IMG/VR virus record: IMGVR_UViG_2711768066_000004
Coordinates: 1-24,518 of that record
Source: a virus
Taxonomy: Duplodnaviria; Heunggongvirae; Uroviricota; Caudoviricetes
Reading direction: 5' to 3' (one strand)
DNA length: 24,518 bases
Both the position numbers and the translations under genes were made by a program. Positions within the stretch are counted from its first letter, which is position 1; the number at the start of each line of letters is the position of its first letter. Positions 1 through 24,518 of this stretch are shown here, one piece after another. A model generated the notes under the pieces. That model was given only the letters and a program-made list of their open reading frames with translations. It had not been told where the DNA came from and did not search any database.

Positions 1-241
1 AAATCGTGTTGAGGCCAACGCCCATAATGCGGGCGGTTGCCCGGCATCCGACGCCATTCATGGCCATATCAATGATTTTCTGGTGCGTACCGGGTTGAGA
101 AGCGGTGTAAGTGAACTGCAGTTGCCATGTTTTACGGCAGTGAGAGCAGAGATAGCGCTGATGTCCGGCAGTGCTTTTGCCGTTACGCACCACCCCGTCA
201 GTAGCTGAACAGGAGGGACAGCTGATAGAAACAGAAGCCAC
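1..241 (-). CDS. insA: IS1 InsA transposase/repressor, N-terminal 80 codons (partial, runs off the window); GTG start
   Basis: Minus-strand translation [80 protein letters not shown] matches IS1 InsA as recalled. The 70-aa ORF 58..270 in the six-frame track is an alternative frame of the same DNA. Confidence 0.85.
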
Positions 242-296
242 TGGAGCACCTCAAAAACACCATCATACACTAAATCAGTAAGTTGGCAGCATCACC
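1..296 (-). mobile_element. IS1: IS1 insertion sequence, partial copy (left terminal ~296 bp of the 768-bp element; remainder lies outside the window), inverted relative to the right-hand copy
   Basis: Positions 274..296 are the reverse complement of the IS1 terminal inverted repeat GGTGATGCTGCCAACTTACTGAT. Bases 2..296 are the exact reverse complement of 24224..24518. The minus strand encodes the InsA N-terminus. Confidence 0.93.
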
Positions 297-708
297 TAAA
301 ATGTGTAGTTGGTGAAACTATTACTCTTGAAATATCAGAAATGATGTCTTCTTGAACTTGCCGATAAAGTAAATCCTTTGGGTAATGGTGTTTGATCTCG
401 ATGGTTGCAACATTGCCATTATGTTCAGACGTTAATATCGACTGGTTATAAAGTGATATGTCAACAGCGCCGATACCGAGTTTTGGATGCTCACTTAAAG
501 CAGTTAGTGTGCTGATTTGATTGAGAATAACAACTAACTCATCACGTATTTGAGTTTCATGTTTGCGATTGTAGAAGTAGCAATTCAGTTCATTTAACTT
601 TTTATGCATCCTATCGTGACTAATTGCTTCGATCAGTAAATCCTGAATCATACTTTTCTCTAGGTAATCCGAACGGTTGTAAGTGACAGTATTGTGCTGG
701 CATGTCAT
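292..708 (-). CDS. Hypothetical protein in low-GC cargo, likely C-terminally truncated by the IS1 insertion; contains a PD-(D/E)xK-like pattern (GAVDIS...ATIEIKHH)
   Basis: 138-aa ORF; its last codon and stop (292..297) overlap the IS1 terminus at 296, so the native C-terminus is probably missing. No Shine-Dalgarno at the first ATG; an alternative start is Met20 (649..651). Nuclease-like motif is read by eye only. Confidence 0.5.
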   Translation of the reverse strand: MTCQHNTVTYNRSDYLEKSMIQDLLIEAISHDRMHKKLNELNCYFYNRKHETQIRDELVVILNQISTLTALSEHPKLGIGAVDISLYNQSILTSEHNGNVATIEIKHHYPKDLLYRQVQEDIISDISRVIVSPTTHFR

Positions 709-751
709 TAGTATGTAAAGGTATTGTGAATGCCAGCAAGATAACGAAGTA

Positions 752-1087
752 TCATCGATAGAAAAACTTTACGGCCCACTCGTAAACCGCTTTGTAAATC
801 GGTTCATGGTAAATACTATCGATACTATTCAGATGTGCGATCATCGCCTCCACAGTTGTAGTGGTTGTTTCTAATATTTCGATTATTGCAGGGCGGTCAT
901 CATCTTCATCGAAGTATTCGAACAGCAGTACAGGTTTACCATGCCATTCAGCATCTGAGACTCTAAGGTTACAACTACCGCTCAACTCAAAGTGAATTTT
1001 GTAATTACCTTCTACAGAATGGCCTACGGGGAAAAAGCATAGGGTGTCATCTTTGTTTAAAAGCCATTCCCATTCATAACTATTCAT
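752..1087 (-). CDS. Hypothetical small acidic protein (111 aa from the SD-supported start; the ORF extends to 1105)
   Basis: ORF 752..1105; the internal ATG at 1085..1087 is preceded by AGGAG at 7-nt spacing, whereas the first ATG has no SD. Low-GC codon usage unlike the adjacent phage genes. Rich in D/E (EYFDEDDDRPAIIEILETTTTT). Confidence 0.55.
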   Translation of the reverse strand: MNSYEWEWLLNKDDTLCFFPVGHSVEGNYKIHFELSGSCNLRVSDAEWHGKPVLLFEYFDEDDDRPAIIEILETTTTTVEAMIAHLNSIDSIYHEPIYKAVYEWAVKFFYR

Positions 1088-1237
1088 TTGTGAACTCCTG
1101 TTCATTGAGTTTCAACAACTATCAACTACATCCAGCGAAGCATAAAAGATCGTTTATGGCAAAACCGGAGTGGAGTGCGATTCGATTCTGAGAAGGATGC
1201 CACGTATCGCACGCGAACCATCCAAGAGGATTATGCA

Positions 1238-1588
1238 ATGCCACCACGAACCCCAAAAGCCTGCCGCGTTCGCGGCTGCCCCCATACCACCACTGACTCG
1301 TCAGGCTATTGCGAAAGCCACAAAAGCGAAGGCTGGAAGCAATACAAGCCAGGCCAGTCCCGTCATCAGCGCGGCTACGGTTCGAAGTGGGACTGTATCC
1401 GCGCGCGTGTCCTGAAGCGTGACAAAGGCCTGTGTCAGTTATGTCTACGTGCTGGTGTGGTGCGTGAGGCGAAAACCGTTGACCACATCATCCCTAAAGC
1501 GCGTGGCGGCACTGATGCTGACAGTAATCTACAGAGCCTGTGTTGGCCGTGTCATAAGGCGAAGACGGCCCGTGAATGGCTGAAGTAA
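1238..1588 (+). CDS. Phage HNH homing-type endonuclease (terminase-associated)
   Basis: CxxC...DHIIP...N...LCWPCH motifs typical of the HNH/His-Me finger; sits immediately upstream of the small terminase gene as in many cos-packaging phages. Start chosen at the ATG preceded by AAGAGG (ORF track start is 1175). Confidence 0.8.
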   Translation: MPPRTPKACRVRGCPHTTTDSSGYCESHKSEGWKQYKPGQSRHQRGYGSKWDCIRARVLKRDKGLCQLCLRAGVVREAKTVDHIIPKARGGTDADSNLQSLCWPCHKAKTAREWLK

Positions 1589-1610
1589 GAACCAGTTCCC
1601 ACTGCCAGAG

Positions 1611-1674
1611 GGGAGGGGCGGGTCAAATCCCTGTGACCTGACGTCTTCCGGACTGCCCGCCCCATCGTTTTTTT
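1611..1674 (+). terminator. GC-rich inverted repeat (GGGAGGGGCGGG ... GCCCGCCCC) followed by a T7 run; putative intrinsic terminator or packaging-site-associated structure upstream of terS
   Basis: Inverted repeat arms at 1611..1622 and 1655..1663, with a TTTTTTT run at 1668..1674, in the HNH-terS intergenic region. The loop is long (~32 nt), so terminator function is uncertain. Confidence 0.3.
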
Positions 1675-1713
1675 ATACCCGCGAAAAATGAAATTTAACC
1701 AGGAGTGCCGCAT

Positions 1714-2208
1714 ATGGCTGGAACGGCGGGGCGTTCCGGGCGTCGCCCCAAGCCAACGGCGCGCAAGGCGCTGGCCGGAAACCCCGGCAAGCGAGCCCTG
1801 AATAAAGATGAACCTGTTTTTACGCCCATCAAAGGTGTTGAGCCACCGGAGTGGTTCGCTGAAGAAGATCTCCCTCTCGCCACGATCATGTGGCAACTGA
1901 CAACCAAAGAACTCTGCGGTCAGGGCCTGCTGTGCGTGACTGACCTCGCGGTGCTTGAGCGGTGGTGTGTGGCCTATGAGTTCTGGCGACGTGCCGTGAA
2001 AAATATTGCCAGACAGGGCAACACCATCACCGGCGCAATGGGCGGTATGGTCAAAAATCCTGAGCTGACCGCCAAAAAAGAACAGGAGTCCGAGATGAGC
2101 AGTACGGGGGCAATGCTCGGACTCGACCCCAGCAGCCGCCAGCGTCTGATTGGCCTGGCGGGGCAGAAGAAAGCCACTAACCCGTTTCTGAAAATTATCG
2201 AATCATGA
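1714..2208 (+). CDS. Terminase small subunit (P27 family)
   Basis: Sequence [34 protein letters not shown] resembles P27-family small terminases. AGGAG SD 8 nt upstream of the ATG at 1714 (ORF track start 1705). Stop overlaps the terL start (ATGA). Confidence 0.75.
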
Positions 2209-3938
2209 GCCGGAAATCTTACCCCAACGTAAATGCTGCCAATCAGTATGCCCGGGATGTCGTTCGCGGAAAGATTGTGGCCTGCCAGTTTGTGATTCAG
2301 GCCTGCCAGCGCCATCTTGATGACCTGATGGCGGAAAAAAGTAAGTCGTTTCGTTACCGCTTCGACAAGGACCTGGCTGAACGGGCCGCCAAATTTATTC
2401 AGCTGTTGCCGCATACCAAGGGTGAGTGGGCATTCAAACGGATGCCCATCACGCTGGAGCCGTGGCAGCTCTTTGTGATCTGCTGTGCGTTTGGCTGGGT
2501 CAATAAAGGTACCCGGCTGCGCCGCTTCCGGGAGGTGTATACCGAAATCCCCCGTAAGAACGGCAAATCGGCAATCTCTGCCGGTGTCGCCCTGTATTGT
2601 TTTGCCTGTGATAACGAGTTTGGCGCGGAAGTGTATTCCGGTGCCACGACAGAGAAACAGGCGTGGGAAGTCTTTCGCCCGGCGCGACTGATGTGTAAAC
2701 GCACACCCATGCTGACGGAAGCGTTCGGGATTGAGGTTAACGCCTCAAACATGAACCGTCCGGAGGATGGCGCGCGGTTTGAGCCGCTGATCGGTAACCC
2801 CGGTGATGGTTCATCACCCCACTGTGCGGTGGTGGATGAATATCACGAGCATGCCACCGATGCACTTTACACCACGATGCTTACCGGGATGGGGGCGCGA
2901 CGTCAGCCACTGATGTGGGCCATCACCACCGCCGGGTACAACATTGAGGGGCCGTGCTACGACAAGCGGCGGGAAGTTCTCGAGATGCTCAACGGTTCGG
3001 TACCCAACGATGAACTGTTCGGGATCATCTATACCGTTGACGAAGGCGATGACTGGACCGACCCGCAGGTGCTGGAAAAAGCCAATCCAAATATTGGCGT
3101 GTCGGTTTATCGCGAATTTTTGTTAAGTCAGCAGCAGCGTGCGAAAAATAACGCCCGTCTGGCAAACGTCTTTAAAACAAAACACCTCAATATCTGGGTG
3201 TCGGCGCGTTCGGCGTATTTCAACCTGGTGAGCTGGCAGAGCTGCGAGGATAAATCACTGACCCTTGAGCAGTTCGAGGGGCAGCCGTGCATTCTGGCCT
3301 TTGACCTGGCGCGTAAGCTGGATATGAACAGCATGGCGCGACTTTATACCCGCGAGATTGACGGTAAAACGCATTACTACAGTGTGGCCCCGCGTTTCTG
3401 GGTACCGTATGACACGGTGTACAGCGTCGAGAAAAATGAAGATCGACGGACAGCCGAACGCTTTCAGAAATGGGTGGAAATGGGCGTTCTGACCGTTACC
3501 GATGGTGCGGAAGTGGATTATCGCTACATCCTCGAGGAGGCCAAAGCGGCGAACAAAATCAGCCCGGTCAGTGAGTCACCCATCGACCCCTTCGGGGCGA
3601 CCGGGTTGTCACATGACCTTGCTGATGAAGACCTGAATCCCGTCACTATCGTCCAGAACTTCACCAATATGTCCGACCCGATGAAAGAGCTGGAAGCGGC
3701 GATTGAATCGGGACGTTTTCATCATGACGGCAATCCCATCATGACCTGGTGTATCGGCAACGTGGTCGGCAAAACCATTCCGGGTAACGATGATGTGGTG
3801 AAGCCCGTCAAAGAGCAGGCGGAAAACAAAATCGATGGTGCAGTTGCGCTGATTATGGCGGTTGGCAGAGCCATGCTGTACGAGAAAGAAGACACGCTGT
3901 CTGACCACATTGAGTCCTATGGGATCCGCTCGCTTTAA
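2205..3938 (+). CDS. Terminase large subunit
   Basis: 577 aa with a Walker A-like NGKS motif and a C-terminal nuclease-like region; position directly after terS and before portal. Confidence 0.88.
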
Positions 3939-3949
3939 CTGAGGTAATT

Positions 3950-4132
3950 ATGATCATGCTGATTCTCGCGCCTCTGGTGGGCGTGCTGGGGGCGCTTTTG
4001 CTGGCGTATGGTGCCTGGCTGATTTATCCCCCGGCGGGGTTTGTTGTTGCCGGGGCGTTGTGCCTGTTCTGGTCGTGGCTGGTGGCGCGATATCTCGACC
4101 GTACACAGTCGTCTGCCGGCGGAGGTAAATAG
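3950..4132 (+). CDS. Small hydrophobic protein (two predicted TM helices)
   Basis: 60 aa, [49 protein letters not shown]; GAGG SD upstream; wedged between terL and portal. Confidence 0.45.
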
Positions 4133-5373
4133 TGTTCTTTTCGGGATTATTTCAACGAAAAAGTGACGCACCGGTGACCACGCCAGCAGAGCTGGCGGAT
4201 GCTATCGGGTTGTCCTACGACACCTATACCGGAAAGCAGATCAGCAGCCAGCGGGCCATGCGACTGACGGCGGTTTTTTCCTGTGTCAGGGTGCTGGCGG
4301 AGTCGGTCGGGATGTTGCCCTGCAACCTGTATCACCTGAACGGCAGCCTGAAGCAGAGAGCCACTGGCGAACGTCTGCATAAGCTGATCTCCACGCATCC
4401 CAATGGCTATATGACGCCGCAGGAGTTCTGGGAGCTGGTGGTCACCTGTCTGTGCCTGCGGGGAAACTTTTACGCCTACAAAGTGAAAGCATTTGGCGAA
4501 GTGGCTGAACTGCTGCCCGTCGATCCCGGCTGTGTGGTACCGAAGCTTAACAGTAGCTGGGAGCCGGTCTATCAGGTCACATTCCCGGATGGCTCCACGG
4601 ATGTACTGAGCCAGGAGGATATCTGGCATGTGCGCACGCTGACGCTGGACGGACTGGTGGGGCTGAATCCCATCGCCTATGCCCGCGAGGCAATATCGCT
4701 GGCGGCAGCGACCGAAGAGCACGGGGCCAGACTGTTCAGCAATGGCGCGGTGACGTCGGGTGTGTTGCGTACAGAGCAGACGCTGTCAGATCAGGCTTAT
4801 GAGCGCCTGAAGAAAGATTTTGAGGAGCGTCACACCGGGCTTGGCAATGCTCACCGCCCGATGATCCTTGAGATGGGGCTGGACTGGAAGTCGATGGCGC
4901 TGAACGCCGAGGACAGCCAGTTCCTGGAAACCCGCAGGTTTCAGCTTGAAGAAATCTGTCGTCTGTTCCGGGTGCCGTTGCACATGGTGCAGAACACCGA
5001 TCGCGCCACCTTCAACAATATCGAAGAGCTGGGGCTGGGATTTATCAACTATTCACTGGTGCCGTATCTGACCCGCATCGAACAGCGGATCAACACCGGA
5101 CTGGTACGAAAAAGTAAGCAGGGCGTTTATTACGCCAAATTTAACGCCGGGGCGTTACTGCGCGGGGATATGAAGTCCCGTTTTGAAGCCTACGCCACCG
5201 GGATCAACTGGGGAATTTACTCTCCCAATGACTGCCGCGACCTGGAAGATATGAATCCGCGTCCCGGTGGTGATGTCTATCTCACACCGATGAACATGAC
5301 CACGAAACCCTCCGATGGCAGTAAAGCCGGTAAGCAGAAGGATAACGCCAATGCAGACGAAACAACGTCTTGA
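4132..5373 (+). CDS. Portal protein (HK97 family)
   Basis: 413 aa; position after terminase; sequence features typical of HK97-family portals. Probable GTG start at 4132 preceded by GGAGGT. Confidence 0.85.
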   Translation: MFFSGLFQRKSDAPVTTPAELADAIGLSYDTYTGKQISSQRAMRLTAVFSCVRVLAESVGMLPCNLYHLNGSLKQRATGERLHKLISTHPNGYMTPQEFWELVVTCLCLRGNFYAYKVKAFGEVAELLPVDPGCVVPKLNSSWEPVYQVTFPDGSTDVLSQEDIWHVRTLTLDGLVGLNPIAYAREAISLAAATEEHGARLFSNGAVTSGVLRTEQTLSDQAYERLKKDFEERHTGLGNAHRPMILEMGLDWKSMALNAEDSQFLETRRFQLEEICRLFRVPLHMVQNTDRATFNNIEELGLGFINYSLVPYLTRIEQRINTGLVRKSKQGVYYAKFNAGALLRGDMKSRFEAYATGINWGIYSPNDCRDLEDMNPRPGGDVYLTPMNMTTKPSDGSKAGKQKDNANADETTS

Positions 5374-6001
5374 TGTACCGCTGAGTCTGAAATCTGTCAG
5401 TGACTCCGGTGAGTTTGAAGGGTATGGCTCTGTCTTTGGTGTAAAGGACAGCCACGATGATGTGGTGATGTCCGGGGCATTTGCTGCTTCCCTGCGGGCG
5501 TGGAGTGACAGAAAAGCGTTACCTGCACTGCTCTGGCAGCACCGTATGGATGAGCCCATCGGTGTTTACACCGAAATGAAGGAAGACGATGTCGGGCTTT
5601 ACGTCAGGGGGCGGTTGCTCATTGATGATGATCCCCTGGCAAAACGCGCACATGCACACATGAAGGCCGGTTCGCTAACCGGCCTTTCTATTGGGTACGT
5701 CCTGAAGGACTGGGAATACGACCGGACGAAAGAAGCCTTTCTGCTGAAAGAAATCGACCTCTGGGAAGTCAGTCTGGTGACGTTTCCGTCTAACGACGAG
5801 GCGCGGATCAGCGACGTCAAGAACGCGCTGGCCCGCGGGGAAATCCCCGAACAGAAAAAAATCGAAAGAGTCCTGCGTGATGTCGGACTCTCCCGTACCC
5901 AGGCCAAAGCATTCATGGCCGGGGGCTATGGCGCACTGTCCCTGCGCGACGCTGAGGATGTGGGCTCTGCACTGAATGCACTGAAAAATCTGAACTTCTA
6001 A
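5351..6001 (+). CDS. Prohead maturation protease (HK97 family)
   Basis: EGYGSVFGVKDSHDDVVMSGAFAASL motif region typical of HK97-type prohead proteases; AAGGA SD before the ATG at 5351 (ORF track start 5315). Confidence 0.8.
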   Translation: MQTKQRLDVPLSLKSVSDSGEFEGYGSVFGVKDSHDDVVMSGAFAASLRAWSDRKALPALLWQHRMDEPIGVYTEMKEDDVGLYVRGRLLIDDDPLAKRAHAHMKAGSLTGLSIGYVLKDWEYDRTKEAFLLKEIDLWEVSLVTFPSNDEARISDVKNALARGEIPEQKKIERVLRDVGLSRTQAKAFMAGGYGALSLRDAEDVGSALNALKNLNF

Positions 6002-6015
6002 TCAGGAGAAATACG

Positions 6016-7221
6016 ATGGCGGTTGATATTAAAGATGTCGAACAGGTCGCGCAGGAGCTGCAGCAGAAGTTTGACGACTTCAAAGCAAAGAACGACAAGC
6101 GCGTGGATGCGATTGAGCAGGAAAAAGGCAAGCTTGCCGGGCAGGTGGAAACCCTGAACGGGAAACTCAGCGAGCTGGAAAATCTCAAAAGCGACCTTGA
6201 AAAAGAGCTGCTTGAGCTGAAACGTCCGGCAGGTGGTGCGCAAAATAAACTGGCCACCGAGCATAAAGAAGCGTTTGTGGGCTTCCTGCGTAAAGGCCGT
6301 GAAGACGGTCTGCGCGATCTGGAGCGTAAGGCATTGCAGGTGGGCACCGATGAAGACGGTGGCTACGCCGTGCCGGAAGCGCTGGATCGCAACATTCTCA
6401 ACCTGCTGAAAGATGAAGTGGTGATGCGTCAGGAAGCCACGGTGATCACCGTTGGCGGTTCCGACTACAAAAAACTGGTGAATCTGGGCGGCACGGCTTC
6501 CGGATGGGTGGGGGAAACGGATACGCGATCCCAGACTGCCACCTCCAGACTGGAGCTGATTGAACCTCTCATGGGGGAAATCTACGGCAACCCGCAGGCT
6601 ACCCAGAAAATGCTGGACGATGCCTTCTTCAACGTGGAAGCATGGATCAACAGCGAGCTGGCAACCGAATTTGCCGAACAGGAAGAAATTGCCTTTACCA
6701 CCGGCGATGGTACCAAGAAGCCGAAAGGGTTCCTGGCGTATGAATCCACGGATGAAACCGATAAGGTCCGGGCGTTCGGCAAACTTCAGCATATTGTATC
6801 CGGCGACGCGACTGCGGTGACCGCTGATGCCATTATCAAACTGATTTACACGCTGCGAAAGGCACACCGCACCGGCGCGAAGTTCATGATGAACAACAAC
6901 AGCCTGTTTGCCATCCGTTTGCTGAAAGACACCGAGGGTAACTATCTGTGGCGTCCGGGGCTGGAACTGGGGCAGCCGTCCTCTCTGGCGGGTTACGGTA
7001 TCGCTGAAAACGAACAGATGCCGGATATCGCCGCTGATGCGAAAGCCATTGCATTTGGTAACTTCAAACGGGGTTACACCATCGTTGACCGTATCGGCAC
7101 CCGCATTCTGCGTGACCCGTACACCAATAAACCGTTTGTCGGTTTTTATACCACCAAGCGCACCGGCGGGATGCTGGTCGATTCGCAGGCCATCAAACTG
7201 CTGAAGATTGCAGCGGCGTAA
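6016..7221 (+). CDS. Major capsid protein (HK97 fold) with N-terminal coiled-coil delta/scaffolding domain
   Basis: 401 aa; first ~100 aa are coiled-coil (KDVEQVAQELQQKFDDFKAKNDKRVDAIEQEKGKLAGQVETLNGKLSELENLKSDLEKE); follows the protease gene; AGGAGA SD. Confidence 0.85.
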   Translation: MAVDIKDVEQVAQELQQKFDDFKAKNDKRVDAIEQEKGKLAGQVETLNGKLSELENLKSDLEKELLELKRPAGGAQNKLATEHKEAFVGFLRKGREDGLRDLERKALQVGTDEDGGYAVPEALDRNILNLLKDEVVMRQEATVITVGGSDYKKLVNLGGTASGWVGETDTRSQTATSRLELIEPLMGEIYGNPQATQKMLDDAFFNVEAWINSELATEFAEQEEIAFTTGDGTKKPKGFLAYESTDETDKVRAFGKLQHIVSGDATAVTADAIIKLIYTLRKAHRTGAKFMMNNNSLFAIRLLKDTEGNYLWRPGLELGQPSSLAGYGIAENEQMPDIAADAKAIAFGNFKRGYTIVDRIGTRILRDPYTNKPFVGFYTTKRTGGMLVDSQAIKLLKIAAA

Positions 7222-7228
7222 TCATTCA

Positions 7229-7248
7229 GGGGCGCGGAACCGCGCCCC
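7229..7248 (+). terminator. Perfect 9-bp GC stem (GGGGCGCGG / CCGCGCCCC) with 2-nt loop right after the capsid gene; putative attenuator/partial terminator
   Basis: Seen directly in sequence 8 nt after the capsid stop codon; no strong T-tract follows, so probably only partial termination or an RNA-stability element. Confidence 0.35.
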
Positions 7249-7270
7249 CTGTTCTGACGGATGAAGAATC

Positions 7271-7471
7271 ATGATCCTGAAACAAGATCTGAAATGGTCA
7301 CCGGACGGTATGCGTGTTGAGGTCATTCGGGCCGGTGAGTATGACGACGGGGCGCTGCCTGCCCGGGTGCAGGAGATTGCACTTCAGGCCGGGTTAGCAG
7401 AGCGCGGAACCAGTGCAAAAAGCAGTAAAGCGGCAAAAGAGAAAAAAGCCACGACCAGTAAAGAGGGCTGA
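7271..7471 (+). CDS. Hypothetical small head-associated protein with lysine-rich C-terminus
   Basis: 66-aa ORF in the correct orientation between capsid and connector genes; weak SD. Confidence 0.4.
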   Translation: MILKQDLKWSPDGMRVEVIRAGEYDDGALPARVQEIALQAGLAERGTSAKSSKAAKEKKATTSKEG

Positions 7472-7473
7472 GT

Positions 7474-7797
7474 ATGCTTCTGACAATGGAAGAGATTAAA
7501 GCCCAACTCCGGCTGGATGAGGATTTCGATACTGATGACCGTCATCTGCAACTGCTGGCCTGTGCGGCGCAAAAGCGGACGGAAACGTATCTGAACCGGA
7601 AGCTCTATGCACCGGATGAAAACATTCCGGACAGCGATCCGGACGGACTACACCTGCCGGATGATATTCGTCTGGGGATGCTGATGCTTATCAGCCATTT
7701 TTACGAAAACCGCTCGTCGGTTACGGAAGTGGAGAAACTCGACATGCCGCAGAGTTTTGGCTGGCTTGTCAGCCCGTACAGGTACTTTCCGCAATGA
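7474..7797 (+). CDS. Head-tail connector protein (gp6-like DNA packaging/connector)
   Basis: 107 aa; N-terminal MLLTMEEIKAQLRLDEDFDTDDRHLQLLACAAQKRTETYL resembles phage gp6-like connector proteins; conserved position. Confidence 0.65.
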   Translation: MLLTMEEIKAQLRLDEDFDTDDRHLQLLACAAQKRTETYLNRKLYAPDENIPDSDPDGLHLPDDIRLGMLMLISHFYENRSSVTEVEKLDMPQSFGWLVSPYRYFPQ

Positions 7798-8204
7798 AAA
7801 TTCGTCAGGCGCAGACCAGCGCAACCTACATCCTGCCGGACCCCGGCGAAATGAATAAACGCGTCCTGATCCGCCAGCGGGTGGATATGCCCGCGGATAA
7901 CTTTGGCGTGGAGCCTCAATACCCGGTTGCGTTCCGGGCATGGGCGAAGGTTATCCAGACCAGTGCCACCACCTGGCAGGAAACCGCGCAGACCGGAGAC
8001 GCCATCACCCATTACATCACCATTCGCTACCGCCGGGGGATCACTGCTGATTATGAGGTGGTCTGTGGTGACAGTGTGTACCGCGTGAAACGTCAGCGTG
8101 ATCTGAACGGAGCGCGGCGCTTTCTGCTGCTGGAGTGTACGGAGCTGGGCGAATGTAGGCAGAGTCACGGAGGCAGCAATGGCGACTCCCTTTTTTCACG
8201 TTGA
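7794..8204 (+). CDS. Head closure / head-tail adaptor protein
   Basis: 136 aa; ATGA overlap with the upstream gene; conserved position and size. Confidence 0.6.
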   Translation: MKIRQAQTSATYILPDPGEMNKRVLIRQRVDMPADNFGVEPQYPVAFRAWAKVIQTSATTWQETAQTGDAITHYITIRYRRGITADYEVVCGDSVYRVKRQRDLNGARRFLLLECTELGECRQSHGGSNGDSLFSR

Positions 8205-8685
8205 TGTTCAGCAGCCCGCCGAGATGCGCTTTAACCGCGCCCGTGTCCGACGGGCGTTTGTCACGATTGGGCAGCGTCATATGCGTGATGCCCGTCGGCT
8301 GGTGATGCGCCGTGCGCGGTCGGCACCGGGTGAAAACCCCGGTTATCAGACCGGACGCCTGGCTCGTTCGATTGGTTATATGGTGCCGAGAGCCAGTAAA
8401 AAGCGAGCCGGTTTTATGACACGCATTGCCCCTAACCAGCGCAACGGGAAGGGGAACCGGATGATCTCTGGTGACTTCTATCCGGCGTTTCTGTTTTTTG
8501 GTGTCCGGGGAGGAGCAAAACGTCGTCGCAGTCATCATCGTGGTGCATCCGGTGGCAGCGGCTGGCGACTGGCTCCACGTAATAACTTCATGGTGGAAAC
8601 TCTTGAAAAGAACCGCAGCTGGACACGCTATTTTCTGGCGCGGGAATTGCGTAAATCACTGAAGCCGGAGCGACGACACAGATGA
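8179..8685 (+). CDS. HK97 gp10-like tail-component protein
   Basis: 168 aa basic protein; GGAGG SD; conserved position in the head-tail joining module. Confidence 0.55.
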   Translation: MATPFFHVDVQQPAEMRFNRARVRRAFVTIGQRHMRDARRLVMRRARSAPGENPGYQTGRLARSIGYMVPRASKKRAGFMTRIAPNQRNGKGNRMISGDFYPAFLFFGVRGGAKRRRSHHRGASGGSGWRLAPRNNFMVETLEKNRSWTRYFLARELRKSLKPERRHR

Positions 8686-9242
8686 AACTGACGCCTGTTA
8701 TTGCTGCGCTGCGTGCCCGCTGCCCGTATTTTGAAAACCGGGTGGCAGGCGCGGCACAGTTCAAAAATCTGCCGGAGGTCGGAAAGCTGAGACTCCCGGC
8801 GGCGTATGTGGTACCGGGTGATGACTCTCCGGGAGAAAACAAAAGCCAGACCGACTACTGGCAGGAGCTGAAAGAGGGCTTCTCCGTGGTTGTCATACTG
8901 AGTAACGGGCGTGATGAGCGCGGTCAGTTTGCTTCGTATGATGTGGTGGACGATGTCCGGCAGATGCTCTTTAAGGCCCTGCTGGGCTGGAACCCGGAGG
9001 CGTGCGGTAACCCGATTACCTATGACGGCGGCACGCTGCTGGATCTGAATCGTCATGAGCTGATTTATCAGTTCGATTTTTCGGTCATCAGCGAGCTGAC
9101 TGAAGACGATACCCGCCAGCAGGATGATCTGAACAGTCTGGATGAACTGCAAACGCTGGCGATTGATGTTGATTATCTCGAGCCCGGTAACGGGCCTGAC
9201 GGCGATATCGAACATCACACCGAAATAACCCTTCCTTCCTGA
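8682..9242 (+). CDS. Neck / tail-completion (sheath terminator-like) protein, Mu-type
   Basis: 186 aa; ATGA overlap with the upstream gene; position immediately before the small pre-sheath ORF and the sheath gene. Confidence 0.45.
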   Translation: MKLTPVIAALRARCPYFENRVAGAAQFKNLPEVGKLRLPAAYVVPGDDSPGENKSQTDYWQELKEGFSVVVILSNGRDERGQFASYDVVDDVRQMLFKALLGWNPEACGNPITYDGGTLLDLNRHELIYQFDFSVISELTEDDTRQQDDLNSLDELQTLAIDVDYLEPGNGPDGDIEHHTEITLPS

Positions 9243-9250
9243 GGATCCTC

Positions 9251-9418
9251 ATGTTTGTCAAACCTGTTAAAGGGCGGTCAGTTCCTGATCCTGCCCGCGG
9301 CGACCTTTTGCCCGCCGAAGGGCGAAATGTTGACGAGAACAACTACTGGCTGCGCCGTGAAGCAGCGGGTGATATCCGGCGCGTGAATAAAAAGGTGAAC
9401 ACCGATGACGATAAGCTT
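9251..9418 (+). CDS. Small conserved pre-sheath protein (55 aa; not in the supplied ORF track because it is under 60 aa)
   Basis: Read directly from sequence as ATG..TAA, MFVKPVKGRSVPDPARGDLLPAEGRNVDENNYWLRREAAGDIRRVNKKVNTDDDKL; overlaps the sheath start. A small ORF at this position is common in Mu-like tail clusters. Confidence 0.45.
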
Positions 9419-10901
9419 TAACACCATTCCGTCGAATACGCTGGTTCCGCTGTTTTATGCGGAAATGGATAACCAGGCGGCGAATACTGCACAGGACAGC
9501 GGAGCATCGCTGCTGATTGGTCATGCCAATAACGGTGCAGAGATTGTTGCCAACAGTCTGGTACTGATGCCGTCGGCAGACTATGCACGCCAGATTTGTG
9601 GTGCGGGAAGTCAGCTGGCGCGTATGGTCGAGGCTTATCGCCAGACCGACCCGTTTGGCGAGCTGTATGTGATTGCCGTTCCTGAATCCACAGGCGCGGC
9701 GGCAACGGTTACGCTGACGGTGACCGGGGAGGCAACCGAAACCGGCACGGTGAATGTCTATGTGGGACGTACCCGCGTGCAGGCTCCGGTGACCAACGGC
9801 GATAACGTCACGACGATTGCCAGCAGTATCAAAGATGCCATCAATGCCGTTCCGGCCCTGCCGTTTACGGCTTCATCTTCGGCAGGCGTGGTCACACTGA
9901 CCGCGCGTCATAAGGGGCTTTGCGGGAATGAAATTCCTGTCAGCCTCAATTACTACGGCTTTGGTGGGGGCGAAGTGCTGCCAGCGGGCGTACAGATTGC
10001 CGTGGCGACGGGTACCGCCGGTACGGGTGCTCCTGTTCTCACCGGCGCGGTGGCTGCAATGGCGGATGAGCCGTTTGATTATATCGGCCTGCCGTTCAAC
10101 GACACAGCCTCCGTTAACACGCTGGTGACCGAGATGAACGATACCAGCGGTCGCTGGAGCTATGCGCGTCAGCTGTATGGTCATGTGTATACGGCAAAGA
10201 TCGGCACGCTGTCAGAACTGGTGACCGCAGGTGACCAGTTTAACCAGCAGCACATTACCCTGGCGGGATACGAAAAAGAGACCCAGACGCCTGCCGACGA
10301 GCTGGCGGCAAGCCGTACCGCCCGCGCAGCGGTGTTTATCCGCAACGATCCGGCACGTCCCACGCAGACCGGTGAGCTGGTGGGTATGCTGCCTGCGCCG
10401 AAGGGGAAACGGTTCACGATGACCGAACAACAGACCCTGCTGTCTCATGGCGTGGCAACGGCGTATGTCGAAAGCGGGGTACTGCGCATTCAGCGTGATG
10501 TCACCACGTACAGGAAAAACGCTTACGGGGTTGCGGATAACAGCTACCTCGACAGTGAGACACTGCATACCAGCGCGTATGTACTGCGCAAACTGAAATC
10601 CGTCATTACCAGTAAGTACGGGCGTCACAAGCTTGCCAGTGACGGTACCCGCTTTGGTCCCGGTCAGGCGATTGTCACCCCGGCGGTGATCAAAGGGGAA
10701 CTGCTGGCAACCTACCGTCAGCTTGAGCGTGCGGGGATCGTGGAAAACTACGAACTGTTTAAGCAGTACCTGGTTGTGGAGCGTGATGCCAGCGATCCGA
10801 ACCGCCTGAACACGCTGTTCCCGCCTGACTATGTTAACCAGTTGCGTGTCTTTGCCGTGGTTAACCAGTTCCGTCTTCAGTATTCAGAGGAGTCTGCATA
10901 A
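9405..10901 (+). CDS. Contractile tail sheath protein (Mu gpL-like)
   Basis: 498 aa; AAGGTG SD; followed directly by a 118-aa tube gene with TAATG overlap; size and order fit the Mu L/M pair. Confidence 0.85.
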   Translation: MTISFNTIPSNTLVPLFYAEMDNQAANTAQDSGASLLIGHANNGAEIVANSLVLMPSADYARQICGAGSQLARMVEAYRQTDPFGELYVIAVPESTGAAATVTLTVTGEATETGTVNVYVGRTRVQAPVTNGDNVTTIASSIKDAINAVPALPFTASSSAGVVTLTARHKGLCGNEIPVSLNYYGFGGGEVLPAGVQIAVATGTAGTGAPVLTGAVAAMADEPFDYIGLPFNDTASVNTLVTEMNDTSGRWSYARQLYGHVYTAKIGTLSELVTAGDQFNQQHITLAGYEKETQTPADELAASRTARAAVFIRNDPARPTQTGELVGMLPAPKGKRFTMTEQQTLLSHGVATAYVESGVLRIQRDVTTYRKNAYGVADNSYLDSETLHTSAYVLRKLKSVITSKYGRHKLASDGTRFGPGQAIVTPAVIKGELLATYRQLERAGIVENYELFKQYLVVERDASDPNRLNTLFPPDYVNQLRVFAVVNQFRLQYSEESA

Positions 10902-11257
10902 TGGCCCGTATCGGGGGAACCTGTTATTTCAAAATTGACGGTCAGCAGCTATCGCTGACCGGTGGCATTGAGGTGCCCATGAACAGGACGGTCAATGATG
11001 ACATCATCGGCCTGGACGGTTCAGTGGACCGCAAGGAAACTCACCGTGCGCCTTATGTCAAAGGGACCTTCAAGGTGCCGAAGAATTTTCCGGTGGGCAA
11101 AATCACCTCGTCTGATGAGATGACAATCACTGCCGAGCTGGCGAACGGTCAGGTCTATGTACTGTCGTCTGCCTGGCTGCACGGCGAAGCGAACCATAAT
11201 GCCGAAGAAGGCACGGTTGATCTTGAGTTCCACGGTGAAGAAGGGGATTACCAGTAA
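10901..11257 (+). CDS. Tail tube protein (Mu gpM-like)
   Basis: 118 aa; translationally coupled to the sheath gene; conserved position. Confidence 0.75.
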   Translation: MARIGGTCYFKIDGQQLSLTGGIEVPMNRTVNDDIIGLDGSVDRKETHRAPYVKGTFKVPKNFPVGKITSSDEMTITAELANGQVYVLSSAWLHGEANHNAEEGTVDLEFHGEEGDYQ

Positions 11258-11526
11258 TGAAAGAGCTTGAGTTAAAGAAACCGATTACTGCTCATGGCGA
11301 GACACTCTCCGTACTGGAGTTTGATGAGCCCACCGGGAAGGATGTCCGCGAGCTGGGGTATCCCTACCAGATGAATCAGGATGAGTCCGTCAGACTTCTG
11401 GCGCATGTGGTGTCGAAATACATTGTGCGGCTGGCGAAAGTGCCGCAAAGCTCTGTCGACCAGATGTCTCCGGCAGACCTGAATGCAGCGGCGTGGCTTG
11501 TGGCCGGTTTTTTCCTCCAGGCCTGA
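11257..11526 (+). CDS. Tail assembly chaperone (G-like, zero-frame product)
   Basis: 89-aa ORF between tube and tape measure; contains the slippery heptamer T_TTT_TTC near its 3' end. Confidence 0.7.
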   Translation: MKELELKKPITAHGETLSVLEFDEPTGKDVRELGYPYQMNQDESVRLLAHVVSKYIVRLAKVPQSSVDQMSPADLNAAAWLVAGFFLQA

Positions 11527-11675
11527 CGGCTGAATACCTCACTGATCGCTTCTTTGACTGCGCCAGCTACTGGCGCATTAATCCTTTCGAATTGCTGAAT
11601 ATGCCGATCAGTGAAATTCCCTTACTGGTCAGTCAGGCAAACAGGATAGAGCAGGAGAAACGCACACATGGCTGA
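11257..11675 (+). CDS. Tail assembly chaperone, -1 frameshift-extended product (GT-like)
   Basis: A -1 slip at 11508..11514 joins the 11257 frame to the frame of ORF 11493..11675 (...RFFPPGLTAEYLTDRFF...), ending at a TGA overlapping the tape-measure start. Confidence 0.6.
11508..11514 (+). promoter_or_regulatory. Programmed -1 ribosomal frameshift slippery site TTTTTTC
   Basis: Heptamer T_TTT_TTC in the zero frame (GGT TTT TTC), 10 nt before the chaperone stop codon; the -1 frame is open for 54 more codons. Confidence 0.6.
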
Positions 11676-13500
11676 ATTTGAGCTTAAGGCGTTGATCACC
11701 GGTGTCGACAGGCTTTCTCCCGCGCTGTCGAAAATGCAAAAGAAAATCCGGGGATTTAAACGCCAGGCGGAAGAAGCGTCACAGGGTGGGCTGGCGCTTG
11801 GTGGCGGACTGGCAGCGGGTCTGACGCTTTCCCTGAAATCTTATGCCGATCAGGAAAACGCCGCCACCGGGCTGAAAGTCGCCATGATGGATGCGAACGG
11901 CGAGGTTGGAAAGAGCTTTCAGGACATCAATAAACTGGCTATTGGCCTGGGTAACCAGCTACCCGGTACAACGGCTGATTTCCAGAACATGATGCAGATG
12001 CTGGTGCGTCAGGGGATCCCGGCAGAAAACATTCTTGGCGGTGTTGGTAAAGCGACAGCTTATCTTGCGGTACAACTGAAAAAAACACCGGAAGCGGCTG
12101 CCGAGTTTGCCGCAAAGATGCAGGATGCTACCGGAACGGCGTCAGAAGACATGATGGGGCTGTTCGACACTATCCAGAAGGCGTTTTATCTGGGCGTTGA
12201 CGATACCAACATGTTGTCCTTCTTCACTAAAACCAGCTCTGTTCTGAAGATGGTGAACAAGGACGGTCTTCAGGCTGCACAGAGCCTTGCCCCCATCAGC
12301 GTCATGATGGATCAGATGGGGATGAACGGGGAGTCGGCAGGTAACGCCCTGCGAAAAGTTATCCAGTCCGGATTAAGCGTTAAGAAAATCAGGGACGTCA
12401 ATAAAATCATGGCCCGCCAGAAACTCGGGGTACAGCTCGATTTTACTGACGGCAAAGGGAGTTTTGGCGGTCTTGATAACATGTTCAGGCAACTGGCAAA
12501 GCTGCGACAACTGACCGACGTTAAACGAACTGGTGTACTTAAGGCAATATTTGGTGATGATGCCGAAACCCTTCAGGTGGTCAATGCACTAATCGATAAA
12601 GGAAAGGATGGCTACGATCAGATCCAGCAGAAGATGAATAAACAGGCCAGCCTGAATAAACGTGTTCAGGCACAGCTTGGTACGCTGTCCAACCTGTGGG
12701 AAGCAATGACAGGGACCGCAACTAACGGCCTTGCGGCTATTGGCGGTGCATTTTCTGGTGACGCTAAAAATATCACGCAATGGCTGGGGGAGTTGGGGGA
12801 GAAATTCACGAAGTTTGCGGATGAAAATCCCCGGGTTATTCGCGGCGTCGTCGGGCTTGCTGCCGGTCTTGCGATTCTGAAACTGGGATTGATGGGCGTT
12901 GGCGGTGCCATCAGTATTGTCAGCAGGATCATGTCGATGACGCCGATTGGCATGATTGCGACGGCGATAGCCCTGGCTGCGGGATTAATTATCACTAACT
13001 GGGATGTTGTCGGACCTTATTTTAAGAAACTCTGGGAAACCATTGGTCCTTATTTTGAGGCTGGCTGGGAACTCCTTAAGAAAGTTTTTGCCTGGTCGCC
13101 GCTGGGGATGGTGATCAATAACTGGGGGCCGGTTGTTAAGTGGTTTCAGGATATGTGGGACAAGCTGAAGCCAATTATTGAGTGGTTTACCGACAGTTCC
13201 GGTGACACGGTCGATGCCATTAACTCTGCGCAGTGGGGCGCGGGTGCTTATGATGCTTATGGGACGGGAATACCGGCGCGGGGATACACACCTTATCCGG
13301 CGGTGGATCTGGCTCAGTCAAACAACGCCTCCGATGCCACAGCCCCGAATCCCTTCATGATTAACAAAGCTTCTGCGCCAAAAGTTGATGGTGAGATCAA
13401 GGTCTCTTTTGTGAATTCGCCTCCGGGTATGCGGGTTATGGAAACACGTTCTAGTGACATTGATATTAATCACGATGTTGGGTACACCAGATTTAGGTAA
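11668..13500 (+). CDS. Tail tape measure protein
   Basis: 610 aa, helix-rich with a hydrophobic/Gly-rich segment (GVVGLAAGLAILKLGLMGVGGAISIV) and a W-rich C-terminal region; AGGAGA SD; follows the frameshifted chaperone pair. Confidence 0.85.
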   Translation: MAEFELKALITGVDRLSPALSKMQKKIRGFKRQAEEASQGGLALGGGLAAGLTLSLKSYADQENAATGLKVAMMDANGEVGKSFQDINKLAIGLGNQLPGTTADFQNMMQMLVRQGIPAENILGGVGKATAYLAVQLKKTPEAAAEFAAKMQDATGTASEDMMGLFDTIQKAFYLGVDDTNMLSFFTKTSSVLKMVNKDGLQAAQSLAPISVMMDQMGMNGESAGNALRKVIQSGLSVKKIRDVNKIMARQKLGVQLDFTDGKGSFGGLDNMFRQLAKLRQLTDVKRTGVLKAIFGDDAETLQVVNALIDKGKDGYDQIQQKMNKQASLNKRVQAQLGTLSNLWEAMTGTATNGLAAIGGAFSGDAKNITQWLGELGEKFTKFADENPRVIRGVVGLAAGLAILKLGLMGVGGAISIVSRIMSMTPIGMIATAIALAAGLIITNWDVVGPYFKKLWETIGPYFEAGWELLKKVFAWSPLGMVINNWGPVVKWFQDMWDKLKPIIEWFTDSSGDTVDAINSAQWGAGAYDAYGTGIPARGYTPYPAVDLAQSNNASDATAPNPFMINKASAPKVDGEIKVSFVNSPPGMRVMETRSSDIDINHDVGYTRFR

Positions 13501-13507
13501 AGACGAA

Positions 13508-13529
13508 CAGGGAGGGCCGCCCCTCCCTG
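13508..13529. terminator. Bidirectional terminator hairpin (CAGGGAGGG-CCGC-CCCTCCCTG) between convergent tape-measure and moron genes
   Basis: Perfect 9-bp stem with 4-nt loop, 8 nt after the tape-measure stop and 4 nt after the minus-strand moron stop. Confidence 0.55.
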
Positions 13530-13532
13530 AAC

Positions 13533-13979
13533 TTACTGTGCGAACACGCAATTTCGGCCTGATGGGGAGCCGACAATTCTGGACATTTTTTCGCAAATAA
13601 CAGTTACCTGTTCTCCTTTTTTAAGAGCAGCAGCTGTTGATTTTTCAGAGTCTTGCATCTCCATTCTTGCTGGCATGAATTCATTTTCAGTTCTGAATTT
13701 AATAATTATAGAGTCAGTAAAGTCCTTATCAATGGATTGTACGATACCTCTAACGGCGATTAATTTACCTTTTAACTGTTCATCGGTAGCGACTTCATTT
13801 TCTTCATACTCTTTAAACAGCTGTCGAGCAGTAGTGTTGTAGATTTCTTTTTGCGGTGCCGCAGCTTCCGTATCGGATGAGTATGAAGAATTAGAGCCTT
13901 TATCGTTATTGCCTGCAAAATATCCAATAATCACCAACCCGATGAAAATATATAAAATCCATTTTAATAATTTCTTCAT
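13533..13979 (-). CDS. Moron: membrane-anchored protein with N-terminal TM/signal-anchor, Ser-rich linker and a C-terminal domain that looks OB-fold-like (tRNA_anti-like type, recalled by eye)
   Basis: 148 aa, MKKLLKWILYIFIGLVIIGYFAG...; very low GC; opposite strand to all flanking phage genes; AAGGTG SD 6 nt upstream of the ATG; own AT-rich upstream region and downstream hairpin. Confidence 0.75.
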   Translation of the reverse strand: MKKLLKWILYIFIGLVIIGYFAGNNDKGSNSSYSSDTEAAAPQKEIYNTTARQLFKEYEENEVATDEQLKGKLIAVRGIVQSIDKDFTDSIIIKFRTENEFMPARMEMQDSEKSTAAALKKGEQVTVICEKMSRIVGSPSGRNCVFAQ

Positions 13980-14089
13980 GTTATCACCTTAATGCTAATA
14001 ATTTATATAGTTACAAATGGTAATGGCTACCACTACAAATTATGGCATTACCAGTAAATATTACTACTGATAATAAATATGGGACTTAT
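13980..14089 (-). promoter_or_regulatory. AT-rich upstream region of the moron; putative sigma70 promoter
   Basis: About 110 bp of roughly 25% GC with TATAAA/TATATA-like -10 candidates on the minus strand; exact -35/-10 pairing not resolved by eye. Confidence 0.3.
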
Positions 14090-15418
14090 ATGACGTGGAA
14101 AGACAGACTTCAGGATGCGTCATTTCGCGGCGTGCCGTTTAAGGTTGAAGAAGAAAGTGCGGGAACCGGTCGTCGTGTGGAAACACATGAATACCCGAAC
14201 CGCGACAAACCCTATACCGAAGACCTGGGGAAAATCACTTTCCGCCCGTCCATCACGGCTTATGTGGTGGGAGATGACTGCTTTGACCAGCGTGATCGCC
14301 TGATTGAAGCGCTGAATAAACCCGGTCCCGGCACGCTTGTCCACCCGACATACGGTGAGGTGAAAGTCTGTGTTGACGGGGAAGTCCGGGTCAGCACATC
14401 GAAGAGTGAAGGGCGTATTGTCCGCTTTGACCTGAAGTTTGTCGAAGCGGGAGAACTCTCTTACCCCACATCAGGCGTGGCGACGGCGCAGACGCTGATG
14501 TCATCCTGTTCTGCACTGGATGACTGCATCAGTGACAGCTTCAGCGGTTTCAGTATCGATGGCGTGGCGGATTTTGTGCAGAACGACGTTATCGGTAATG
14601 CCAGCACAATGCTTGGGTATGTTTCTGATGCGATGAAAGTGGTGGATTCTGCTGTATCGGATGCCGCCAGGCTGTTGCAGGGGGATATCTCGGTACTTCT
14701 GCCGCCGCCATCGTCAGGAAAAAATTTCGTTGAGCAGGTGCAGAAAATGTGGCGTACCGGTAAACGCCTTTATGGTAACGCCAGCGACCTGGTCACCATG
14801 ATCAAAATGCTTTCCGGTGTCAGCCTCGGCAGCGATTTGCAACCGCGCGGCGTCTGGAAAACGGACAGTAAAACCACCGCCACAGCGACGCAGCAGCGTA
14901 ACGTGGTTGCCAGCACTCTTCGTACGACTGCAATCAGCGAAGCGGCGTATGCCGTCACACGATTGCCTGCGCCAACAACTCCCGCGGTGATGCAGAATGC
15001 CGCAGTGGGGCAGTCAACAACACCCGCGCAGAGCACCGGCTGGCCTTCCGTCACGCATCCGGCACTGAACAATGCACCTGCGGTGAAAAACACGGTTGAC
15101 CTGCCAACGTGGGAAGAACTGACCGACATTCGCGACACACTGAATACGGCAATTGATAAGGAGTTGTCCCGTACAACCAGTGATGCGCTGTTTCTGGCGC
15201 TGCGCCGGGTGAAAGCAGATCTGAATGCGGATATCAACACGCGCCTTGAACAGTCTGCGCGGATCATTCAGCGCACGCCGGATGAGGTTTTACCCGCGCT
15301 GGTGCTGGCGGCGACCTGGTTTGATAACGCGGCGCGTGACGTGGACCTTATCCGGCGTAATGCTATTACGCATCCCGGCTTTGTGCCGGTGATCCCTCTG
15401 AAGGTGCCAGTGCAATGA
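14090..15418 (+). CDS. DNA circularization protein (Mu gpN-like)
   Basis: Contains WKDRLQDASFRGVPFKVEEE near the N-terminus; position after the tape measure. Start placed at 14090 because the first 16 codons of the 14042 ORF have moron-like AT-rich composition. Confidence 0.7.
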   Translation: MTWKDRLQDASFRGVPFKVEEESAGTGRRVETHEYPNRDKPYTEDLGKITFRPSITAYVVGDDCFDQRDRLIEALNKPGPGTLVHPTYGEVKVCVDGEVRVSTSKSEGRIVRFDLKFVEAGELSYPTSGVATAQTLMSSCSALDDCISDSFSGFSIDGVADFVQNDVIGNASTMLGYVSDAMKVVDSAVSDAARLLQGDISVLLPPPSSGKNFVEQVQKMWRTGKRLYGNASDLVTMIKMLSGVSLGSDLQPRGVWKTDSKTTATATQQRNVVASTLRTTAISEAAYAVTRLPAPTTPAVMQNAAVGQSTTPAQSTGWPSVTHPALNNAPAVKNTVDLPTWEELTDIRDTLNTAIDKELSRTTSDALFLALRRVKADLNADINTRLEQSARIIQRTPDEVLPALVLAATWFDNAARDVDLIRRNAITHPGFVPVIPLKVPVQ

Positions 15419-16494
15419 ACGACAATGTCACGCTACGGGTAAATGGCCGGGAGTGGAATGGCTGGACATCGGTGCGCATCGGTGCCGGTATTGAACGGCT
15501 GGCACGGGATTTCAGTATGGAGATCACCCGCCAGTGGCCGGGAGATGAGGGTATCACCACGCTTCAGCCGCGTATTAAAAACGGTTCAAAAGTGGAAGTT
15601 CTGATTGGTGATGAGCTGGTGATCACCGGCTGGGTGGAGGCGACGCCCGTTCGTTACGATGCCCGTTCGGTCAGCACCGGTATTGCCGGACGCAGTCTGA
15701 CCGCTGACCTGATTGACTGTGCAGCCGAACCGACACAGTTTAACGGACGATCGCTGGTACAGATTGCGCAGGCGCTTGCTGCGCCTTTCGGCATTGAGGT
15801 GGTGAACAACGATGCGCCGTCGGGTGTTATTCCGGATGTCCAGCCTGATCACGGCGAAACGGTGATCGAGGTGATCAACAAAATACTCGGTCAGCAGCAG
15901 GCACTGGCTTACGACGACCCGCACGGCAGGCTGGTGATTGGCGGTATTGGCTCAACGCGGGCACATACCGCGCTGGTACTTGGGGAAAACATCCTTTCCT
16001 GTGATACGGAGAAGAGTATCCGGGAGCGGTTTTCAGTTTACCAGGTGGCGGGGCAGCGTGCCGGAAATGACGATGATTTCGGTGAGGCCACCACCACCGC
16101 GCTGCGGGCCCGCACAGAAGACGCATTTATTGCCCGTTACCGTCCGATGTATATCAGGCAGACAGGGCAGGCTACGGGGGCAGGCTGTATTGCCCGTGCG
16201 GACTTTGAAGCCCGGCAACGGGCGGCGCGGACGGATGAAACCACCTATGTGGTGCAGGGCTGGCGACAGGGTAACGGTACGCTGTGGCAGCCCAACCAGC
16301 GGGTGATTGTCTTCGATCCTGTCTGTGGTTTCGACAATACCGAACTGCTTGTCTCGGAAGTCACGTTTACTCAGGACCAGAACGGCACCCTGACGGAAAT
16401 CCGTGTCGGCCCACCTGATGCTTATCTGCCTGAACCCGAAGCCCCCGGCGCGCGGAAAAAGAAAAAAGCCAGAGTACAGGAGGACCCGTTCTGA
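15415..16494 (+). CDS. Baseplate hub protein (Mu gpP / gp44-like)
   Basis: 359 aa; ATGA overlap with the gpN-like gene; conserved Mu order. Confidence 0.7.
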   Translation: MNDNVTLRVNGREWNGWTSVRIGAGIERLARDFSMEITRQWPGDEGITTLQPRIKNGSKVEVLIGDELVITGWVEATPVRYDARSVSTGIAGRSLTADLIDCAAEPTQFNGRSLVQIAQALAAPFGIEVVNNDAPSGVIPDVQPDHGETVIEVINKILGQQQALAYDDPHGRLVIGGIGSTRAHTALVLGENILSCDTEKSIRERFSVYQVAGQRAGNDDDFGEATTTALRARTEDAFIARYRPMYIRQTGQATGAGCIARADFEARQRAARTDETTYVVQGWRQGNGTLWQPNQRVIVFDPVCGFDNTELLVSEVTFTQDQNGTLTEIRVGPPDAYLPEPEAPGARKKKKARVQEDPF

Positions 16495-17042
16495 TGAGGA
16501 CGATTGAAGCCATGCAGCGACAACTCCTCGGCCTGATTGGGCGGGCCGTGGTGAAAAGCATCAGTGCCGCCACGAAATGTCAGACCGTGGATGTGTCCCT
16601 GATTGCCGGTGAACCCAAAGCCGGGGTTGAACATCTTGAACCCTACGGTTTTACCGCAAGGGCAAACAGCGGTGCGGAAGCGGTGGTGTTGTTTCCGGAT
16701 GGCGATCGTTCTCATGCGGTGGTTGTTACGGTGTCGGACCGGCGCTACCGCCTGAAAGGGCTGCAGACGGGTGAGGTGGCTGTCTATGACGATCAGGGGC
16801 AGTCCGTGACGCTGACCCGGGAGGGGATCGTGGTGGACGGTGCAGGTAAAACGATCACGTTTCGCAATGCACCTGAAGCACGTTTTGAAATGGACCTTGA
16901 AGTGACCGGACAGGTGAAAGACCTGTGCGACTCCGGCGGCACCACCATGTCAGCGATGCGGCTTGCCTATAACGGGCATCGTCACAGAGAGAACGGTCAG
17001 GGCAGTAACACCGACAAACCTGATAAAGCGATGGAGGCATGA
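16494..17042 (+). CDS. Baseplate assembly protein V / spike (Mu gp45-like)
   Basis: 182 aa; translationally coupled; conserved Mu order and size. Confidence 0.6.
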   Translation: MRTIEAMQRQLLGLIGRAVVKSISAATKCQTVDVSLIAGEPKAGVEHLEPYGFTARANSGAEAVVLFPDGDRSHAVVVTVSDRRYRLKGLQTGEVAVYDDQGQSVTLTREGIVVDGAGKTITFRNAPEARFEMDLEVTGQVKDLCDSGGTTMSAMRLAYNGHRHRENGQGSNTDKPDKAMEA

Positions 17043-17467
17043 TGGAACTGTGGCTGACGGTGAACGGTAAACGCACCTGCGCCAGCGCACCGCTGGATCC
17101 GCTGACCCGCGCCGTGGTGATTTCCCTGTTTACCTGGCGGCGGGCGGAGCCTGATGACAATGCCGACGTCCCGATGGGATGGTGGGGGGATACCTGGCCT
17201 GCGGTACAGAATGACCGTTACGGCTCCCGACTGTGGCTGCTTCAGCGCAGCAAACTGACCAATCAACTGGTGCAGACGGTAAGGGGGTATATCCGCGAAT
17301 GCCTGCAATGGATGATTGATGACGGCGTGGTGTCCCGCATTGATCTGGATATCCGCCGCACCGGGATTAATGAACTGGGTAACAGTATCACTCTCTGGCG
17401 TCGTGACGGACCGGTAATGATTTCTTTTGATGATCTGTGGAGTGCGATAACGCATGGCGGACAGTGA
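17039..17467 (+). CDS. Baseplate protein (Mu gp46-like)
   Basis: 142 aa; ATGA overlap; conserved order between the gp45-like and J-like genes. Confidence 0.6.
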   Translation: MMELWLTVNGKRTCASAPLDPLTRAVVISLFTWRRAEPDDNADVPMGWWGDTWPAVQNDRYGSRLWLLQRSKLTNQLVQTVRGYIRECLQWMIDDGVVSRIDLDIRRTGINELGNSITLWRRDGPVMISFDDLWSAITHGGQ

Positions 17468-18512
17468 ATTTCAGCGCCCGACGCTGGCAGAAAATATCAG
17501 TATGCTCCGTAACGATTTATTCGCCAGGCTGGACGTCAGCGACACGCTCCGGCGCATGGATGAAGACGTGCGGGCAAAGGTGTATGCGGCGGCGCTGCAT
17601 ACGGTTTACGGTTACATCGATTATCTGGCAATGAACATGCTGCCTGACCTGTGCGATGAGTCCTGGCTGGCGCGACATGCTGCGATGAAACGGTGTCCGC
17701 GCAAGGGGGCCACGGCTGCCAGCGGGTATATGCGCTGGGAAGGTGTCAGCGATGGCCTGAAGGTGACCGCCGGGAGTGTTATTCAGCGCGATGACCTGGT
17801 TCAGTACACGGCAACTGCCGATGCAACCAGCTCCGGTGGTGTCCTGCGCGTGCCGATCGCCTGCTCAAGTGCAGGTGCGGTCGGTAACGCTGACGACGGT
17901 ACGGCATTAATCCTGGTCACGCCGGTGAATGGTCTGCCGTCTTCCGGTGTGGCTGACACCCTTACAGGCGGATTTGATACTGAAGAGCTGGAAACGTGGC
18001 GCGCCCGCGTCATTGAGCGGTATTACTGGACGCCTCAGGGCGGGGCTGACGGGGACTATGTCGTCTGGGCTAAAGAAGTGCCCGGCATTACCCGCGCATG
18101 GACATACCGTCACTGGATGGGAACGGGAACTGTCGGTGTGATGATTGCCAGCAGTGACCTGATTAATCCCATTCCGGAAGAATCAACGGAAACGGCAGCA
18201 AGACAACATATCGTGCCACTGGCCCCGGTGGCAGGCTCTGATTTGTATGTATTCAGGCCGGTGGCGCACAAAGTGGATTTTCATATCCGCGTGACGCCGG
18301 ACACACCAGAAATACGAGCCGCCATCACCGCGGAGTTGCGTTCGTTTCTTCTGCGTGATGGTTATCCGCAGGGAGAACTGAAGGTATCGCGTATCAGTGA
18401 GGCGATTTCCGGTGCGAACGGGGAATACAGCCATCAGTTGCTTGCACCGGCAGACAATATCTCCATTGCAAAAAATGAACTGGCGGTACTGGGGACGATT
18501 TCATGGACGTGA
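17454..18512 (+). CDS. Baseplate J-like protein (Mu gp47-like)
   Basis: 352 aa; conserved order and size. Confidence 0.75.
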
Positions 18513-19087
18513 CAAACGATGATTACATCCGTCTGTTGTCGGCACTGTTGCCCCCCGGTCCGGCGTGGTCAGCCAGCGATCCGGCGATTGCCGGTGCGGC
18601 ACCGTCATTAACCCGTGCTCATCAGCGTGCGGATGCCCTGATGCGGGAGCTGGATCCGCGCACCACCACCGAACTGATAAACCGCTGGGAGCGTCTGTGC
18701 GGCCTGCCGGATGAATGTATTCCGGCAGGGACGCAGACCCTTCGCCAGCGTCAGCAACGGCTGGATGCGAAGGTTAACCTGGCGGGTGGCATCAATGAGG
18801 ATTTTTACCTTGCGCAGCTTGCTGCCCTGGGCAGACCAGATGCCACCATCACGCGATACGACAAAAGCACGTTCACCTGCTCATCGGCCTGTACTGACGC
18901 GGTGAATGCGCCGGAATGGCGGTATTACTGGCAGGTCAATATGCCAGCTGCCACCAACACCACCTGGATGACATGTGGCGATCCCTGCGATTCCGCACTG
19001 CGTATCTGGGGGGACACCGTTATCGAGTGCGTGCTTAACAAACTCTGCCCGTCGCATACCTACGTAATTTTTAAATATCCGGAGTAA
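18503..19087 (+). CDS. Tail protein (Mu gp48 / YmfQ-like)
   Basis: 194 aa; precedes the tail fibre gene as in Mu and e14. Confidence 0.6.
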
Positions 19088-19090
19088 TCC

Positions 19091-20011
19091 ATGCATCGTA
19101 TAGACACGAAAACCGCGCAGAAGGATAAGTTCGGCGCGGGTAAGAACGGTTTTACCCGTGGTAACCCCCAGACCGGCACGCCTGCCACCGATCTGGATGA
19201 TGACTACTTTGACATGTTGCAGGAGGAGCTCTGCAGCGTGGTGGAGGCATCCGGTGCCAGCCTGGAGAAGGGGCGGCATGACCAGCTGCTTACCGCGCTT
19301 CGTGCGCTGCTGTTAAGTCGCAAAAATCCGTTTGGCGATATCAAATCGGACGGCACGGTGAAAACGGCTCTTCAAAACCTTGGTTTGGGAGATACAAGCG
19401 GATACGTGGGACGCCGGCTGAGTACCCGGGCTTTCGCGTCATCAGGTACGTATACCCCATCACCAGAAACAAAACGGATCAGGGTCACAATAACGGGCGG
19501 CGGTGGCGGTGGCTGCCAGGCTATATCCAGTAACGAAACGTTTTTCGGTGCTGGCGGTGGGGCCGGAGGGACAGTAATCACCATACTGACCCCGACACAG
19601 AATAGTTATCCTGTCACTATCGGCGCAGGTGGGGCCGGCGGCGTTGGTGCGACGAACGGCCTCAAGGGCGGTGATAGCTCGTTCGGATCGGTAATAGCCC
19701 CTGGTGGTGAAGGCGGCGGAAAAGTAGGAGTCACAAACACAAACGGCGGTAACGGAGGCGTACCGAATATTGGCGATATCCGCATCACTGGTGGAGATGG
19801 AGGCGACGGTCAGTCCGGGAATATCAGCGTCAGCGGTGAAGGCGGTGCATCGTACTGGGGAGGCGGTGGACGTGCAGGCGCTGGCGGTGGCGTTAGAGGC
19901 AGGGCATTTGGTTCAGGCGGAGGTGGTGCATACGATGCAGGTTATAGCGGAACCAGTATGACGGGCGGGAAAGGTGCTGATGGGGTTTGTATTATCGAGG
20001 AGTTTGCATAA
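19091..20011 (+). CDS. Tail fibre protein: constant N-terminal part (to about residue 97) fused to the currently expressed variable glycine-rich C-terminal part
   Basis: 306 aa; GGAG SD; the left crossover site lies in-frame inside the gene at the NLGLG motif; C-terminal two-thirds is Gly-rich ([21 protein letters not shown]). Confidence 0.8.
19371..19392. other. Left site-specific inversion crossover site (hix/gix-like), TTCAAAACCTTGGTTTGGGAGA
   Basis: Contains the palindrome AAACCTTGGTTT; an imperfect inverted copy is present at 21158..21180; resembles the Hin/Gin-family site consensus as recalled. Confidence 0.7.
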
Positions 20012-20421
20012 TGAATGCGTCATATGCAGTTATTGAAAATGGGATGGTTGTGAATGTCATTGTCTGGGATGGCGAGGATGAATTCACTGTGCCGGATAAT
20101 CTGCAGCTCATTAATATTTCTGATATCAGTGAGCAGCCCGGAATCGGCTGGGCGTATTCAGACGGGGTATTTACTGCGCCGCTCCCTCCGGAACGTTCTC
20201 ATGATGAACTGGTAGCTGACGCTGAACAGAAAAAACAGTCGTTGATAGACGCAGCAATGGTCAATATCAGCGTGATTCAGTTAAAGCTGCAGGCCGGGCG
20301 GAAGCTGACGCAGGCAGAAACCACCCGACTTAACGCCGTGCTGGATTACATTGACGCGGTGACGGCAACAGATACCAGCACTGCGCCGGATGTCATCTGG
20401 CCTGAACTGCCGGAGGCGTAG
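20011..20421 (+). CDS. Tail fibre assembly protein (currently expressed orientation)
   Basis: 136 aa; TAATG stop/start overlap with the fibre gene; GAGGAG SD; C-terminus (TSTAPDVIWPELPEA) resembles that of the convergent paralogue. Confidence 0.75.
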   Translation: MNASYAVIENGMVVNVIVWDGEDEFTVPDNLQLINISDISEQPGIGWAYSDGVFTAPLPPERSHDELVADAEQKKQSLIDAAMVNISVIQLKLQAGRKLTQAETTRLNAVLDYIDAVTATDTSTAPDVIWPELPEA

Positions 20422-20836
20422 GCCATTCAATATCTGGAGCACTGGAGGTATCAACCAGTTCCAGTGCGTCCAGATAATCCAGCCACAAATTATATTGCAC
20501 CAGTTCCTCACCTTTCAGACGACCAATTGATGCTTTACCTGGCCATTGTTTACTGTTGATGTATTCGTTGGCCTGATTAATCAATTGCTGCTTTTTAGTT
20601 TCGGCTGATGCAATTTGTTCTTCACGTGTTGGTGGAGGAATATCTACCCATGCAGGCAGTCCATCTTCTCCGACACATCTGTATTTTCCTTCTGGTGGTG
20701 TATCATAGAAATATTCCCTGAAAATTACTTCGTCTATATCAACACCTTTTTCTTCAGGCCACTCACCTTTTTCAACATAAAGAGACTTAAGTTCGTAAGG
20801 ATATGCCAGGTTGTTTACGTACAGATATTTCATCAT
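20393..20836 (-). CDS. Tail fibre assembly protein, alternative copy (expressed after inversion)
   Basis: 147 aa; convergent with and overlapping the other assembly gene by 29 bp; TAATG coupling to the silent fibre cassette. Confidence 0.7.
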   Translation of the reverse strand: MMKYLYVNNLAYPYELKSLYVEKGEWPEEKGVDIDEVIFREYFYDTPPEGKYRCVGEDGLPAWVDIPPPTREEQIASAETKKQQLINQANEYINSKQWPGKASIGRLKGEELVQYNLWLDYLDALELVDTSSAPDIEWPTPPAVQAR

Positions 20837-21210
20837 TACCAGCCCTTAGCGAAAAACGCACCACCTTCAAGACCATAATTGCAGTGAGCTATGAAGCCGG
20901 TAGTGCTCCAGTTGGTCGCCCCCCACATATTCCCACCCCCGAAACCACCATCGCACACAATTACAATGCCCGGTGTCTGTGTAAATGGAATCGGGAATGA
21001 AACATTGGCGGATACAGGCCCGTGTTCACTAGGAAAACTAATTCGTCCCCACTGTTCAATTGAACCATCTGGCATTTTTCGCCAGCCTGAACCTGATGCA
21101 TATGATGACATATCAGGTATCTGATTTTCCCCAGTTCCCACATTCCGTTTTGCCGCTTCTCCCAAACCAACGTTTATGAAGATGCAGAAATAACGAGCAA
21201 ATGGCATCAT
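20836..21210 (-). CDS. Silent alternative tail-fibre C-terminal cassette (promoterless in this orientation; only the part from about 21170 down to 20836 would be fused to the constant region after inversion)
   Basis: Minus-strand frame reads ...[20 protein letters not shown]... across the right crossover site, paralleling ...[13 protein letters not shown]... in the expressed gene; the Met at 21210 lies beyond the site and is probably not a native start. Confidence 0.6.
21158..21180. other. Right site-specific inversion crossover site (hix/gix-like), inverted copy
   Basis: TCTCCCAAACCAACGTTTATGAA is the reverse complement of the left site with about 2 mismatches; located about 57 bp upstream of the invertase start. 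Confidence 0.7.
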
Positions 21211-21236
21211 TCCTGCTTTTGTCAGGGGGAGCTACC

Positions 21237-21365
21237 ATGCTTATTGGCTATGTACGCGTATCAACAAATGACCAGAACACCGATCTACAACGTAATGCGT
21301 TGAGCTGTGCAGGATGCGAGCTGATTTTTGAAGACAAGATAAGCGGTACAAAGTCCGAAACCTAG
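21237..21365 (+). pseudogene. pin: Truncated Pin/Gin/Hin-family serine DNA invertase (first 41 codons only)
   Basis: MLIGYVRVSTNDQNTDLQRNALSCAGCELIFEDKISGTKSE matches the N-terminus of Pin/Gin invertases as recalled, then diverges (T, stop) exactly where composition switches to low GC. A full-length invertase is about 185-190 aa. Confidence 0.85.
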
Positions 21366-21412
21366 GGCTGACACTGCTGTTCTTGTTGCAAATTAAAGGA
21401 TTTAATAGTGAG

Positions 21413-21440
21413 TAGCGGCCTTACTAATGTAAAGCCGCTA
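21413..21440. terminator. Hairpin (12-bp stem with 1 mismatch, TAAT loop) between the truncated invertase and the convergent DUF262/DUF1524 gene; probable terminator of the latter
   Basis: TAGCGGCCTTAC-TAAT-GTAAAGCCGCTA, 21 nt beyond the minus-strand stop codon, flanked by A/T-rich sequence. Confidence 0.45.
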
Positions 21441-21460
21441 TAATCATTTTATTAATTGCA

Positions 21461-23410
21461 TTAATCGTGTTTTGGCCATACTTTCAATGCAATTTCCCCC
21501 AACTTTTTACCCCGCTCCAGGATTTCATCCTCATCCCATTTATCCTTAACTATAAGTGGAATGTTCAGTCGTAGATTGGTGTGGACGATGAGAGCATCAC
21601 GTTTTTTCAGAAATACAGCATTCTGAACAGAACGGTTTACGCTAAGGTTAAGCAAAGTTAGATTTCCCAACGTAGCTATCGCTTGTTGCCGTTTCCTTAC
21701 CAGTAGCTGTTCAGGGGTAAGATCGGTTCCAGACAGAACAATTTGGTTCAATACCGTAGCATCTGAATTTGTCACCATATGACCATTTTCGAGAGGCCAA
21801 CAGGAATACCAACTTTGAGGCATAAGATGATCGATATCGAGGTTAGAAAGATTTGGAACATCAGGCTTCTCTGTCTTCACTTGGCGACAAAGTTCTCTTT
21901 CAAGTTCCGTTAACATTGAGCGCATTTTCGGTGCGTCGAGCCTGCCAGGATAAAGTGGAGCATTGATGCAAGCGTTGAGAAATTCTGAGTCCCCAGGCCA
22001 ACGTGAGGCTTCGCCATTTAAGCTATTGAGGATATTACGTAACTCAACACTGGAAATTTCCGTTTTAGACAAGTGCCGCAATACATTCATAAATACATTG
22101 TTGTAATTCTTTGGCGTCAGGCCACATACGGCTCTTCGTACTACGTAGGAGACAAGATCATTATACATGGCTGCTTTCTCATCATCGGCGATGTTAGCTA
22201 TCGAAATGAACAAAGCAAGCGGATAAAGTGTCGTCACATCATAGGCTGCGATGCGATGTCCAAAGTGTGAGATGGGGGTTGTGCCAAAACCACCAACCAA
22301 TTCTTTATATTGTGATGCATATTGTTTGAGGCGCTTTACTTGCAGATCTGCTCGTTGTGAAGGCAAGTCCTTACTTACATAATCACGATACTCATTGTAA
22401 AGACGAGACAGATCGATTTCACGTTGCCTTTCTGATTGCAATGTCGCATGCACTAGCCACTCCATGCGTGGTTTATTAATACGACCACGACGTTGTCTTT
22501 CTGACCAGTACGTATCTTCAAAGATCTTCCACTCATTCTCATATAATTCAACAGCATTAATATTTTCATGTTCAGCGCACATAAAAATATAATTGCGAAT
22601 AAGATCTGTGGCATGAAGTTCCGCACCTCTGCCATTTAATGTTTCAAAAATTATTTGAGCGTCATCTTCAGCCTCGAGAAATATGCTTACTAGTTTCAGA
22701 TCCGTCAAGACAGCCTCAATTAATGCTACAGCATTTTCTCGTGGTGAGTGATTTTCTATTTTAATCCACTTTATAAAGGCTTCAGTAAAAAAACATAATG
22801 CTTCTAGTGATGGCGGGTGATTAAAATGCTTACGCAACGTACCATGCTGCGTGAAACTATCAGAGAATACATTCCGGATATCGTCAATATTTTCAACATT
22901 AAAACTTTGAATAAAATGAGTTTGATCCCGAAAAGTTGGCCACAGTTTGAAGCGCTCTACTTCTTTATTTCGCATTGTGTCTTCGTTTGAGTTTTTCAGG
23001 CAAGACGAAATGAGAGGCCCTAAGTTGGAAAGATCTGTCGCACGTAATGCTAATCGGATGGATGCCAGAACATATTGAAGAGTGGTCAATCGTTGCTGAC
23101 CATCAATAATATGTATGGAATCTACACCTAATAATCCTTTTTTTGGTTGAGGTTCCAGTACCACTGCACCAAGGAAATGGGGAGTTGGTTTTGTACCCGA
23201 GAGCCGGGATTGTGCTTTCTCTAGGATATCCTCCAGTAGAGCTGACCATTGGTTTCGCTGAGTCCATACATAGGCACGTTGATAGAATGGAACGCAGTAT
23301 TGTCGGCGGTCTTGAAAAAGTTGTTGGACAGTTAGCGTCTCGGATTTCATGGTATACCTGTAAGCGACATTGTACAAAAGTGAGGAGTTAATCTGATTTA
23401 GAACAATCAT
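21461..23410 (-). CDS. DUF262/DUF1524 fusion protein, GmrSD-family type IV (modification-dependent) restriction endonuclease-like
   Basis: N-terminal DUF262 hallmarks (VPFYQRAYVWTQRNQW and IIDGQQRLTTLQ); C-terminal DUF1524/His-Me-finger hallmarks (LDIDHLMPQSW, GNLTLLNLSVNRSVQN). Low GC. Likely true start is Met21 at 23350 (AGG 6 nt upstream and a TACAAT -10-like hexamer further up) rather than 23410. Confidence 0.8.
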   Translation of the reverse strand: MIVLNQINSSLLYNVAYRYTMKSETLTVQQLFQDRRQYCVPFYQRAYVWTQRNQWSALLEDILEKAQSRLSGTKPTPHFLGAVVLEPQPKKGLLGVDSIHIIDGQQRLTTLQYVLASIRLALRATDLSNLGPLISSCLKNSNEDTMRNKEVERFKLWPTFRDQTHFIQSFNVENIDDIRNVFSDSFTQHGTLRKHFNHPPSLEALCFFTEAFIKWIKIENHSPRENAVALIEAVLTDLKLVSIFLEAEDDAQIIFETLNGRGAELHATDLIRNYIFMCAEHENINAVELYENEWKIFEDTYWSERQRRGRINKPRMEWLVHATLQSERQREIDLSRLYNEYRDYVSKDLPSQRADLQVKRLKQYASQYKELVGGFGTTPISHFGHRIAAYDVTTLYPLALFISIANIADDEKAAMYNDLVSYVVRRAVCGLTPKNYNNVFMNVLRHLSKTEISSVELRNILNSLNGEASRWPGDSEFLNACINAPLYPGRLDAPKMRSMLTELERELCRQVKTEKPDVPNLSNLDIDHLMPQSWYSCWPLENGHMVTNSDATVLNQIVLSGTDLTPEQLLVRKRQQAIATLGNLTLLNLSVNRSVQNAVFLKKRDALIVHTNLRLNIPLIVKDKWDEDEILERGKKLGEIALKVWPKHD

Positions 23411-24223
23411 TTTATGTTGCTATGATACAACGTATTTGTTACCGGTTAAGTAAAAAACGCGTCTGAACGCTGACGTTTTAGGGCTTTACTAGTTATTCTT
23501 TCTTATCTCTTCATCATCCCATCGGCATCCTGTCGAGGGGTTGTTGACTTGTTGTTATTTATTTTGTTTAGGCGCTGTTTAATTATTATTGATGGGACTG
23601 GTGGTGAGAGGTGATTGAAACCGCAGACAGGTCGTATGCAAGACGTGCTGCGGTTGGCTGGTAAATGTTAGATAGTGCGAGTATTGAATGATTTCTAGCC
23701 GTTATTGATTTTACGTATTTTTGTATGAGAGGATTTGCATCTCCTGCCACCGACCCTCCATGACTTTACGCCACTGTCTCTAGGGCTGCTATGTGCCAGG
23801 AGCAGCCATTGCTAAGTCCATCCTGTATTGTGCAGGTCAGCTCGTTTTTAAAGAGTCCGGCCACCATCTTACTGGTACAGACACCATATACTTTGTGACG
23901 GTCAGGCTACATATGCACAACTCAACTTATTCATCTATTTTTTGCTTTAGCATGTCAGTGTTGCTTTCTCGTCGGCGGGTGAGCGGTGACCTGACCTGTC
24001 GATAAAGGAACGTAGCACGTTTTATGCAACACCCGCATGCGGCAGAAAATTATTGCCGAACGTTTACCCCTGTCAACAAGCTTTACTTTCTGAGGCGCGC
24101 CAGCCCGCGAGGAAAACAATCTGAACATCAAACAATTAATGACACAAGAAATACGATTAAAGATTTTTTTGTGCATGCCGATAGTGCTTTTTTAAAAGGA
24201 GAAATCTATGTCTGTCACAATTC

Positions 24224-24518
24224 GGTGATGCTGCCAACTTACTGATTTAGTGTATGATGGTGTTTTTGAGGTGCTCCAGTGGCTTCTGTTTCTATCAGCT
24301 GTCCCTCCTGTTCAGCTACTGACGGGGTGGTGCGTAACGGCAAAAGCACTGCCGGACATCAGCGCTATCTCTGCTCTCACTGCCGTAAAACATGGCAACT
24401 GCAGTTCACTTACACCGCTTCTCAACCCGGTACGCACCAGAAAATCATTGATATGGCCATGAATGGCGTCGGATGCCGGGCAACCGCCCGCATTATGGGC
24501 GTTGGCCTCAACACGATT
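24224..24518 (+). mobile_element. IS1: IS1 insertion sequence, partial copy (left terminal 295 bp; remainder outside the window)
   Basis: Begins with the IS1 terminal inverted repeat GGTGATGCTGCCAACTTACTGAT at 24224; exact inverted duplicate of the left-edge copy. Confidence 0.93.
24279..24518 (+). CDS. insA: IS1 InsA, N-terminal 80 codons (partial, runs off the window); GTG start
   Basis: Same translation as the left-edge copy; the track ORF 24250..24462 is an overlapping alternative frame. Confidence 0.85.

Follow-up and report, generated by a model that had tools for sequence, protein, structure and literature searches.

The window, the whole stretch of 24,518 nucleotides analysed here, very probably represents the surviving half, with the late and structural genes, of an SfV/SfI/e14-type prophage at thrW in an IS1-rich E. 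coli lineage. We are similarly confident that the two IS1 copies bordering this remnant in opposite orientation are independent of each other and that one-sided deletions proceeded from each of them, in a case of ordinary IS-driven prophage decay. Nothing indicates that the pair travelled as one element or inverted the block between its members. The phenomenon is already known, and this instance of it is present in annotated RefSeq genomes.

Table 1. Features of the window (ET474 positions refer to its locus L001)
Feature	Positions	Strand	Basis or remark
Left IS1, nt 1-296 only (IRL and 5' insA), cut by window edge	1..296	-	full 768-bp copy at ET474 7529-8296; RefSeq 'IS1 family transposase, programmed frameshift'
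Truncated accessory gene, no Pfam match, 118/189 codons kept	292..651	-	117/118 identical to N-terminus of T2 189-aa protein
Hypothetical accessory gene, intact, 111 aa, low GC	752..1087	-	WP_001089762.1; between lysis module and HNH in intact relatives
Late (structural) module, SfI/SfII/SfV/e14-type temperate myovirus: HNH, small and large terminase, portal, protease, major capsid, connectors, sheath, tube, tape measure, DNA-circulation protein, baseplate	1238..19087	+	annotation; ~97% nt to Sf phages
OB-fold (tRNA_anti-like) protein, low-GC accessory gene	13533..13979	-	PF12869, 2.9e-19
Tail-fibre gene in window orientation of the invertible segment, 306 aa, glycine-rich type	19091..20011	+	Gly_rich_2 fibre in relatives
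Invertible tail-fibre segment, ~1.79 kb	19380..21170		exact reverse complement of ET474 state; hix/gix-type crossover sites at borders
Serine invertase gene remnant, 41 codons	21237..21359	+	Resolvase N-terminal domain, 4.3e-09; annotated as partial
GmrSD-family (DUF262/DUF1524) type IV restriction gene, 629 aa, low GC	21461..23350	-	GmrSD_N 4.5e-34, GmrSD_C 4.9e-20
ydfV pseudogene remnant	23790..24005	+	annotation, ET474 31790-32005
flxA-like gene start, 5 codons and 1 nt, AAGGAG upstream, remainder lost	24208..24223	+	intact homologue in strain 127
Right IS1, nt 1-295 only (IRL and 5' insA), cut by window edge	24224..24518	+	full 768-bp copy at ET474 32224-32991

The initial annotation had placed inverted copies of the IS1 left end at the two window edges, and this was borne out. 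Positions 1-296 (minus strand) and 24224-24518 (plus strand) are perfectly complementary copies of that end, with IRL and the start of insA, and enclose a block of 23,927 bp (297-24223). These limits come from direct reading; an inverted-repeat search gave arms of 298 nt (2-299 and 24221-24518, 100% complementary), the additional three bases of which result from a chance match that includes one mismatch. A 21-nt direct-repeat family (D1) was judged to be a chance match within coding DNA. The IS1 arms carry IRL (GGTGATGCTGCCAACTTACTGAT...) and InsA codons 1-82, and they match the Pfam domains Zn_ribbon_InsA (2.5e-20) and HTH_Tnp_IS1 (2.2e-24).

On either side the window breaks off at IS1 nucleotide 295/296, some 3 nt short of the position at which this variant presumably departs from IS1A. 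In dozens of draft assemblies the block sits on 21-24 kb contigs that end inside IS1, so the window itself is probably a repeat-bounded contig. The IS1 borders thus account for the separate contig that this 24-kb block forms in many drafts, and they are a warning that its orientation is unreadable from IS1-ended contigs. It had been stated correctly from the outset that the window, whose ends lie inside IS1, cannot on its own decide between a composite transposon, an inversion and two independent insertions; we took the outer flanks and the orientation of the block in the source genome from E. coli ET474. The identical stopping point and the many IS1-ended drafts could also be taken to mean that the terminal inverted duplicates are an artefact of assembly or windowing, that is, a repeat-collapsed contig end. 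This is very improbable, since the junctions between unique sequence and IS1 lie within the window and recur, with full IS1 copies, in a complete genome as well as an 86-kb contig.

Among complete genomes ET474 comes nearest to the window; 6 SNPs and one flipped tail-fibre segment set the two apart. ET474 has both IS1 copies complete and inverted, each of exactly 768 bp and with one base different between them (99.9% identical). Their size and termini (GGTGATGCTGCCAACTTACTGAT and GGTAGTGACTCCAACTTACTGAT) are those of the IS1 family (~768 bp, imperfect inverted repeats of ~23 bp). InsA (zinc ribbon and HTH) and InsB' (DDE_Tnp_IS1) joined by a programmed -1 frameshift are also recognizable: PF03811 and PF12759 match the window fragment and PF03400 the full copies, an A6C frameshift motif is visible at L001 32527-32533, and the RefSeq annotation reads 'programmed frameshift'.

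The assignment to SfV/SfI/e14-type prophages follows from the integration site and from homology of the late module. In ET474 the order is proA, tRNA-Thr, integrase, and the late module shares ~97% nucleotide identity with SfII, SfI, SfIV and SfV over ~18 kb (about 1305-19096). SfI-type phages integrate at thrW beside proA and have a late module in common with e14 (PMC3636060). The same gene order and orientation, from integrase through late genes and GmrSD to flxA, was found in ET474, T2, 127, KTa005 and JNE120442, and an independent 86-kb contig with a full IS1 (CATUCS010000022.1) reads from the truncated gene through IS1 to yfdR...int. In ET474 and in this contig the block is native in orientation and lies in its prophage context at thrW.

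This collinearity bears directly on the suggestion that the block is inverted, now or recently, by homologous recombination between the IS1 copies, as a fixed product or in a flip-flop. Two inverted 768-bp repeats, 99.9% identical and 23.9 kb apart, are a competent substrate, and the window hides its orientation because both ends stop inside IS1. However, judged against int-yfdR at one end and the chromosome at the other, the block has its ancestral orientation in ET474 and CATUCS010000022.1. No segment is reversed against outside markers: the block is collinear with T2, 127, KTa005 and JNE120442, and also in the contig. Together with the flanks described below, this leaves the inversion very unlikely.

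The initial annotation further held that both insertions cut genes, and they do. At the left, it had IS1 merely abutting the end of an open reading frame, which does not hold: the minus-strand frame ends in ...THF-R-stop, its last sense codon (Arg) straddles the junction and its TGA stop is part of IS1 (292-294). In strain T2 the gene is intact and codes for 189 aa; its last 71 codons are missing from the window. At the right, the description of an open reading frame preceded by a Shine-Dalgarno sequence and interrupted after 5 codons was accurate. From the ATG at 24208 the sequence encodes MSVTI plus one base and continues as GG-TGA from IS1, so that the inner junction falls within flxA codon 6; strain 127 has an intact FlxA-family gene of 110 aa.

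Low GC at both IS1-proximal ends was likewise described correctly (0.42 at 1-1000, 0.39–0.47 at 20–24 kb), and we noticed a third low-GC island in the middle of the block (0.44 at 13.0–14.5 kb). The label of cargo, in contrast, has to be dropped: all three islands also occur in relatives without the IS1 copies and are therefore resident phage accessory genes. The OB-fold gene of the middle island sits between the tape-measure and DNA-circulation genes and is absent from strain 127 and JNE120442. The GmrSD gene, a phage-borne defence accessory gene, is present in IS1-free relatives.

We compared the 8-9 bp flanks of the full copies in ET474 for three patterns of target duplication: one per copy, a swapped pattern as left by inversion, and an outer-outer match as left by a composite transposon. 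The 9-bp flanks are AGGAAAAGA (left outer), TAAAATGTG (left inner), TCACAATTC (right inner) and CAAGGATAA (right outer). Neither copy has matching flanks of its own in ET474 (AGGAAAAGA vs TAAAATGTG; TCACAATTC vs CAAGGATAA). The swapped pattern is absent as well, the reverse complement of TCACAATTC being GAATTGTGA and not AGGAAAAGA, and that of TAAAATGTG being CACATTTTA and not CAAGGATAA. The two outer flanks, AGGAAAAGA and CAAGGATAA, are unlike each other. Such missing duplications are usually put down to adjacent deletion or IS-IS recombination (PMC11708052). Here each copy lacks its duplication because DNA has been deleted at one of its ends, and the lack does not argue against the identity of the copies as IS1.

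The differing outer flanks also speak against a composite transposon, in which the IS1 pair and the enclosed DNA would have moved into the site as a unit. Two intact IS1 copies with outward-facing IRR ends do bracket the DNA, and natural IS1 composites with inverted arms exist (Tn1681). However, in IS1-free relatives the block runs without a break into the remainder of the same prophage, and junction searches of the E. coli collection found it in the thrW prophage context only, with no second copy bearing these junctions elsewhere or on plasmids. We regard this reading as effectively refuted, with a negligible probability. Of the scenarios first considered, two independent insertions came closest, although the matching duplications and undisturbed context expected of each copy are not found. 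Comparison with relatives showed a collinear block, yet 10,353 bp are missing at the left copy relative to T2.

The history of the two copies can be followed through their junctions. We searched 5,426 complete E. coli genomes with 200-nt queries for the four junctions and mapped the deletion endpoints by exact pattern searches. The left outer junction occurs exactly in three of these genomes (ET474, YSP8-1 and MB46), and the inner junction in ET474 only. Past the left IS1 each of the three continues differently, with deletions of 10.4, 32.5 and 35.3 kb; the MB46 sequence resumes at window position 22407, within the GmrSD gene, and that of YSP8-1 in 'yagU, on the far side of the right IS1. In strain T2 (99.8% identical) there is no left IS1, and the two sequences that flank it in the window lineage are separated by precisely 10,353 bp of continuous DNA (L004 1648-12000). 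The left IS1 would thus have inserted just upstream of an ECs1072-family gene in the early-left region, its IRR end remaining fixed since, and a deletion would then have started at its IRL end. In the window lineage this step appears to have removed 10,353 bp with repressor/cro, the replication genes, Q, a defence cassette, the lysis genes and the 3' 215 nt of the 189-aa accessory gene.

At the right copy it is the inner end that is constant. The junction in flxA codon 6 is exact in four of the 5,426 genomes (ET474, MB46, KTa005 and T2), while the outer flank is 'yagU in T2 and KTa005, the fdeC-ykgA spacer in ET474 (a junction unique to ET474 among the 5,426) and the rclR-ykgE spacer in MB46. 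The IRL end would have stayed fixed, with deletions extending outward from IRR; a first one, common to T2 and KTa005, may have reached yagU, and ET474 would then have lost a further 15,465 bp, to the fdeC-ykgA spacer. T2 itself was rejected as the right-side ancestor of ET474, as it has lost ykgA, which ET474 keeps; KTa005 is the better proxy. CUPS04 has the same IS1|'yagU junction with another IRL-side flank, so at least one lineage has had this 'fixed' end altered. Alternatively, IS1 could first have inserted in yagU, followed by a deletion toward flxA. Missing from ET474 are attR and the chromosomal pao-ecp-fdeC region (pao genes, ecp pilus operon, ykgMO and fdeC). The prophage can neither excise nor replicate.

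At both copies, then, one junction is constant, the other varies, and the missing DNA is contiguous in relatives. From these shared and variable junctions, which are read directly from the genomes, we infer the order of events, with insertion first and deletion later, as well as the enzymatic mechanism. The likeliest route would be a transposase-mediated intramolecular (adjacent) deletion, which keeps the IS and one flank and loses the target duplication; such nested deletions would have taken the immunity, replication and lysis genes in the window lineage. A precursor state, i.e. a simple insertion with a 9-bp duplication, was found for neither copy among the 5,426 complete E. coli genomes. 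Near-site matches in other strains proved to be independent insertions (VTB97420v, 6 bp away; EP91B, at the icd/e14 locus; 12 genomes with an IS1A 70 bp deeper in flxA). An origin of the left copy from the right one by intramolecular replicative 'inversion-insertion' was rejected, since the intervening DNA is not inverted.

It is possible, though the less likely course, that the same history involved RecA-dependent recombination with a second, direct IS1 at each distal endpoint, leaving one hybrid IS1 without a duplication. The two routes cannot be told apart by their sequence products, recombination between IS copies is on record as a cause of absent duplications (PMC11708052, PMC4173774), and these genomes hold about 36-40 or more places that match IS1. 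In other strains, IS1 copies lie tens to hundreds of bp from the ykgA-side endpoint, and some are located in yagU. However, this route requires about six additional, correctly oriented insertions, one per distinct endpoint; no IS1 was found at the exact endpoints in the 5,426 complete genomes, and the left inner and right outer junctions of ET474 are each unique to it.

Since the copies are inverted, homologous recombination between them can invert the block but not delete it, and this may be why the block has survived. A stronger proposal, that the pair makes the head-tail module and the GmrSD gene a maintained 25.4-kb unit, a domesticated particle or defence cassette rather than debris, strikes us as far-fetched. 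If it were true, the inverted orientation would protect the unit from IS1-IS1 deletion, and the unit would flip in some cells or be mobilisable as a composite. With adjacent deletion as the preferred reading, the locus is a clean natural example of IS1 copies that serve as fixed anchors while one-sided deletions, one after another, strip away a prophage and the chromosome next to it. The process is well understood and the case opens no new question.

Among IS1 composites, Tn9 has direct and Tn1681 inverted IS1 copies. Here, too, two full copies bracket a segment; unlike in those elements, the copies have no duplication in common, nothing suggests that the segment has moved, and what would be its 'cargo' is prophage DNA that still resides in its original context. 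IS1-promoted deletions were reportedly described in the gal region by Reif and Saedler in 1975, and IS1 intramolecular rearrangements by Turlan and Chandler in 1995. Adjacent (nested) deletions promoted by IS1 are reviewed in PMC11708052. As in those, the IS is retained, one flank is constant while the other varies, the duplication is missing and tens of kb are lost; our case differs in that it concerns natural isolates and not a selection experiment, with two copies in one prophage and an inferred role for transposase. IS-mediated deletions that remove prophage genes recur in E. coli, and in experimental evolution, too, IS elements are substrates for large rearrangements with prophage genes as frequent casualties (PMC4173774); unlike the inversions reported there, none was detected between this IS1 pair. 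The closest parallels are e14 of K-12 and the cryptic SfV/SfI/SfII-type prophages at thrW in Shigella and E. coli. In contrast to these, the remnant keeps a complete-looking structural module while the immunity, replication and lysis genes and attR are gone, it has no gtr serotype-conversion genes, and a GmrSD gene stands in place of the invertase gene. It resembles them in its late module (~97% nucleotide identity), the Sf thrW/proA site, the Pin-type invertible tail-fibre segment and its decay to a non-inducible remnant.

The two termini of the window carry one sequence in opposite orientations. A repeat finder extended these arms slightly too far: direct reading places the true IS1 boundaries at 296 and 24224, and the remaining 3 bases extend the arms by chance and include one mismatch. 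Each arm opens with the IS1 left inverted repeat GGTGATGCTGCCAACTTACTGAT and encodes InsA residues 1–82 (Pfam: Zn_ribbon_InsA, 2.5e-20; HTH_Tnp_IS1, 2.2e-24), and 23,927 bp of DNA lie between them. The initial annotation, which had described inverted IS1 left ends at the window edges, each cutting a gene, is confirmed. Both termini stop at IS1 nucleotide 295/296, about 3 bases ahead of the divergence from what we take to be the IS1A sequence (...ACGATTTT followed by CCGCC versus ACGTC).

The IS1-truncated protein at the left junction (119 aa) was found in 80 blocks of a large protein collection, mostly on contigs of 20–50 kb that terminate inside IS1. This makes it very probable that the window, too, is a repeat-bounded contig, with real junctions and with the sequence past either IS1 out of view. 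In numerous draft assemblies, the block is likewise a 21–24 kb contig ending inside IS1 (L014-L017). It is thus a recurrent 'orphan contig' whose orientation short-read assemblies do not show.

A whole-window search recovered at least 80% of the window from 205 of 5,426 complete E. coli genomes, annotated as prophage every time. The closest, ET474 (NZ_CP100954.1), differs by six substitutions and the exact inversion of one internal segment. Left of the block it carries proA, tRNA-Thr (thrW), integrase, HTH, yfdT, a phage protein, yfdR, a frameshifted ORF and IS1 (minus). The block itself starts with two small ORFs, HNH, terminase, portal, protease, capsid, sheath, tube, tape measure and baseplate genes and ends with tail fibres, an invertase remnant, a DUF262 gene and a ydfV remnant; IS1 (plus), ykgA and rclCBA follow. 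The late module is ~97% identical over ~18 kb to Shigella phages SfII, SfI, SfIV and SfV, which integrate at thrW adjoining proA and have this module in common with prophage e14 (PMC3636060). Both full IS1 copies of ET474 measure 768 bp, with a single difference at position 665. There, the right copy has a T-to-C change (Leu to Pro in InsB, outside the window) that is private with respect to both the left copy and the T2/KTa005 copy.

Two further genes of the block deserve mention. A GmrSD-family type IV restriction gene (DUF262 plus DUF1524) occupies the expected place of the missing invertase part. Its region is low in GC. Since all relatives examined have it, it is a phage-borne defence accessory gene older than the IS1 events. 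Between the tape-measure and DNA-circulation genes, the opposite strand carries a low-GC gene whose product is an OB-fold, tRNA_anti-like protein; this gene occurs in ET474 and T2, not in strain 127 or JNE120442.

The initial annotation had left the choice between a composite transposon, an inversion product and two independent insertions. When the nine bases on each side of both ET474 copies were compared (outer meaning away from the block), no direct 9-bp duplication was found at either: the left copy has AGGAAAAGA outside and TAAAATGTG inside, the right copy CAAGGATAA outside and TCACAATTC inside. The two outer flanks differ, which speaks against a composite transposon. IS1-IS1 inversion would have swapped flanks, but neither the left outer flank and the reverse complement of the right inner one nor the left inner flank and the reverse complement of the right outer one are equal. 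Relative to integrase-yfdR and the chromosome, block order and orientation in T2, 127, KTa005 and JNE120442, each without at least one of the IS1 copies, are the same as in ET474, and an independent 86-kb contig reading through the left IS1 agrees. Because the duplication patterns fail and the relatives are collinear, the block has been neither relocated nor inverted in the genomes open to examination. Two independent insertions come closest, with the amendment that each was accompanied by a one-sided deletion.

At the left site, T2 (99.8% identical) has no IS1, and ...AACAACGTAAAAGGAAAAGA runs directly into the ATG of an ECs1072-family gene. In the same genome, 10,353 bp farther along, ...GGATTATATGGA is followed by TAAAATGTGTAGTTGG, the latter corresponding to window position 297. 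The intervening DNA holds the repressor, cro, ymfL, replication genes, RusA, KilA-N, Q, a TIR-plus-caspase gene pair, holin, endolysin, spanins and the 3'-terminal 215 nt of a 189-aa gene. Of this gene the window keeps 118 codons from the start (117/118 identical), followed by one codon that bridges the junction; the stop is supplied by IS1 GGTGA. Three complete genomes (ET474, YSP8-1 and MB46) have exactly the same outer junction, between flank and right inverted repeat (IRR), while the inner one, at the left inverted repeat (IRL), occurs in ET474 only among the complete genomes searched. A fixed end facing three nested endpoints (see table) is the pattern classically left by IS-promoted adjacent deletions.

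Among relatives, the minus-strand cassette between the Q antiterminator and holin genes differs from one to the next: TIR and caspase-family genes in T2, a KAP-family NTPase in KTa005 and a 1,050-aa metallophosphoesterase in JNE120442. This slot resembles a hot spot for defence genes, and the window lineage lost it with the left IS1 deletion.

At the right site, the flxA-like gene is intact in strain 127 (110 aa; FlxA, 5.1e-15, Pfam) and is broken off in the window after ATG TCT GTC ACA ATT C. Four genomes share this exact junction: ET474, MB46, KTa005 and T2. The flank beyond the IRR varies: it is the 3' part of yagU in T2 and KTa005, the fdeC-ykgA spacer in ET474 and, another 4,889 bp out, the rclR-ykgE spacer in MB46. 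The ET474 outer junction was unique to that genome in a complete-genome junction search. Judged from IS1-free relatives, the remainder of flxA, a beta-flower gene, the right attachment site, yagP' and the pao genes were lost first. ET474 lost a further 15,465 bp compared with KTa005 ('yagU, ykgJ, ecpEDCBA-R, ykgL, ykgO, ykgM, ykgR and fdeC). CUPS04 has the same IS1-'yagU junction with a different IRL-side flank, so that the IRL-side end was also remodelled in this one lineage, and the first insertion may have struck either flxA or yagU.

The right-hand deletions thus cost the ET474 lineage the E. coli common pilus operon (ecpRABCDE), an adhesin gene (fdeC) and zinc-independent ribosomal protein paralogues (ykgM, ykgO), after the earlier loss of pao aldehyde oxidoreductase genes. 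MB46 additionally lacks rclABC and rclR.

Junctions, absent duplications, collinearity and the shared-versus-variable junction pattern were all observed directly. From them we infer a single insertion of each IS1 in an ancestor and later loss of DNA at one end, repeated in different descendants. The precursor junctions would have read IS1-IRL then AGGAAAAGA-AATGTCCGG and IS1-IRR then TCACAATTC-AGGGAAATACC. In an adjacent deletion, the IS survives with one flank and the target duplication is lost. The likeliest cause is intramolecular transposition by the IS1 transposase, and adjacent deletion with duplication loss has been described in general terms (PMC11708052). RecA recombination with a second, directly oriented IS1 at each endpoint would give an identical product, and these genomes have 36–40 or more IS1-matching places, with IS1 copies near the ykgA-side endpoint in other strains; however, it requires about six extra IS1 insertions, none of which was seen, and seems less likely to us than transposase-driven deletion.

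Comparable independent IS1 insertions with deletions turn up in prophages of this type, in VTB97420v, EP91B and CP145662.1. In VTB97420v IS1 is 6 bp off the left site, and in EP91B (e14-locus prophage) it is, going by the match span, ~34 bp away; IS1A sits 70 bp deeper in flxA in 12 genomes, and in CP145662.1 IS1 joins the tail-fibre region to yfdP. Deletions accompany most of these insertions. Their clustering at the same spots suggests that IS1 prefers targets in AT-rich intergenic DNA.

Coordinates of the features discussed (L numbers are loci of the genomes named)
Feature	Sequence	Position (strand)	Remark
Left IS1	window	1-296 (-)	
Right IS1	window	24224-24518 (+)	
Repeat-finder arms	window	2-299; 24221-24518	298 nt, 100% complementary
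OB-fold gene	window	13533-13979 (-)	GC 0.44
Inverted tail-fibre segment	window	19380-21170	1.79 kb
Crossover sites	window	~19368-19392; ~21158-21182	
Invertase stub	window	21237-21359	41 codons
GmrSD-family gene	window	21461-23350 (-)	629 aa, GC 0.39-0.44
Span lost at left IS1	T2 L004	1648-12000	10,353 bp
IRL endpoint, ET474/window	T2 L004	12001	189-aa gene; deletion 10,353 bp
IRL endpoint, MB46	window	22407	inside DUF262 gene; deletion 32,469 bp
IRL endpoint, YSP8-1	T2 L004	36988	yagU remnant past right IS1; deletion 35,340 bp
Q-holin slot	T2 L004	8761-10138 (-)	
Q-holin slot	KTa005 L010	13772-15103 (-)	
Q-holin slot	JNE120442 L003	7970-11122 (-)	
Full right IS1	ET474 L001	32224-32991	
Flank beyond right IS1	ET474 L001	32992-33100	compared with L011
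Right endpoint, ET474	KTa005 L011	8762	
Independent IS1 insertions	L008; L009; L025	4090-4870; 4130-4900; 8620-9317	plus 12 flxA genomes

The prophage of this lineage has kept its integrase and attL and lacks the repressor, replication, Q and lysis genes, as well as attR (in ET474). On this gene content it is a locked remnant. With the IS1 copies in inverted orientation, recombination between them could flip the late-gene block only, not delete it, which may explain why the block persists in many isolates, a plausible survivorship argument. The intact structural genes are not evidence of selection, because no more than 6 substitutions in 24 kb separate the window from ET474.

The sole inversion detected in the window is that of the tail-fibre segment, the exact reverse complement of the ET474 state. 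Its crossover sites, TTCTCCCAAACC-AA-GGTTTTGAAGAG and TTCTCCCAAACC-AA-CGTTTATGAAGA, are presumably hix/gix-like. Flipping switches the fibre C-terminus from a 306-aa glycine-rich form, as in the window, 127 and KTa005, to a 207-aa gp53-like form, as in ET474 and T2, or back. As the cognate serine invertase is only a stub, another Pin/Gin-type invertase must act in trans to flip the segment.

All features reported here fit phenomena already described, and RefSeq already contains the arrangement with its annotation. The IS1 structure matches the described element except for the missing duplication, which the deletions account for. The pattern of fixed and variable ends agrees with IS-promoted nested deletions, and the remnant agrees with the decay of SfV/e14-type prophages; loss of prophage genes through IS activity has been described as well (PMC4173774).

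Follow-up and report, generated by a model that had tools for sequence, protein, structure and literature searches.

An IS1-truncated accessory gene in a decayed prophage encodes part of a predicted PD-(D/E)xK nuclease, most likely a lysogen-expressed defence endonuclease when intact

The window, that is, the whole 24,518-nt stretch of DNA analysed here, opens with one end of an IS1 element (positions 1 to 296, minus strand), made up of a terminal inverted repeat and the start of insA. Its identity was established from the sequence, from genome matches, and from the annotation of Escherichia coli ET474. The reverse complement of the terminal repeat reads GGTGATGCTGCCAACTTACTG, and the whole element measures 768 bp in ET474. 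A search with positions 1 to 296 returned thousands of IS1 matches, spread over 4,969 of 5,426 E. coli genomes; in ET474, the sole complete genome with an identical junction, the same segment carries the annotation IS1 family transposase. The last base of IS1 is position 296. When the window was aligned with intact prophages, homology extended from position 297 onward and did not include positions 1 to 296.

A minus-strand open reading frame (ORF) of 138 aa begins with the ATG at 708 and is closed by a TGA at 292 to 294 (292..708). As an earlier note on this DNA had observed, the frame enters the IS1 terminus: the TGA lies within the terminal inverted repeat GGTGATGCTGCC, which ends at 296. 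IS1 supplies this stop codon together with the two last bases of the final codon, the first base of which (297) is native. The 138-aa ORF named in that note exists, but its product is shorter. Because every homologue, the PGAP annotation, and the phrog_12494 profile begin at MIQDLL (window position 651), with the profile match starting at residue 20 of the long ORF, we take the real coding sequence to be 292..651 on the minus strand. Its 119 codons comprise 118 native codons and one hybrid Arg codon, followed by the IS1-derived TGA. The 19 codons by which the longest ORF extends upstream of MIQDLL to the ATG at 708 (652..708, minus strand), delimited by the alignment, PGAP, and the phrog_12494 profile, are probably an untranslated leader. 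A second low-GC accessory gene, of 111 aa (752..1087, minus strand; phrog_14397, a PHROG of unknown function), lies upstream on the same strand, and the boundary of the slot is a phage HNH endonuclease gene (1238..1588, plus strand), the first of a packaging module of HNH, P27-type TerS, and TerL. The GC content is 37.8% over 297..1155 versus 55.4% over 1238..20000, where the phage structural genes lie; the low-GC segment is foreign in composition to the phage genes, in agreement with the earlier reading.

By Megablast, 80 of 5,426 complete E. coli genomes contain the low-GC segment, and about 75 of these 80 carry the gene at full length (570 nt, 189 aa; e.g., WP_000613840.1 in UMNK88). The intact frame continues for 71 residues past the IS1 junction (FIHIIQQRTR...NVYSFDN), and the last 215 nt of the nuclease-like gene are absent from the window. 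These data bear out the proposal that the native protein was longer, as the homologues do not end where the window copy does. The window allele (P0079, WP_370605919-like) encodes 119 aa, and this exact allele, ending in ...THFR, is recorded from 51 contigs. Among 11 intact alleles, pN/pS was 0.16, which indicates that they are under purifying selection and that the gene is a real one. Several other nuclease alleles have been disrupted independently (P0085, P0088, P0017, P0021, and P0022); in E. albertii the frame shifts near residue 110, another allele meets a different junction after residue 106, and others are truncated at the N terminus, near residues 70 and 84, and carry foreign sequence upstream.

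The junction at 296/297 was found in one of the 5,426 complete genomes, that of ET474, which is 99.98% identical to the window. Beyond IS1 in ET474 comes the int/yfdT/yfdR early region of the prophage, at tRNA-Thr/proA, where the intact UMNK88 prophage is also attached. Alignment with the UMNK88-type parent prophage revealed one 768-bp IS1 in place of 10,443 bp. A target-site duplication was looked for at the ET474 IS1 and none was found, and alignment detected none of the missing prophage DNA elsewhere in the window. The junction described in the earlier note is therefore real, but the alignments indicate that the truncation arose by an IS1-associated deletion and not by a simple insertion. 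The lost 10,443 bp held the repressor, the replication genes, RusA, KilA-N, DUF968, Q, a caspase and TIR gene pair, holin, lysozyme, Rz, Rz1, and the 215-nt end of the nuclease-like gene. Because the repressor, the replication genes, Q, and the lysis genes are absent, the prophage is defective. In the intact prophage, both deletion end-points adjoin similar short sequences, GGATTTATATGGA and GGATTATATGGA (loci compared: L014 4375..5147, L079 12083, and L001 6001), and about 5 nt (AAAGA) are present at the left junction of the ET474 IS1.

At the other end of the window, positions 24224..24518 hold another IS1 end, in the opposite orientation to 1..296, so that IS1 copies flank the 24-kb prophage remnant on both sides. 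Two further features of the remnant were noted. At 21461..23410 (minus strand), downstream of the tail-fibre genes, an intact gene with a GC content of 41.5% encodes a 649-aa GmrSD-family type IV restriction endonuclease (GmrSD_N, E 5e-34; GmrSD_C, E 5e-20), and it would be a second, apparently functional, defence gene carried by the prophage in the window. At 19091..21210, plus-strand tail-fibre and assembly genes face a minus-strand assembly gene and a tail-fibre C-terminal fragment, an arrangement that resembles invertible host-range segments such as Mu G and e14 P. In the intact UMNK88 prophage (L001 2761..4138), the caspase-family and TIR-domain genes lie antisense between the antiterminator Q and the holin, and the pair is likely a two-gene defence system.

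The earlier note had not recognised the family of the protein, and database searches gave the same outcome. PHROGs places it in phrog_12494, a family of unknown function. Neither the truncated nor the intact protein, nor the 111-aa neighbour, had an above-threshold match in Pfam, NCBIfam, or PADLOC, and PADLOC v2.0.0 returned zero families for the truncated and the intact protein at E values up to 10. Sequence and profile searches of the PDB gave no match, and Foldseek found no significant match in PDB or BFVD. The gene was found by tblastn in none of 50,697 sequenced phage records, and neither the literature searched by protein accession or PHROG identifier nor the DefensePredictor supplements mention the protein. 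When 1.84 billion representatives were searched exhaustively with the profile, 42 proteins were recovered at E < 1e-3; at ≥60% identity there are 27 clusters, all from Enterobacterales, and a scan with tight alignment detected a close relative in 4 of 185,579 species-representative genomes. Six members gave sub-threshold Pfam matches over the core region, to five families (HSDR_N, PDDEXK_4, PDDEXK_9, DpnII-MboI, and DUF234), all of them in the PD-(D/E)xK clan. The best was HSDR_N in member P0030 (22.2 bits, E 1.4e-4; gathering cut-off, 25.1), and the DpnII-MboI match of one member was at noise level (E = 0.046); no curated family was matched significantly. The family is thus new and rare, the superfamily is very well known, and the prophage slot is of a known kind.

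A PD-(D/E)xK-like signature had been proposed by eye for the ORF. The residues concerned are D64 (460..462), E85 (397..399), and K87 (391..393), with a D-to-E spacing of 21 residues. Because the same pattern arises in 8.6% of shuffles of the ORF, the mere presence of the motif is weak evidence, and it is invariance that makes it significant. We aligned 33 family members, down to about 20% identity. Among the 32 D, E, and K residues, K30, E32, D64, E85, and K87 alone are invariant in all 33, and these five are also the only invariant residues of the whole alignment. On the minus strand of the window they correspond to K30-H-E32 in core helix 1 (556..564), D64 of GAVD at the N-terminal edge of core strand 2, and the ExK motif E85-I-K87 in the middle of core strand 3 (391..399), as placed by the alignment and the AF2 model.

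The AF2 model of the E. coli protein, built with the family alignment, reached a pLDDT of 84 and a pTM of 0.85; that of P0048, a relative about 25% identical, reached 93 and 0.90, and the two agree in topology and in motif placement. The predicted elements are helix 1 (residues 29-46, with K30 and E32), strand 1 (50-53, which holds none of the invariant residues), strand 2 (65-68, with D64 at its start), strand 3 (80-89, with E85 and K87), helices at 91-107, strand 4 (117-127), and a C-terminal hairpin (163-187). Both models show the alpha-beta-beta-beta-alpha-beta core, with the C-terminal hairpin in addition, and the catalytic D on strand 2, the (D/E)xK on strand 3, and an acidic residue on helix 1 occupy the expected elements. 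A non-nuclease fold, which would have spoken against the proposed signature, was seen in neither model, but the nuclease reading found no significant Foldseek match. On the basis of motif invariance and predicted topology, and not of a curated-family match, the assignment to the PD-(D/E)xK superfamily is well supported.

Mapped onto the model, the fragment in the window retains helix 1, strands 1 to 3, helix 2, and all five invariant residues; it lacks 38% of the protein from residue 119, including strand 4 and the C-terminal alpha/beta subdomain (beta-hairpin). Because strand 4 and this subdomain are lost, the truncated product is, according to the model, almost certainly non-functional, and a folded, active enzyme from the fragment is very unlikely. 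The window gene is a pseudogene: the inactivated 5' two-thirds of a prophage accessory gene, in a decayed, IS1-bounded prophage.

To place the gene in its context, we surveyed 40 loci from E. coli, Enterobacter, Yersinia, Klebsiella, Citrobacter, Proteus, and viral contigs. The nuclease-like gene is convergent with Rz in 23, with lysozyme in 18, and with Rz1 in 16 of the 40 loci. On its other side it is divergent from packaging genes of unrelated types (HNH plus P27 TerS, Terminase_2, and Sf6-type), and unrelated terminase types stand next to it across E. coli, Enterobacter, Yersinia, Klebsiella, and Proteus. This position, between lysis genes and unrelated packaging types, indicates a mobile single-gene cassette that occupies one slot. 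The family is therefore a rare single-gene prophage cassette (a "moron"), antisense between the lysis (Rz/Rz1) and terminase genes. The same HNH-TerS packaging module occurs in about 1,110 E. coli genomes and the nuclease cassette in 80; elsewhere the slot is occupied by iss/bor or by small unknown genes. No methyltransferase was found among the conserved neighbours in the 40 loci, the UMNK88 prophage has none annotated among its early, regulatory, and lysis genes, and no methyltransferase domain was detected in the larger structural and accessory ORFs of the window that were scanned. A different cargo pair was seen in the Q/holin slot of a Yersinia enterocolitica prophage (L009 8281..10816), where a 501-aa protein with no domain match and a D12-class adenine methyltransferase are encoded antisense between Q and the holin.

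The two low-GC genes of the E. coli prophage share a strand and are separated by 100 nt. The 111-aa gene adjoins the nuclease-like gene in 8 of the 40 loci; in Enterobacter an unrelated 75-aa ORF takes the upstream position, and in Klebsiella and Yersinia no credible gene is found there. Moreover, the 111-aa family, which has no detectable domain, stands alone in the lysis/terminase slot of other enterobacterial prophages (L080-L087). A two-gene module was therefore rejected, the partner not being conserved and each gene occurring alone elsewhere in the slot; the 111-aa gene is an independent cassette. The earlier suggestion of a remnant of a small defence or toxin module thus does not hold as to the module, since a single gene is involved, and its defence or toxin part carries over as a reading that may apply to that gene.

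The 5' edge of the cassette holds a fossil. Positions 1156..1191 (plus strand) are 11 codons, MAKPEWSAIRF*, of a Terminase_2-type small terminase start, a mosaic-junction scar at the edge of the accessory-gene cassette. The host phage is HK97-like and uses the HNH plus P27-type TerS, not the Terminase_2 type. A MAKPDW start with its ribosome-binding site borders the cassette in 43 of 79 loci, beside otherwise unrelated packaging genes, and this conserved border suggests a recombination joint for cassette exchange. A conserved upstream TATAAT element was considered as the cassette promoter and rejected: it belongs to the divergent small-terminase start region (MAKPDW), and no promoter is needed to explain its conservation, since its CAT, read on the other strand, is that gene's start codon, next to the ribosome-binding site. 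In a promoter and terminator scan of the window copy, sites were no more frequent than in shuffles and no convincing promoter emerged; no Rfam family was detected in window positions 1..1700.

Other genes are known from this position. Lambda bor and iss occupy an antisense slot downstream of Rz, as the nuclease-like gene does, and in E. coli FRIK1989 iss sits in the slot beside an identical HNH-TerS module. Both encode outer-membrane lipoproteins for serum resistance and are lysogenic-conversion genes; they are unrelated to the nuclease-like protein in sequence, fold, and function. In phi80, taiEcA is an antisense gene of roughly 200 aa between Rz/Rz1 and the packaging genes that interrupts the Q-controlled late operon (PMC11364771). 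TaiEcA is constitutively expressed in the lysogen, and its position has been shown experimentally (PMC11364771); Tai homologues lie "predominantly upstream of the packaging module" (PMC11364771). Tai thus shares slot and orientation with the nuclease-like gene and is the best-documented defence precedent there; however, it blocks tail assembly and is no nuclease. Given the same slot, the similar size, and the naming of Yersinia frederiksenii in PMC11364771, the protein was considered as a Tai homologue. This candidate was rejected for want of homology: comparison with TaiEcA (phi80 orf63) gave a BLASTP E value of 0.54 and an hhalign probability of 0.5%, and tblastn of the gene against phi80 and other phage records gave no match.

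Known nuclease systems differ from the protein in other ways. The concept is common to Shedu (SduA, DUF4263), a single PD-(D/E)xK protein that acts against phages without a methyltransferase. Shedu proteins are about twice as long and carry a variable N-terminal sensor domain. Searches with our protein gave no match to DUF4263 or to the Shedu models of PADLOC. The best sequence-profile similarity, from helix 1 to the ExK, is to HSDR_N (PF04313), the nuclease domain of type I R subunits, but the protein has neither a helicase/translocase module nor HsdM/HsdS partners. Its lack of a methyltransferase is consistent with type IV restriction; it consists of one domain and shows no recognisable reader module. 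Among type II enzymes of the PD-(D/E)xK fold (R.SwaI, PDB 5tgq; BglI, EcoRV, and BamHI), SwaI is 13% identical, with no sequence-level relationship. In contrast to these enzymes, the nuclease-like gene is a solitary prophage accessory gene with no cognate methyltransferase in any locus, and it has no adjacent methyltransferase by which to be placed in a type II restriction-modification system.

Four other explanations of the intact gene were weighed. It might serve the phage cycle itself, as a nuclease for recombination or junction resolution, for host DNA degradation, or as a packaging accessory. Such a gene would hardly be expected to be transcribed against the late operon with a foreign GC content, in a prophage that already has RusA, or to be present in 0 of 50,697 sequenced phage records. 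Moreover, it accompanies no more than about 7% of packaging modules that are otherwise identical and also occurs next to unrelated terminase types; the gene is therefore dispensable for packaging, and we consider a phage-cycle role unlikely. Slightly less probable again is an orphan sequence-specific enzyme of type II kind, with methylation provided by host Dam/Dcm or by another phage methyltransferase. The best structural match is indeed the type IIP enzyme SwaI, 189 aa falls within the size range of small type II enzymes, and the close carriers all belong to the Enterobacterales, a Dam-positive group. Nonetheless, the fold match is silent on specificity, the DpnII-MboI match of one member, counted in favour of this explanation, is at noise level and not evidence, and no methyltransferase was found in the loci, prophage regions, and window ORFs described above.

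Very unlikely, in our estimation, is that the protein is not a nuclease at all and is instead a non-catalytic DNA binder, or has some unrelated function, with a coincidental motif and a superficial resemblance in fold: the five invariants form the canonical catalytic set at canonical positions in two independent high-confidence models, and every sub-threshold Pfam match over the core region falls within the PD-(D/E)xK clan. We give the least credence to a toxin-antitoxin or abortive-infection pair, in which the nuclease would be the toxin and the 111-aa protein its antitoxin or immunity factor. The spacing of the two low-GC genes on one strand in the E. coli prophage would suit such a pair, as would the independently disrupted nuclease alleles; however, about 75 of the 80 E. 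coli copies are intact, and the partner is present in just 8 of 40 loci, replaced by an unrelated ORF in Enterobacter, missing in Klebsiella and Yersinia, and found alone in the slot of other prophages. Conserved co-occurrence of the kind seen in toxin-antitoxin systems was thus not observed.

We consider it probable that the window holds a truncated prophage accessory nuclease whose intact form was most likely a lysogen-expressed defence endonuclease. The intact 189-aa protein would be a PD-(D/E)xK nuclease of the Mg-dependent type, from the uncharacterised family phrog_12494. Its gene, transcribed against the Q-dependent late operon, shares the arrangement of the lysogen-expressed genes lambda bor, iss, and phi80 taiEcA. 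The endonuclease, expressed in the lysogen, would attack incoming foreign (phage) DNA and act as a single-protein defence or superinfection-exclusion nuclease without a cognate methyltransferase. With no such methyltransferase, self-sparing would therefore have to rest on something else, for which modified or unusual DNA, host Dam/Dcm methylation, and activation on infection are candidates. In the window, the 10.4-kb IS1-associated deletion took the repressor, replication, Q, lysis, and caspase and TIR genes together with the last 71 codons.

For the intact protein we infer nuclease activity, expression in the lysogen, and a role in defence, and by analogy with the other occupants of the slot an anti-phage defence gene is plausible. 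Distant members of the family adjoin genes of the type found in defence islands (WYL/WCX, cpYpsA, SocA_Panacea, and PDDEXK_2/4), and the same prophage carries the caspase and TIR pair (in its UMNK88 version) and the intact GmrSD type IV enzyme. These defence-type neighbours and co-carried defence genes point toward defence. Among the distant members, at about 25-30% identity, those in L073 (795..1487) and L077 (858..1547) are followed by a protein of about 230 aa, with a PDDEXK_4 match in L073, which hints at a possible two-gene arrangement in the distant branch. Another member of similar identity lies in a defence-island-like neighbourhood (L075 1..6946; WYL/WCX, cpYpsA, SocA_Panacea, and PDDEXK_2).

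A bolder reading, which we offer tentatively and think doubtful as a whole, is that the intact protein founds a new single-protein defence family: a minimal, methyltransferase-less endonuclease expressed from an antisense slot, with an unconventional way of sparing its host, the slot being a general hotspot for swappable defence genes. Sparing might then come from a dependence on host Dam/Dcm, from phage DNA modification, or from the structure of injected or replicating DNA, and the hotspot may be one of lambdoid and HK97-like prophages that holds Tai, the nuclease, the 111-aa gene, and others.

Locally, these observations amount to genome archaeology; their value lies in a rare family that moves into a slot of lysogen-expressed defence and virulence genes. 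That family is unnamed, is under purifying selection according to its intact alleles, and has a complete PD-(D/E)xK signature while standing outside Pfam, NCBIfam, and PADLOC. Should the intact protein turn out to restrict phages with no methyltransferase to accompany it, the known defence nucleases would gain a new and very small member, and the lysis/terminase junction would gain support as a discovery hotspot beside those of P2 and P4.

Follow-up and report, generated by a model that had tools for sequence, protein, structure and literature searches.

A small acidic prophage gene in a variable slot between lysis and packaging genes, and its unlikely partnership with a neighboring nuclease

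Close to the left end of a prophage DNA of 24,518 nucleotides, referred to here as the window (the whole stretch analyzed; IMG/VR record IMGVR_UViG_2711768066_000004), a small gene for a strongly acidic protein lies directly upstream of a gene that has been cut by IS1. The locus raises the question of what the acidic protein, the product of gene A, is for. Does it belong to the truncated neighbor, gene B, as an antitoxin or immunity protein belongs to its toxin; does it serve the adjacent packaging genes; or is it an independent passenger of the prophage? The original prediction, made from the letters of the window, regarded A and B as a two-gene cassette and named antitoxins, immunity proteins and DNA-mimic anti-restriction proteins as precedents for A. 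The reading preferred here, to which we give a probability of roughly 55%, is that A is an autonomous single-gene moron carried in a variable slot of the prophage, with the role proposed below. It builds on established properties of the gene: its autonomy, its position, the purifying selection acting on it, its conserved acidity and the absence of a conserved partner.

Gene A and the truncated gene B

The reading frame of gene A lies on the minus strand and ends with a TGA stop at 754-752. It can be opened by an ATG at 1105, giving a protein of 117 aa, or by an ATG at 1087, giving 111 aa. Gene A is assigned to 752-1087 (-), with a 111 aa product, because i) the RefSeq form of the protein (WP_001089762.1) is 111 aa long; ii) positions 1-111 of the 111-position PHROG 14397 profile correspond to residues 7-117 of the longer ORF (E 6.8e-79); iii) the ATG at 1105 is not conserved among the homologues; and iv) an AGGAG, read from the sequence as the Shine-Dalgarno element (1095-1099, -), stands 7 nt 5' of the ATG at 1087. 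A GAGG or GGAG element occupies the equivalent position when the upstream regions of loci homologous to A are aligned. An AGGAG-supported start had been noted; the AGGAG falls within the 117 aa form (1099-1095) and precedes the ATG at 1087.

The protein contains 20 acidic (D+E) and 8 basic (K+R) residues, with a net charge of -12 and a pI of 4.56, and residues 60-64 form a DEDDD run. These values and the PHROG 14397 match bear out the small acidic protein that had been described. The protein is classed as cytoplasmic; it has no membrane segment and no enzyme-like conserved constellation of Cys, His and Ser. The GC content of the gene is 0.40 compared to ~0.56-0.58 in the HNH and terminase genes, and its orientation is that of the IS1-truncated ORF, pointing away from the late operon, again as originally described.

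Homologues of A fall into ~25 clusters of constant length (105-114 aa) and extend down to 36% identity. Pairwise dN/dS values are 0.05-0.13, which means purifying selection on the gene; between the window copy and the other copies, synonymous sites have reached saturation. The PHROG 14397 match, the constant length over this range of identity and the low dN/dS argue that A is a genuine conserved gene, far beyond a chance ORF. Acidity and base composition are conserved as well: in 11 of 11 orthologues tested the net charge is -10 to -14 and the pI 4.3-4.7, and in all 11 the GC content is 0.37-0.42 versus 0.56-0.58 in the HNH and terminase genes. Across 23 family members, residues L16, P20, S38, D45, D62 and W104 are invariant, at least 90% conservation is found at D13, Y17, G27, L35, G37, S44, E57, D64, I83, L86, H94, E103, A105 and F109, and no Cys is conserved.

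The family is small and confined to lambdoid prophages of Enterobacterales. It spans Enterobacter, Escherichia sp. ESNIH1, Hafnia, Pectobacterium and metagenomes and, through profile search, also Pantoea, Serratia and Citrobacter. An exhaustive profile search over 1.84 billion representatives gave 15 matches, and a further word-index search for relatives reached Pantoea, Serratia and Citrobacter and returned no named relative. The gene is absent from the 50,697 sequenced phages of INPHARED, as searched by tblastn and megablast.

Scans of the A protein against Pfam, NCBIfam and PADLOC-DB 2.0 gave no match. When the 23 family members were compared with these databases at E values up to 10, only scattered sub-threshold matches appeared, to GMC_oxred_C and, in 4 members at E 0.056 or weaker, to P22_AR_C. 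Sequence and profile searches of the PDB returned just one marginal match, to CPR-C4 (E 0.17, improving to 0.022). Membership of A among the CPR-C4 or vasohibin-like cysteine proteases was rejected, given the lack of a conserved Cys and an E value of merely 0.022. Two other candidates were also set aside: P0069 (215 aa), considered as a domain fusion with A, reads as an error-ridden copy of A, and GiPD474, a Gifsy prophage defense protein, is an unrelated ATPase. Structure prediction, proposed earlier as a check, was run, but the model has a pLDDT of 53 and is unreliable; fold searches with it gave nothing consistent and no fold could be assigned. The statement that A has no recognizable family holds for Pfam, NCBIfam, PADLOC and the PDB, the sole match being PHROG 14397, of unknown function; A is neither a structural nor a lysis protein. 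As a hypothetical, uncharacterized family it already has entries in PHROG (14397) and RefSeq (WP_001089762), and literature searches found no paper that names it by accession or PHROG id.

The minus-strand ORF 292-708, on the same strand as A and 3' of it, is cut by IS1 and holds the remnant of gene B (297-651, -), which comprises codons 1-118 of a 189 aa PD-(D/E)xK nuclease (WP_000613840 family, PHROG 12494). The truncating IS1 end occupies 1-296 (-), its terminal inverted repeat at 274-296 being an exact IS1 match, and an IS1 transposase is annotated at the equivalent place in the near-identical E. coli ET474 record. B has the restriction-endonuclease-like alpha-beta-beta-beta-alpha-beta core with a D...(D/E)xK motif, and D64 (start of beta2), E85 and K87 (beta3) and Q123 are invariant in its family. 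It is a small solitary PD-(D/E)xK nuclease, with no methyltransferase found nearby; a comparison of the family with PADLOC-DB 2.0 gave scattered single-member matches only, at E 0.004-0.045, including REase_II. The window copy keeps the D/ExK residues and lacks the last 71 residues including strand beta4, and is therefore presumably inactive. Gene A is intact while B is broken, in a prophage that is degraded and flanked by IS1.

Two IS1 copies with inward-facing, identical terminal repeats, at 274-296 (-) and 24224-24246 (+), bracket the 23.9-kb late region of the prophage in a composite-transposon-like arrangement. In ET474 the left IS1 also removed the prophage Q, lysis and replication genes, leaving that prophage defective.

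Distribution of A and B

Gene A is present in 79 and gene B in 80 of 5426 complete E. coli genomes, with all copies at least 95% identical and nearly always adjacent. These copies represent a single recent lineage, and their co-inheritance within E. coli is therefore uninformative on function. A sample of 112 loci from GTDB genomes, IMG/VR and assemblies, each searched by tblastn for both A and B, gives a different picture from that of a pair. The two genes occur together solely as the E. coli allele pair, in which identity is 97% or more for A and 95% or more for B and the spacing is fixed. All 27 loci with a diverged A (50-87% identity) are without B, and all ~30 loci with a diverged B (49-70% identity) are without A. 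Homologues of A at 43-76% identity, from Enterobacter, Escherichia sp., Hafnia, Pectobacterium, Serratia, Citrobacter and Pantoea, are all without B as well. A conserved convergent partner downstream of A was looked for and none was found, the contexts of A homologues sharing no 3' neighbor.

The DNA homology between the E. coli locus and the A-only loci covers just A and ~86 nt upstream of its ATG and extends to the A stop, and the homology to the B-only loci begins exactly at the B ATG. Breakpoints of this kind indicate that A and B are two separate modules. A stretch of ~100 nt containing a promoter-like site separates the A stop from the conserved MIQ start of B, and the two ORFs neither overlap nor are coupled; in one RefSeq record B is given an earlier start, 12 nt from A, but this start is not conserved. 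In loci L080 and L081 the same HK97-like prophage carries an E. coli-type B (95%) beside a substituted A segment: the DNA from the HNH start to the last 25 nt of A has been exchanged for ~640 nt that carry an unrelated ORF on the other strand. Apart from these two loci, many IMG/VR prophages, as well as Klebsiella, Enterobacter and Yersinia-type prophages, carry an intact B alone beside terS. An unrelated ORF of 72-75 aa precedes B in Enterobacter prophages; in Klebsiella and many IMG/VR prophages there is none. Decay of B with A persisting has occurred through the IS1 insertion of the window, as stubs of 38 codons (L045-47) and through a frameshift (L030).

The ORF found 5' of B in two of the loci, at 4683-4910 (+) in L007 and 4692-4910 (+) in L006, starts MGNVKIYAGLVNGDLMPIIEDRTSEE and has no family match.

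The two-gene cassette of the original prediction is thus not upheld: co-occurrence is confined to one near-clonal E. coli lineage, and the breakpoints separate the modules. The check suggested with it, whether homologues of the two ORFs ever occur together, goes against a pair everywhere outside that lineage. Some lineage-specific functional coupling of A and B within E. coli remains conceivable, and the mutual exclusivity of the two outside E. coli could reflect competition for one slot, unrelated to function.

The slot between lysis and packaging genes

In the window, A is divergent from the HNH endonuclease gene (1238-1588, +), the first packaging gene, identified from its ORF and from the RefSeq annotation of identical loci. 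HNH is followed by a P27-family terS (1714-2208) and terL (2205-3938), after which come the genes for portal, HK97-type protease and capsid and a module for a contractile tail. In all contexts, A is the closest neighbor of the first packaging gene and is transcribed divergently from it. Relative to the lysis cassette it lies either convergent or downstream, which makes it antisense to the late operon; in 12 of 13 distinct contexts it is monocistronic. The packaging modules adjoining it belong to at least four unrelated types: HNH with P27 terS; Terminase_2; metallopeptidase with DUF2280 terS; and Sf6-like. At prophage remnants without packaging genes (L022 and L113/L114) A survives, and the Pantoea remnant of L113/L114 indicates that it can outlast the decay of the phage. 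In that Pantoea remnant (4001-5224) a distant A homologue lies at the edge, beside a colicin/pyocin immunity-family gene and a TolA-like ORF.

When alone, B is found 36-42 nt from, and divergent to, a terS that starts MAKPDW. This is the exact position of A, so that A and B alternate in a single slot. Among 75 IMG/VR prophages with an L003-type terS, 58 carry a divergent ORF at this place; these ORFs form ~45 clusters, of which B is the commonest (6 loci). Other cargo in this survey includes a DUF4145/HEPN protein and a YfbU-domain protein, most of the remainder being without a family. Lamassu LmuA/LmuB genes stand beside B, in the lysis-terminase interval, in L102 and L103 (1823-4723, -, in L103), and the pair is complete (LmuA/Cap4-nuclease, E 2e-148; LmuB, E 5e-237). 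The lysis-terminase slot is a hypervariable accessory-gene hotspot with partly defense-type content. Gene A has two marks of a moron here: close relatives carry another insert or none at the site (~45 clusters in the 75 prophages; the L080 swap), and its base composition is unlike that of its flanks (GC 0.37-0.42 versus 0.56-0.58).

A trace of how A came to its present place is preserved between A and HNH. Alignment of the upstream regions revealed a fossil of the 5' end of a MAKPDW-type small terminase gene, MAKPEWSAIRF* (12 codons; 1156-1191, +). The conserved block 5' of A, CCCAGTCCGGTTTTGCCAT, is the reverse complement of the start of a neighbor gene and its ribosome-binding site, the start being ATG GCA AAA CCG GAC TGG G, which encodes MAKPDW... 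In the A-only loci an intact terS (MAKPDWEAIE..., MAKPDWGALQ...) starts at the position of the fossil, ~67 nt divergent from A, and the terS-5' block accompanies A in all of them. The fossil implies that A reached a prophage of the HNH/P27-terS type through a recombination event inside the opening codons of a MAKPDW-type terS. The traveling unit, as judged from these alignments, consists of the first 7-10 codons of terS, the ~67-nt intergenic region and the ORF.

An unannotated Terminase_2-type terS-start fossil, MALTDKQEMFCHEYLIDLNATQAAI, also lies beside pid in phage P22 (nt 40744-40932; 2745-2933 (+) in locus L119). By analogy, this parallel suggests that cargo in the slot may generally move with the terS 5' end.

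Upstream of A, a candidate weak sigma-70 promoter can be placed at 1118-1146 (-), with TTTATG (1146-1141) and GATAGT (1123-1118) separated by 17 nt. A -35-like TTGnnA/TTTATA and a -10-like GAnAnT, 16-17 nt apart, recur in 13-14 of 15 A loci, with the -10-like element ending 28-32 nt before the A ATG, in loci that share merely ~65-70% DNA identity. Each of these sites matches just 6-8 of 12 consensus positions. In a generic promoter and terminator scan, the results were not above the shuffled expectation; the promoter pair of A was not called and no convincing terminator was seen. No Rfam family was found in positions 1-2300 of the window. The putative promoter of A is thus a lead, not a result.

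Other accessory genes occur elsewhere in these prophages. Beyond the tail-fiber and invertase remnants of the window, beside the right-hand IS1, the ORF 21461-23410 (-) is annotated in ET474 as a DUF262 domain-containing protein, which we take to belong to the GmrSD-like type IV restriction family; it is likely another defense cargo gene. An antisense ORF of 148 aa (13533-13979, -; a 108 aa hypothetical protein in ET474) is located between the tape-measure and DNA-circularization genes and may be another moron, inside the tail operon. The intact prophage of E. coli UMNK88 carries an antisense pair encoding caspase-family and TIR-domain proteins between the Q antiterminator and the holin (L001, 5761-7138, -), and this looks like a second defense-type cargo site.

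Possible functions and known systems

Comparison of the loci makes it highly probable that A is an autonomous moron and not a partner of B. As proposed here, it would be self-contained moron cargo with its own expression signals, placed between the lysis cassette and the first packaging gene; in this E. coli lineage it would have landed beside a second, independent cargo gene, B, which IS1 later destroyed. The protein would act as a soluble, non-enzymatic binding protein, since it lacks a catalytic constellation and a membrane segment and its net charge stays at -10 to -14 across the family. This description of A as a non-enzymatic acidic binder rests on the absence of motifs, and we hold it to be slightly less than an even bet. 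The acidic surface, including the invariant D45 and D62 and the near-invariant D13, E57, D64 and E103, might block or decoy a basic target, which would probably be a nucleic-acid-binding one. The protein would be made from its own weak promoter at times without late transcription, either in the lysogen or at an early stage of infection. Its most likely use would be in phage-phage or phage-host conflict, whether in exclusion or defense on behalf of the lysogen or in modulation of the host as by P22 Pid. Protection of the lysogen is possible; modulation of the host, drawn from the analogy to Pid, is improbable.

The assignment of A as the antitoxin or immunity protein of B, at least in the E. 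coli lineage where both are adjacent, draws on their arrangement: A is directly upstream of B, on the same strand and with equally low GC, B is a restriction-endonuclease-fold nuclease without a methyltransferase nearby, the two are nearly always together in complete E. coli genomes, and A persists where B decays (IS1, the L045-47 stubs, the L030 frameshift) like an orphan antitoxin. Type II toxin-antitoxin and nuclease-immunity pairs, however, have a conserved co-occurrence, a toxin gene that is never kept without its antitoxin and a tight operon, whereas A and B co-occur in one lineage at 95% identity or more, and no diverged homologue of either has the other, as the 27 A-only and ~30 B-only loci attest. 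B is tolerated without A beside terS in ~30 loci, including the E. coli-type B (95%) of L080/L081; Enterobacter B loci have a different, unrelated 75 aa upstream ORF or none; and the ~100 nt between the A stop and the MIQ of B are uncoupled, containing a promoter-like site, with homology breakpoints that split A from B. The antitoxin role that had been suggested therefore appears quite unlikely. A role of A in the packaging or late program of the phage, for instance as a regulator of the adjacent terminase or HNH genes, would fit its place in every locus, nearest to and divergent from the first packaging gene, whose first codons travel with it. But A adjoins packaging genes of four or more unrelated types, the slot is empty or filled with other cargo in most related prophages, A is retained at remnants without packaging genes (L022, L113/L114), and the antisense orientation uncouples it from late transcription; such a role is hardly to be expected.

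It is also conceivable that A works for the infecting phage as a counter-defense protein, an acidic mimic of DNA or another kind of decoy, comparable to Ocr, ArdA, Arn or the acidic anti-CRISPR proteins, which would inhibit a host restriction, CRISPR or other nucleic-acid-binding defense protein during infection or induction. The protein is small (111 aa), soluble and strongly acidic (net charge -12, pI 4.56; -10 to -14 in the family), with an invariant acidic motif, and the family is narrow and orphan-like and resides in a hypervariable accessory slot, as is typical for anti-defense genes. A pI of 4.5 is, however, common among small cytoplasmic proteins, and the model of A (pLDDT 53) is too poor for its charge geometry to be compared with that of DNA. 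In the cos-type prophage order, lysis-B-A-HNH-cos, A comes near the right end of the virion chromosome, and in lambda the right chromosome end enters the cell first; yet the terminases of most prophages with A are headful (pac-type) ones, which keeps the first-in argument from being general, and A is in the late region, antisense, rather than in an early or leading region. Neither A nor the 23 family members have a sequence match in Pfam, NCBIfam or the PDB to ArdA, Ocr, anti-restriction or Acr families, nor does A match a known defense family in PADLOC-DB 2.0, and no aca-like HTH gene lies near A in the contexts examined. A counter-defense decoy is, on balance, doubtful.

The autonomous single-gene moron is thus the preferred reading, and its consequences concern annotation and the slot. 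The label of antitoxin or immunity partner is tempting but wrong, and adjacency inside one clonal lineage is no evidence for a gene pair. By itself the finding on A is of modest importance; the slot is the more useful by-product. In lambdoid prophages of Enterobacterales, dozens of small cargo genes alternate at the position directly divergent from the first packaging gene. They appear to be moved together with the initial terminase codons, and this linker could serve to harvest defense and counter-defense candidates, A being one of them. Somewhat speculatively, A may found an uncharacterized family of single-protein effectors in phage-phage or phage-host conflict. Such an effector could be a new acidic decoy against host or prophage nuclease-type defense, possibly against B-like nucleases of competitors for the slot, or alternatively a minimal stand-alone exclusion factor of 111 aa. 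If A is such a family, the lysis-terminase slot marked by the terS-5' linker would be a minable hotspot of these genes in lambdoid prophages.

Several known systems resemble A in part. In the marginal profile match (E 0.022), residues 46-109 of A align with residues 84-146 of the CPR-C4 chain (PDB 7ob6), the match including EPIYKAVYEWAVKFFY versus DPIYKSVRELAMSYFH (PIYK.V.E.A..F motif) and an acidic run. The catalytic residues of CPR-C4, a vasohibin-like cysteine protease, are C61 and H93 (PMC9108980); A, in contrast, is without a catalytic cysteine. In the E. coli lineage the locus looks like a type II toxin-antitoxin or nuclease-immunity pair, a small acidic ORF directly 5' of a nuclease ORF, but it differs from such pairs in that co-occurrence is not conserved, the nuclease is often alone and the ORFs are uncoupled. 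With Ocr, ArdA, Arn, AcrIF2 and AcrIIA4, A shares its size (~90-170 aa), a strong negative charge and a narrow distribution on mobile elements; it differs in having no family match and in that its gene lies in the late region, not at an early or leading position.

Closer likenesses are found among morons. Lambda bor and other lysogeny-expressed morons (the Hendrix/Juhala concept) lie downstream of Rz, antisense to the late operon, and have atypical base composition and a patchy presence. Bor is an outer-membrane lipoprotein with a signal sequence. Like bor, A is an accessory gene antisense to the late operon, of atypical base composition and patchy among relatives; its product, however, is a soluble acidic protein without similarity to Bor (Pfam negative). 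The ORFan moron pid of P22 encodes 86 aa and belongs to the late region, where the lysis genes (with rha) lie on one side of it and the small terminase gene on the other (Cenens et al. 2013, PMC3573128; PMC8835761). Its transcription runs against that of the late operon and it is regulated on its own, and relatives of P22 carry other inserts or none at this place (PMC3573128, PMC8835761). The Pid protein derepresses the host dgo operon in the carrier state (PMC3573128). There is no sequence similarity between A and Pid (BLASTP, no alignment), but both genes are single small ORFans in equivalent position and orientation, beside a terS 5'-end fossil. A is an object of a familiar kind, to be grouped with P22 pid and lambda bor as a moron of the lysis-terminase interval.

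What the first reader, a model, noticed from the sequence alone, without database searches (positions are those of the whole stretch)
13508..14089. Low-GC moron on the opposite strand inside the tail operon, encoding a membrane-anchored protein
Between the tape-measure and gpN-like genes, which normally abut in Mu-type tails, sits a 148-aa minus-strand gene with its own AT-rich upstream region, strong SD and a perfect 9-bp hairpin shared with the tape-measure gene end. The protein has an N-terminal TM/signal anchor, a Ser-rich linker and a compact C-terminal domain that looks OB-fold-like. This is the classic arrangement of a lysogenic-conversion or superinfection-exclusion moron expressed from the prophage independently of late transcription.
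Basis: partly seen in the sequence, partly recalled or inferred. Interest (0 to 1): 0.55.

Follow-up and report, generated by a model that had tools for sequence, protein, structure and literature searches.

The report
Prophage Sie2009-like exclusion gene moron
A small, AT-rich gene inserted backwards between two tail genes of an E. coli prophage encodes a membrane-anchored protein related to Sie2009, a dairy-phage protein known to stop other phages from injecting their DNA, so it is most likely an ordinary accessory "keep rivals out" gene that has not been tested in E. coli.

Summary
A 148-aa minus-strand ORF (13533-13979, 37% GC against 52-58% in the flanks) lies between the tape-measure and DNA-circularisation/baseplate-hub genes of an SfII/SfV-like prophage with a Mu-type tail. 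A perfect 9-bp hairpin (13508-13529) follows it.

The cassette (13504-14085) is accessory. Of 864 E. coli genomes with both flanks, about 70 carry it. Most have an empty 60-nt junction, and others carry different low-GC cargo there.

The protein has an N-terminal signal-anchor, a Ser-rich linker and an OB-fold domain (PF12869, E 3e-19; AF2 pLDDT 89; best PDB match 3F1Z). Two invariant cysteines, a lipobox variant and zinc-ribbon-TM variants indicate that the domain is periplasmic.

The key result is homology to lactococcal phage Tuc2009 Sie2009, an experimentally characterised blocker of DNA injection. Both fall in phrog_8545, and hhalign gives 97.6%, E 5e-12.

In at least 8 other phage lineages, homologues sit directly downstream of the cI repressor gene. 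Alleles at the tail junction are under strong purifying selection and share a conserved extended -10-like motif and the hairpin.

Verdict: a new, untested Gram-negative member of a known superinfection-exclusion family. Expression and phenotype are inferred, not shown.

The parts
13504..14085 (.). Low-GC cassette (582 bp). It replaces the 53-bp spacer, with its plus-strand terminator hairpin, found at the empty TMP/DNA-circularisation junction.
   Evidence: blastn against the empty junction L100: homology ends at 13503 and resumes at 14086. GC of 13446-14085 is 37%. SfII and 'empty' E. coli junction sequences are.
13533..13979 (-). CDS for a 148-aa Sie2009-like, PF12869 (tRNA_anti-like) OB-fold membrane protein.
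   Evidence: ORF. PF12869 E 2.9e-19. phrog_8545 E 1.5e-49. hhalign to Sie2009 97.6%. pN 0.15 against pS 0.67-0.89 between alleles.
13911..13961 (-). N-terminal signal-anchor (residues 7-23, WILYIFIGLVIIGYFAG), preceded by MKKLLK.
   Evidence: AF2 helix 2-22. Kyte-Doolittle mean 2.18, with 3 K in the 6-residue N-flank and 1 K in the 15-residue C-flank. No Cys, so no lipobox.
13848..13910 (-). Ser/Asn-rich flexible linker (residues 24-44).
   Evidence: pLDDT 53-56 over residues 21-40. Length and sequence vary between homologues.
13536..13847 (-). OB-fold domain (residues 45-148) with invariant C129 and C144 and the motif Y58-x2-NEVA-x-D66.
   Evidence: pLDDT 95-98. Foldseek match to 3F1Z, E 6e-5. 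Invariant columns.
13508..13529 (.). Perfect 9-bp G+C-rich hairpin between the two convergent stop codons. Probable terminator or 3' stabiliser for the minus-strand gene.
   Evidence: The GGGAGGG/CCCTCCC stem core is conserved in alleles with 71-73% protein identity, while the loops differ.
13983..13990 (-). Shine-Dalgarno sequence AAGGTGAT.
   Evidence: Sequence. AGGTGAT is conserved in the window, L006 and L037 alleles; L013 has TGAGGATG instead.
14039..14047 (-). Candidate extended -10 promoter TGcCATAAT (inferred).
   Evidence: The block TGC-n-ATAA-n-TT is the only conserved non-coding block among four junction alleles whose synonymous sites are saturated. It was not picked up by the -35/-10 consensus scan.
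11668..13500 (+). Tail tape-measure gene (context). Its last ~55 nt are low-GC and diverged, so they are part of the exchanged module.
   Evidence: PHROG tape-measure hits. Identity to SfV/SfII ends near 13445. GC of 13446-13500 is 36%.
14090..15418 (+). Mu gp43/N-like DNA-circularisation (baseplate hub) gene (context). The real start is probably ATG 14090, not 14042.
   Evidence: PF07157 DNA_circ_N. phrog_184. The conserved MTWKDRL start with a GGAG-type SD is seen in SfII and L100.

Best explanation
The region is a reverse-oriented moron in the tail operon of an SfII/SfV-like E. coli prophage.

**The protein.** It encodes a type-II (N-in, C-out) inner-membrane protein. A short cytoplasmic MKKLLK tail and one transmembrane helix anchor it. 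A roughly 20-residue Ser-rich tether follows. A disulfide-stabilised OB-fold domain projects into the periplasm. The protein belongs to the same family as Sie2009 of Lactococcus phage Tuc2009.

**Proposed mechanism (by homology).**
- The gene is transcribed in the lysogen from its own promoter, against the direction of the silent late operon, and ends at the hairpin.
- The periplasmic OB domain then blocks DNA entry by superinfecting phages after they adsorb.
- It would do this either by binding the incoming tail-tip/tape-measure conduit or by masking an inner-membrane component that the conduit needs.

**Shown here:** gene, composition, accessory status, fold, family membership, purifying selection, and the conserved hairpin and upstream motif.

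**Inferred:** topology, expression in the lysogen, and the exclusion phenotype and its target.
For: **Family**
- PF12869 at 69.5 bits and phrog_8545 'superinfection exclusion Sie-like', E 1.5e-49.
- Sie2009 itself scores E 1.7e-79 on phrog_8545 and 43.3 bits on PF12869.
- Sie2009 aligns to the family profile at 97.6% probability, E 4.7e-12, over anchor, linker and OB domain.
- Sie2009 and the identical SieLC3 are membrane-associated and block DNA injection (PMC7693887; 10.1101/2023.08.15.553423).

**Fold**
- AF2 pLDDT 89, and the best PDB match is the PF12869 lipoprotein 3F1Z.

**Periplasmic topology**
- C129 and C144 are invariant.
- The positive charge is on the N-terminal side of the anchor, and one homologue has a lipobox (LISGC) in place of the anchor.
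- Some homologues have a zinc-ribbon-TM-OB architecture.
- The related TcdC OB-fold is experimentally extracellular (10.1101/872283).

**Accessory status**
- About 70 of 864 junctions carry the cassette. Other junctions are empty or hold a bPH protein or a secreted 164-aa protein.

**Lysogen-type contexts**
- Homologues lie immediately downstream of, and co-directional with, a CI-type repressor in at least 8 of 28 other phage context clusters.
- One sits at a prophage end in Serratia.
- One lies opposite-strand next to the TMP gene of an unrelated myovirus.

**Selection and regulation**
- pN is about 0.15 against pS 0.67-0.89.
- The hairpin core and a TGnNATAAnT motif are conserved across diverged alleles.
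- Alleles co-diverge with their flanking tail genes: 73% against 70%/67%.
Against: - No expression data exist. The -35/-10 scan found no consensus promoter, and the extended -10 is only a phylogenetic footprint.
- Similarity to Sie2009 is remote (about 27% identity in the profile alignment) and crosses the Gram-positive/Gram-negative divide, so the function may have drifted.
- Some homologues are chromosomal with no phage genes nearby: Pectobacterium between rplS and a methyltransferase gene, and a Pantoea island. The family is very large, with 7,688 representatives. Exclusion may be one use of a more general envelope-binding module.
- There is no PADLOC model hit.
- The hairpin's U-tract is weak, because it overlaps the TMP coding end.
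- Topology rests on indirect arguments. No signal-peptide predictor was available.
Confidence: 0.6

Rival explanations
1. It is a lysogenic-conversion envelope factor unrelated to phage exclusion. The periplasmic OB domain would bind a glycan, porin or toxin and protect the host, for example against antimicrobial peptides, bacteriocins or contact-dependent/T6SS effectors. This would resemble the periplasmic OB-fold protein YdeI or a membrane-anchored immunity protein.
For: - Chromosomal, non-prophage homologues exist in Pectobacterium and Pantoea. The Pantoea copy lies in an island with a WapI-like immunity gene.
- The family is huge and taxonomically broad.
- The domain pI varies from 5.6 to 8.9, so there is no conserved DNA-binding charge.
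- The TcdC preprint discusses OB-folds that bind extracellular ligands and cites YdeI (10.1101/872283).
Against: - The only experimentally characterised member of the same PHROG/Pfam family is an exclusion protein.
- Phage-borne copies repeatedly sit in repressor operons.
- The same prophage carries another anti-phage gene, GmrSD.
- No toxin or effector gene is linked to it in the window.
Confidence: 0.22
2. It is an abortive-infection protein of the AbiP/PdpSau type. It would be membrane-anchored with a cytoplasmic, nucleic-acid-binding OB-fold that senses infection and kills the cell or halts replication.
For: AbiP and PdpSau combine an N-terminal membrane helix with an OB-fold and are prophage- or plasmid-borne defences (PMC10127798). 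PF12869 is nominally a nucleic-acid-binding OB family.
Against: - The charge distribution points to N-in/C-out.
- Two cysteines are invariant.
- Lipoprotein-signal and zinc-ribbon-TM variants place the domain outside the cytoplasm.
- The domain is not basic in this allele: pI 5.6.
- PdpSau's C-terminal domain is described as positively charged and cytoplasmic.
Confidence: 0.06
3. It is a structural, assembly or lysis component of this phage's own tail, for example a tape-measure partner or spanin-like protein. Alternatively it is a decaying or spurious ORF with no function.
For: The gene sits next to the tape-measure gene here and in an unrelated myovirus. Some lineages carry 5'-truncated copies.
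Against: - It is absent from the large majority of closely related, presumably functional prophages and from SfII, SfV, SfI and SfIV.
- It lies on the opposite strand to the late operon.
- Homologues occur in repressor operons and bacterial chromosomes.
- Strong purifying selection and invariant residues argue against a spurious ORF.
Confidence: 0.04

Closest known systems
Sie2009 (orf2) of Lactococcus phage Tuc2009, and identical SieLC3
   Same: - Same Pfam family (PF12869) and same PHROG (8545).
- Same three-part build: short basic N-terminus, single hydrophobic anchor, Ser/Thr-rich linker and OB domain, with the shared motif Y-x2-N-x2-A-x-D-x2-(Y/L)KGK...G.V.S.
- Prophage-borne accessory gene.
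- Known to be membrane-associated and to block DNA injection (PMC7693887).
   Different: - Only about 27% identity in the profile alignment.
- Gram-positive host, where the domain faces the cell wall rather than a periplasm.
- Sie2009 lacks the C129/C144 cysteine pair.
- It sits between the repressor and integrase genes, whereas the window gene is reversed inside the tail operon. Other Gram-negative homologues do follow cI.
- No phenotype is known for the E. coli protein.
PDB 3F1Z, putative nucleic-acid-binding lipoprotein of Klebsiella pneumoniae (PF12869 structure)
   Same: Best structural match: Foldseek E 6e-5, TM-score about 0.6 on the target. Exported OB-fold of the same Pfam family in an enterobacterium.
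   Different: Lipoprotein anchor rather than a transmembrane helix. 17-20% identity. Function unknown, and not known to be phage-borne.
HK97 gp15 moron (superinfection exclusion)
   Same: A moron placed next to the tape-measure gene of an E. coli phage. It encodes a small predicted inner-membrane protein reported to block DNA entry (10.1101/2023.08.15.553423). HK97 also has an annotated 'reverse moron' (gp23) in its tail region.
   Different: No sequence relationship: hhalign probability 0.3%. It is 62 aa with no extracytoplasmic domain, and is on the same strand as the tail genes.
P22 SieA
   Same: Opposite-strand gene with its own promoter, lying directly after a DNA-delivery gene (gene 16) in the late region. 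[quoted passage not shown]
   Different: Unrelated sequence: BLASTP E 41. It is a multi-pass membrane protein with no OB-fold.
C. difficile TcdC and its phage homologues (Lactobacillus phage A2 ORF22)
   Same: - Membrane anchor, low-complexity or coiled linker and OB-fold.
- The TcdC profile matched PF12869 by HHpred (PMC3575817).
- The OB-fold is experimentally extracellular (10.1101/872283).
- The A2 homologue lies directly downstream of cI.
   Different: The relationship to this family was only weak in my test: hhalign 43% over 35 columns, and no PF12869 hit for A2 ORF22. TcdC is discussed as a regulator of toxin expression.
AbiP / PdpSau
   Same: N-terminal membrane helix plus OB-fold, and an anti-phage role from mobile elements (PMC10127798).
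   Different: Cytoplasmic, positively charged DNA-binding domain. Abortive infection after DNA entry. Sequence similarity was not tested here (sequences not retrieved), and the predicted topology is opposite.

Membership tests
Pfam PF12869 (tRNA_anti-like OB-fold) | HMM score above the curated gathering threshold | tested here: met
   69.5 bits against a cut-off of 23.5, E 2.9e-19, covering profile positions 5-131 of 146.
Pfam PF12869 (tRNA_anti-like OB-fold) | Five-stranded OB barrel resembling the family's solved structure | tested here: met
   AF2 pLDDT 95-98 over residues 45-148. Top Foldseek PDB hit is 3F1Z, E 6e-5, followed by AspRS/LysRS anticodon-binding OB domains.
Pfam PF12869 (tRNA_anti-like OB-fold) | Nucleic-acid binding, as implied by the family name | not testable with these tools
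   Domain pI is 5.6 in this allele and 5.6-8.9 across alleles, which does not suggest a conserved basic surface. The inferred periplasmic location argues against tRNA-type ligands.
Sie2009-type superinfection exclusion proteins (phrog_8545) | Sequence homology to Sie2009 | tested here: met
   The window protein scores E 1.5e-49 on phrog_8545 and Sie2009 scores E 1.7e-79. hhalign of the family profile against Sie2009 gives 97.6%, E 4.7e-12, over 131 columns. BLASTP gives E 1e-6.
Sie2009-type superinfection exclusion proteins (phrog_8545) | Small protein with a hydrophobic N-terminus, membrane-associated | tested here: inconclusive
   The predicted anchor spans residues 7-23. Membrane association is predicted, not measured.
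Sie2009-type superinfection exclusion proteins (phrog_8545) | Encoded in the lysogeny module next to the repressor | tested here: not met
   The window gene lies in the tail operon. However, homologues in at least 8 other phage context clusters lie 14-176 nt downstream of a CI-type repressor gene on the same strand.
Sie2009-type superinfection exclusion proteins (phrog_8545) | Expressed from the prophage; blocks DNA injection without affecting adsorption | not testable with these tools
   Needs RNA-seq of a lysogen plus phage challenge, adsorption and injection assays.
Moron (sensu Juhala/Hendrix, HK97) | Extra gene between two genes that are adjacent in close relatives | tested here: met
   SfII and most E. 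coli relatives have a 60-nt junction. The cassette is present in about 70 of 864 genomes.
Moron (sensu Juhala/Hendrix, HK97) | Nucleotide composition different from the surrounding genes | tested here: met
   37% GC against 52-58%.
Moron (sensu Juhala/Hendrix, HK97) | Own promoter and terminator | tested here: inconclusive
   The terminator-like hairpin is present and conserved. The promoter is only a conserved extended -10-like motif, TGcCATAAT, and the scan found no -35/-10 consensus.
P22 SieA family | Sequence homology; multi-pass inner-membrane protein | tested here: not met
   BLASTP E 41. SieA has several hydrophobic segments, whereas this protein has one.
HK97 gp15 family | Sequence homology | tested here: not met
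   hhalign probability 0.3%.
TcdC-like membrane OB-fold proteins | Profile-level homology to TcdC or phage A2 ORF22 | tested here: inconclusive
   hhalign 43%, E 2.5e-4, over 35 columns. A2 ORF22 gives no PF12869 hit. A published HHpred link between TcdC and PF12869 exists (PMC3575817).
Bacterial lipoproteins | Lipobox with Cys at +1 after the signal peptide | tested here: not met
   There is no Cys before residue 129. One homologue, P0067, does have LISGC.

The most novel reading that the evidence does not exclude
Sie2009-type proteins may form one trans-phylum family of extracytoplasmic OB-fold 'gatekeepers' that recognise the tape-measure/tail-tip conduit of incoming long-tailed phages. On this reading, the repeated placement of the gene beside tape-measure genes would reflect genetic linkage between an exclusion protein and the conduit it recognises or spares. 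That placement is seen here, in Buttiauxella and metagenomic relatives with 70% diverged tails, and in an unrelated myovirus. An E. coli member would then give a tractable system for the mechanism of Sie2009/Ltp/gp15-type injection blocks, which the papers read here (a 2020 study and a 2023 preprint) still describe as unknown or only hypothesised.
Probability: 0.15. Interest if true: 0.6.

Novelty: new member of a known kind. Interest (0 to 1): 0.38.

Why it matters
If the E. coli protein excludes phages, three things follow.

- **Reach of the family.** A mechanism known only from dairy lactococcal phages would extend to enterobacterial prophages. These are present in roughly 1-2% of complete E. 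coli genomes, with relatives in Pantoea, Serratia, Erwinia and Buttiauxella.
- **A structural handle.** The Sie2009 family would gain a disulfide-bonded periplasmic OB-fold on a flexible tether.
- **A tractable host.** Escape mutants could be isolated and the target found in a genetically easy organism.

The work also documents the tape-measure/baseplate-hub junction of SfII-like prophages as a cargo hotspot with at least three alternative low-GC genes. This is useful for annotating prophages and for predicting phage-therapy host range.

If the protein does not exclude phages, this is one more uncharacterised 'OB-fold protein' moron.

Tried and rejected
**No informative hit**
- NCBIfam gave only an insignificant match, and PADLOC gave none.
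- The PDB sequence search gave only chance matches to coronavirus spike constructs.
- A literature search for PF12869 / tRNA_anti-like together with exclusion found nothing direct. The Klebsiella paper only names a neighbouring gene.

**Candidate relatives rejected**
- P22 SieA: no homology.
- HK97 gp15: no homology.

**Weak or inconclusive**
- Phage A2 ORF22 (TcdC homologue): only weak profile similarity, so left inconclusive.
- The consensus sigma-70 scan found nothing upstream of the ORF. It found one strong-looking site inside the ORF (13732-13705), which I treat as chance in AT-rich DNA.

**Technical limits**
- dN/dS could not be computed properly because synonymous sites are saturated, so pN and pS are reported instead.
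- My first attempt to read the loci files picked up only 12 records and was redone.

**Hypotheses rejected:** lipoprotein, spanin and structural-component readings (see rivals).
Full report
**1. What is in the sequence**

The window is the late region of an SfII/SfV-like E. coli/Shigella prophage with a lambda-like head and a Mu-type contractile tail. It contains terminase, capsid, sheath, tube, tape-measure, Mu gp43-48-like baseplate and tail-fibre genes.

- Between the tape-measure gene (11668-13500, +) and the DNA-circularisation/baseplate-hub gene lies a 148-aa ORF on the minus strand, 13533-13979.
- The hub gene's conserved start is ATG 14090, not the longer ORF start at 14042.
- The ORF's GC is 37% (GC3 34%), against 52-58% for its neighbours. 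The 110-nt spacer upstream of it is 27% GC.
- A Shine-Dalgarno sequence, AAGGTGAT, ends 3 nt before the ATG.
- A perfect 9-bp, G+C-rich hairpin with a 4-nt loop occupies 13508-13529, between the two convergent stop codons. It folds at -19 to -20 kcal/mol, z about -2.6 to -3.0 against shuffles. Only the minus strand has a T-rich tail.

**2. It is an accessory cassette at a cargo hotspot**

- Alignment with an 'empty' junction (Shigella phage SfII and E. coli MLI104K1) shows homology ending at 13503 and resuming at 14086.
- The 582-bp cassette replaces a 53-bp spacer. In the empty form that spacer carries a plus-strand terminator-like hairpin, CCCAC-TCCG-GTGGG followed by T6.
- The last ~55 nt of the tape-measure gene are also low-GC and diverged. 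This suggests the cassette moves between phages by recombination within flanking tail genes.
- A flank-only query found both flanks in 864 of 5,426 complete E. coli genomes. The full cassette is in about 70.
- In the 48 rows with both flanks (of 60 rows taken at even steps down the ranking), 28 junctions were empty and 5 carried this gene. One carried a 5'-truncated copy lacking the membrane anchor. Twelve carried a 164-aa secreted protein with no Pfam match, one carried a bPH_1 protein and one carried a different unnamed gene.
- The 164-aa and bPH cargo genes whose composition was checked are also low-GC, at 31% and 38%.

This is textbook moron behaviour. HK97 itself has annotated forward and 'reverse' morons in its tail region.

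**3. The protein**

- Pfam assigns it to PF12869 (tRNA_anti-like OB-fold) at 69.5 bits, against a cut-off of 23.5.
- An AlphaFold2 model built on 38 homologues has mean pLDDT 89. It shows a helix at 2-22, a low-confidence Ser-rich linker at 23-44 and an OB barrel with helices at 46-146.
- The best solved-structure match is 3F1Z, a Klebsiella 'putative nucleic acid-binding lipoprotein' of the same family. Anticodon-binding OB domains of AspRS and LysRS follow.
- BFVD returns other phage 'tRNA_anti-like' proteins.

The protein has no lipobox. Several lines of evidence place the OB domain outside the cytoplasm:
- The N-flank MKKLLK carries three lysines, while the 15 residues after the anchor are net acidic.
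- C129 and C144 are invariant in all 38 aligned homologues, as expected for a periplasmic disulfide.
- One homologue replaces the anchor with a lipoprotein signal, LISGC.
- Several homologues have a cytoplasmic zinc ribbon before the TM helix.
- 3F1Z is a lipoprotein.
- The distantly related TcdC OB-fold has been shown experimentally to be extracellular (10.1101/872283).

The domain's pI ranges from 5.6 to 8.9 among alleles, so a conserved nucleic-acid-binding surface is unlikely.

**4. Link to a characterised function**

- The PHROG hit is phrog_8545, 'superinfection exclusion Sie-like', E 1.5e-49.
- I traced the label to orf2 of Lactococcus phage Tuc2009, which is Sie2009 and carries exactly that annotation.
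- Sie2009 matches phrog_8545 end to end (E 1.7e-79) and passes the PF12869 threshold (43.3 bits).
- It aligns to the profile of the window protein's family at 97.6% probability, E 4.7e-12, over 131 columns spanning anchor, Ser/Thr linker and OB domain. BLASTP alone gives E 1e-6 over the motif region.
- Sie2009 and the identical SieLC3 are small membrane-associated proteins. They protect lactococci against several phage groups by preventing DNA injection. The mechanism is hypothesised to be either contact with distal tail components or masking of an injection trigger (PMC7693887). The P22 SieA preprint lists Sie2009, Ltp and HK97 gp15 as injection blockers of unknown mechanism (10.1101/2023.08.15.553423).
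- I found no paper in the library that links Sie2009 to PF12869/OB-folds or to enterobacterial prophages.

**5. Genomic contexts of homologues**

*Same tail junction.*
- IMG/VR holds at least 106 viral contigs that encode relatives.
- Twenty-five of the 80 retrieved loci are the same tail junction, always on the opposite strand. Alleles fall at 99-100%, 94-95% (truncated), 73% and 71% protein identity.
- The 73% alleles sit between tail genes that are themselves only 70% and 67% identical. A Buttiauxella prophage has the same arrangement.
- The gene has therefore been kept at this site through long divergence.

*Other phage contexts.* The other 55 loci fall into 28 context clusters.
- In at least eight clusters the gene lies 14-176 nt downstream of, and co-directional with, a CI-type repressor (Phage_CI_repr + Phage_CI_C, or HTH_3 + Peptidase_S24). 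This is the classic position of lysogen-expressed exclusion genes.
- In one myovirus the gene is reversed between a tail-chaperone-like ORF and the tape-measure gene.
- In another phage it lies between head-closure and antirepressor genes.
- In a P2-like group it is convergent with the gpD-like tail gene.
- In Serratia it is the last gene of a prophage.

*Non-phage copies and family size.*
- Copies without nearby phage genes exist in Pectobacterium and Pantoea.
- The family has 7,688 representatives at 50% clustering.
- Motif-based hits occur across Enterobacterales, Betaproteobacteria, Xanthomonadales and beyond.

**6. Selection and regulatory footprints**

- Between junction alleles, non-synonymous divergence is about 0.15 while synonymous sites are saturated (pS 0.67-0.89). 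This indicates strong purifying selection.
- In upstream spacers that are otherwise unalignable, one block is conserved in all four diverged alleles: TGC-n-ATAA-n-TT. In the window it reads TGcCATAAT, at 14047-14039 on the minus strand. It fits an extended -10 promoter.
- Every allele also keeps a hairpin with the stem core GGGAGGG/CCCTCCC just after its stop codon. Loops and stem ends vary.
- These footprints support an autonomous transcription unit but do not prove one. The simple -35/-10 scan found nothing upstream.

**7. Interpretation**

- The best explanation (confidence about 0.6) is a reverse moron encoding a Sie2009-family, inner-membrane-tethered periplasmic OB-fold protein. It would be made in the lysogen and would block DNA entry by superinfecting phages.
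- The moron status and family membership are close to certain. The phenotype is inferred from a remote homologue and from genomic context.
- The main rival (about 0.2) is a different envelope-protective role, suggested by the chromosomal homologues and the size of the family.
- An AbiP/PdpSau-like abortive mechanism (PMC10127798) conflicts with the inferred topology.
- A structural role conflicts with the gene's absence from most relatives.
- P22 SieA and HK97 gp15 are architectural analogues only.
- TcdC-like phage proteins are at best distant relatives (PMC3575817).

**8. Verdict**

It is a new, uncharacterised Gram-negative member of a known kind, so interest is moderate (0.38). Its value lies in offering an E. 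coli system for a mechanism of injection blocking that the papers read here still describe as unknown, and in documenting a cargo hotspot in a common prophage family.

Noticed in passing
window 21461-23410 (-): A 649-aa ORF with GmrSD_N and GmrSD_C domains (type IV, modification-dependent restriction endonuclease) lies just beyond the tail-fibre genes. It is a second probable anti-phage cargo gene in the same prophage.
   Followed up: partly
window 19375-19392 and 21158-21175; genes 19091-21210: 18-nt inverted repeats (AAACCTTGGTTTGGGAGA, 94% complementary) bracket a tail-fibre C-terminal region. Inside are two Caudo_TAP chaperone genes and a second fibre C-terminal fragment in opposite orientations. 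This resembles a Mu G-segment-like invertible host-range cassette. No invertase ORF of 100 aa or more was seen in the window.
   Followed up: partly
window 14042-14092: The longest ORF for the DNA-circularisation gene starts at 14042. The start conserved with SfII and E. coli relatives (MTWKDRL, with a GGGA/GGAG SD) is ATG 14090. SfII's own annotation also starts too early, inside the terminator hairpin.
   Followed up: yes
L011:856-1350 (+), E. coli IZSBS22 and about a quarter of sampled junctions: The same TMP/DNA-circularisation junction often carries a different low-GC (31%) gene on the plus strand. It encodes a 164-aa protein with a cleavable-looking signal peptide (MRIFVFFISALLSFNLAAEE) and no Pfam match. 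Function unknown.
   Followed up: partly
L010:812-1189 (+), E. coli STS63-1-E: A third cargo at the same junction is a 125-aa bacterial PH-domain protein (bPH_1, E 3e-48), on the plus strand, 38% GC.
   Followed up: partly
L012:788-1174 (-); L032-L036: Some prophages carry a 94-95% identical allele of the OB gene that has lost its 5' end, including the membrane anchor and upstream region. These are apparently decaying copies.
   Followed up: partly
L001:3117-3155; L100:580-605: The empty junction carries a plus-strand intrinsic-terminator-like hairpin with a T6 run between the tape-measure and baseplate genes, inside what should be one late operon. It may attenuate baseplate gene expression. 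The moron cassette removes it.
   Followed up: no
window 13705-13732 (-): A near-consensus sigma-70 motif (TTGATA-16-TATAAT, 11 of 12) lies inside the OB ORF on its own strand. It is probably a chance match in AT-rich DNA, but it could drive a truncated transcript.
   Followed up: no
L002-L005 (Pantoea anthophila and metagenomes), 8001-11200: In Pantoea the homologue sits after copCD-yebY in an island with unannotated 267-aa and 191-224-aa genes and a WapI-like immunity gene. In related viral contigs (L044 group) the same gene pair follows a P2-like gpA and a CI repressor, suggesting a prophage remnant.
   Followed up: partly
BFVD A0A8S5U313: A 352-aa phage protein named 'Host cell surface-exposed lipoprotein', a name I recall being used for Ltp-type exclusion proteins, matches the OB model structurally (E 5e-7). 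This hints at fusions of the two exclusion-associated modules. The sequence was not retrievable here.
   Followed up: no
L063-L077 group, e.g. L067:5148-5945 (+): In a P2-like phage group the OB gene is preceded on the same strand by a conserved 253-266-aa ORF with no Pfam or PHROG match. This may be a two-gene accessory module.
   Followed up: no

Follow-up and report, generated by a model that had tools for sequence, protein, structure and literature searches.

The DNA analysed here, a window of 24,518 nucleotides (positions 1 to 24,518 of the IMG/VR virus record IMGVR_UViG_2711768066_000004), very probably carries a tail-fibre switch of the Pin/e14 type that has lost its invertase to a GmrSD gene and is still inverting, likely through a Din-type invertase encoded elsewhere. 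Both orientations of the segment are common among genomes that carry the same truncated invertase, and the exchange lies exactly at the crossover sites. Comparison of these genomes indicates that the segment went on inverting after the truncation. Judged by its sequence, the host element is a defective SfII/e14-like myovirus prophage of E. coli, whose late operon ends with the segment.

The segment is bounded by two sites in inverted orientation. In a repeat search of the window, 19375-19392 and 21158-21175 form an inverted repeat (17/18 identical); the 13-mer TTGGTTTGGGAGA occurs twice, one copy on each strand, against 0.06 expected, and the palindromic core AAACSWWSGTTT also occurs twice, against 0.02 expected. 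By these counts the window holds no further crossover site of this kind. The left, pixL-like site (19368..19393) reads CTCTTCAAAACC-TT-GGTTTGGGAGAT with its core at 19380-19381; it is placed within the fibre coding sequence, at ..NLGLGD.., and agrees with the e14 repeat TTGGTTTGGGAGA as given in PMC12529663. The right, pixR-like site (21157..21182) reads TTCTCCCAAACC-AA-CGTTTATGAAGA with its core at 21169-21170, and aligns with the same layout as Mu gixR. Once read in inverted orientation (TT/AA), the cores of the two sites are identical. The earlier note had described inverted hix/gix-like sites bracketing about 1.79 kb, which the repeat search and the 13-mer and core counts bear out; it had the location of the sites right, but they reach a few bases further than it gave and are 26 bp long. 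It had also called for an alignment with known site consensus sequences, and in this the right site agrees at 25/26 positions with the functional e14 site adjoining pinE in K-12 (K-12 pixR), and both sites conform to the consensus in Table 3 of PMC4134206. Core to core, the invertible segment covers 1,791 bp (19380..21170). A spacer (21183..21236, + strand) runs from pixR to the invertase start, and the core-to-ATG distance of 67 bp is equal in Mu gin and K-12 pinE. On these similarities, 19380-21170 is classed as a Din-family (Hin/Gin/Cin/Pin) invertible segment of Pin/e14 type.

The segment divides a fibre gene into a constant and a variable part. Directly 5' of the fibre gene is a ymfQ / Mu gp48-like baseplate gene (18503..19087, + strand; Pfam Phage_Mu_Gp48 E=1.2e-26; RefSeq YmfQ family). 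The constant N-terminal part of the StfP-type fibre (19091..19379, + strand; 96 codons, from the ORF and RefSeq stfP) lies outside the invertible segment, and the fibre DNA to 19392 shows 97% identity with the Shigella phages SfII, SfI, SfIV and SfV. In the present orientation this part and the Gly-rich variable C-terminus A (19382..20011, + strand; Pfam Gly_rich_2 E=7e-14, residues 119-303) form one continuous ORF, 19091-20011, for a fibre of 306 aa, and the start of the assembly chaperone for C-terminus A (20011..20421, + strand; Pfam Caudo_TAP E=2e-21) overlaps the stop codon of the fibre. The assembly chaperone for C-terminus B (20393..20836, - strand; Pfam Caudo_TAP E=2e-33) is convergent with chaperone A, and the gp53-like variable C-terminus B (20836..21210, - strand; Pfam Gp53-like_C E=9e-8) is now an ORF of 124 aa that includes a 13-aa leader, its start (21210) being outside the segment. 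The earlier note had placed two convergent assembly genes inside the segment, which are these two Caudo_TAP genes, and had predicted an in-frame swap of an about 206-aa Gly-rich C-terminus for one of about 111 aa. Inverting the segment in silico gave that swap: C-terminus B is joined in frame to the constant part in a 207-aa fibre, with 111 aa after the 96-aa constant part, versus 206 aa after the shared 100-aa N-terminus (the constant part plus the G-L-G site motif) in the present state. Both fusion products (306 aa and 207 aa) appear in annotations of natural genomes, the 207-aa fusion as an intact protein in ET474 and the T2 strain; PGAP wrongly splits the in-frame fibre fusion. In the genome comparison, at least five different C-termini adjoin the same stub, the cassettes having been shuffled.

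The invertase gene adjoining the right site is a stub of 42 codons plus TAG (21237..21365, + strand), identified by its PinE match, Pfam Resolvase and the RefSeq label 'recombinase family protein, incomplete'. The earlier note had the invertase cut after codon 41, in agreement with the PinE alignment (40/42 residues match K-12 PinE, with homology to codon 41) and with the Resolvase coverage (positions 2-48 of the 145-position model, and no HTH); of its coordinates for the gene the start has been corrected, the ATG being at 21237. Homology to pinE DNA stops near 21360. The catalytic-serine motif YVRVST is retained and the protein ends at residue 42; with its catalytic domain incomplete the stub fails as a complete serine recombinase, and the segment is left without a functional adjoining serine invertase (catalytic domain plus C-terminal HTH). 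From the length of its predicted product, the stub cannot be catalytically active. Searches of the window by tblastn gave no C-terminal invertase remnant elsewhere and no pin 3' remnant beyond the GmrSD gene. An insertion into the invertase, rather than replacement, was considered and rejected because no pin 3' remnant lies past GmrSD. Scanning the stub and its surroundings for promoters and terminators gave nothing meaningful, and an Rfam scan of 19000-24518 gave no matches.

The slot of the missing 3' part of the invertase is occupied by a gene (21461..23350, - strand; Pfam and PADLOC) for a GmrSD-family type IV (modification-dependent) restriction endonuclease of 629 aa. Pfam GmrSD_N (E=5e-34) and GmrSD_C (E=5e-20) match in one chain, which has an N-terminal DUF262 (GmrS) and a C-terminal DUF1524 (GmrD, HNH-like), and PADLOC assigns it to mREase_IV over its full length with 1438 bits. 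It is 96% identical to the UTI89 protein, presumably the UTI89_C2960 protein characterised as the 'UT enzyme' in PMC4437046. By analogy, the enzyme of the window may cleave glucosyl-hydroxymethylcytosine DNA and restrict T-even phages, activities that belong to its close homologues Eco94GmrSD and the UT enzyme only (PMC4437046). That paper places the gene in an SfII-like prophage, directly downstream of tail fibre genes; neither 'invertase' nor 'recombinase' is present in its main text, so neither stub nor invertible segment is mentioned in it. The prophage block is bounded by an IS1 end (24223..24518), an exact inverted copy of window 1-296 (296 nt, 100%), IS1 being annotated in ET474. Window ~1600-19392 shows 97% identity to SfII, SfI, SfIV and SfV, and the late module (terminase to Mu-type baseplate, ymfQ, stfP N-terminus) is collinear with the Sf phages.

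The junction between stub and GmrSD gene was found in 298 of 5,426 complete E. coli genomes (~5%), with UTI89, IHE3034, APEC O1 and ATCC 11775 among the carriers. A 32-mer across the junction is absent from all GTDB species-representative genomes and occurs in 19 IMG/VR contigs. The earlier note had missed this wide spread of the allele, the replacement by GmrSD and the retention in the stub of the stretch in which this family has its Fis enhancer.

To describe the orientation of the segment among relatives, we compared them with the window inverted in silico. ET474 is the inverted window across 8,198 bp with 1 mismatch, its segment being the reverse complement of the window segment (100% over 1,791 bp), and the T2 strain has 0 mismatches to the inverted window and one 6-bp indel. 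IHE3034 likewise equals the in-silico inverted UTI89 locus across 8,874 bp with 0 mismatches. The stub and the GmrSD gene are common to ET474, T2, IHE3034 and UTI89, and length alleles of 1,791 bp and 1,797 bp were each seen in both orientations. For the UTI89-type cassette, counting junction matches of at least 80% of the junction length, 159 genomes have the UTI89 orientation and 27 the inverted junction (stub and GmrSD annotated in 24 of the matches listed); for the window-type cassette, 18 genomes have the window orientation and three stub carriers the inverted junction. Because relatives in opposite orientations differ by only 0-1 substitutions in >8 kb, the flips must be very recent.

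These patterns agree with a mechanism in which a serine DNA invertase would cut both 26-bp sites at the central TT/AA and rotate the 1.79-kb segment, and the rotation would put the gp53-like C-terminus, together with its chaperone, in the place of the Gly-rich one and its chaperone behind the 96-aa N-terminus. The GmrSD type IV gene has displaced all of the resident invertase past codon 41, so that the element can no longer make an invertase of its own. Its cis-acting parts remain: the two crossover sites, the spacer and ~125 bp from the start of the invertase gene, a stretch that holds the Fis-binding enhancer in the Din family. Inversion has persisted after the truncation, most likely through a Din-type invertase of another prophage or plasmid in the cell.

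The earlier note had concluded that the switch should be frozen unless an invertase from elsewhere acts in trans; near-identical stub carriers in both orientations contradict the first part, and since the frozen state is contradicted by the genome comparison, the exception becomes the supported reading, with precedents in PMC12529663 and PMC4134206. A form of the frozen state could still apply to the source strain, which may lack a compatible invertase and have its fibre locked in the Gly-rich form, the flips seen in relatives having happened in ancestors or other hosts. We consider this unlikely. It is consistent with the inability of the stub to catalyse and with the ST95-type carriers listed, about half of which have no other chromosomal invertase-like DNA (by blastn of the chromosome, ~27/60 of those listed have none except the stub). 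PMV-1, GN06489 and GN06758 are in the inverted state and are without other chromosomal invertase-like DNA. ET474, too, has neither e14 nor Rac, both attachment sites being unoccupied, and its Qin-like prophage has lost the pinQ end through an IS1 deletion or a rearrangement. Four IMG/VR loci that have pixR, stub and GmrSD are truly dead, because their left site is gone. Against a frozen relic stand the very recent date of the flips and the additional invertase-like loci in all 60 of the closest window-type genomes listed, which have 1-6 further such places each by DNA similarity (matches to the 3' two-thirds of the pinE, P2-like, gin or pinQ genes), most of them with a pinQ-type 5' end as well. 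Invertase-like DNA is in fact near-ubiquitous in E. coli, the anchor-plus-panel query matching 5,042 of 5,426 genomes one or more times.

The hunt for an intact invertase that the earlier note had proposed gave similar DNA in relatives but no intact gene in the ET474 and T2 sequence; overall, none was located in stub-carrying genomes (ET474 and T2 by sequence, relatives by DNA similarity). About 250 kb of ET474 and T2 (prophage neighbourhood and the Rac, Qin and e14 attachment regions) contained no invertase, tblastn included, and the 49-kb ET474 prophage region contained neither an intact invertase nor a remnant. The earlier note had allowed for an intact copy in the same element outside the window, and in ET474 the rest of the element has none. 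In ST95-type strains with no match, the switch may now be locked, or its enzyme may sit on a plasmid, have been lost or have diverged beyond the reach of blastn. We infer that a trans-acting invertase most likely catalyses the inversion. PinQ and PinR flip the e14 P segment in trans (PMC12529663), and in the Phi4 prophage of EC958 the invertase is truncated, yet PacBio reads show inversion (PMC4134206).

A second alternative explains the two orientations by homologous recombination, or by a horizontal transfer in which the complete cassette was replaced with that of a prophage whose invertase is intact, rather than by site-specific inversion of the element with the stub. A P2-like prophage whose 193-aa recombinase is intact does have the same Gly-rich/gp53 cassette, the cassettes have been shuffled (at least five C-termini at the same stub), and the stub shares polymorphisms with intact pinE alleles, but the P2-like copy is 84-91% identical where the ET474 segment is 100%, and on either side the sequence of the inverted copies is that of the window as far as the 26-bp sites. 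The left junction shares only 13 bp, and the exchange point lies inside this 13-bp identity, adjoining a C/G mismatch; an identity so short makes homologous recombination at the exchange implausible, and we regard this origin as very improbable. Hardly credible at all is an assembly artefact, in which orientation would be the assembler's choice and not a property of real molecules: the many frameshifted genes in the ET474 and T2 annotations do suggest error-prone long-read assemblies, but exact junctions for each orientation are found in dozens of independent complete genomes from various laboratories and platforms, the early finished genomes of UTI89, IHE3034 and APEC O1 included, a 26-bp repeat is no obstacle to assemblers, and if a population were mixed, that alone would be proof of inversion.

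By homology, the stub appears to keep the spacer and the Fis-enhancer region, a predicted recombinational enhancer that we place at 21258..21321, in a stretch that differs from K-12 pinE at three positions. The candidate Fis cores are GTATCAACAAATGAC (21258-21272), with its centre ~96 bp from the crossover core, and GTGCAGGATGCGAGC (21307-21321), with TAATG in between. K-12 pinE, a P2-like invertase and Mu gin all carry the first core unchanged; K-12 pinE also has the second without a difference, and the P2-like invertase and Mu gin each depart from it at two positions. Their positions lean on the account of hin in PMC3798978 together with the hin sequence, and are uncertain in register by 1-2 bp. 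The hin enhancer is 65 bp long, ~100 bp from its site, with 47 bp between the centres of the Fis sites (PMC3798978); between the centres of the candidate cores the distance is 49 bp, and because of this difference in spacing the exact Fis register is uncertain. For gin, PMC3798978 cites a paper (Kahmann et al. 1985) that in its title locates the enhancer 'within the invertase gene'. From these likenesses, we infer that the enhancer in the stub would work.

Sequence variation in the stub (8.5% variable sites vs 3.6% in GmrSD) indicates conservation no higher than in its neighbours, and the polymorphisms are nearly all synonymous and common to intact pinE alleles, so there is no sequence signature of selection for the enhancer. 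The variation rather seems to point to recombination with intact pinE genes than to selection on the stub, and the conservation test neither supports nor counters a working enhancer. A functional stub peptide, suggested by the synonymous bias, was rejected, shared polymorphism with intact pinE being more parsimonious. That the stub has been kept for its enhancer, as part of a cis-only switch set by the invertase of a co-resident prophage and perhaps of an anti-phage module physically coupled to a GmrSD enzyme that would also target T-even phages, seems to us quite unlikely. On that reading, in an IS1-bounded defective prophage, the switch may serve no longer for host range but as a phase-variable anti-phage module, and by analogy with e14 StfE2 the fibre C-termini, including the 'headless' ORF from the stub side, may mask receptors.

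For annotation, a 'recombinase, incomplete' label beside a fibre cassette does not imply that the cassette is fixed, and the deposits of UTI89, IHE3034, APEC O1 and ATCC 11775 do not share one orientation, so that the fibre protein predicted from them is not the same. The locus also offers a clean natural case of one mobile element depending on another for its site-specific recombinase. The slot past the invertase start has here been taken by a defence gene, GmrSD, where relatives have mcrA or an ATP-dependent endonuclease. The switch itself is of an ordinary, already-documented kind: its mechanism, action in trans and the case of a truncated invertase are already published, and the understanding of the Din family is unchanged.

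Among known systems, the P segment of K-12 e14 with PinE has the same order as the window, namely ymfQ, the constant part of stfP, a segment of ~1.8 kb, the site, the invertase start and a type IV gene. Its segment likewise holds two fibre C-termini and two convergent tfa genes, and the same short leader ORF runs into it from the invertase side. The two differ in that e14 has the full 184-aa PinE followed by mcrA, whereas in the window PinE is cut after codon 41 and GmrSD lies on the opposite strand; the Gly-rich C-terminus is absent from K-12 e14, and the prophage of the window still has the full set of SfII-like head and tail genes, which is missing from e14. The pairing of a restriction gene with a P segment recurs, with mcrA in e14 and GmrSD here, both type IV. 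With Mu Gin/G, P1 Cin/C and Salmonella Hin/H the window shares 26-bp sites, a 2-bp core and an invertase start 67 bp away, and, by homology, the stretch for the enhancer, which lies within the initial ~90 bp of the invertase gene. The sequence of Mu gin is conserved with the window down to synonymous positions, and the fibre-switching logic of Mu, S/U vs S'/U', is identical. Unlike the window, the Gin, Cin and Hin systems encode their own invertase, and Hin switches a promoter and not a fibre.

Single-chain GmrSD type IV enzymes as in the window are known from Eco94GmrSD and UTI89_C2960 (He et al. 2015, PMC4437046). For action in trans, Kirigo et al. 2025 (PMC12529663) found by experiment that invertases of other prophages flip a segment of the e14 kind, and PinQ/PinR are only 40% identical to PinE; the same work showed that StfE2 blocks T2 adsorption and that a 'headless' ORF from the invertase side can have its own function. 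In that case the K-12 cis invertase is intact, unlike the stub of the window. The nearest counterpart with a damaged invertase is Phi4 of EC958 (ST131; Forde et al. 2014, PMC4134206), which likewise has an invertase pseudogene beside an intact pair of 26-bp sites and for which the authors observed inversion and concluded catalysis in trans. Phi4 is another prophage, its segment measures 3.1 kb and its sites differ in sequence, its truncation takes only the HTH domain with no restriction gene reported in its place (PMC4134206), and its evidence is read heterogeneity within a culture, where that for the window comes from comparison between genomes.

The two crossover sites that flank the invertible segment (19380-21170, 1,791 bp core to core) were recovered as an inverted repeat by a repeat search of the window. 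The 13-mer they share, TTGGTTTGGGAGA, has exactly two occurrences, one per strand (0.06 expected by chance), and the palindromic core AAACSWWSGTTT is also found exactly twice (0.02 expected). Read as 26-bp sites, the left one (19368-19393) is CTCTTCAAAACC-TT-GGTTTGGGAGAT and the right one (21157-21182) is TTCTCCCAAACC-AA-CGTTTATGAAGA. The right site equals the site adjoining pinE in the e14 prophage of K-12 at 25 of 26 positions and shares its layout with gixR of Mu, and PMC12529663 quotes an e14 repeat that is identical in sequence to the window site. The Shigella phages SfII, SfI, SfIV and SfV are 97% identical to the window from about 1600 onward, and because this homology ends exactly at 19392, the end of the left site, the crossover motif is also the boundary between the constant and variable modules of the fibre gene. 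SfII, the one of these phages that was checked, has a single fibre and chaperone without an invertible segment.

When 19380-21170 is reverse-complemented in silico, the G-L-G codons stay in phase. The fibre has 306 aa in the present orientation, a constant 96 aa followed by a Gly_rich_2 domain, and 207 aa with a Gp53-like C-terminus in the inverted one; between the two C-termini lie two convergent Caudo_TAP chaperone genes (Pfam). In the related locus L001 (6092-7018, equal to window 19091-20011), RefSeq/PGAP annotates the continuous in-frame 306-aa ORF as two separate features, a "StfP pseudogene, missing C-terminus" and a "glycine-rich domain-containing protein", and names the cognate chaperone "incomplete"; since the fibre is a mosaic, these are annotation artefacts. 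The segment is 1,791 or 1,797 bp long (loci L001, L004, L005 and L035), and this 6-bp polymorphism most likely sits in the Gly-rich coding tract, at the Gly-codon repeat near window 19499-19521. A "headless" C-terminal ORF of 124 aa (20836-21210, minus strand) has its start beyond the segment, in the spacer that separates right site and stub; it opens with a short leader and continues across the right site into the C-terminus not currently in use. K-12 e14 has this leader in conserved form, the equivalent products there being StfE and StfE2, and StfE2 is reported to block T2 adsorption (PMC12529663).

The adjacent invertase gene is a stub (21237-21365) of 42 residues, 40 of them identical to K-12 PinE, and of the 145 positions in the Resolvase model it covers no more than 2-48. 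Its DNA homology to pinE ends at about 21360, and tblastn found no further invertase-like coding sequence elsewhere in the window. The earlier note had described this arrangement, with hix/gix-like inverted sites, convergent assembly genes, a frame kept in both orientations and a truncated serine invertase, and the description was accurate, although its coordinates needed small refinements.

The rest of the invertase has been replaced: on the strand opposite to the stub, 21461-23350 encodes a 629-aa type IV restriction enzyme of the GmrSD family (Pfam domains GmrSD_N and GmrSD_C; PADLOC mREase_IV, 1438 bits). The UTI89 protein is 96% identical to it, and we take it to be the characterised "UT enzyme" UTI89_C2960. 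Both Eco94GmrSD and the UT enzyme restrict T-even phages, and the DNA they cleave contains glucosyl-hmC. The paper that describes them (PMC4437046) had already located the gene in an SfII-like prophage, directly behind its tail fibre genes; neither "invertase" nor "recombinase" turned up when the text was searched. Where relatives have an intact invertase, other defence genes fill this slot: mcrA in the e14 prophage of K-12 and in the induced phage vB_EcoM-689R6, an ATP-dependent endonuclease in ET210. By this comparison, what directly follows the start of the invertase, or the whole gene (window 21366-23410; loci L007, L008 and L011), is a variable defence-gene slot.

The window is a block of late genes from an E. 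coli prophage, an SfII/SfV/e14-like myovirus. In the RefSeq annotation of near-identical E. coli loci, the module runs collinearly through terminase, portal, capsid, sheath, tube and tape measure to the baseplate, and Mu-type baseplate genes (gp44-48 homologues), ymfQ and stfP close the same order. Inverted exact copies of IS1 halves (1-296 and 24223-24518) bound the block at both ends, and this IS1-bounded window is probably an entire short-read contig. The same block stands at thrW/proA in E. coli ET474; past the left IS1 of that strain there is no more than an integrase with a few early genes, and the prophage early and lysis genes are missing, so in this lineage the prophage is defective. 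A ydfV fragment lies 3' of GmrSD (23788-24003), where strain 127 also has flxA; both are Qin prophage genes in K-12. The Qin-like prophage of ET474 and of strain T2 is itself rearranged, adjoining IS1 or the bio region, and these features together suggest IS1-mediated rearrangements between prophages.

To the earlier note, a switch with such a stub should be frozen unless a Pin/Gin/Hin-family invertase from elsewhere in the genome acts in trans. As a natural experiment on frozen versus flipping, we compared orientation across the complete-genome collection. Against the in-silico inverted window, ET474 has a single mismatch and no gap in 8,198 bp, its segment being the window's on the opposite strand (100% over 1,791 bp), and strain T2 has no mismatches and one 6-bp indel. 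Both have the identical stub, the identical GmrSD protein and the window's IS1 boundary, and among genomes with that boundary KTa005 has the window orientation and ET474 and T2 the opposite one. For the UTI89-type fibre cassette, inverting the UTI89 segment in silico gives a sequence that IHE3034 matches at 100.000% identity over 8,874 bp. The inverted UTI89-type junction, with stub and GmrSD, is present in at least 23 genomes at 99.8% identity or more, and 159 genomes match the UTI89-orientation junction over at least 80% of its length. UTI89, IHE3034, APEC O1 and S88 are all members of the ST95 clone. The exchange at each of the two junctions lies in 13 identical bases after a C/G mismatch, which is where cleavage at the central dinucleotide would be predicted to place it; RecA-dependent recombination as the cause is rejected, as 13 shared bases are too short. 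Because near-identical stub carriers have opposite orientations, with the exchange at the sites, the segment has inverted precisely and recently despite the 42-codon stub, and the flipped copies in ET474, T2 and IHE3034 contradict the expected freezing. The 1,791-bp and 1,797-bp alleles are each seen in both orientations, which suggests more than one flip, although an indel in a Gly-codon repeat could recur.

An invertase acting in trans is the natural explanation, because comparable cases are published. PinQ (Qin) and PinR (Rac) invert the e14 P segment (PMC12529663), being 40% identical to PinE; further cases cited in PMC12529663 are Fin, which acts on the H segment of Salmonella, and PinE, which acts on the H segment as well as the G segment. 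The EC958 Phi4 prophage has a truncated invertase and PacBio reads with the fibre segment in both orientations, from which its authors conclude inversion in trans (PMC4134206). The possibility, raised in the earlier note, of an intact copy in the same element outside the window found no support, with no invertase in the remainder of the element in ET474. A query of a 1-kb GmrSD anchor with the 3' two-thirds of four invertase genes (pinE, gin, pinQ and a P2-like one) gave at least one match in 5,042 of 5,426 genomes, and all 60 of the closest window-type chromosomes have one to six additional invertase-like places (two in ET474, two in T2, four in strain 127). Most of these 60 have a pinQ-type 5' end; it is absent from ET474, where IS1 removed the pinQ end of the Qin-like prophage and the Rac and e14 sites are empty. 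With the UTI89 anchor, blastn found no second invertase-like place in about 27 of 60 ST95-type chromosomes, among them PMV-1, GN06489 and GN06758, which are nevertheless in the inverted state. The switch in such strains may have become frozen; or else the enzyme is carried on a plasmid, has been lost or has diverged beyond the reach of blastn.

The recombinational enhancer of hin spans 65 bp and is about 100 bp away from hixL; Fis sites form its two ends, and the AT-rich motifs ATTTA and TAATG occupy the interval between these sites (PMC3798978). For gin, that paper cites Kahmann et al. 1985, whose title places the enhancer "within the invertase gene". From the right core to the stub ATG is 67 bp, equal to Mu gin and K-12 pinE. 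The predicted enhancer, placed by homology at gene positions 22-85 (window 21258-21321), has three differences from K-12 pinE. Its first candidate Fis core, GTATCAACAAATGAC, centred about 96 bp from the crossover core, is identical in the window, K-12 pinE, the P2-like invertase and Mu gin; the second, GTGCAGGATGCGAGC, is identical in K-12 pinE and has two differences each from the P2-like invertase and Mu gin; CGTAATGCG lies between them. The core centres are 49 bp apart against 47 bp "between centres" for hin, the register being uncertain, and the pinE homology runs about 38 bp past the second core before it breaks. Given the spacing, the conserved candidate cores and this continued homology, every cis-acting part known for the Din family appears to be retained. 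Among seven stub alleles, the stub is no more conserved than its neighbour (8.5% variable sites against 3.6% in GmrSD). Its 11 variable sites comprise nine third codon positions, one synonymous first position and one non-synonymous change, and several variants are common to intact pinE alleles, a pattern that points to exchange with intact genes and is neutral on enhancer function.

The spacer-stub-GmrSD junction is found in 298 of 5,426 complete E. coli genomes, including UTI89, IHE3034, APEC O1, S88, NU14 and the type strain ATCC 11775, at differing chromosomal sites and with differing fibre cassettes. The exact junction 32-mer occurs in 19 IMG/VR contigs and in none of the GTDB species-representative genomes. 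At least five different variable C-termini adjoin the same right site and stub. In four IMG/VR loci (L026, L029, L031 and L037) only right site, stub and GmrSD are left, and neither a left site nor stfP is present within 6 kb; these are further-decayed versions and must be truly locked.

Both the e14 P segment and the G segment of Mu are homologues of the element, which by its sequence would work like them. It appears to have the cis-acting features of the Din family and lacks an adjacent functional invertase. It is improbable, though conceivable, that in defective prophages the switch and the headless ORF form a phase-variable receptor-masking defence coupled to GmrSD. Inversion in trans was already shown experimentally for the e14 segment, and the same combination of cis-acting parts without a functional adjacent invertase and continued inversion was described for EC958 Phi4. 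What is new here is the specific, widespread stub-GmrSD allele, a deletion that would leave the predicted enhancer region intact, and between-genome evidence that argues for repeated exact flipping.

Follow-up and report, generated by a model that had tools for sequence, protein, structure and literature searches.

Introduction

The flxA gene of Escherichia coli K-12 is cited as a well-characterised case of a FliA-dependent promoter that serves a non-flagellar gene (PMC4183435). Its RNA signal in K-12 was 280 in the wild type versus 2 in a fliA deletion (PMC4183435). In prophage Qin of K-12 the local gene order is relB (leftward), ydfV (rightward) and flxA (rightward). We know of no phenotype for flxA. 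A fixed IS1 end with deletions on the other side is classical behaviour of this insertion sequence.

Another described system that bears on the present locus is DinR, an Hfq-dependent small RNA cut from the 3' end of dinI in Klebsiella pneumoniae; its authors list the release of such fragments by other dinI mRNAs as unknown (PMC10907235). In phage lambda, the segment 24150-24365 of the b region has no function recorded in the records or papers searched.

Here, we describe a stretch of DNA that shares features with each of these systems. The window, meaning the whole stretch analysed, is 24,518 nt of a tailed-phage record (IMG/VR IMGVR_UViG_2711768066_000004, positions 1 to 24,518), and the part of interest is 23411-24223, near its right end. 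A sequence-only reading had described this part as about 800 bp of low-G+C DNA without a convincing open reading frame (ORF), ending in a gene start disrupted by IS1.

Results and Discussion

Make-up of the stretch

The G+C content of 23411-24223 is 43.2%, compared with 52.6% for the whole window, and the ORF listing with translations holds no intact gene there, in agreement with the sequence-only reading. Four ORFs were listed (Table 1). Searches of Pfam and NCBIfam returned no matches for the three of 70-73 aa, and both 73-aa ORFs overlap the conserved ydfV-flxA intergenic region. Rfam covariance models gave no match at E<=1 in 23000-24518.

Comparison with E. coli genomes and phage records leaves us with little doubt that the stretch forms the right-hand terminus of a prophage of E. 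coli, past the tail-fibre and invertase module, and that it is a mosaic of five pieces ending in a flxA start cut by IS1. From left to right, the pieces are the region upstream of a GmrSD-family gene, a decayed dinI-like 3' UTR with its hairpin, filler joined to a 5'-truncated ydfV, the ydfV-flxA intergenic region, and nucleotides 1-16 of flxA. About half of the stretch, namely the ydfV remnant and the degraded dinI-like 3' UTR/hairpin, is relic DNA and not regulatory DNA.

Table 1. Features at the right-hand end of the window. Positions are those of the window.
Feature	Position	Strand	Remarks
GmrSD-gene upstream region	23351-23617	-	Travels with the DUF262/DUF1524 gene; PGAP start at 23350
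54-aa ORF	23586-23750	-	
Degraded ~100-nt dinI-type 3' UTR/hairpin element	23618-23716	-	Hairpin at 23621-23653
Mosaic filler	23717-23792	+	Common to the lambda b region and EC6622-type prophages
ydfV remnant (70-aa ORF)	23793-24005	+	Translation equals the last 70 residues and stop of K-12 YdfV
73-aa ORF	23955-24176	-	
ydfV-flxA intergenic region and flxA leader	24006-24207	+	Sigma-28 promoter; Shine-Dalgarno sequence AAGGAG
73-aa ORF	24024-24245	+	
Sigma-28 promoter match	24158-24184	+	-35 at 24158-24165; -10 at 24177-24184
Shine-Dalgarno sequence of flxA	24196-24201	+	AAGGAG
Start codon of flxA	24208-24210	+	ATG
flxA, first 16 nt	24208-24223	+	Codons 1-5 (MSVTI) and one base
IS1 left end	24224-24518	+	Left inverted repeat and 5' part of insA; insA GTG start at 24270

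Identity of the interrupted gene

The sequence-only reading had noticed an ATG whose frame, MSVTI, is cut by IS1 after five codons. This was confirmed: the frame reads ATG TCT GTC ACA ATT C, five codons plus one nucleotide, and is followed directly by GGTGATGCTGCC... of the IS1 left inverted repeat. Because IS1 supplies a TGA at 24226-24228, the leftover ORF is MSVTIR*. The ribosome-binding site had been placed 7 nt from the start codon; the spacing is in fact 6 nt (aaatct) between AAGGAG and the ATG.

Of 5,426 complete E. coli genomes searched by megablast with 23350-24223 as query, 1,855 gave matches, 18 of them over the whole query. Four genomes match the full query without a difference (100% identity) and carry the annotation 'ydfV / DUF262', while the next group, without IS1, is 99.0-99.8% identical and annotated 'ydfV / flxA / DUF262'. 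In strain 127, which is free of IS1 at this site, the same ATG opens a 333-nt gene annotated flxA, and flxA likewise opens at this ATG in EC6622 and in the K-12 prophage Qin. In a four-way alignment, the window is identical to the IS1-free copies up to 24223 (24006-24223 being invariant among the four copies save for one K-12 substitution) and diverges exactly at 24224, where the nucleotides of the IS1-free relatives run on as MSVTIQGNTSTVISN... to a 110-aa FlxA. Their translation, MSVTIQGNTSTVISNNSAPEG... (110 aa, starting MSVTIQGNTS), matches the Pfam family FlxA (PF14282) at E=2e-14 over the full protein. The window itself keeps five flxA codons, all identical to those of the relatives. The check proposed with the sequence-only reading, recovery of the interrupted gene from IS1-free relatives, supports that reading: in strain 127, EC6622 and K-12 Qin the frame continues for 110 codons, and by sequence comparison the interrupted gene is flxA.

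The FliA (sigma-28) promoter of flxA

The window was searched with the sigma-28 consensus TAAAGTTT-N11-GCCGATAA, allowing up to two mismatches and using shuffled sequences as control. A single match was found, TAAAGATTTTTTTGTGCATGCCGATAG, which agrees with the consensus at 14 of 16 positions (0 expected in shuffles) and consists of a -35 element, TAAAGATT, and a -10 element, GCCGATAG. These 27 bp are, base for base, the validated K-12 flxA FliA promoter; the FliA ChIP-seq motif reported for flxA in K-12 extends them by a single T, the base that follows (Fitzgerald et al., 2014; PMC4183435). The suggestion that the region might hold the promoter and 5' leader of a lost downstream gene was therefore correct. 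Judged from the sequence, the sigma-28 promoter, which is of class 3, a predicted leader of ~16 nt (a length taken from the usual distance between start site and -10 element) and the ribosome-binding site are intact in the window. In a motile cell, FliA-RNA polymerase would be expected still to fire from here, starting at about 24192. The resulting transcript would be translated into MSVTIR* alone and would then enter IS1 in the sense direction of insA.

The ydfV-flxA intergenic region also carries a near-consensus sigma-70-like site, TTGACA-16-AATAAT (24076-24049, minus strand, 11/12 in a consensus scan), antisense to ydfV. The site is identical in K-12, where its direction would be toward relBE-hokD, and it may be connected with the overlapping ydfV/relBE transcription described in PMC12288877.

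The GmrSD-family gene and its upstream region

The left border of the stretch required correction. The start of the DUF262/DUF1524 gene had been set at 23410, the first ATG of its ORF; PGAP, the annotation pipeline of NCBI, places it at 23350, and the first residue of the GmrSD_N domain is number 28 of the long ORF, so the untranslated stretch probably begins at 23351. Both Pfam domains, GmrSD_N and GmrSD_C, are present in the product. The ~270 bp from 23351 to ~23617 belong specifically to this gene cassette. They are ~99% identical to the DNA upstream of the same gene in three viral contigs (L068, L116 and L024), and it is plausible, as the sequence-only reading had suggested, that the GmrSD-gene promoter lies within 23351-23617. 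A promoter scan gave a weak sigma-70-like match there, TTAACC-16-TATCAT (23449-23422, minus strand, 9/12), which would be compatible with such a promoter. A weak hairpin at ~23453-23480 was considered as a terminator and rejected, its z-score being ~0.

Over 23340-23640, the window differs from strain 127 only in a run of four G at ~23538-23541 (minus-strand C). This run is two bases longer than in the strain 127 and viral-contig copies and lies ~190 nt upstream of where the GmrSD gene is annotated to start.

The GmrSD-family (DUF262 and DUF1524) type IV restriction-like gene itself (21461-23350/23410, minus strand) stands in place of the 3' portion of pin; in EC6622-type prophages, the slot that it holds here is filled by an intact pinE and a GIY-YIG gene. 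The position between invertase and flxA looks like a variable accessory or defence slot. The pin-type invertase gene beside the tail-fibre segment is a 54-codon stump (21201-21365). The tail-fibre segment left of ~21158 (~19800-21158) has one orientation in the window and strain 127 and the opposite one in ET474 and T2, with 100% identity; next to a pin stump, this means that the inversion either predates the truncation or was catalysed in trans by another Pin-family invertase.

A conserved ~100-nt element with a degraded copy in the window

To the right of the GmrSD upstream region lies DNA of wide distribution. In a distant BLAST against phage records, 23621-23822 was 82% identical to lambda 24162-24365, a part of the b region that lies between ea31 and ea47 and carries no annotation, and ~180 further lambdoid and Stx phages matched at 80-90%. 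A pattern scan found at least 120 viral-contig loci with the element. Since the pattern forces 23 invariant bases, conservation inside it is by construction; the hairpin of the element lies outside the pattern. Alignment of the loci gave a core of ~100 nt with 84-92% identity, flanked on both sides by at least eight unrelated sequence families. Orphan copies are present in lambda at 24150-24270 (2501-2620 of locus L008) and in K-12 Qin, which has a full one at 1632469-1632571 (4470-4572 of locus L131), upstream of ynfT-ydfK-pinQ and ~190 nt in from the prophage end, and the K-12 prophage Rac has a hairpin-only copy at 1434725-1434768 (25726-25769 of locus L130).

Three parts make up the core when it is read on the minus strand: a conserved stretch of ~65 nt, a helix GGCTGG/CCAGCC, and a hairpin CCGCAGCACGT...ACGTG(N)CTGCGG. 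The variants CCGTGG/CCGCGG, TCGTAG/CTACGG and CAGCGGTA/TACCGCTG preserve the pairing of the hairpin. Counted on a hand-set structure, changes on both sides occur in 10 of 18 pairs (41 cells); none of 500 shuffles reached any observed measure, and controls with slid partners were far lower. Run on the raw MAFFT alignment, RNAalifold did not detect the hairpin, owing to indels in the loop. The strand of the element was assigned from genomic context, G-U and A-C counts being balanced and the whole core folding somewhat better on the plus strand.

That context is clear in many of the copies. In 46 of ~119, the core starts 8 nt past the stop of an 82-aa gene on the same strand, and in six more the distance is 7 nt. 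The gene product reads MRIEICIAKEK...ETLKDTWESADEWFVH and belongs to the DinI family (PF06183, E=1e-19). With a DinI-like gene directly upstream, the core is the 3' UTR and terminator-type hairpin of lambdoid dinI-like genes; at least four T follow the hairpin in ~45% of copies.

Two of the viral contigs (L116 and L024) have the dinI-like gene, the core and the GmrSD gene in this order on one strand. Relative to the window, their divergence is concentrated in the hairpin, with compensatory changes, and the GmrSD upstream DNA is nearly identical. Divergence centred on the hairpin beside nearly identical DNA marks the core as a probable recombination joint. The window and the lambda b region agree in the orientation of the element relative to the tail-fibre genes and in its position upstream of a leftward accessory gene; lambda imm21 has a small annotated ORF there, the frame of which is preserved neither in the window nor in EC6622.

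Two coding or leader functions were tried for the element and rejected. As a small protein on the minus strand (the 54-aa ORF of Table 1; compare the 63-aa ORF annotated in lambda imm21), it is contradicted by 1-nt indels that shift the frame among the window, EC6622 and lambda, and by substitutions that are mostly non-synonymous. As the 5' leader or promoter of a plus-strand gene, it would need a gene to serve, and no ORF longer than 78 aa starts after the element in any flank family. The anti-sRNAs AgvB and AsxR were also rejected as its identity; both sit at the PR' moron site and not in the b region.

The copy in the window departs from this pattern. Its hairpin (-14.9 kcal/mol) is followed by UUUC, and a terminator scan of 23200-24300 found no intrinsic terminators, the hairpin being without a U-tract. 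Having lost its U-tract, it would no longer terminate efficiently. From its sequence, we read the copy at 23618-23716 as a relic.

By analogy with DinR, the element might represent an undescribed family of prophage small RNAs derived from the 3' UTRs of SOS-linked dinI-like mRNAs of lambdoid phages, a proposal that we put forward tentatively and consider rather unlikely. The element resembles DinR in location, in that its copies most often form the 3' UTR and hairpin that follow a DinI-family gene (52 of ~119 copies, in other phages). The supplements of Tree et al. (2014) have no 'dinI' entry, and literature searches on ea47/ea31 and ynfT found nothing about the element. That the element is an active small RNA gene in the window's own strain, and so the real functional content of the 'empty' region, is a narrower claim and an improbable one. 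It draws on the conservation of the core between otherwise unrelated flanks, on the compensatory changes in the hairpin, and on the precedent of the Klebsiella small RNA (PMC10907235). However, the window copy, unlike DinR, has no dinI-family mRNA to end: upstream of it, both the dinI-like gene and the promoter of that gene are missing. Besides, 1-nt deletions set the copy apart from the consensus, and the element shows no conserved promoter of its own. The copies in lambda, two viral contigs and Qin match no Rfam family. The element has no sequence similarity to the 3' UTR of the chromosomal dinI of K-12, and its complementarity to the ftsZ start region is no better than that of shuffles. We therefore retain the relic reading for the window copy; the element in general may be a recombination joint, the source of a 3'-UTR-derived small RNA, or both.

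A 5'-truncated ydfV

The sequence-only reading had found the 70-73-aa ORFs unconvincing as genes. None matches a protein family, and the 70-aa ORF has no Shine-Dalgarno sequence, but the 70-aa ORF is what remains of an annotated K-12 gene. Direct comparison of translations showed it to be identical to the final 70 residues and stop of K-12 YdfV (101 aa), and homology to K-12 spans 23788-24223 at 99.3% identity. Codons 32-101 of ydfV are present; other DNA has taken the place of codons 1-31 with the K-12 start and of the promoter region on the relB side. The filler before the ORF (23717-23792) is ~95% identical to EC6622 and contains an in-frame TAG at 23781-23783, made by a one-base insertion relative to EC6622. 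With its start lost and an in-frame TAG upstream, the ORF is a ydfV remnant; in relatives, PGAP annotates 'protein YdfV, incomplete, missing N-terminus'.

The residues that remain are unchanged from K-12 and their frame is open from a GTG at 23793, so that a functional shortened ydfV could be imagined. We consider this very unlikely: the stop codon lies 12 nt upstream of the ORF, the start and promoter region of the gene were exchanged for unrelated DNA, PGAP calls ydfV a pseudogene in all relatives, and EC6622-type copies would need a non-canonical start codon.

Taken as a unit, the ydfV remnant and flxA start correspond to b1565-b1566 of K-12 Qin, with which the window shares the 3' two-thirds of ydfV, the intergenic region, the FliA promoter, the ribosome-binding site and flxA nucleotides 1-16. 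In contrast to Qin, where ydfV-flxA adjoins relBE-hokD, the locus in the window lies at the end of a different prophage, by tail-fibre, pin and GmrSD genes and near the paoD/ykg region of the chromosome, and does not adjoin relBE-hokD; its ydfV lacks the 5' end and its flxA is cut by IS1.

The IS1 junction and the loss of the rest of flxA in relatives

The terminal inverted repeat GGTGATGCTGCCAACTTACTGAT begins at 24224 and is followed by insA. The IS1 part of the window is 100% identical to the 768-bp IS1 annotated at the same junction in four complete genomes, and the inserted element is identified as IS1 on this basis. These genomes are MB46 (Cuba), ET474 (China), KTa005 (Japan) and T2 (China), and their annotated IS1 carries the insAB' programmed frameshift. 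Presence of the exact flxA::IS1 junction in four independent complete genomes makes a misassembly unlikely. ET474 also carries the left IS1 of the window at the same place, indicating that both insertions are real and not assembly artefacts.

Beyond IS1, the four genomes differ. MB46 continues into DNA upstream of ykgE, ET474 into an HTH gene, then an aldo/keto-reductase fragment and then rclC, and KTa005 and T2 into a fragment of yagU (DUF1440). The rest of flxA is absent at all four junction loci, BLAST finding nucleotides 1-16 only. Three different far flanks, each without the rest of flxA, point to IS1-associated deletions. They also account for the target-site duplication being invisible in the relatives, where the far flank is unrelated DNA after deletion. 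In the likely course of events, IS1 would have inserted after flxA nucleotide 16 and the DNA on its far side would then have been deleted to differing extents in every sequenced relative with this junction. The constant junction between the left inverted repeat and flxA nucleotide 16, with a variable far side that lacks the rest of the target gene, corresponds to known IS1-adjacent deletion; here, adjacent deletion and recombination between IS1 copies are both candidates. The deletions are seen in relatives, whereas the sequence of the window ends inside IS1, and its source genome may hold a simple insertion with the remainder of flxA intact.

The window has IS1 at its other end as well: 1-296 and 24224-24518 are the same 295-296 nt of the IS1 left end, as inverted twins. 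A prophage segment of 23.9 kb is therefore bracketed by two IS1, with the left repeats facing inward. The left IS1 truncates a hypothetical gene beside HNH endonuclease and terminase genes. The length of chromosome lost (yagU, ykgE and rclC areas) varies among the strains with the flxA::IS1 junction, and in MB46 and KTa005 the GmrSD gene is interrupted by additional insertions of IS1 or ISVsa5. Erosion of the locus by insertion sequences is active.

An adaptive IS1-flxA fusion, in which the FliA promoter couples insA/insAB' transcription to flagellar expression or in which loss of flxA was selected, could be proposed from the intact sigma-28 promoter 40 nt upstream of the IS1 left end in the direction of insA and from the persistence of the junction in strains from three countries, but is highly improbable, given that common descent of one lineage explains this persistence, that flxA has no phenotype known to us, and that read-through from outside tends to lower IS1 transposition, not to raise it. 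We conclude that the stretch is ordinary insertion-sequence damage to a known gene with a known promoter.

Conclusions

An apparently empty stretch of 0.8 kb resolves into known parts, and the lost gene can be named as flxA, a FliA-controlled prophage gene of unknown function. In the annotation of the record, flxA and ydfV should be entered as pseudogenes and the sigma-28 promoter as a feature. The locus illustrates clearly how an IS1 junction can remain constant while related strains lose differing amounts of the adjoining chromosome.

Of the features in this region, the conserved dinI 3'-UTR element alone offers a lead worth pursuing, and it could merit a study of its own. It marks joints at which lambdoid phages swap accessory (defence) genes. 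Should the element also prove to be a source of small RNAs, orphan copies would persist in lambda (ea31-ea47), Qin, Rac and at accessory-gene junctions such as that in the window, and the strong conservation of the element amid unrelated flanks would then have two causes, its function and its use as a recombination joint.
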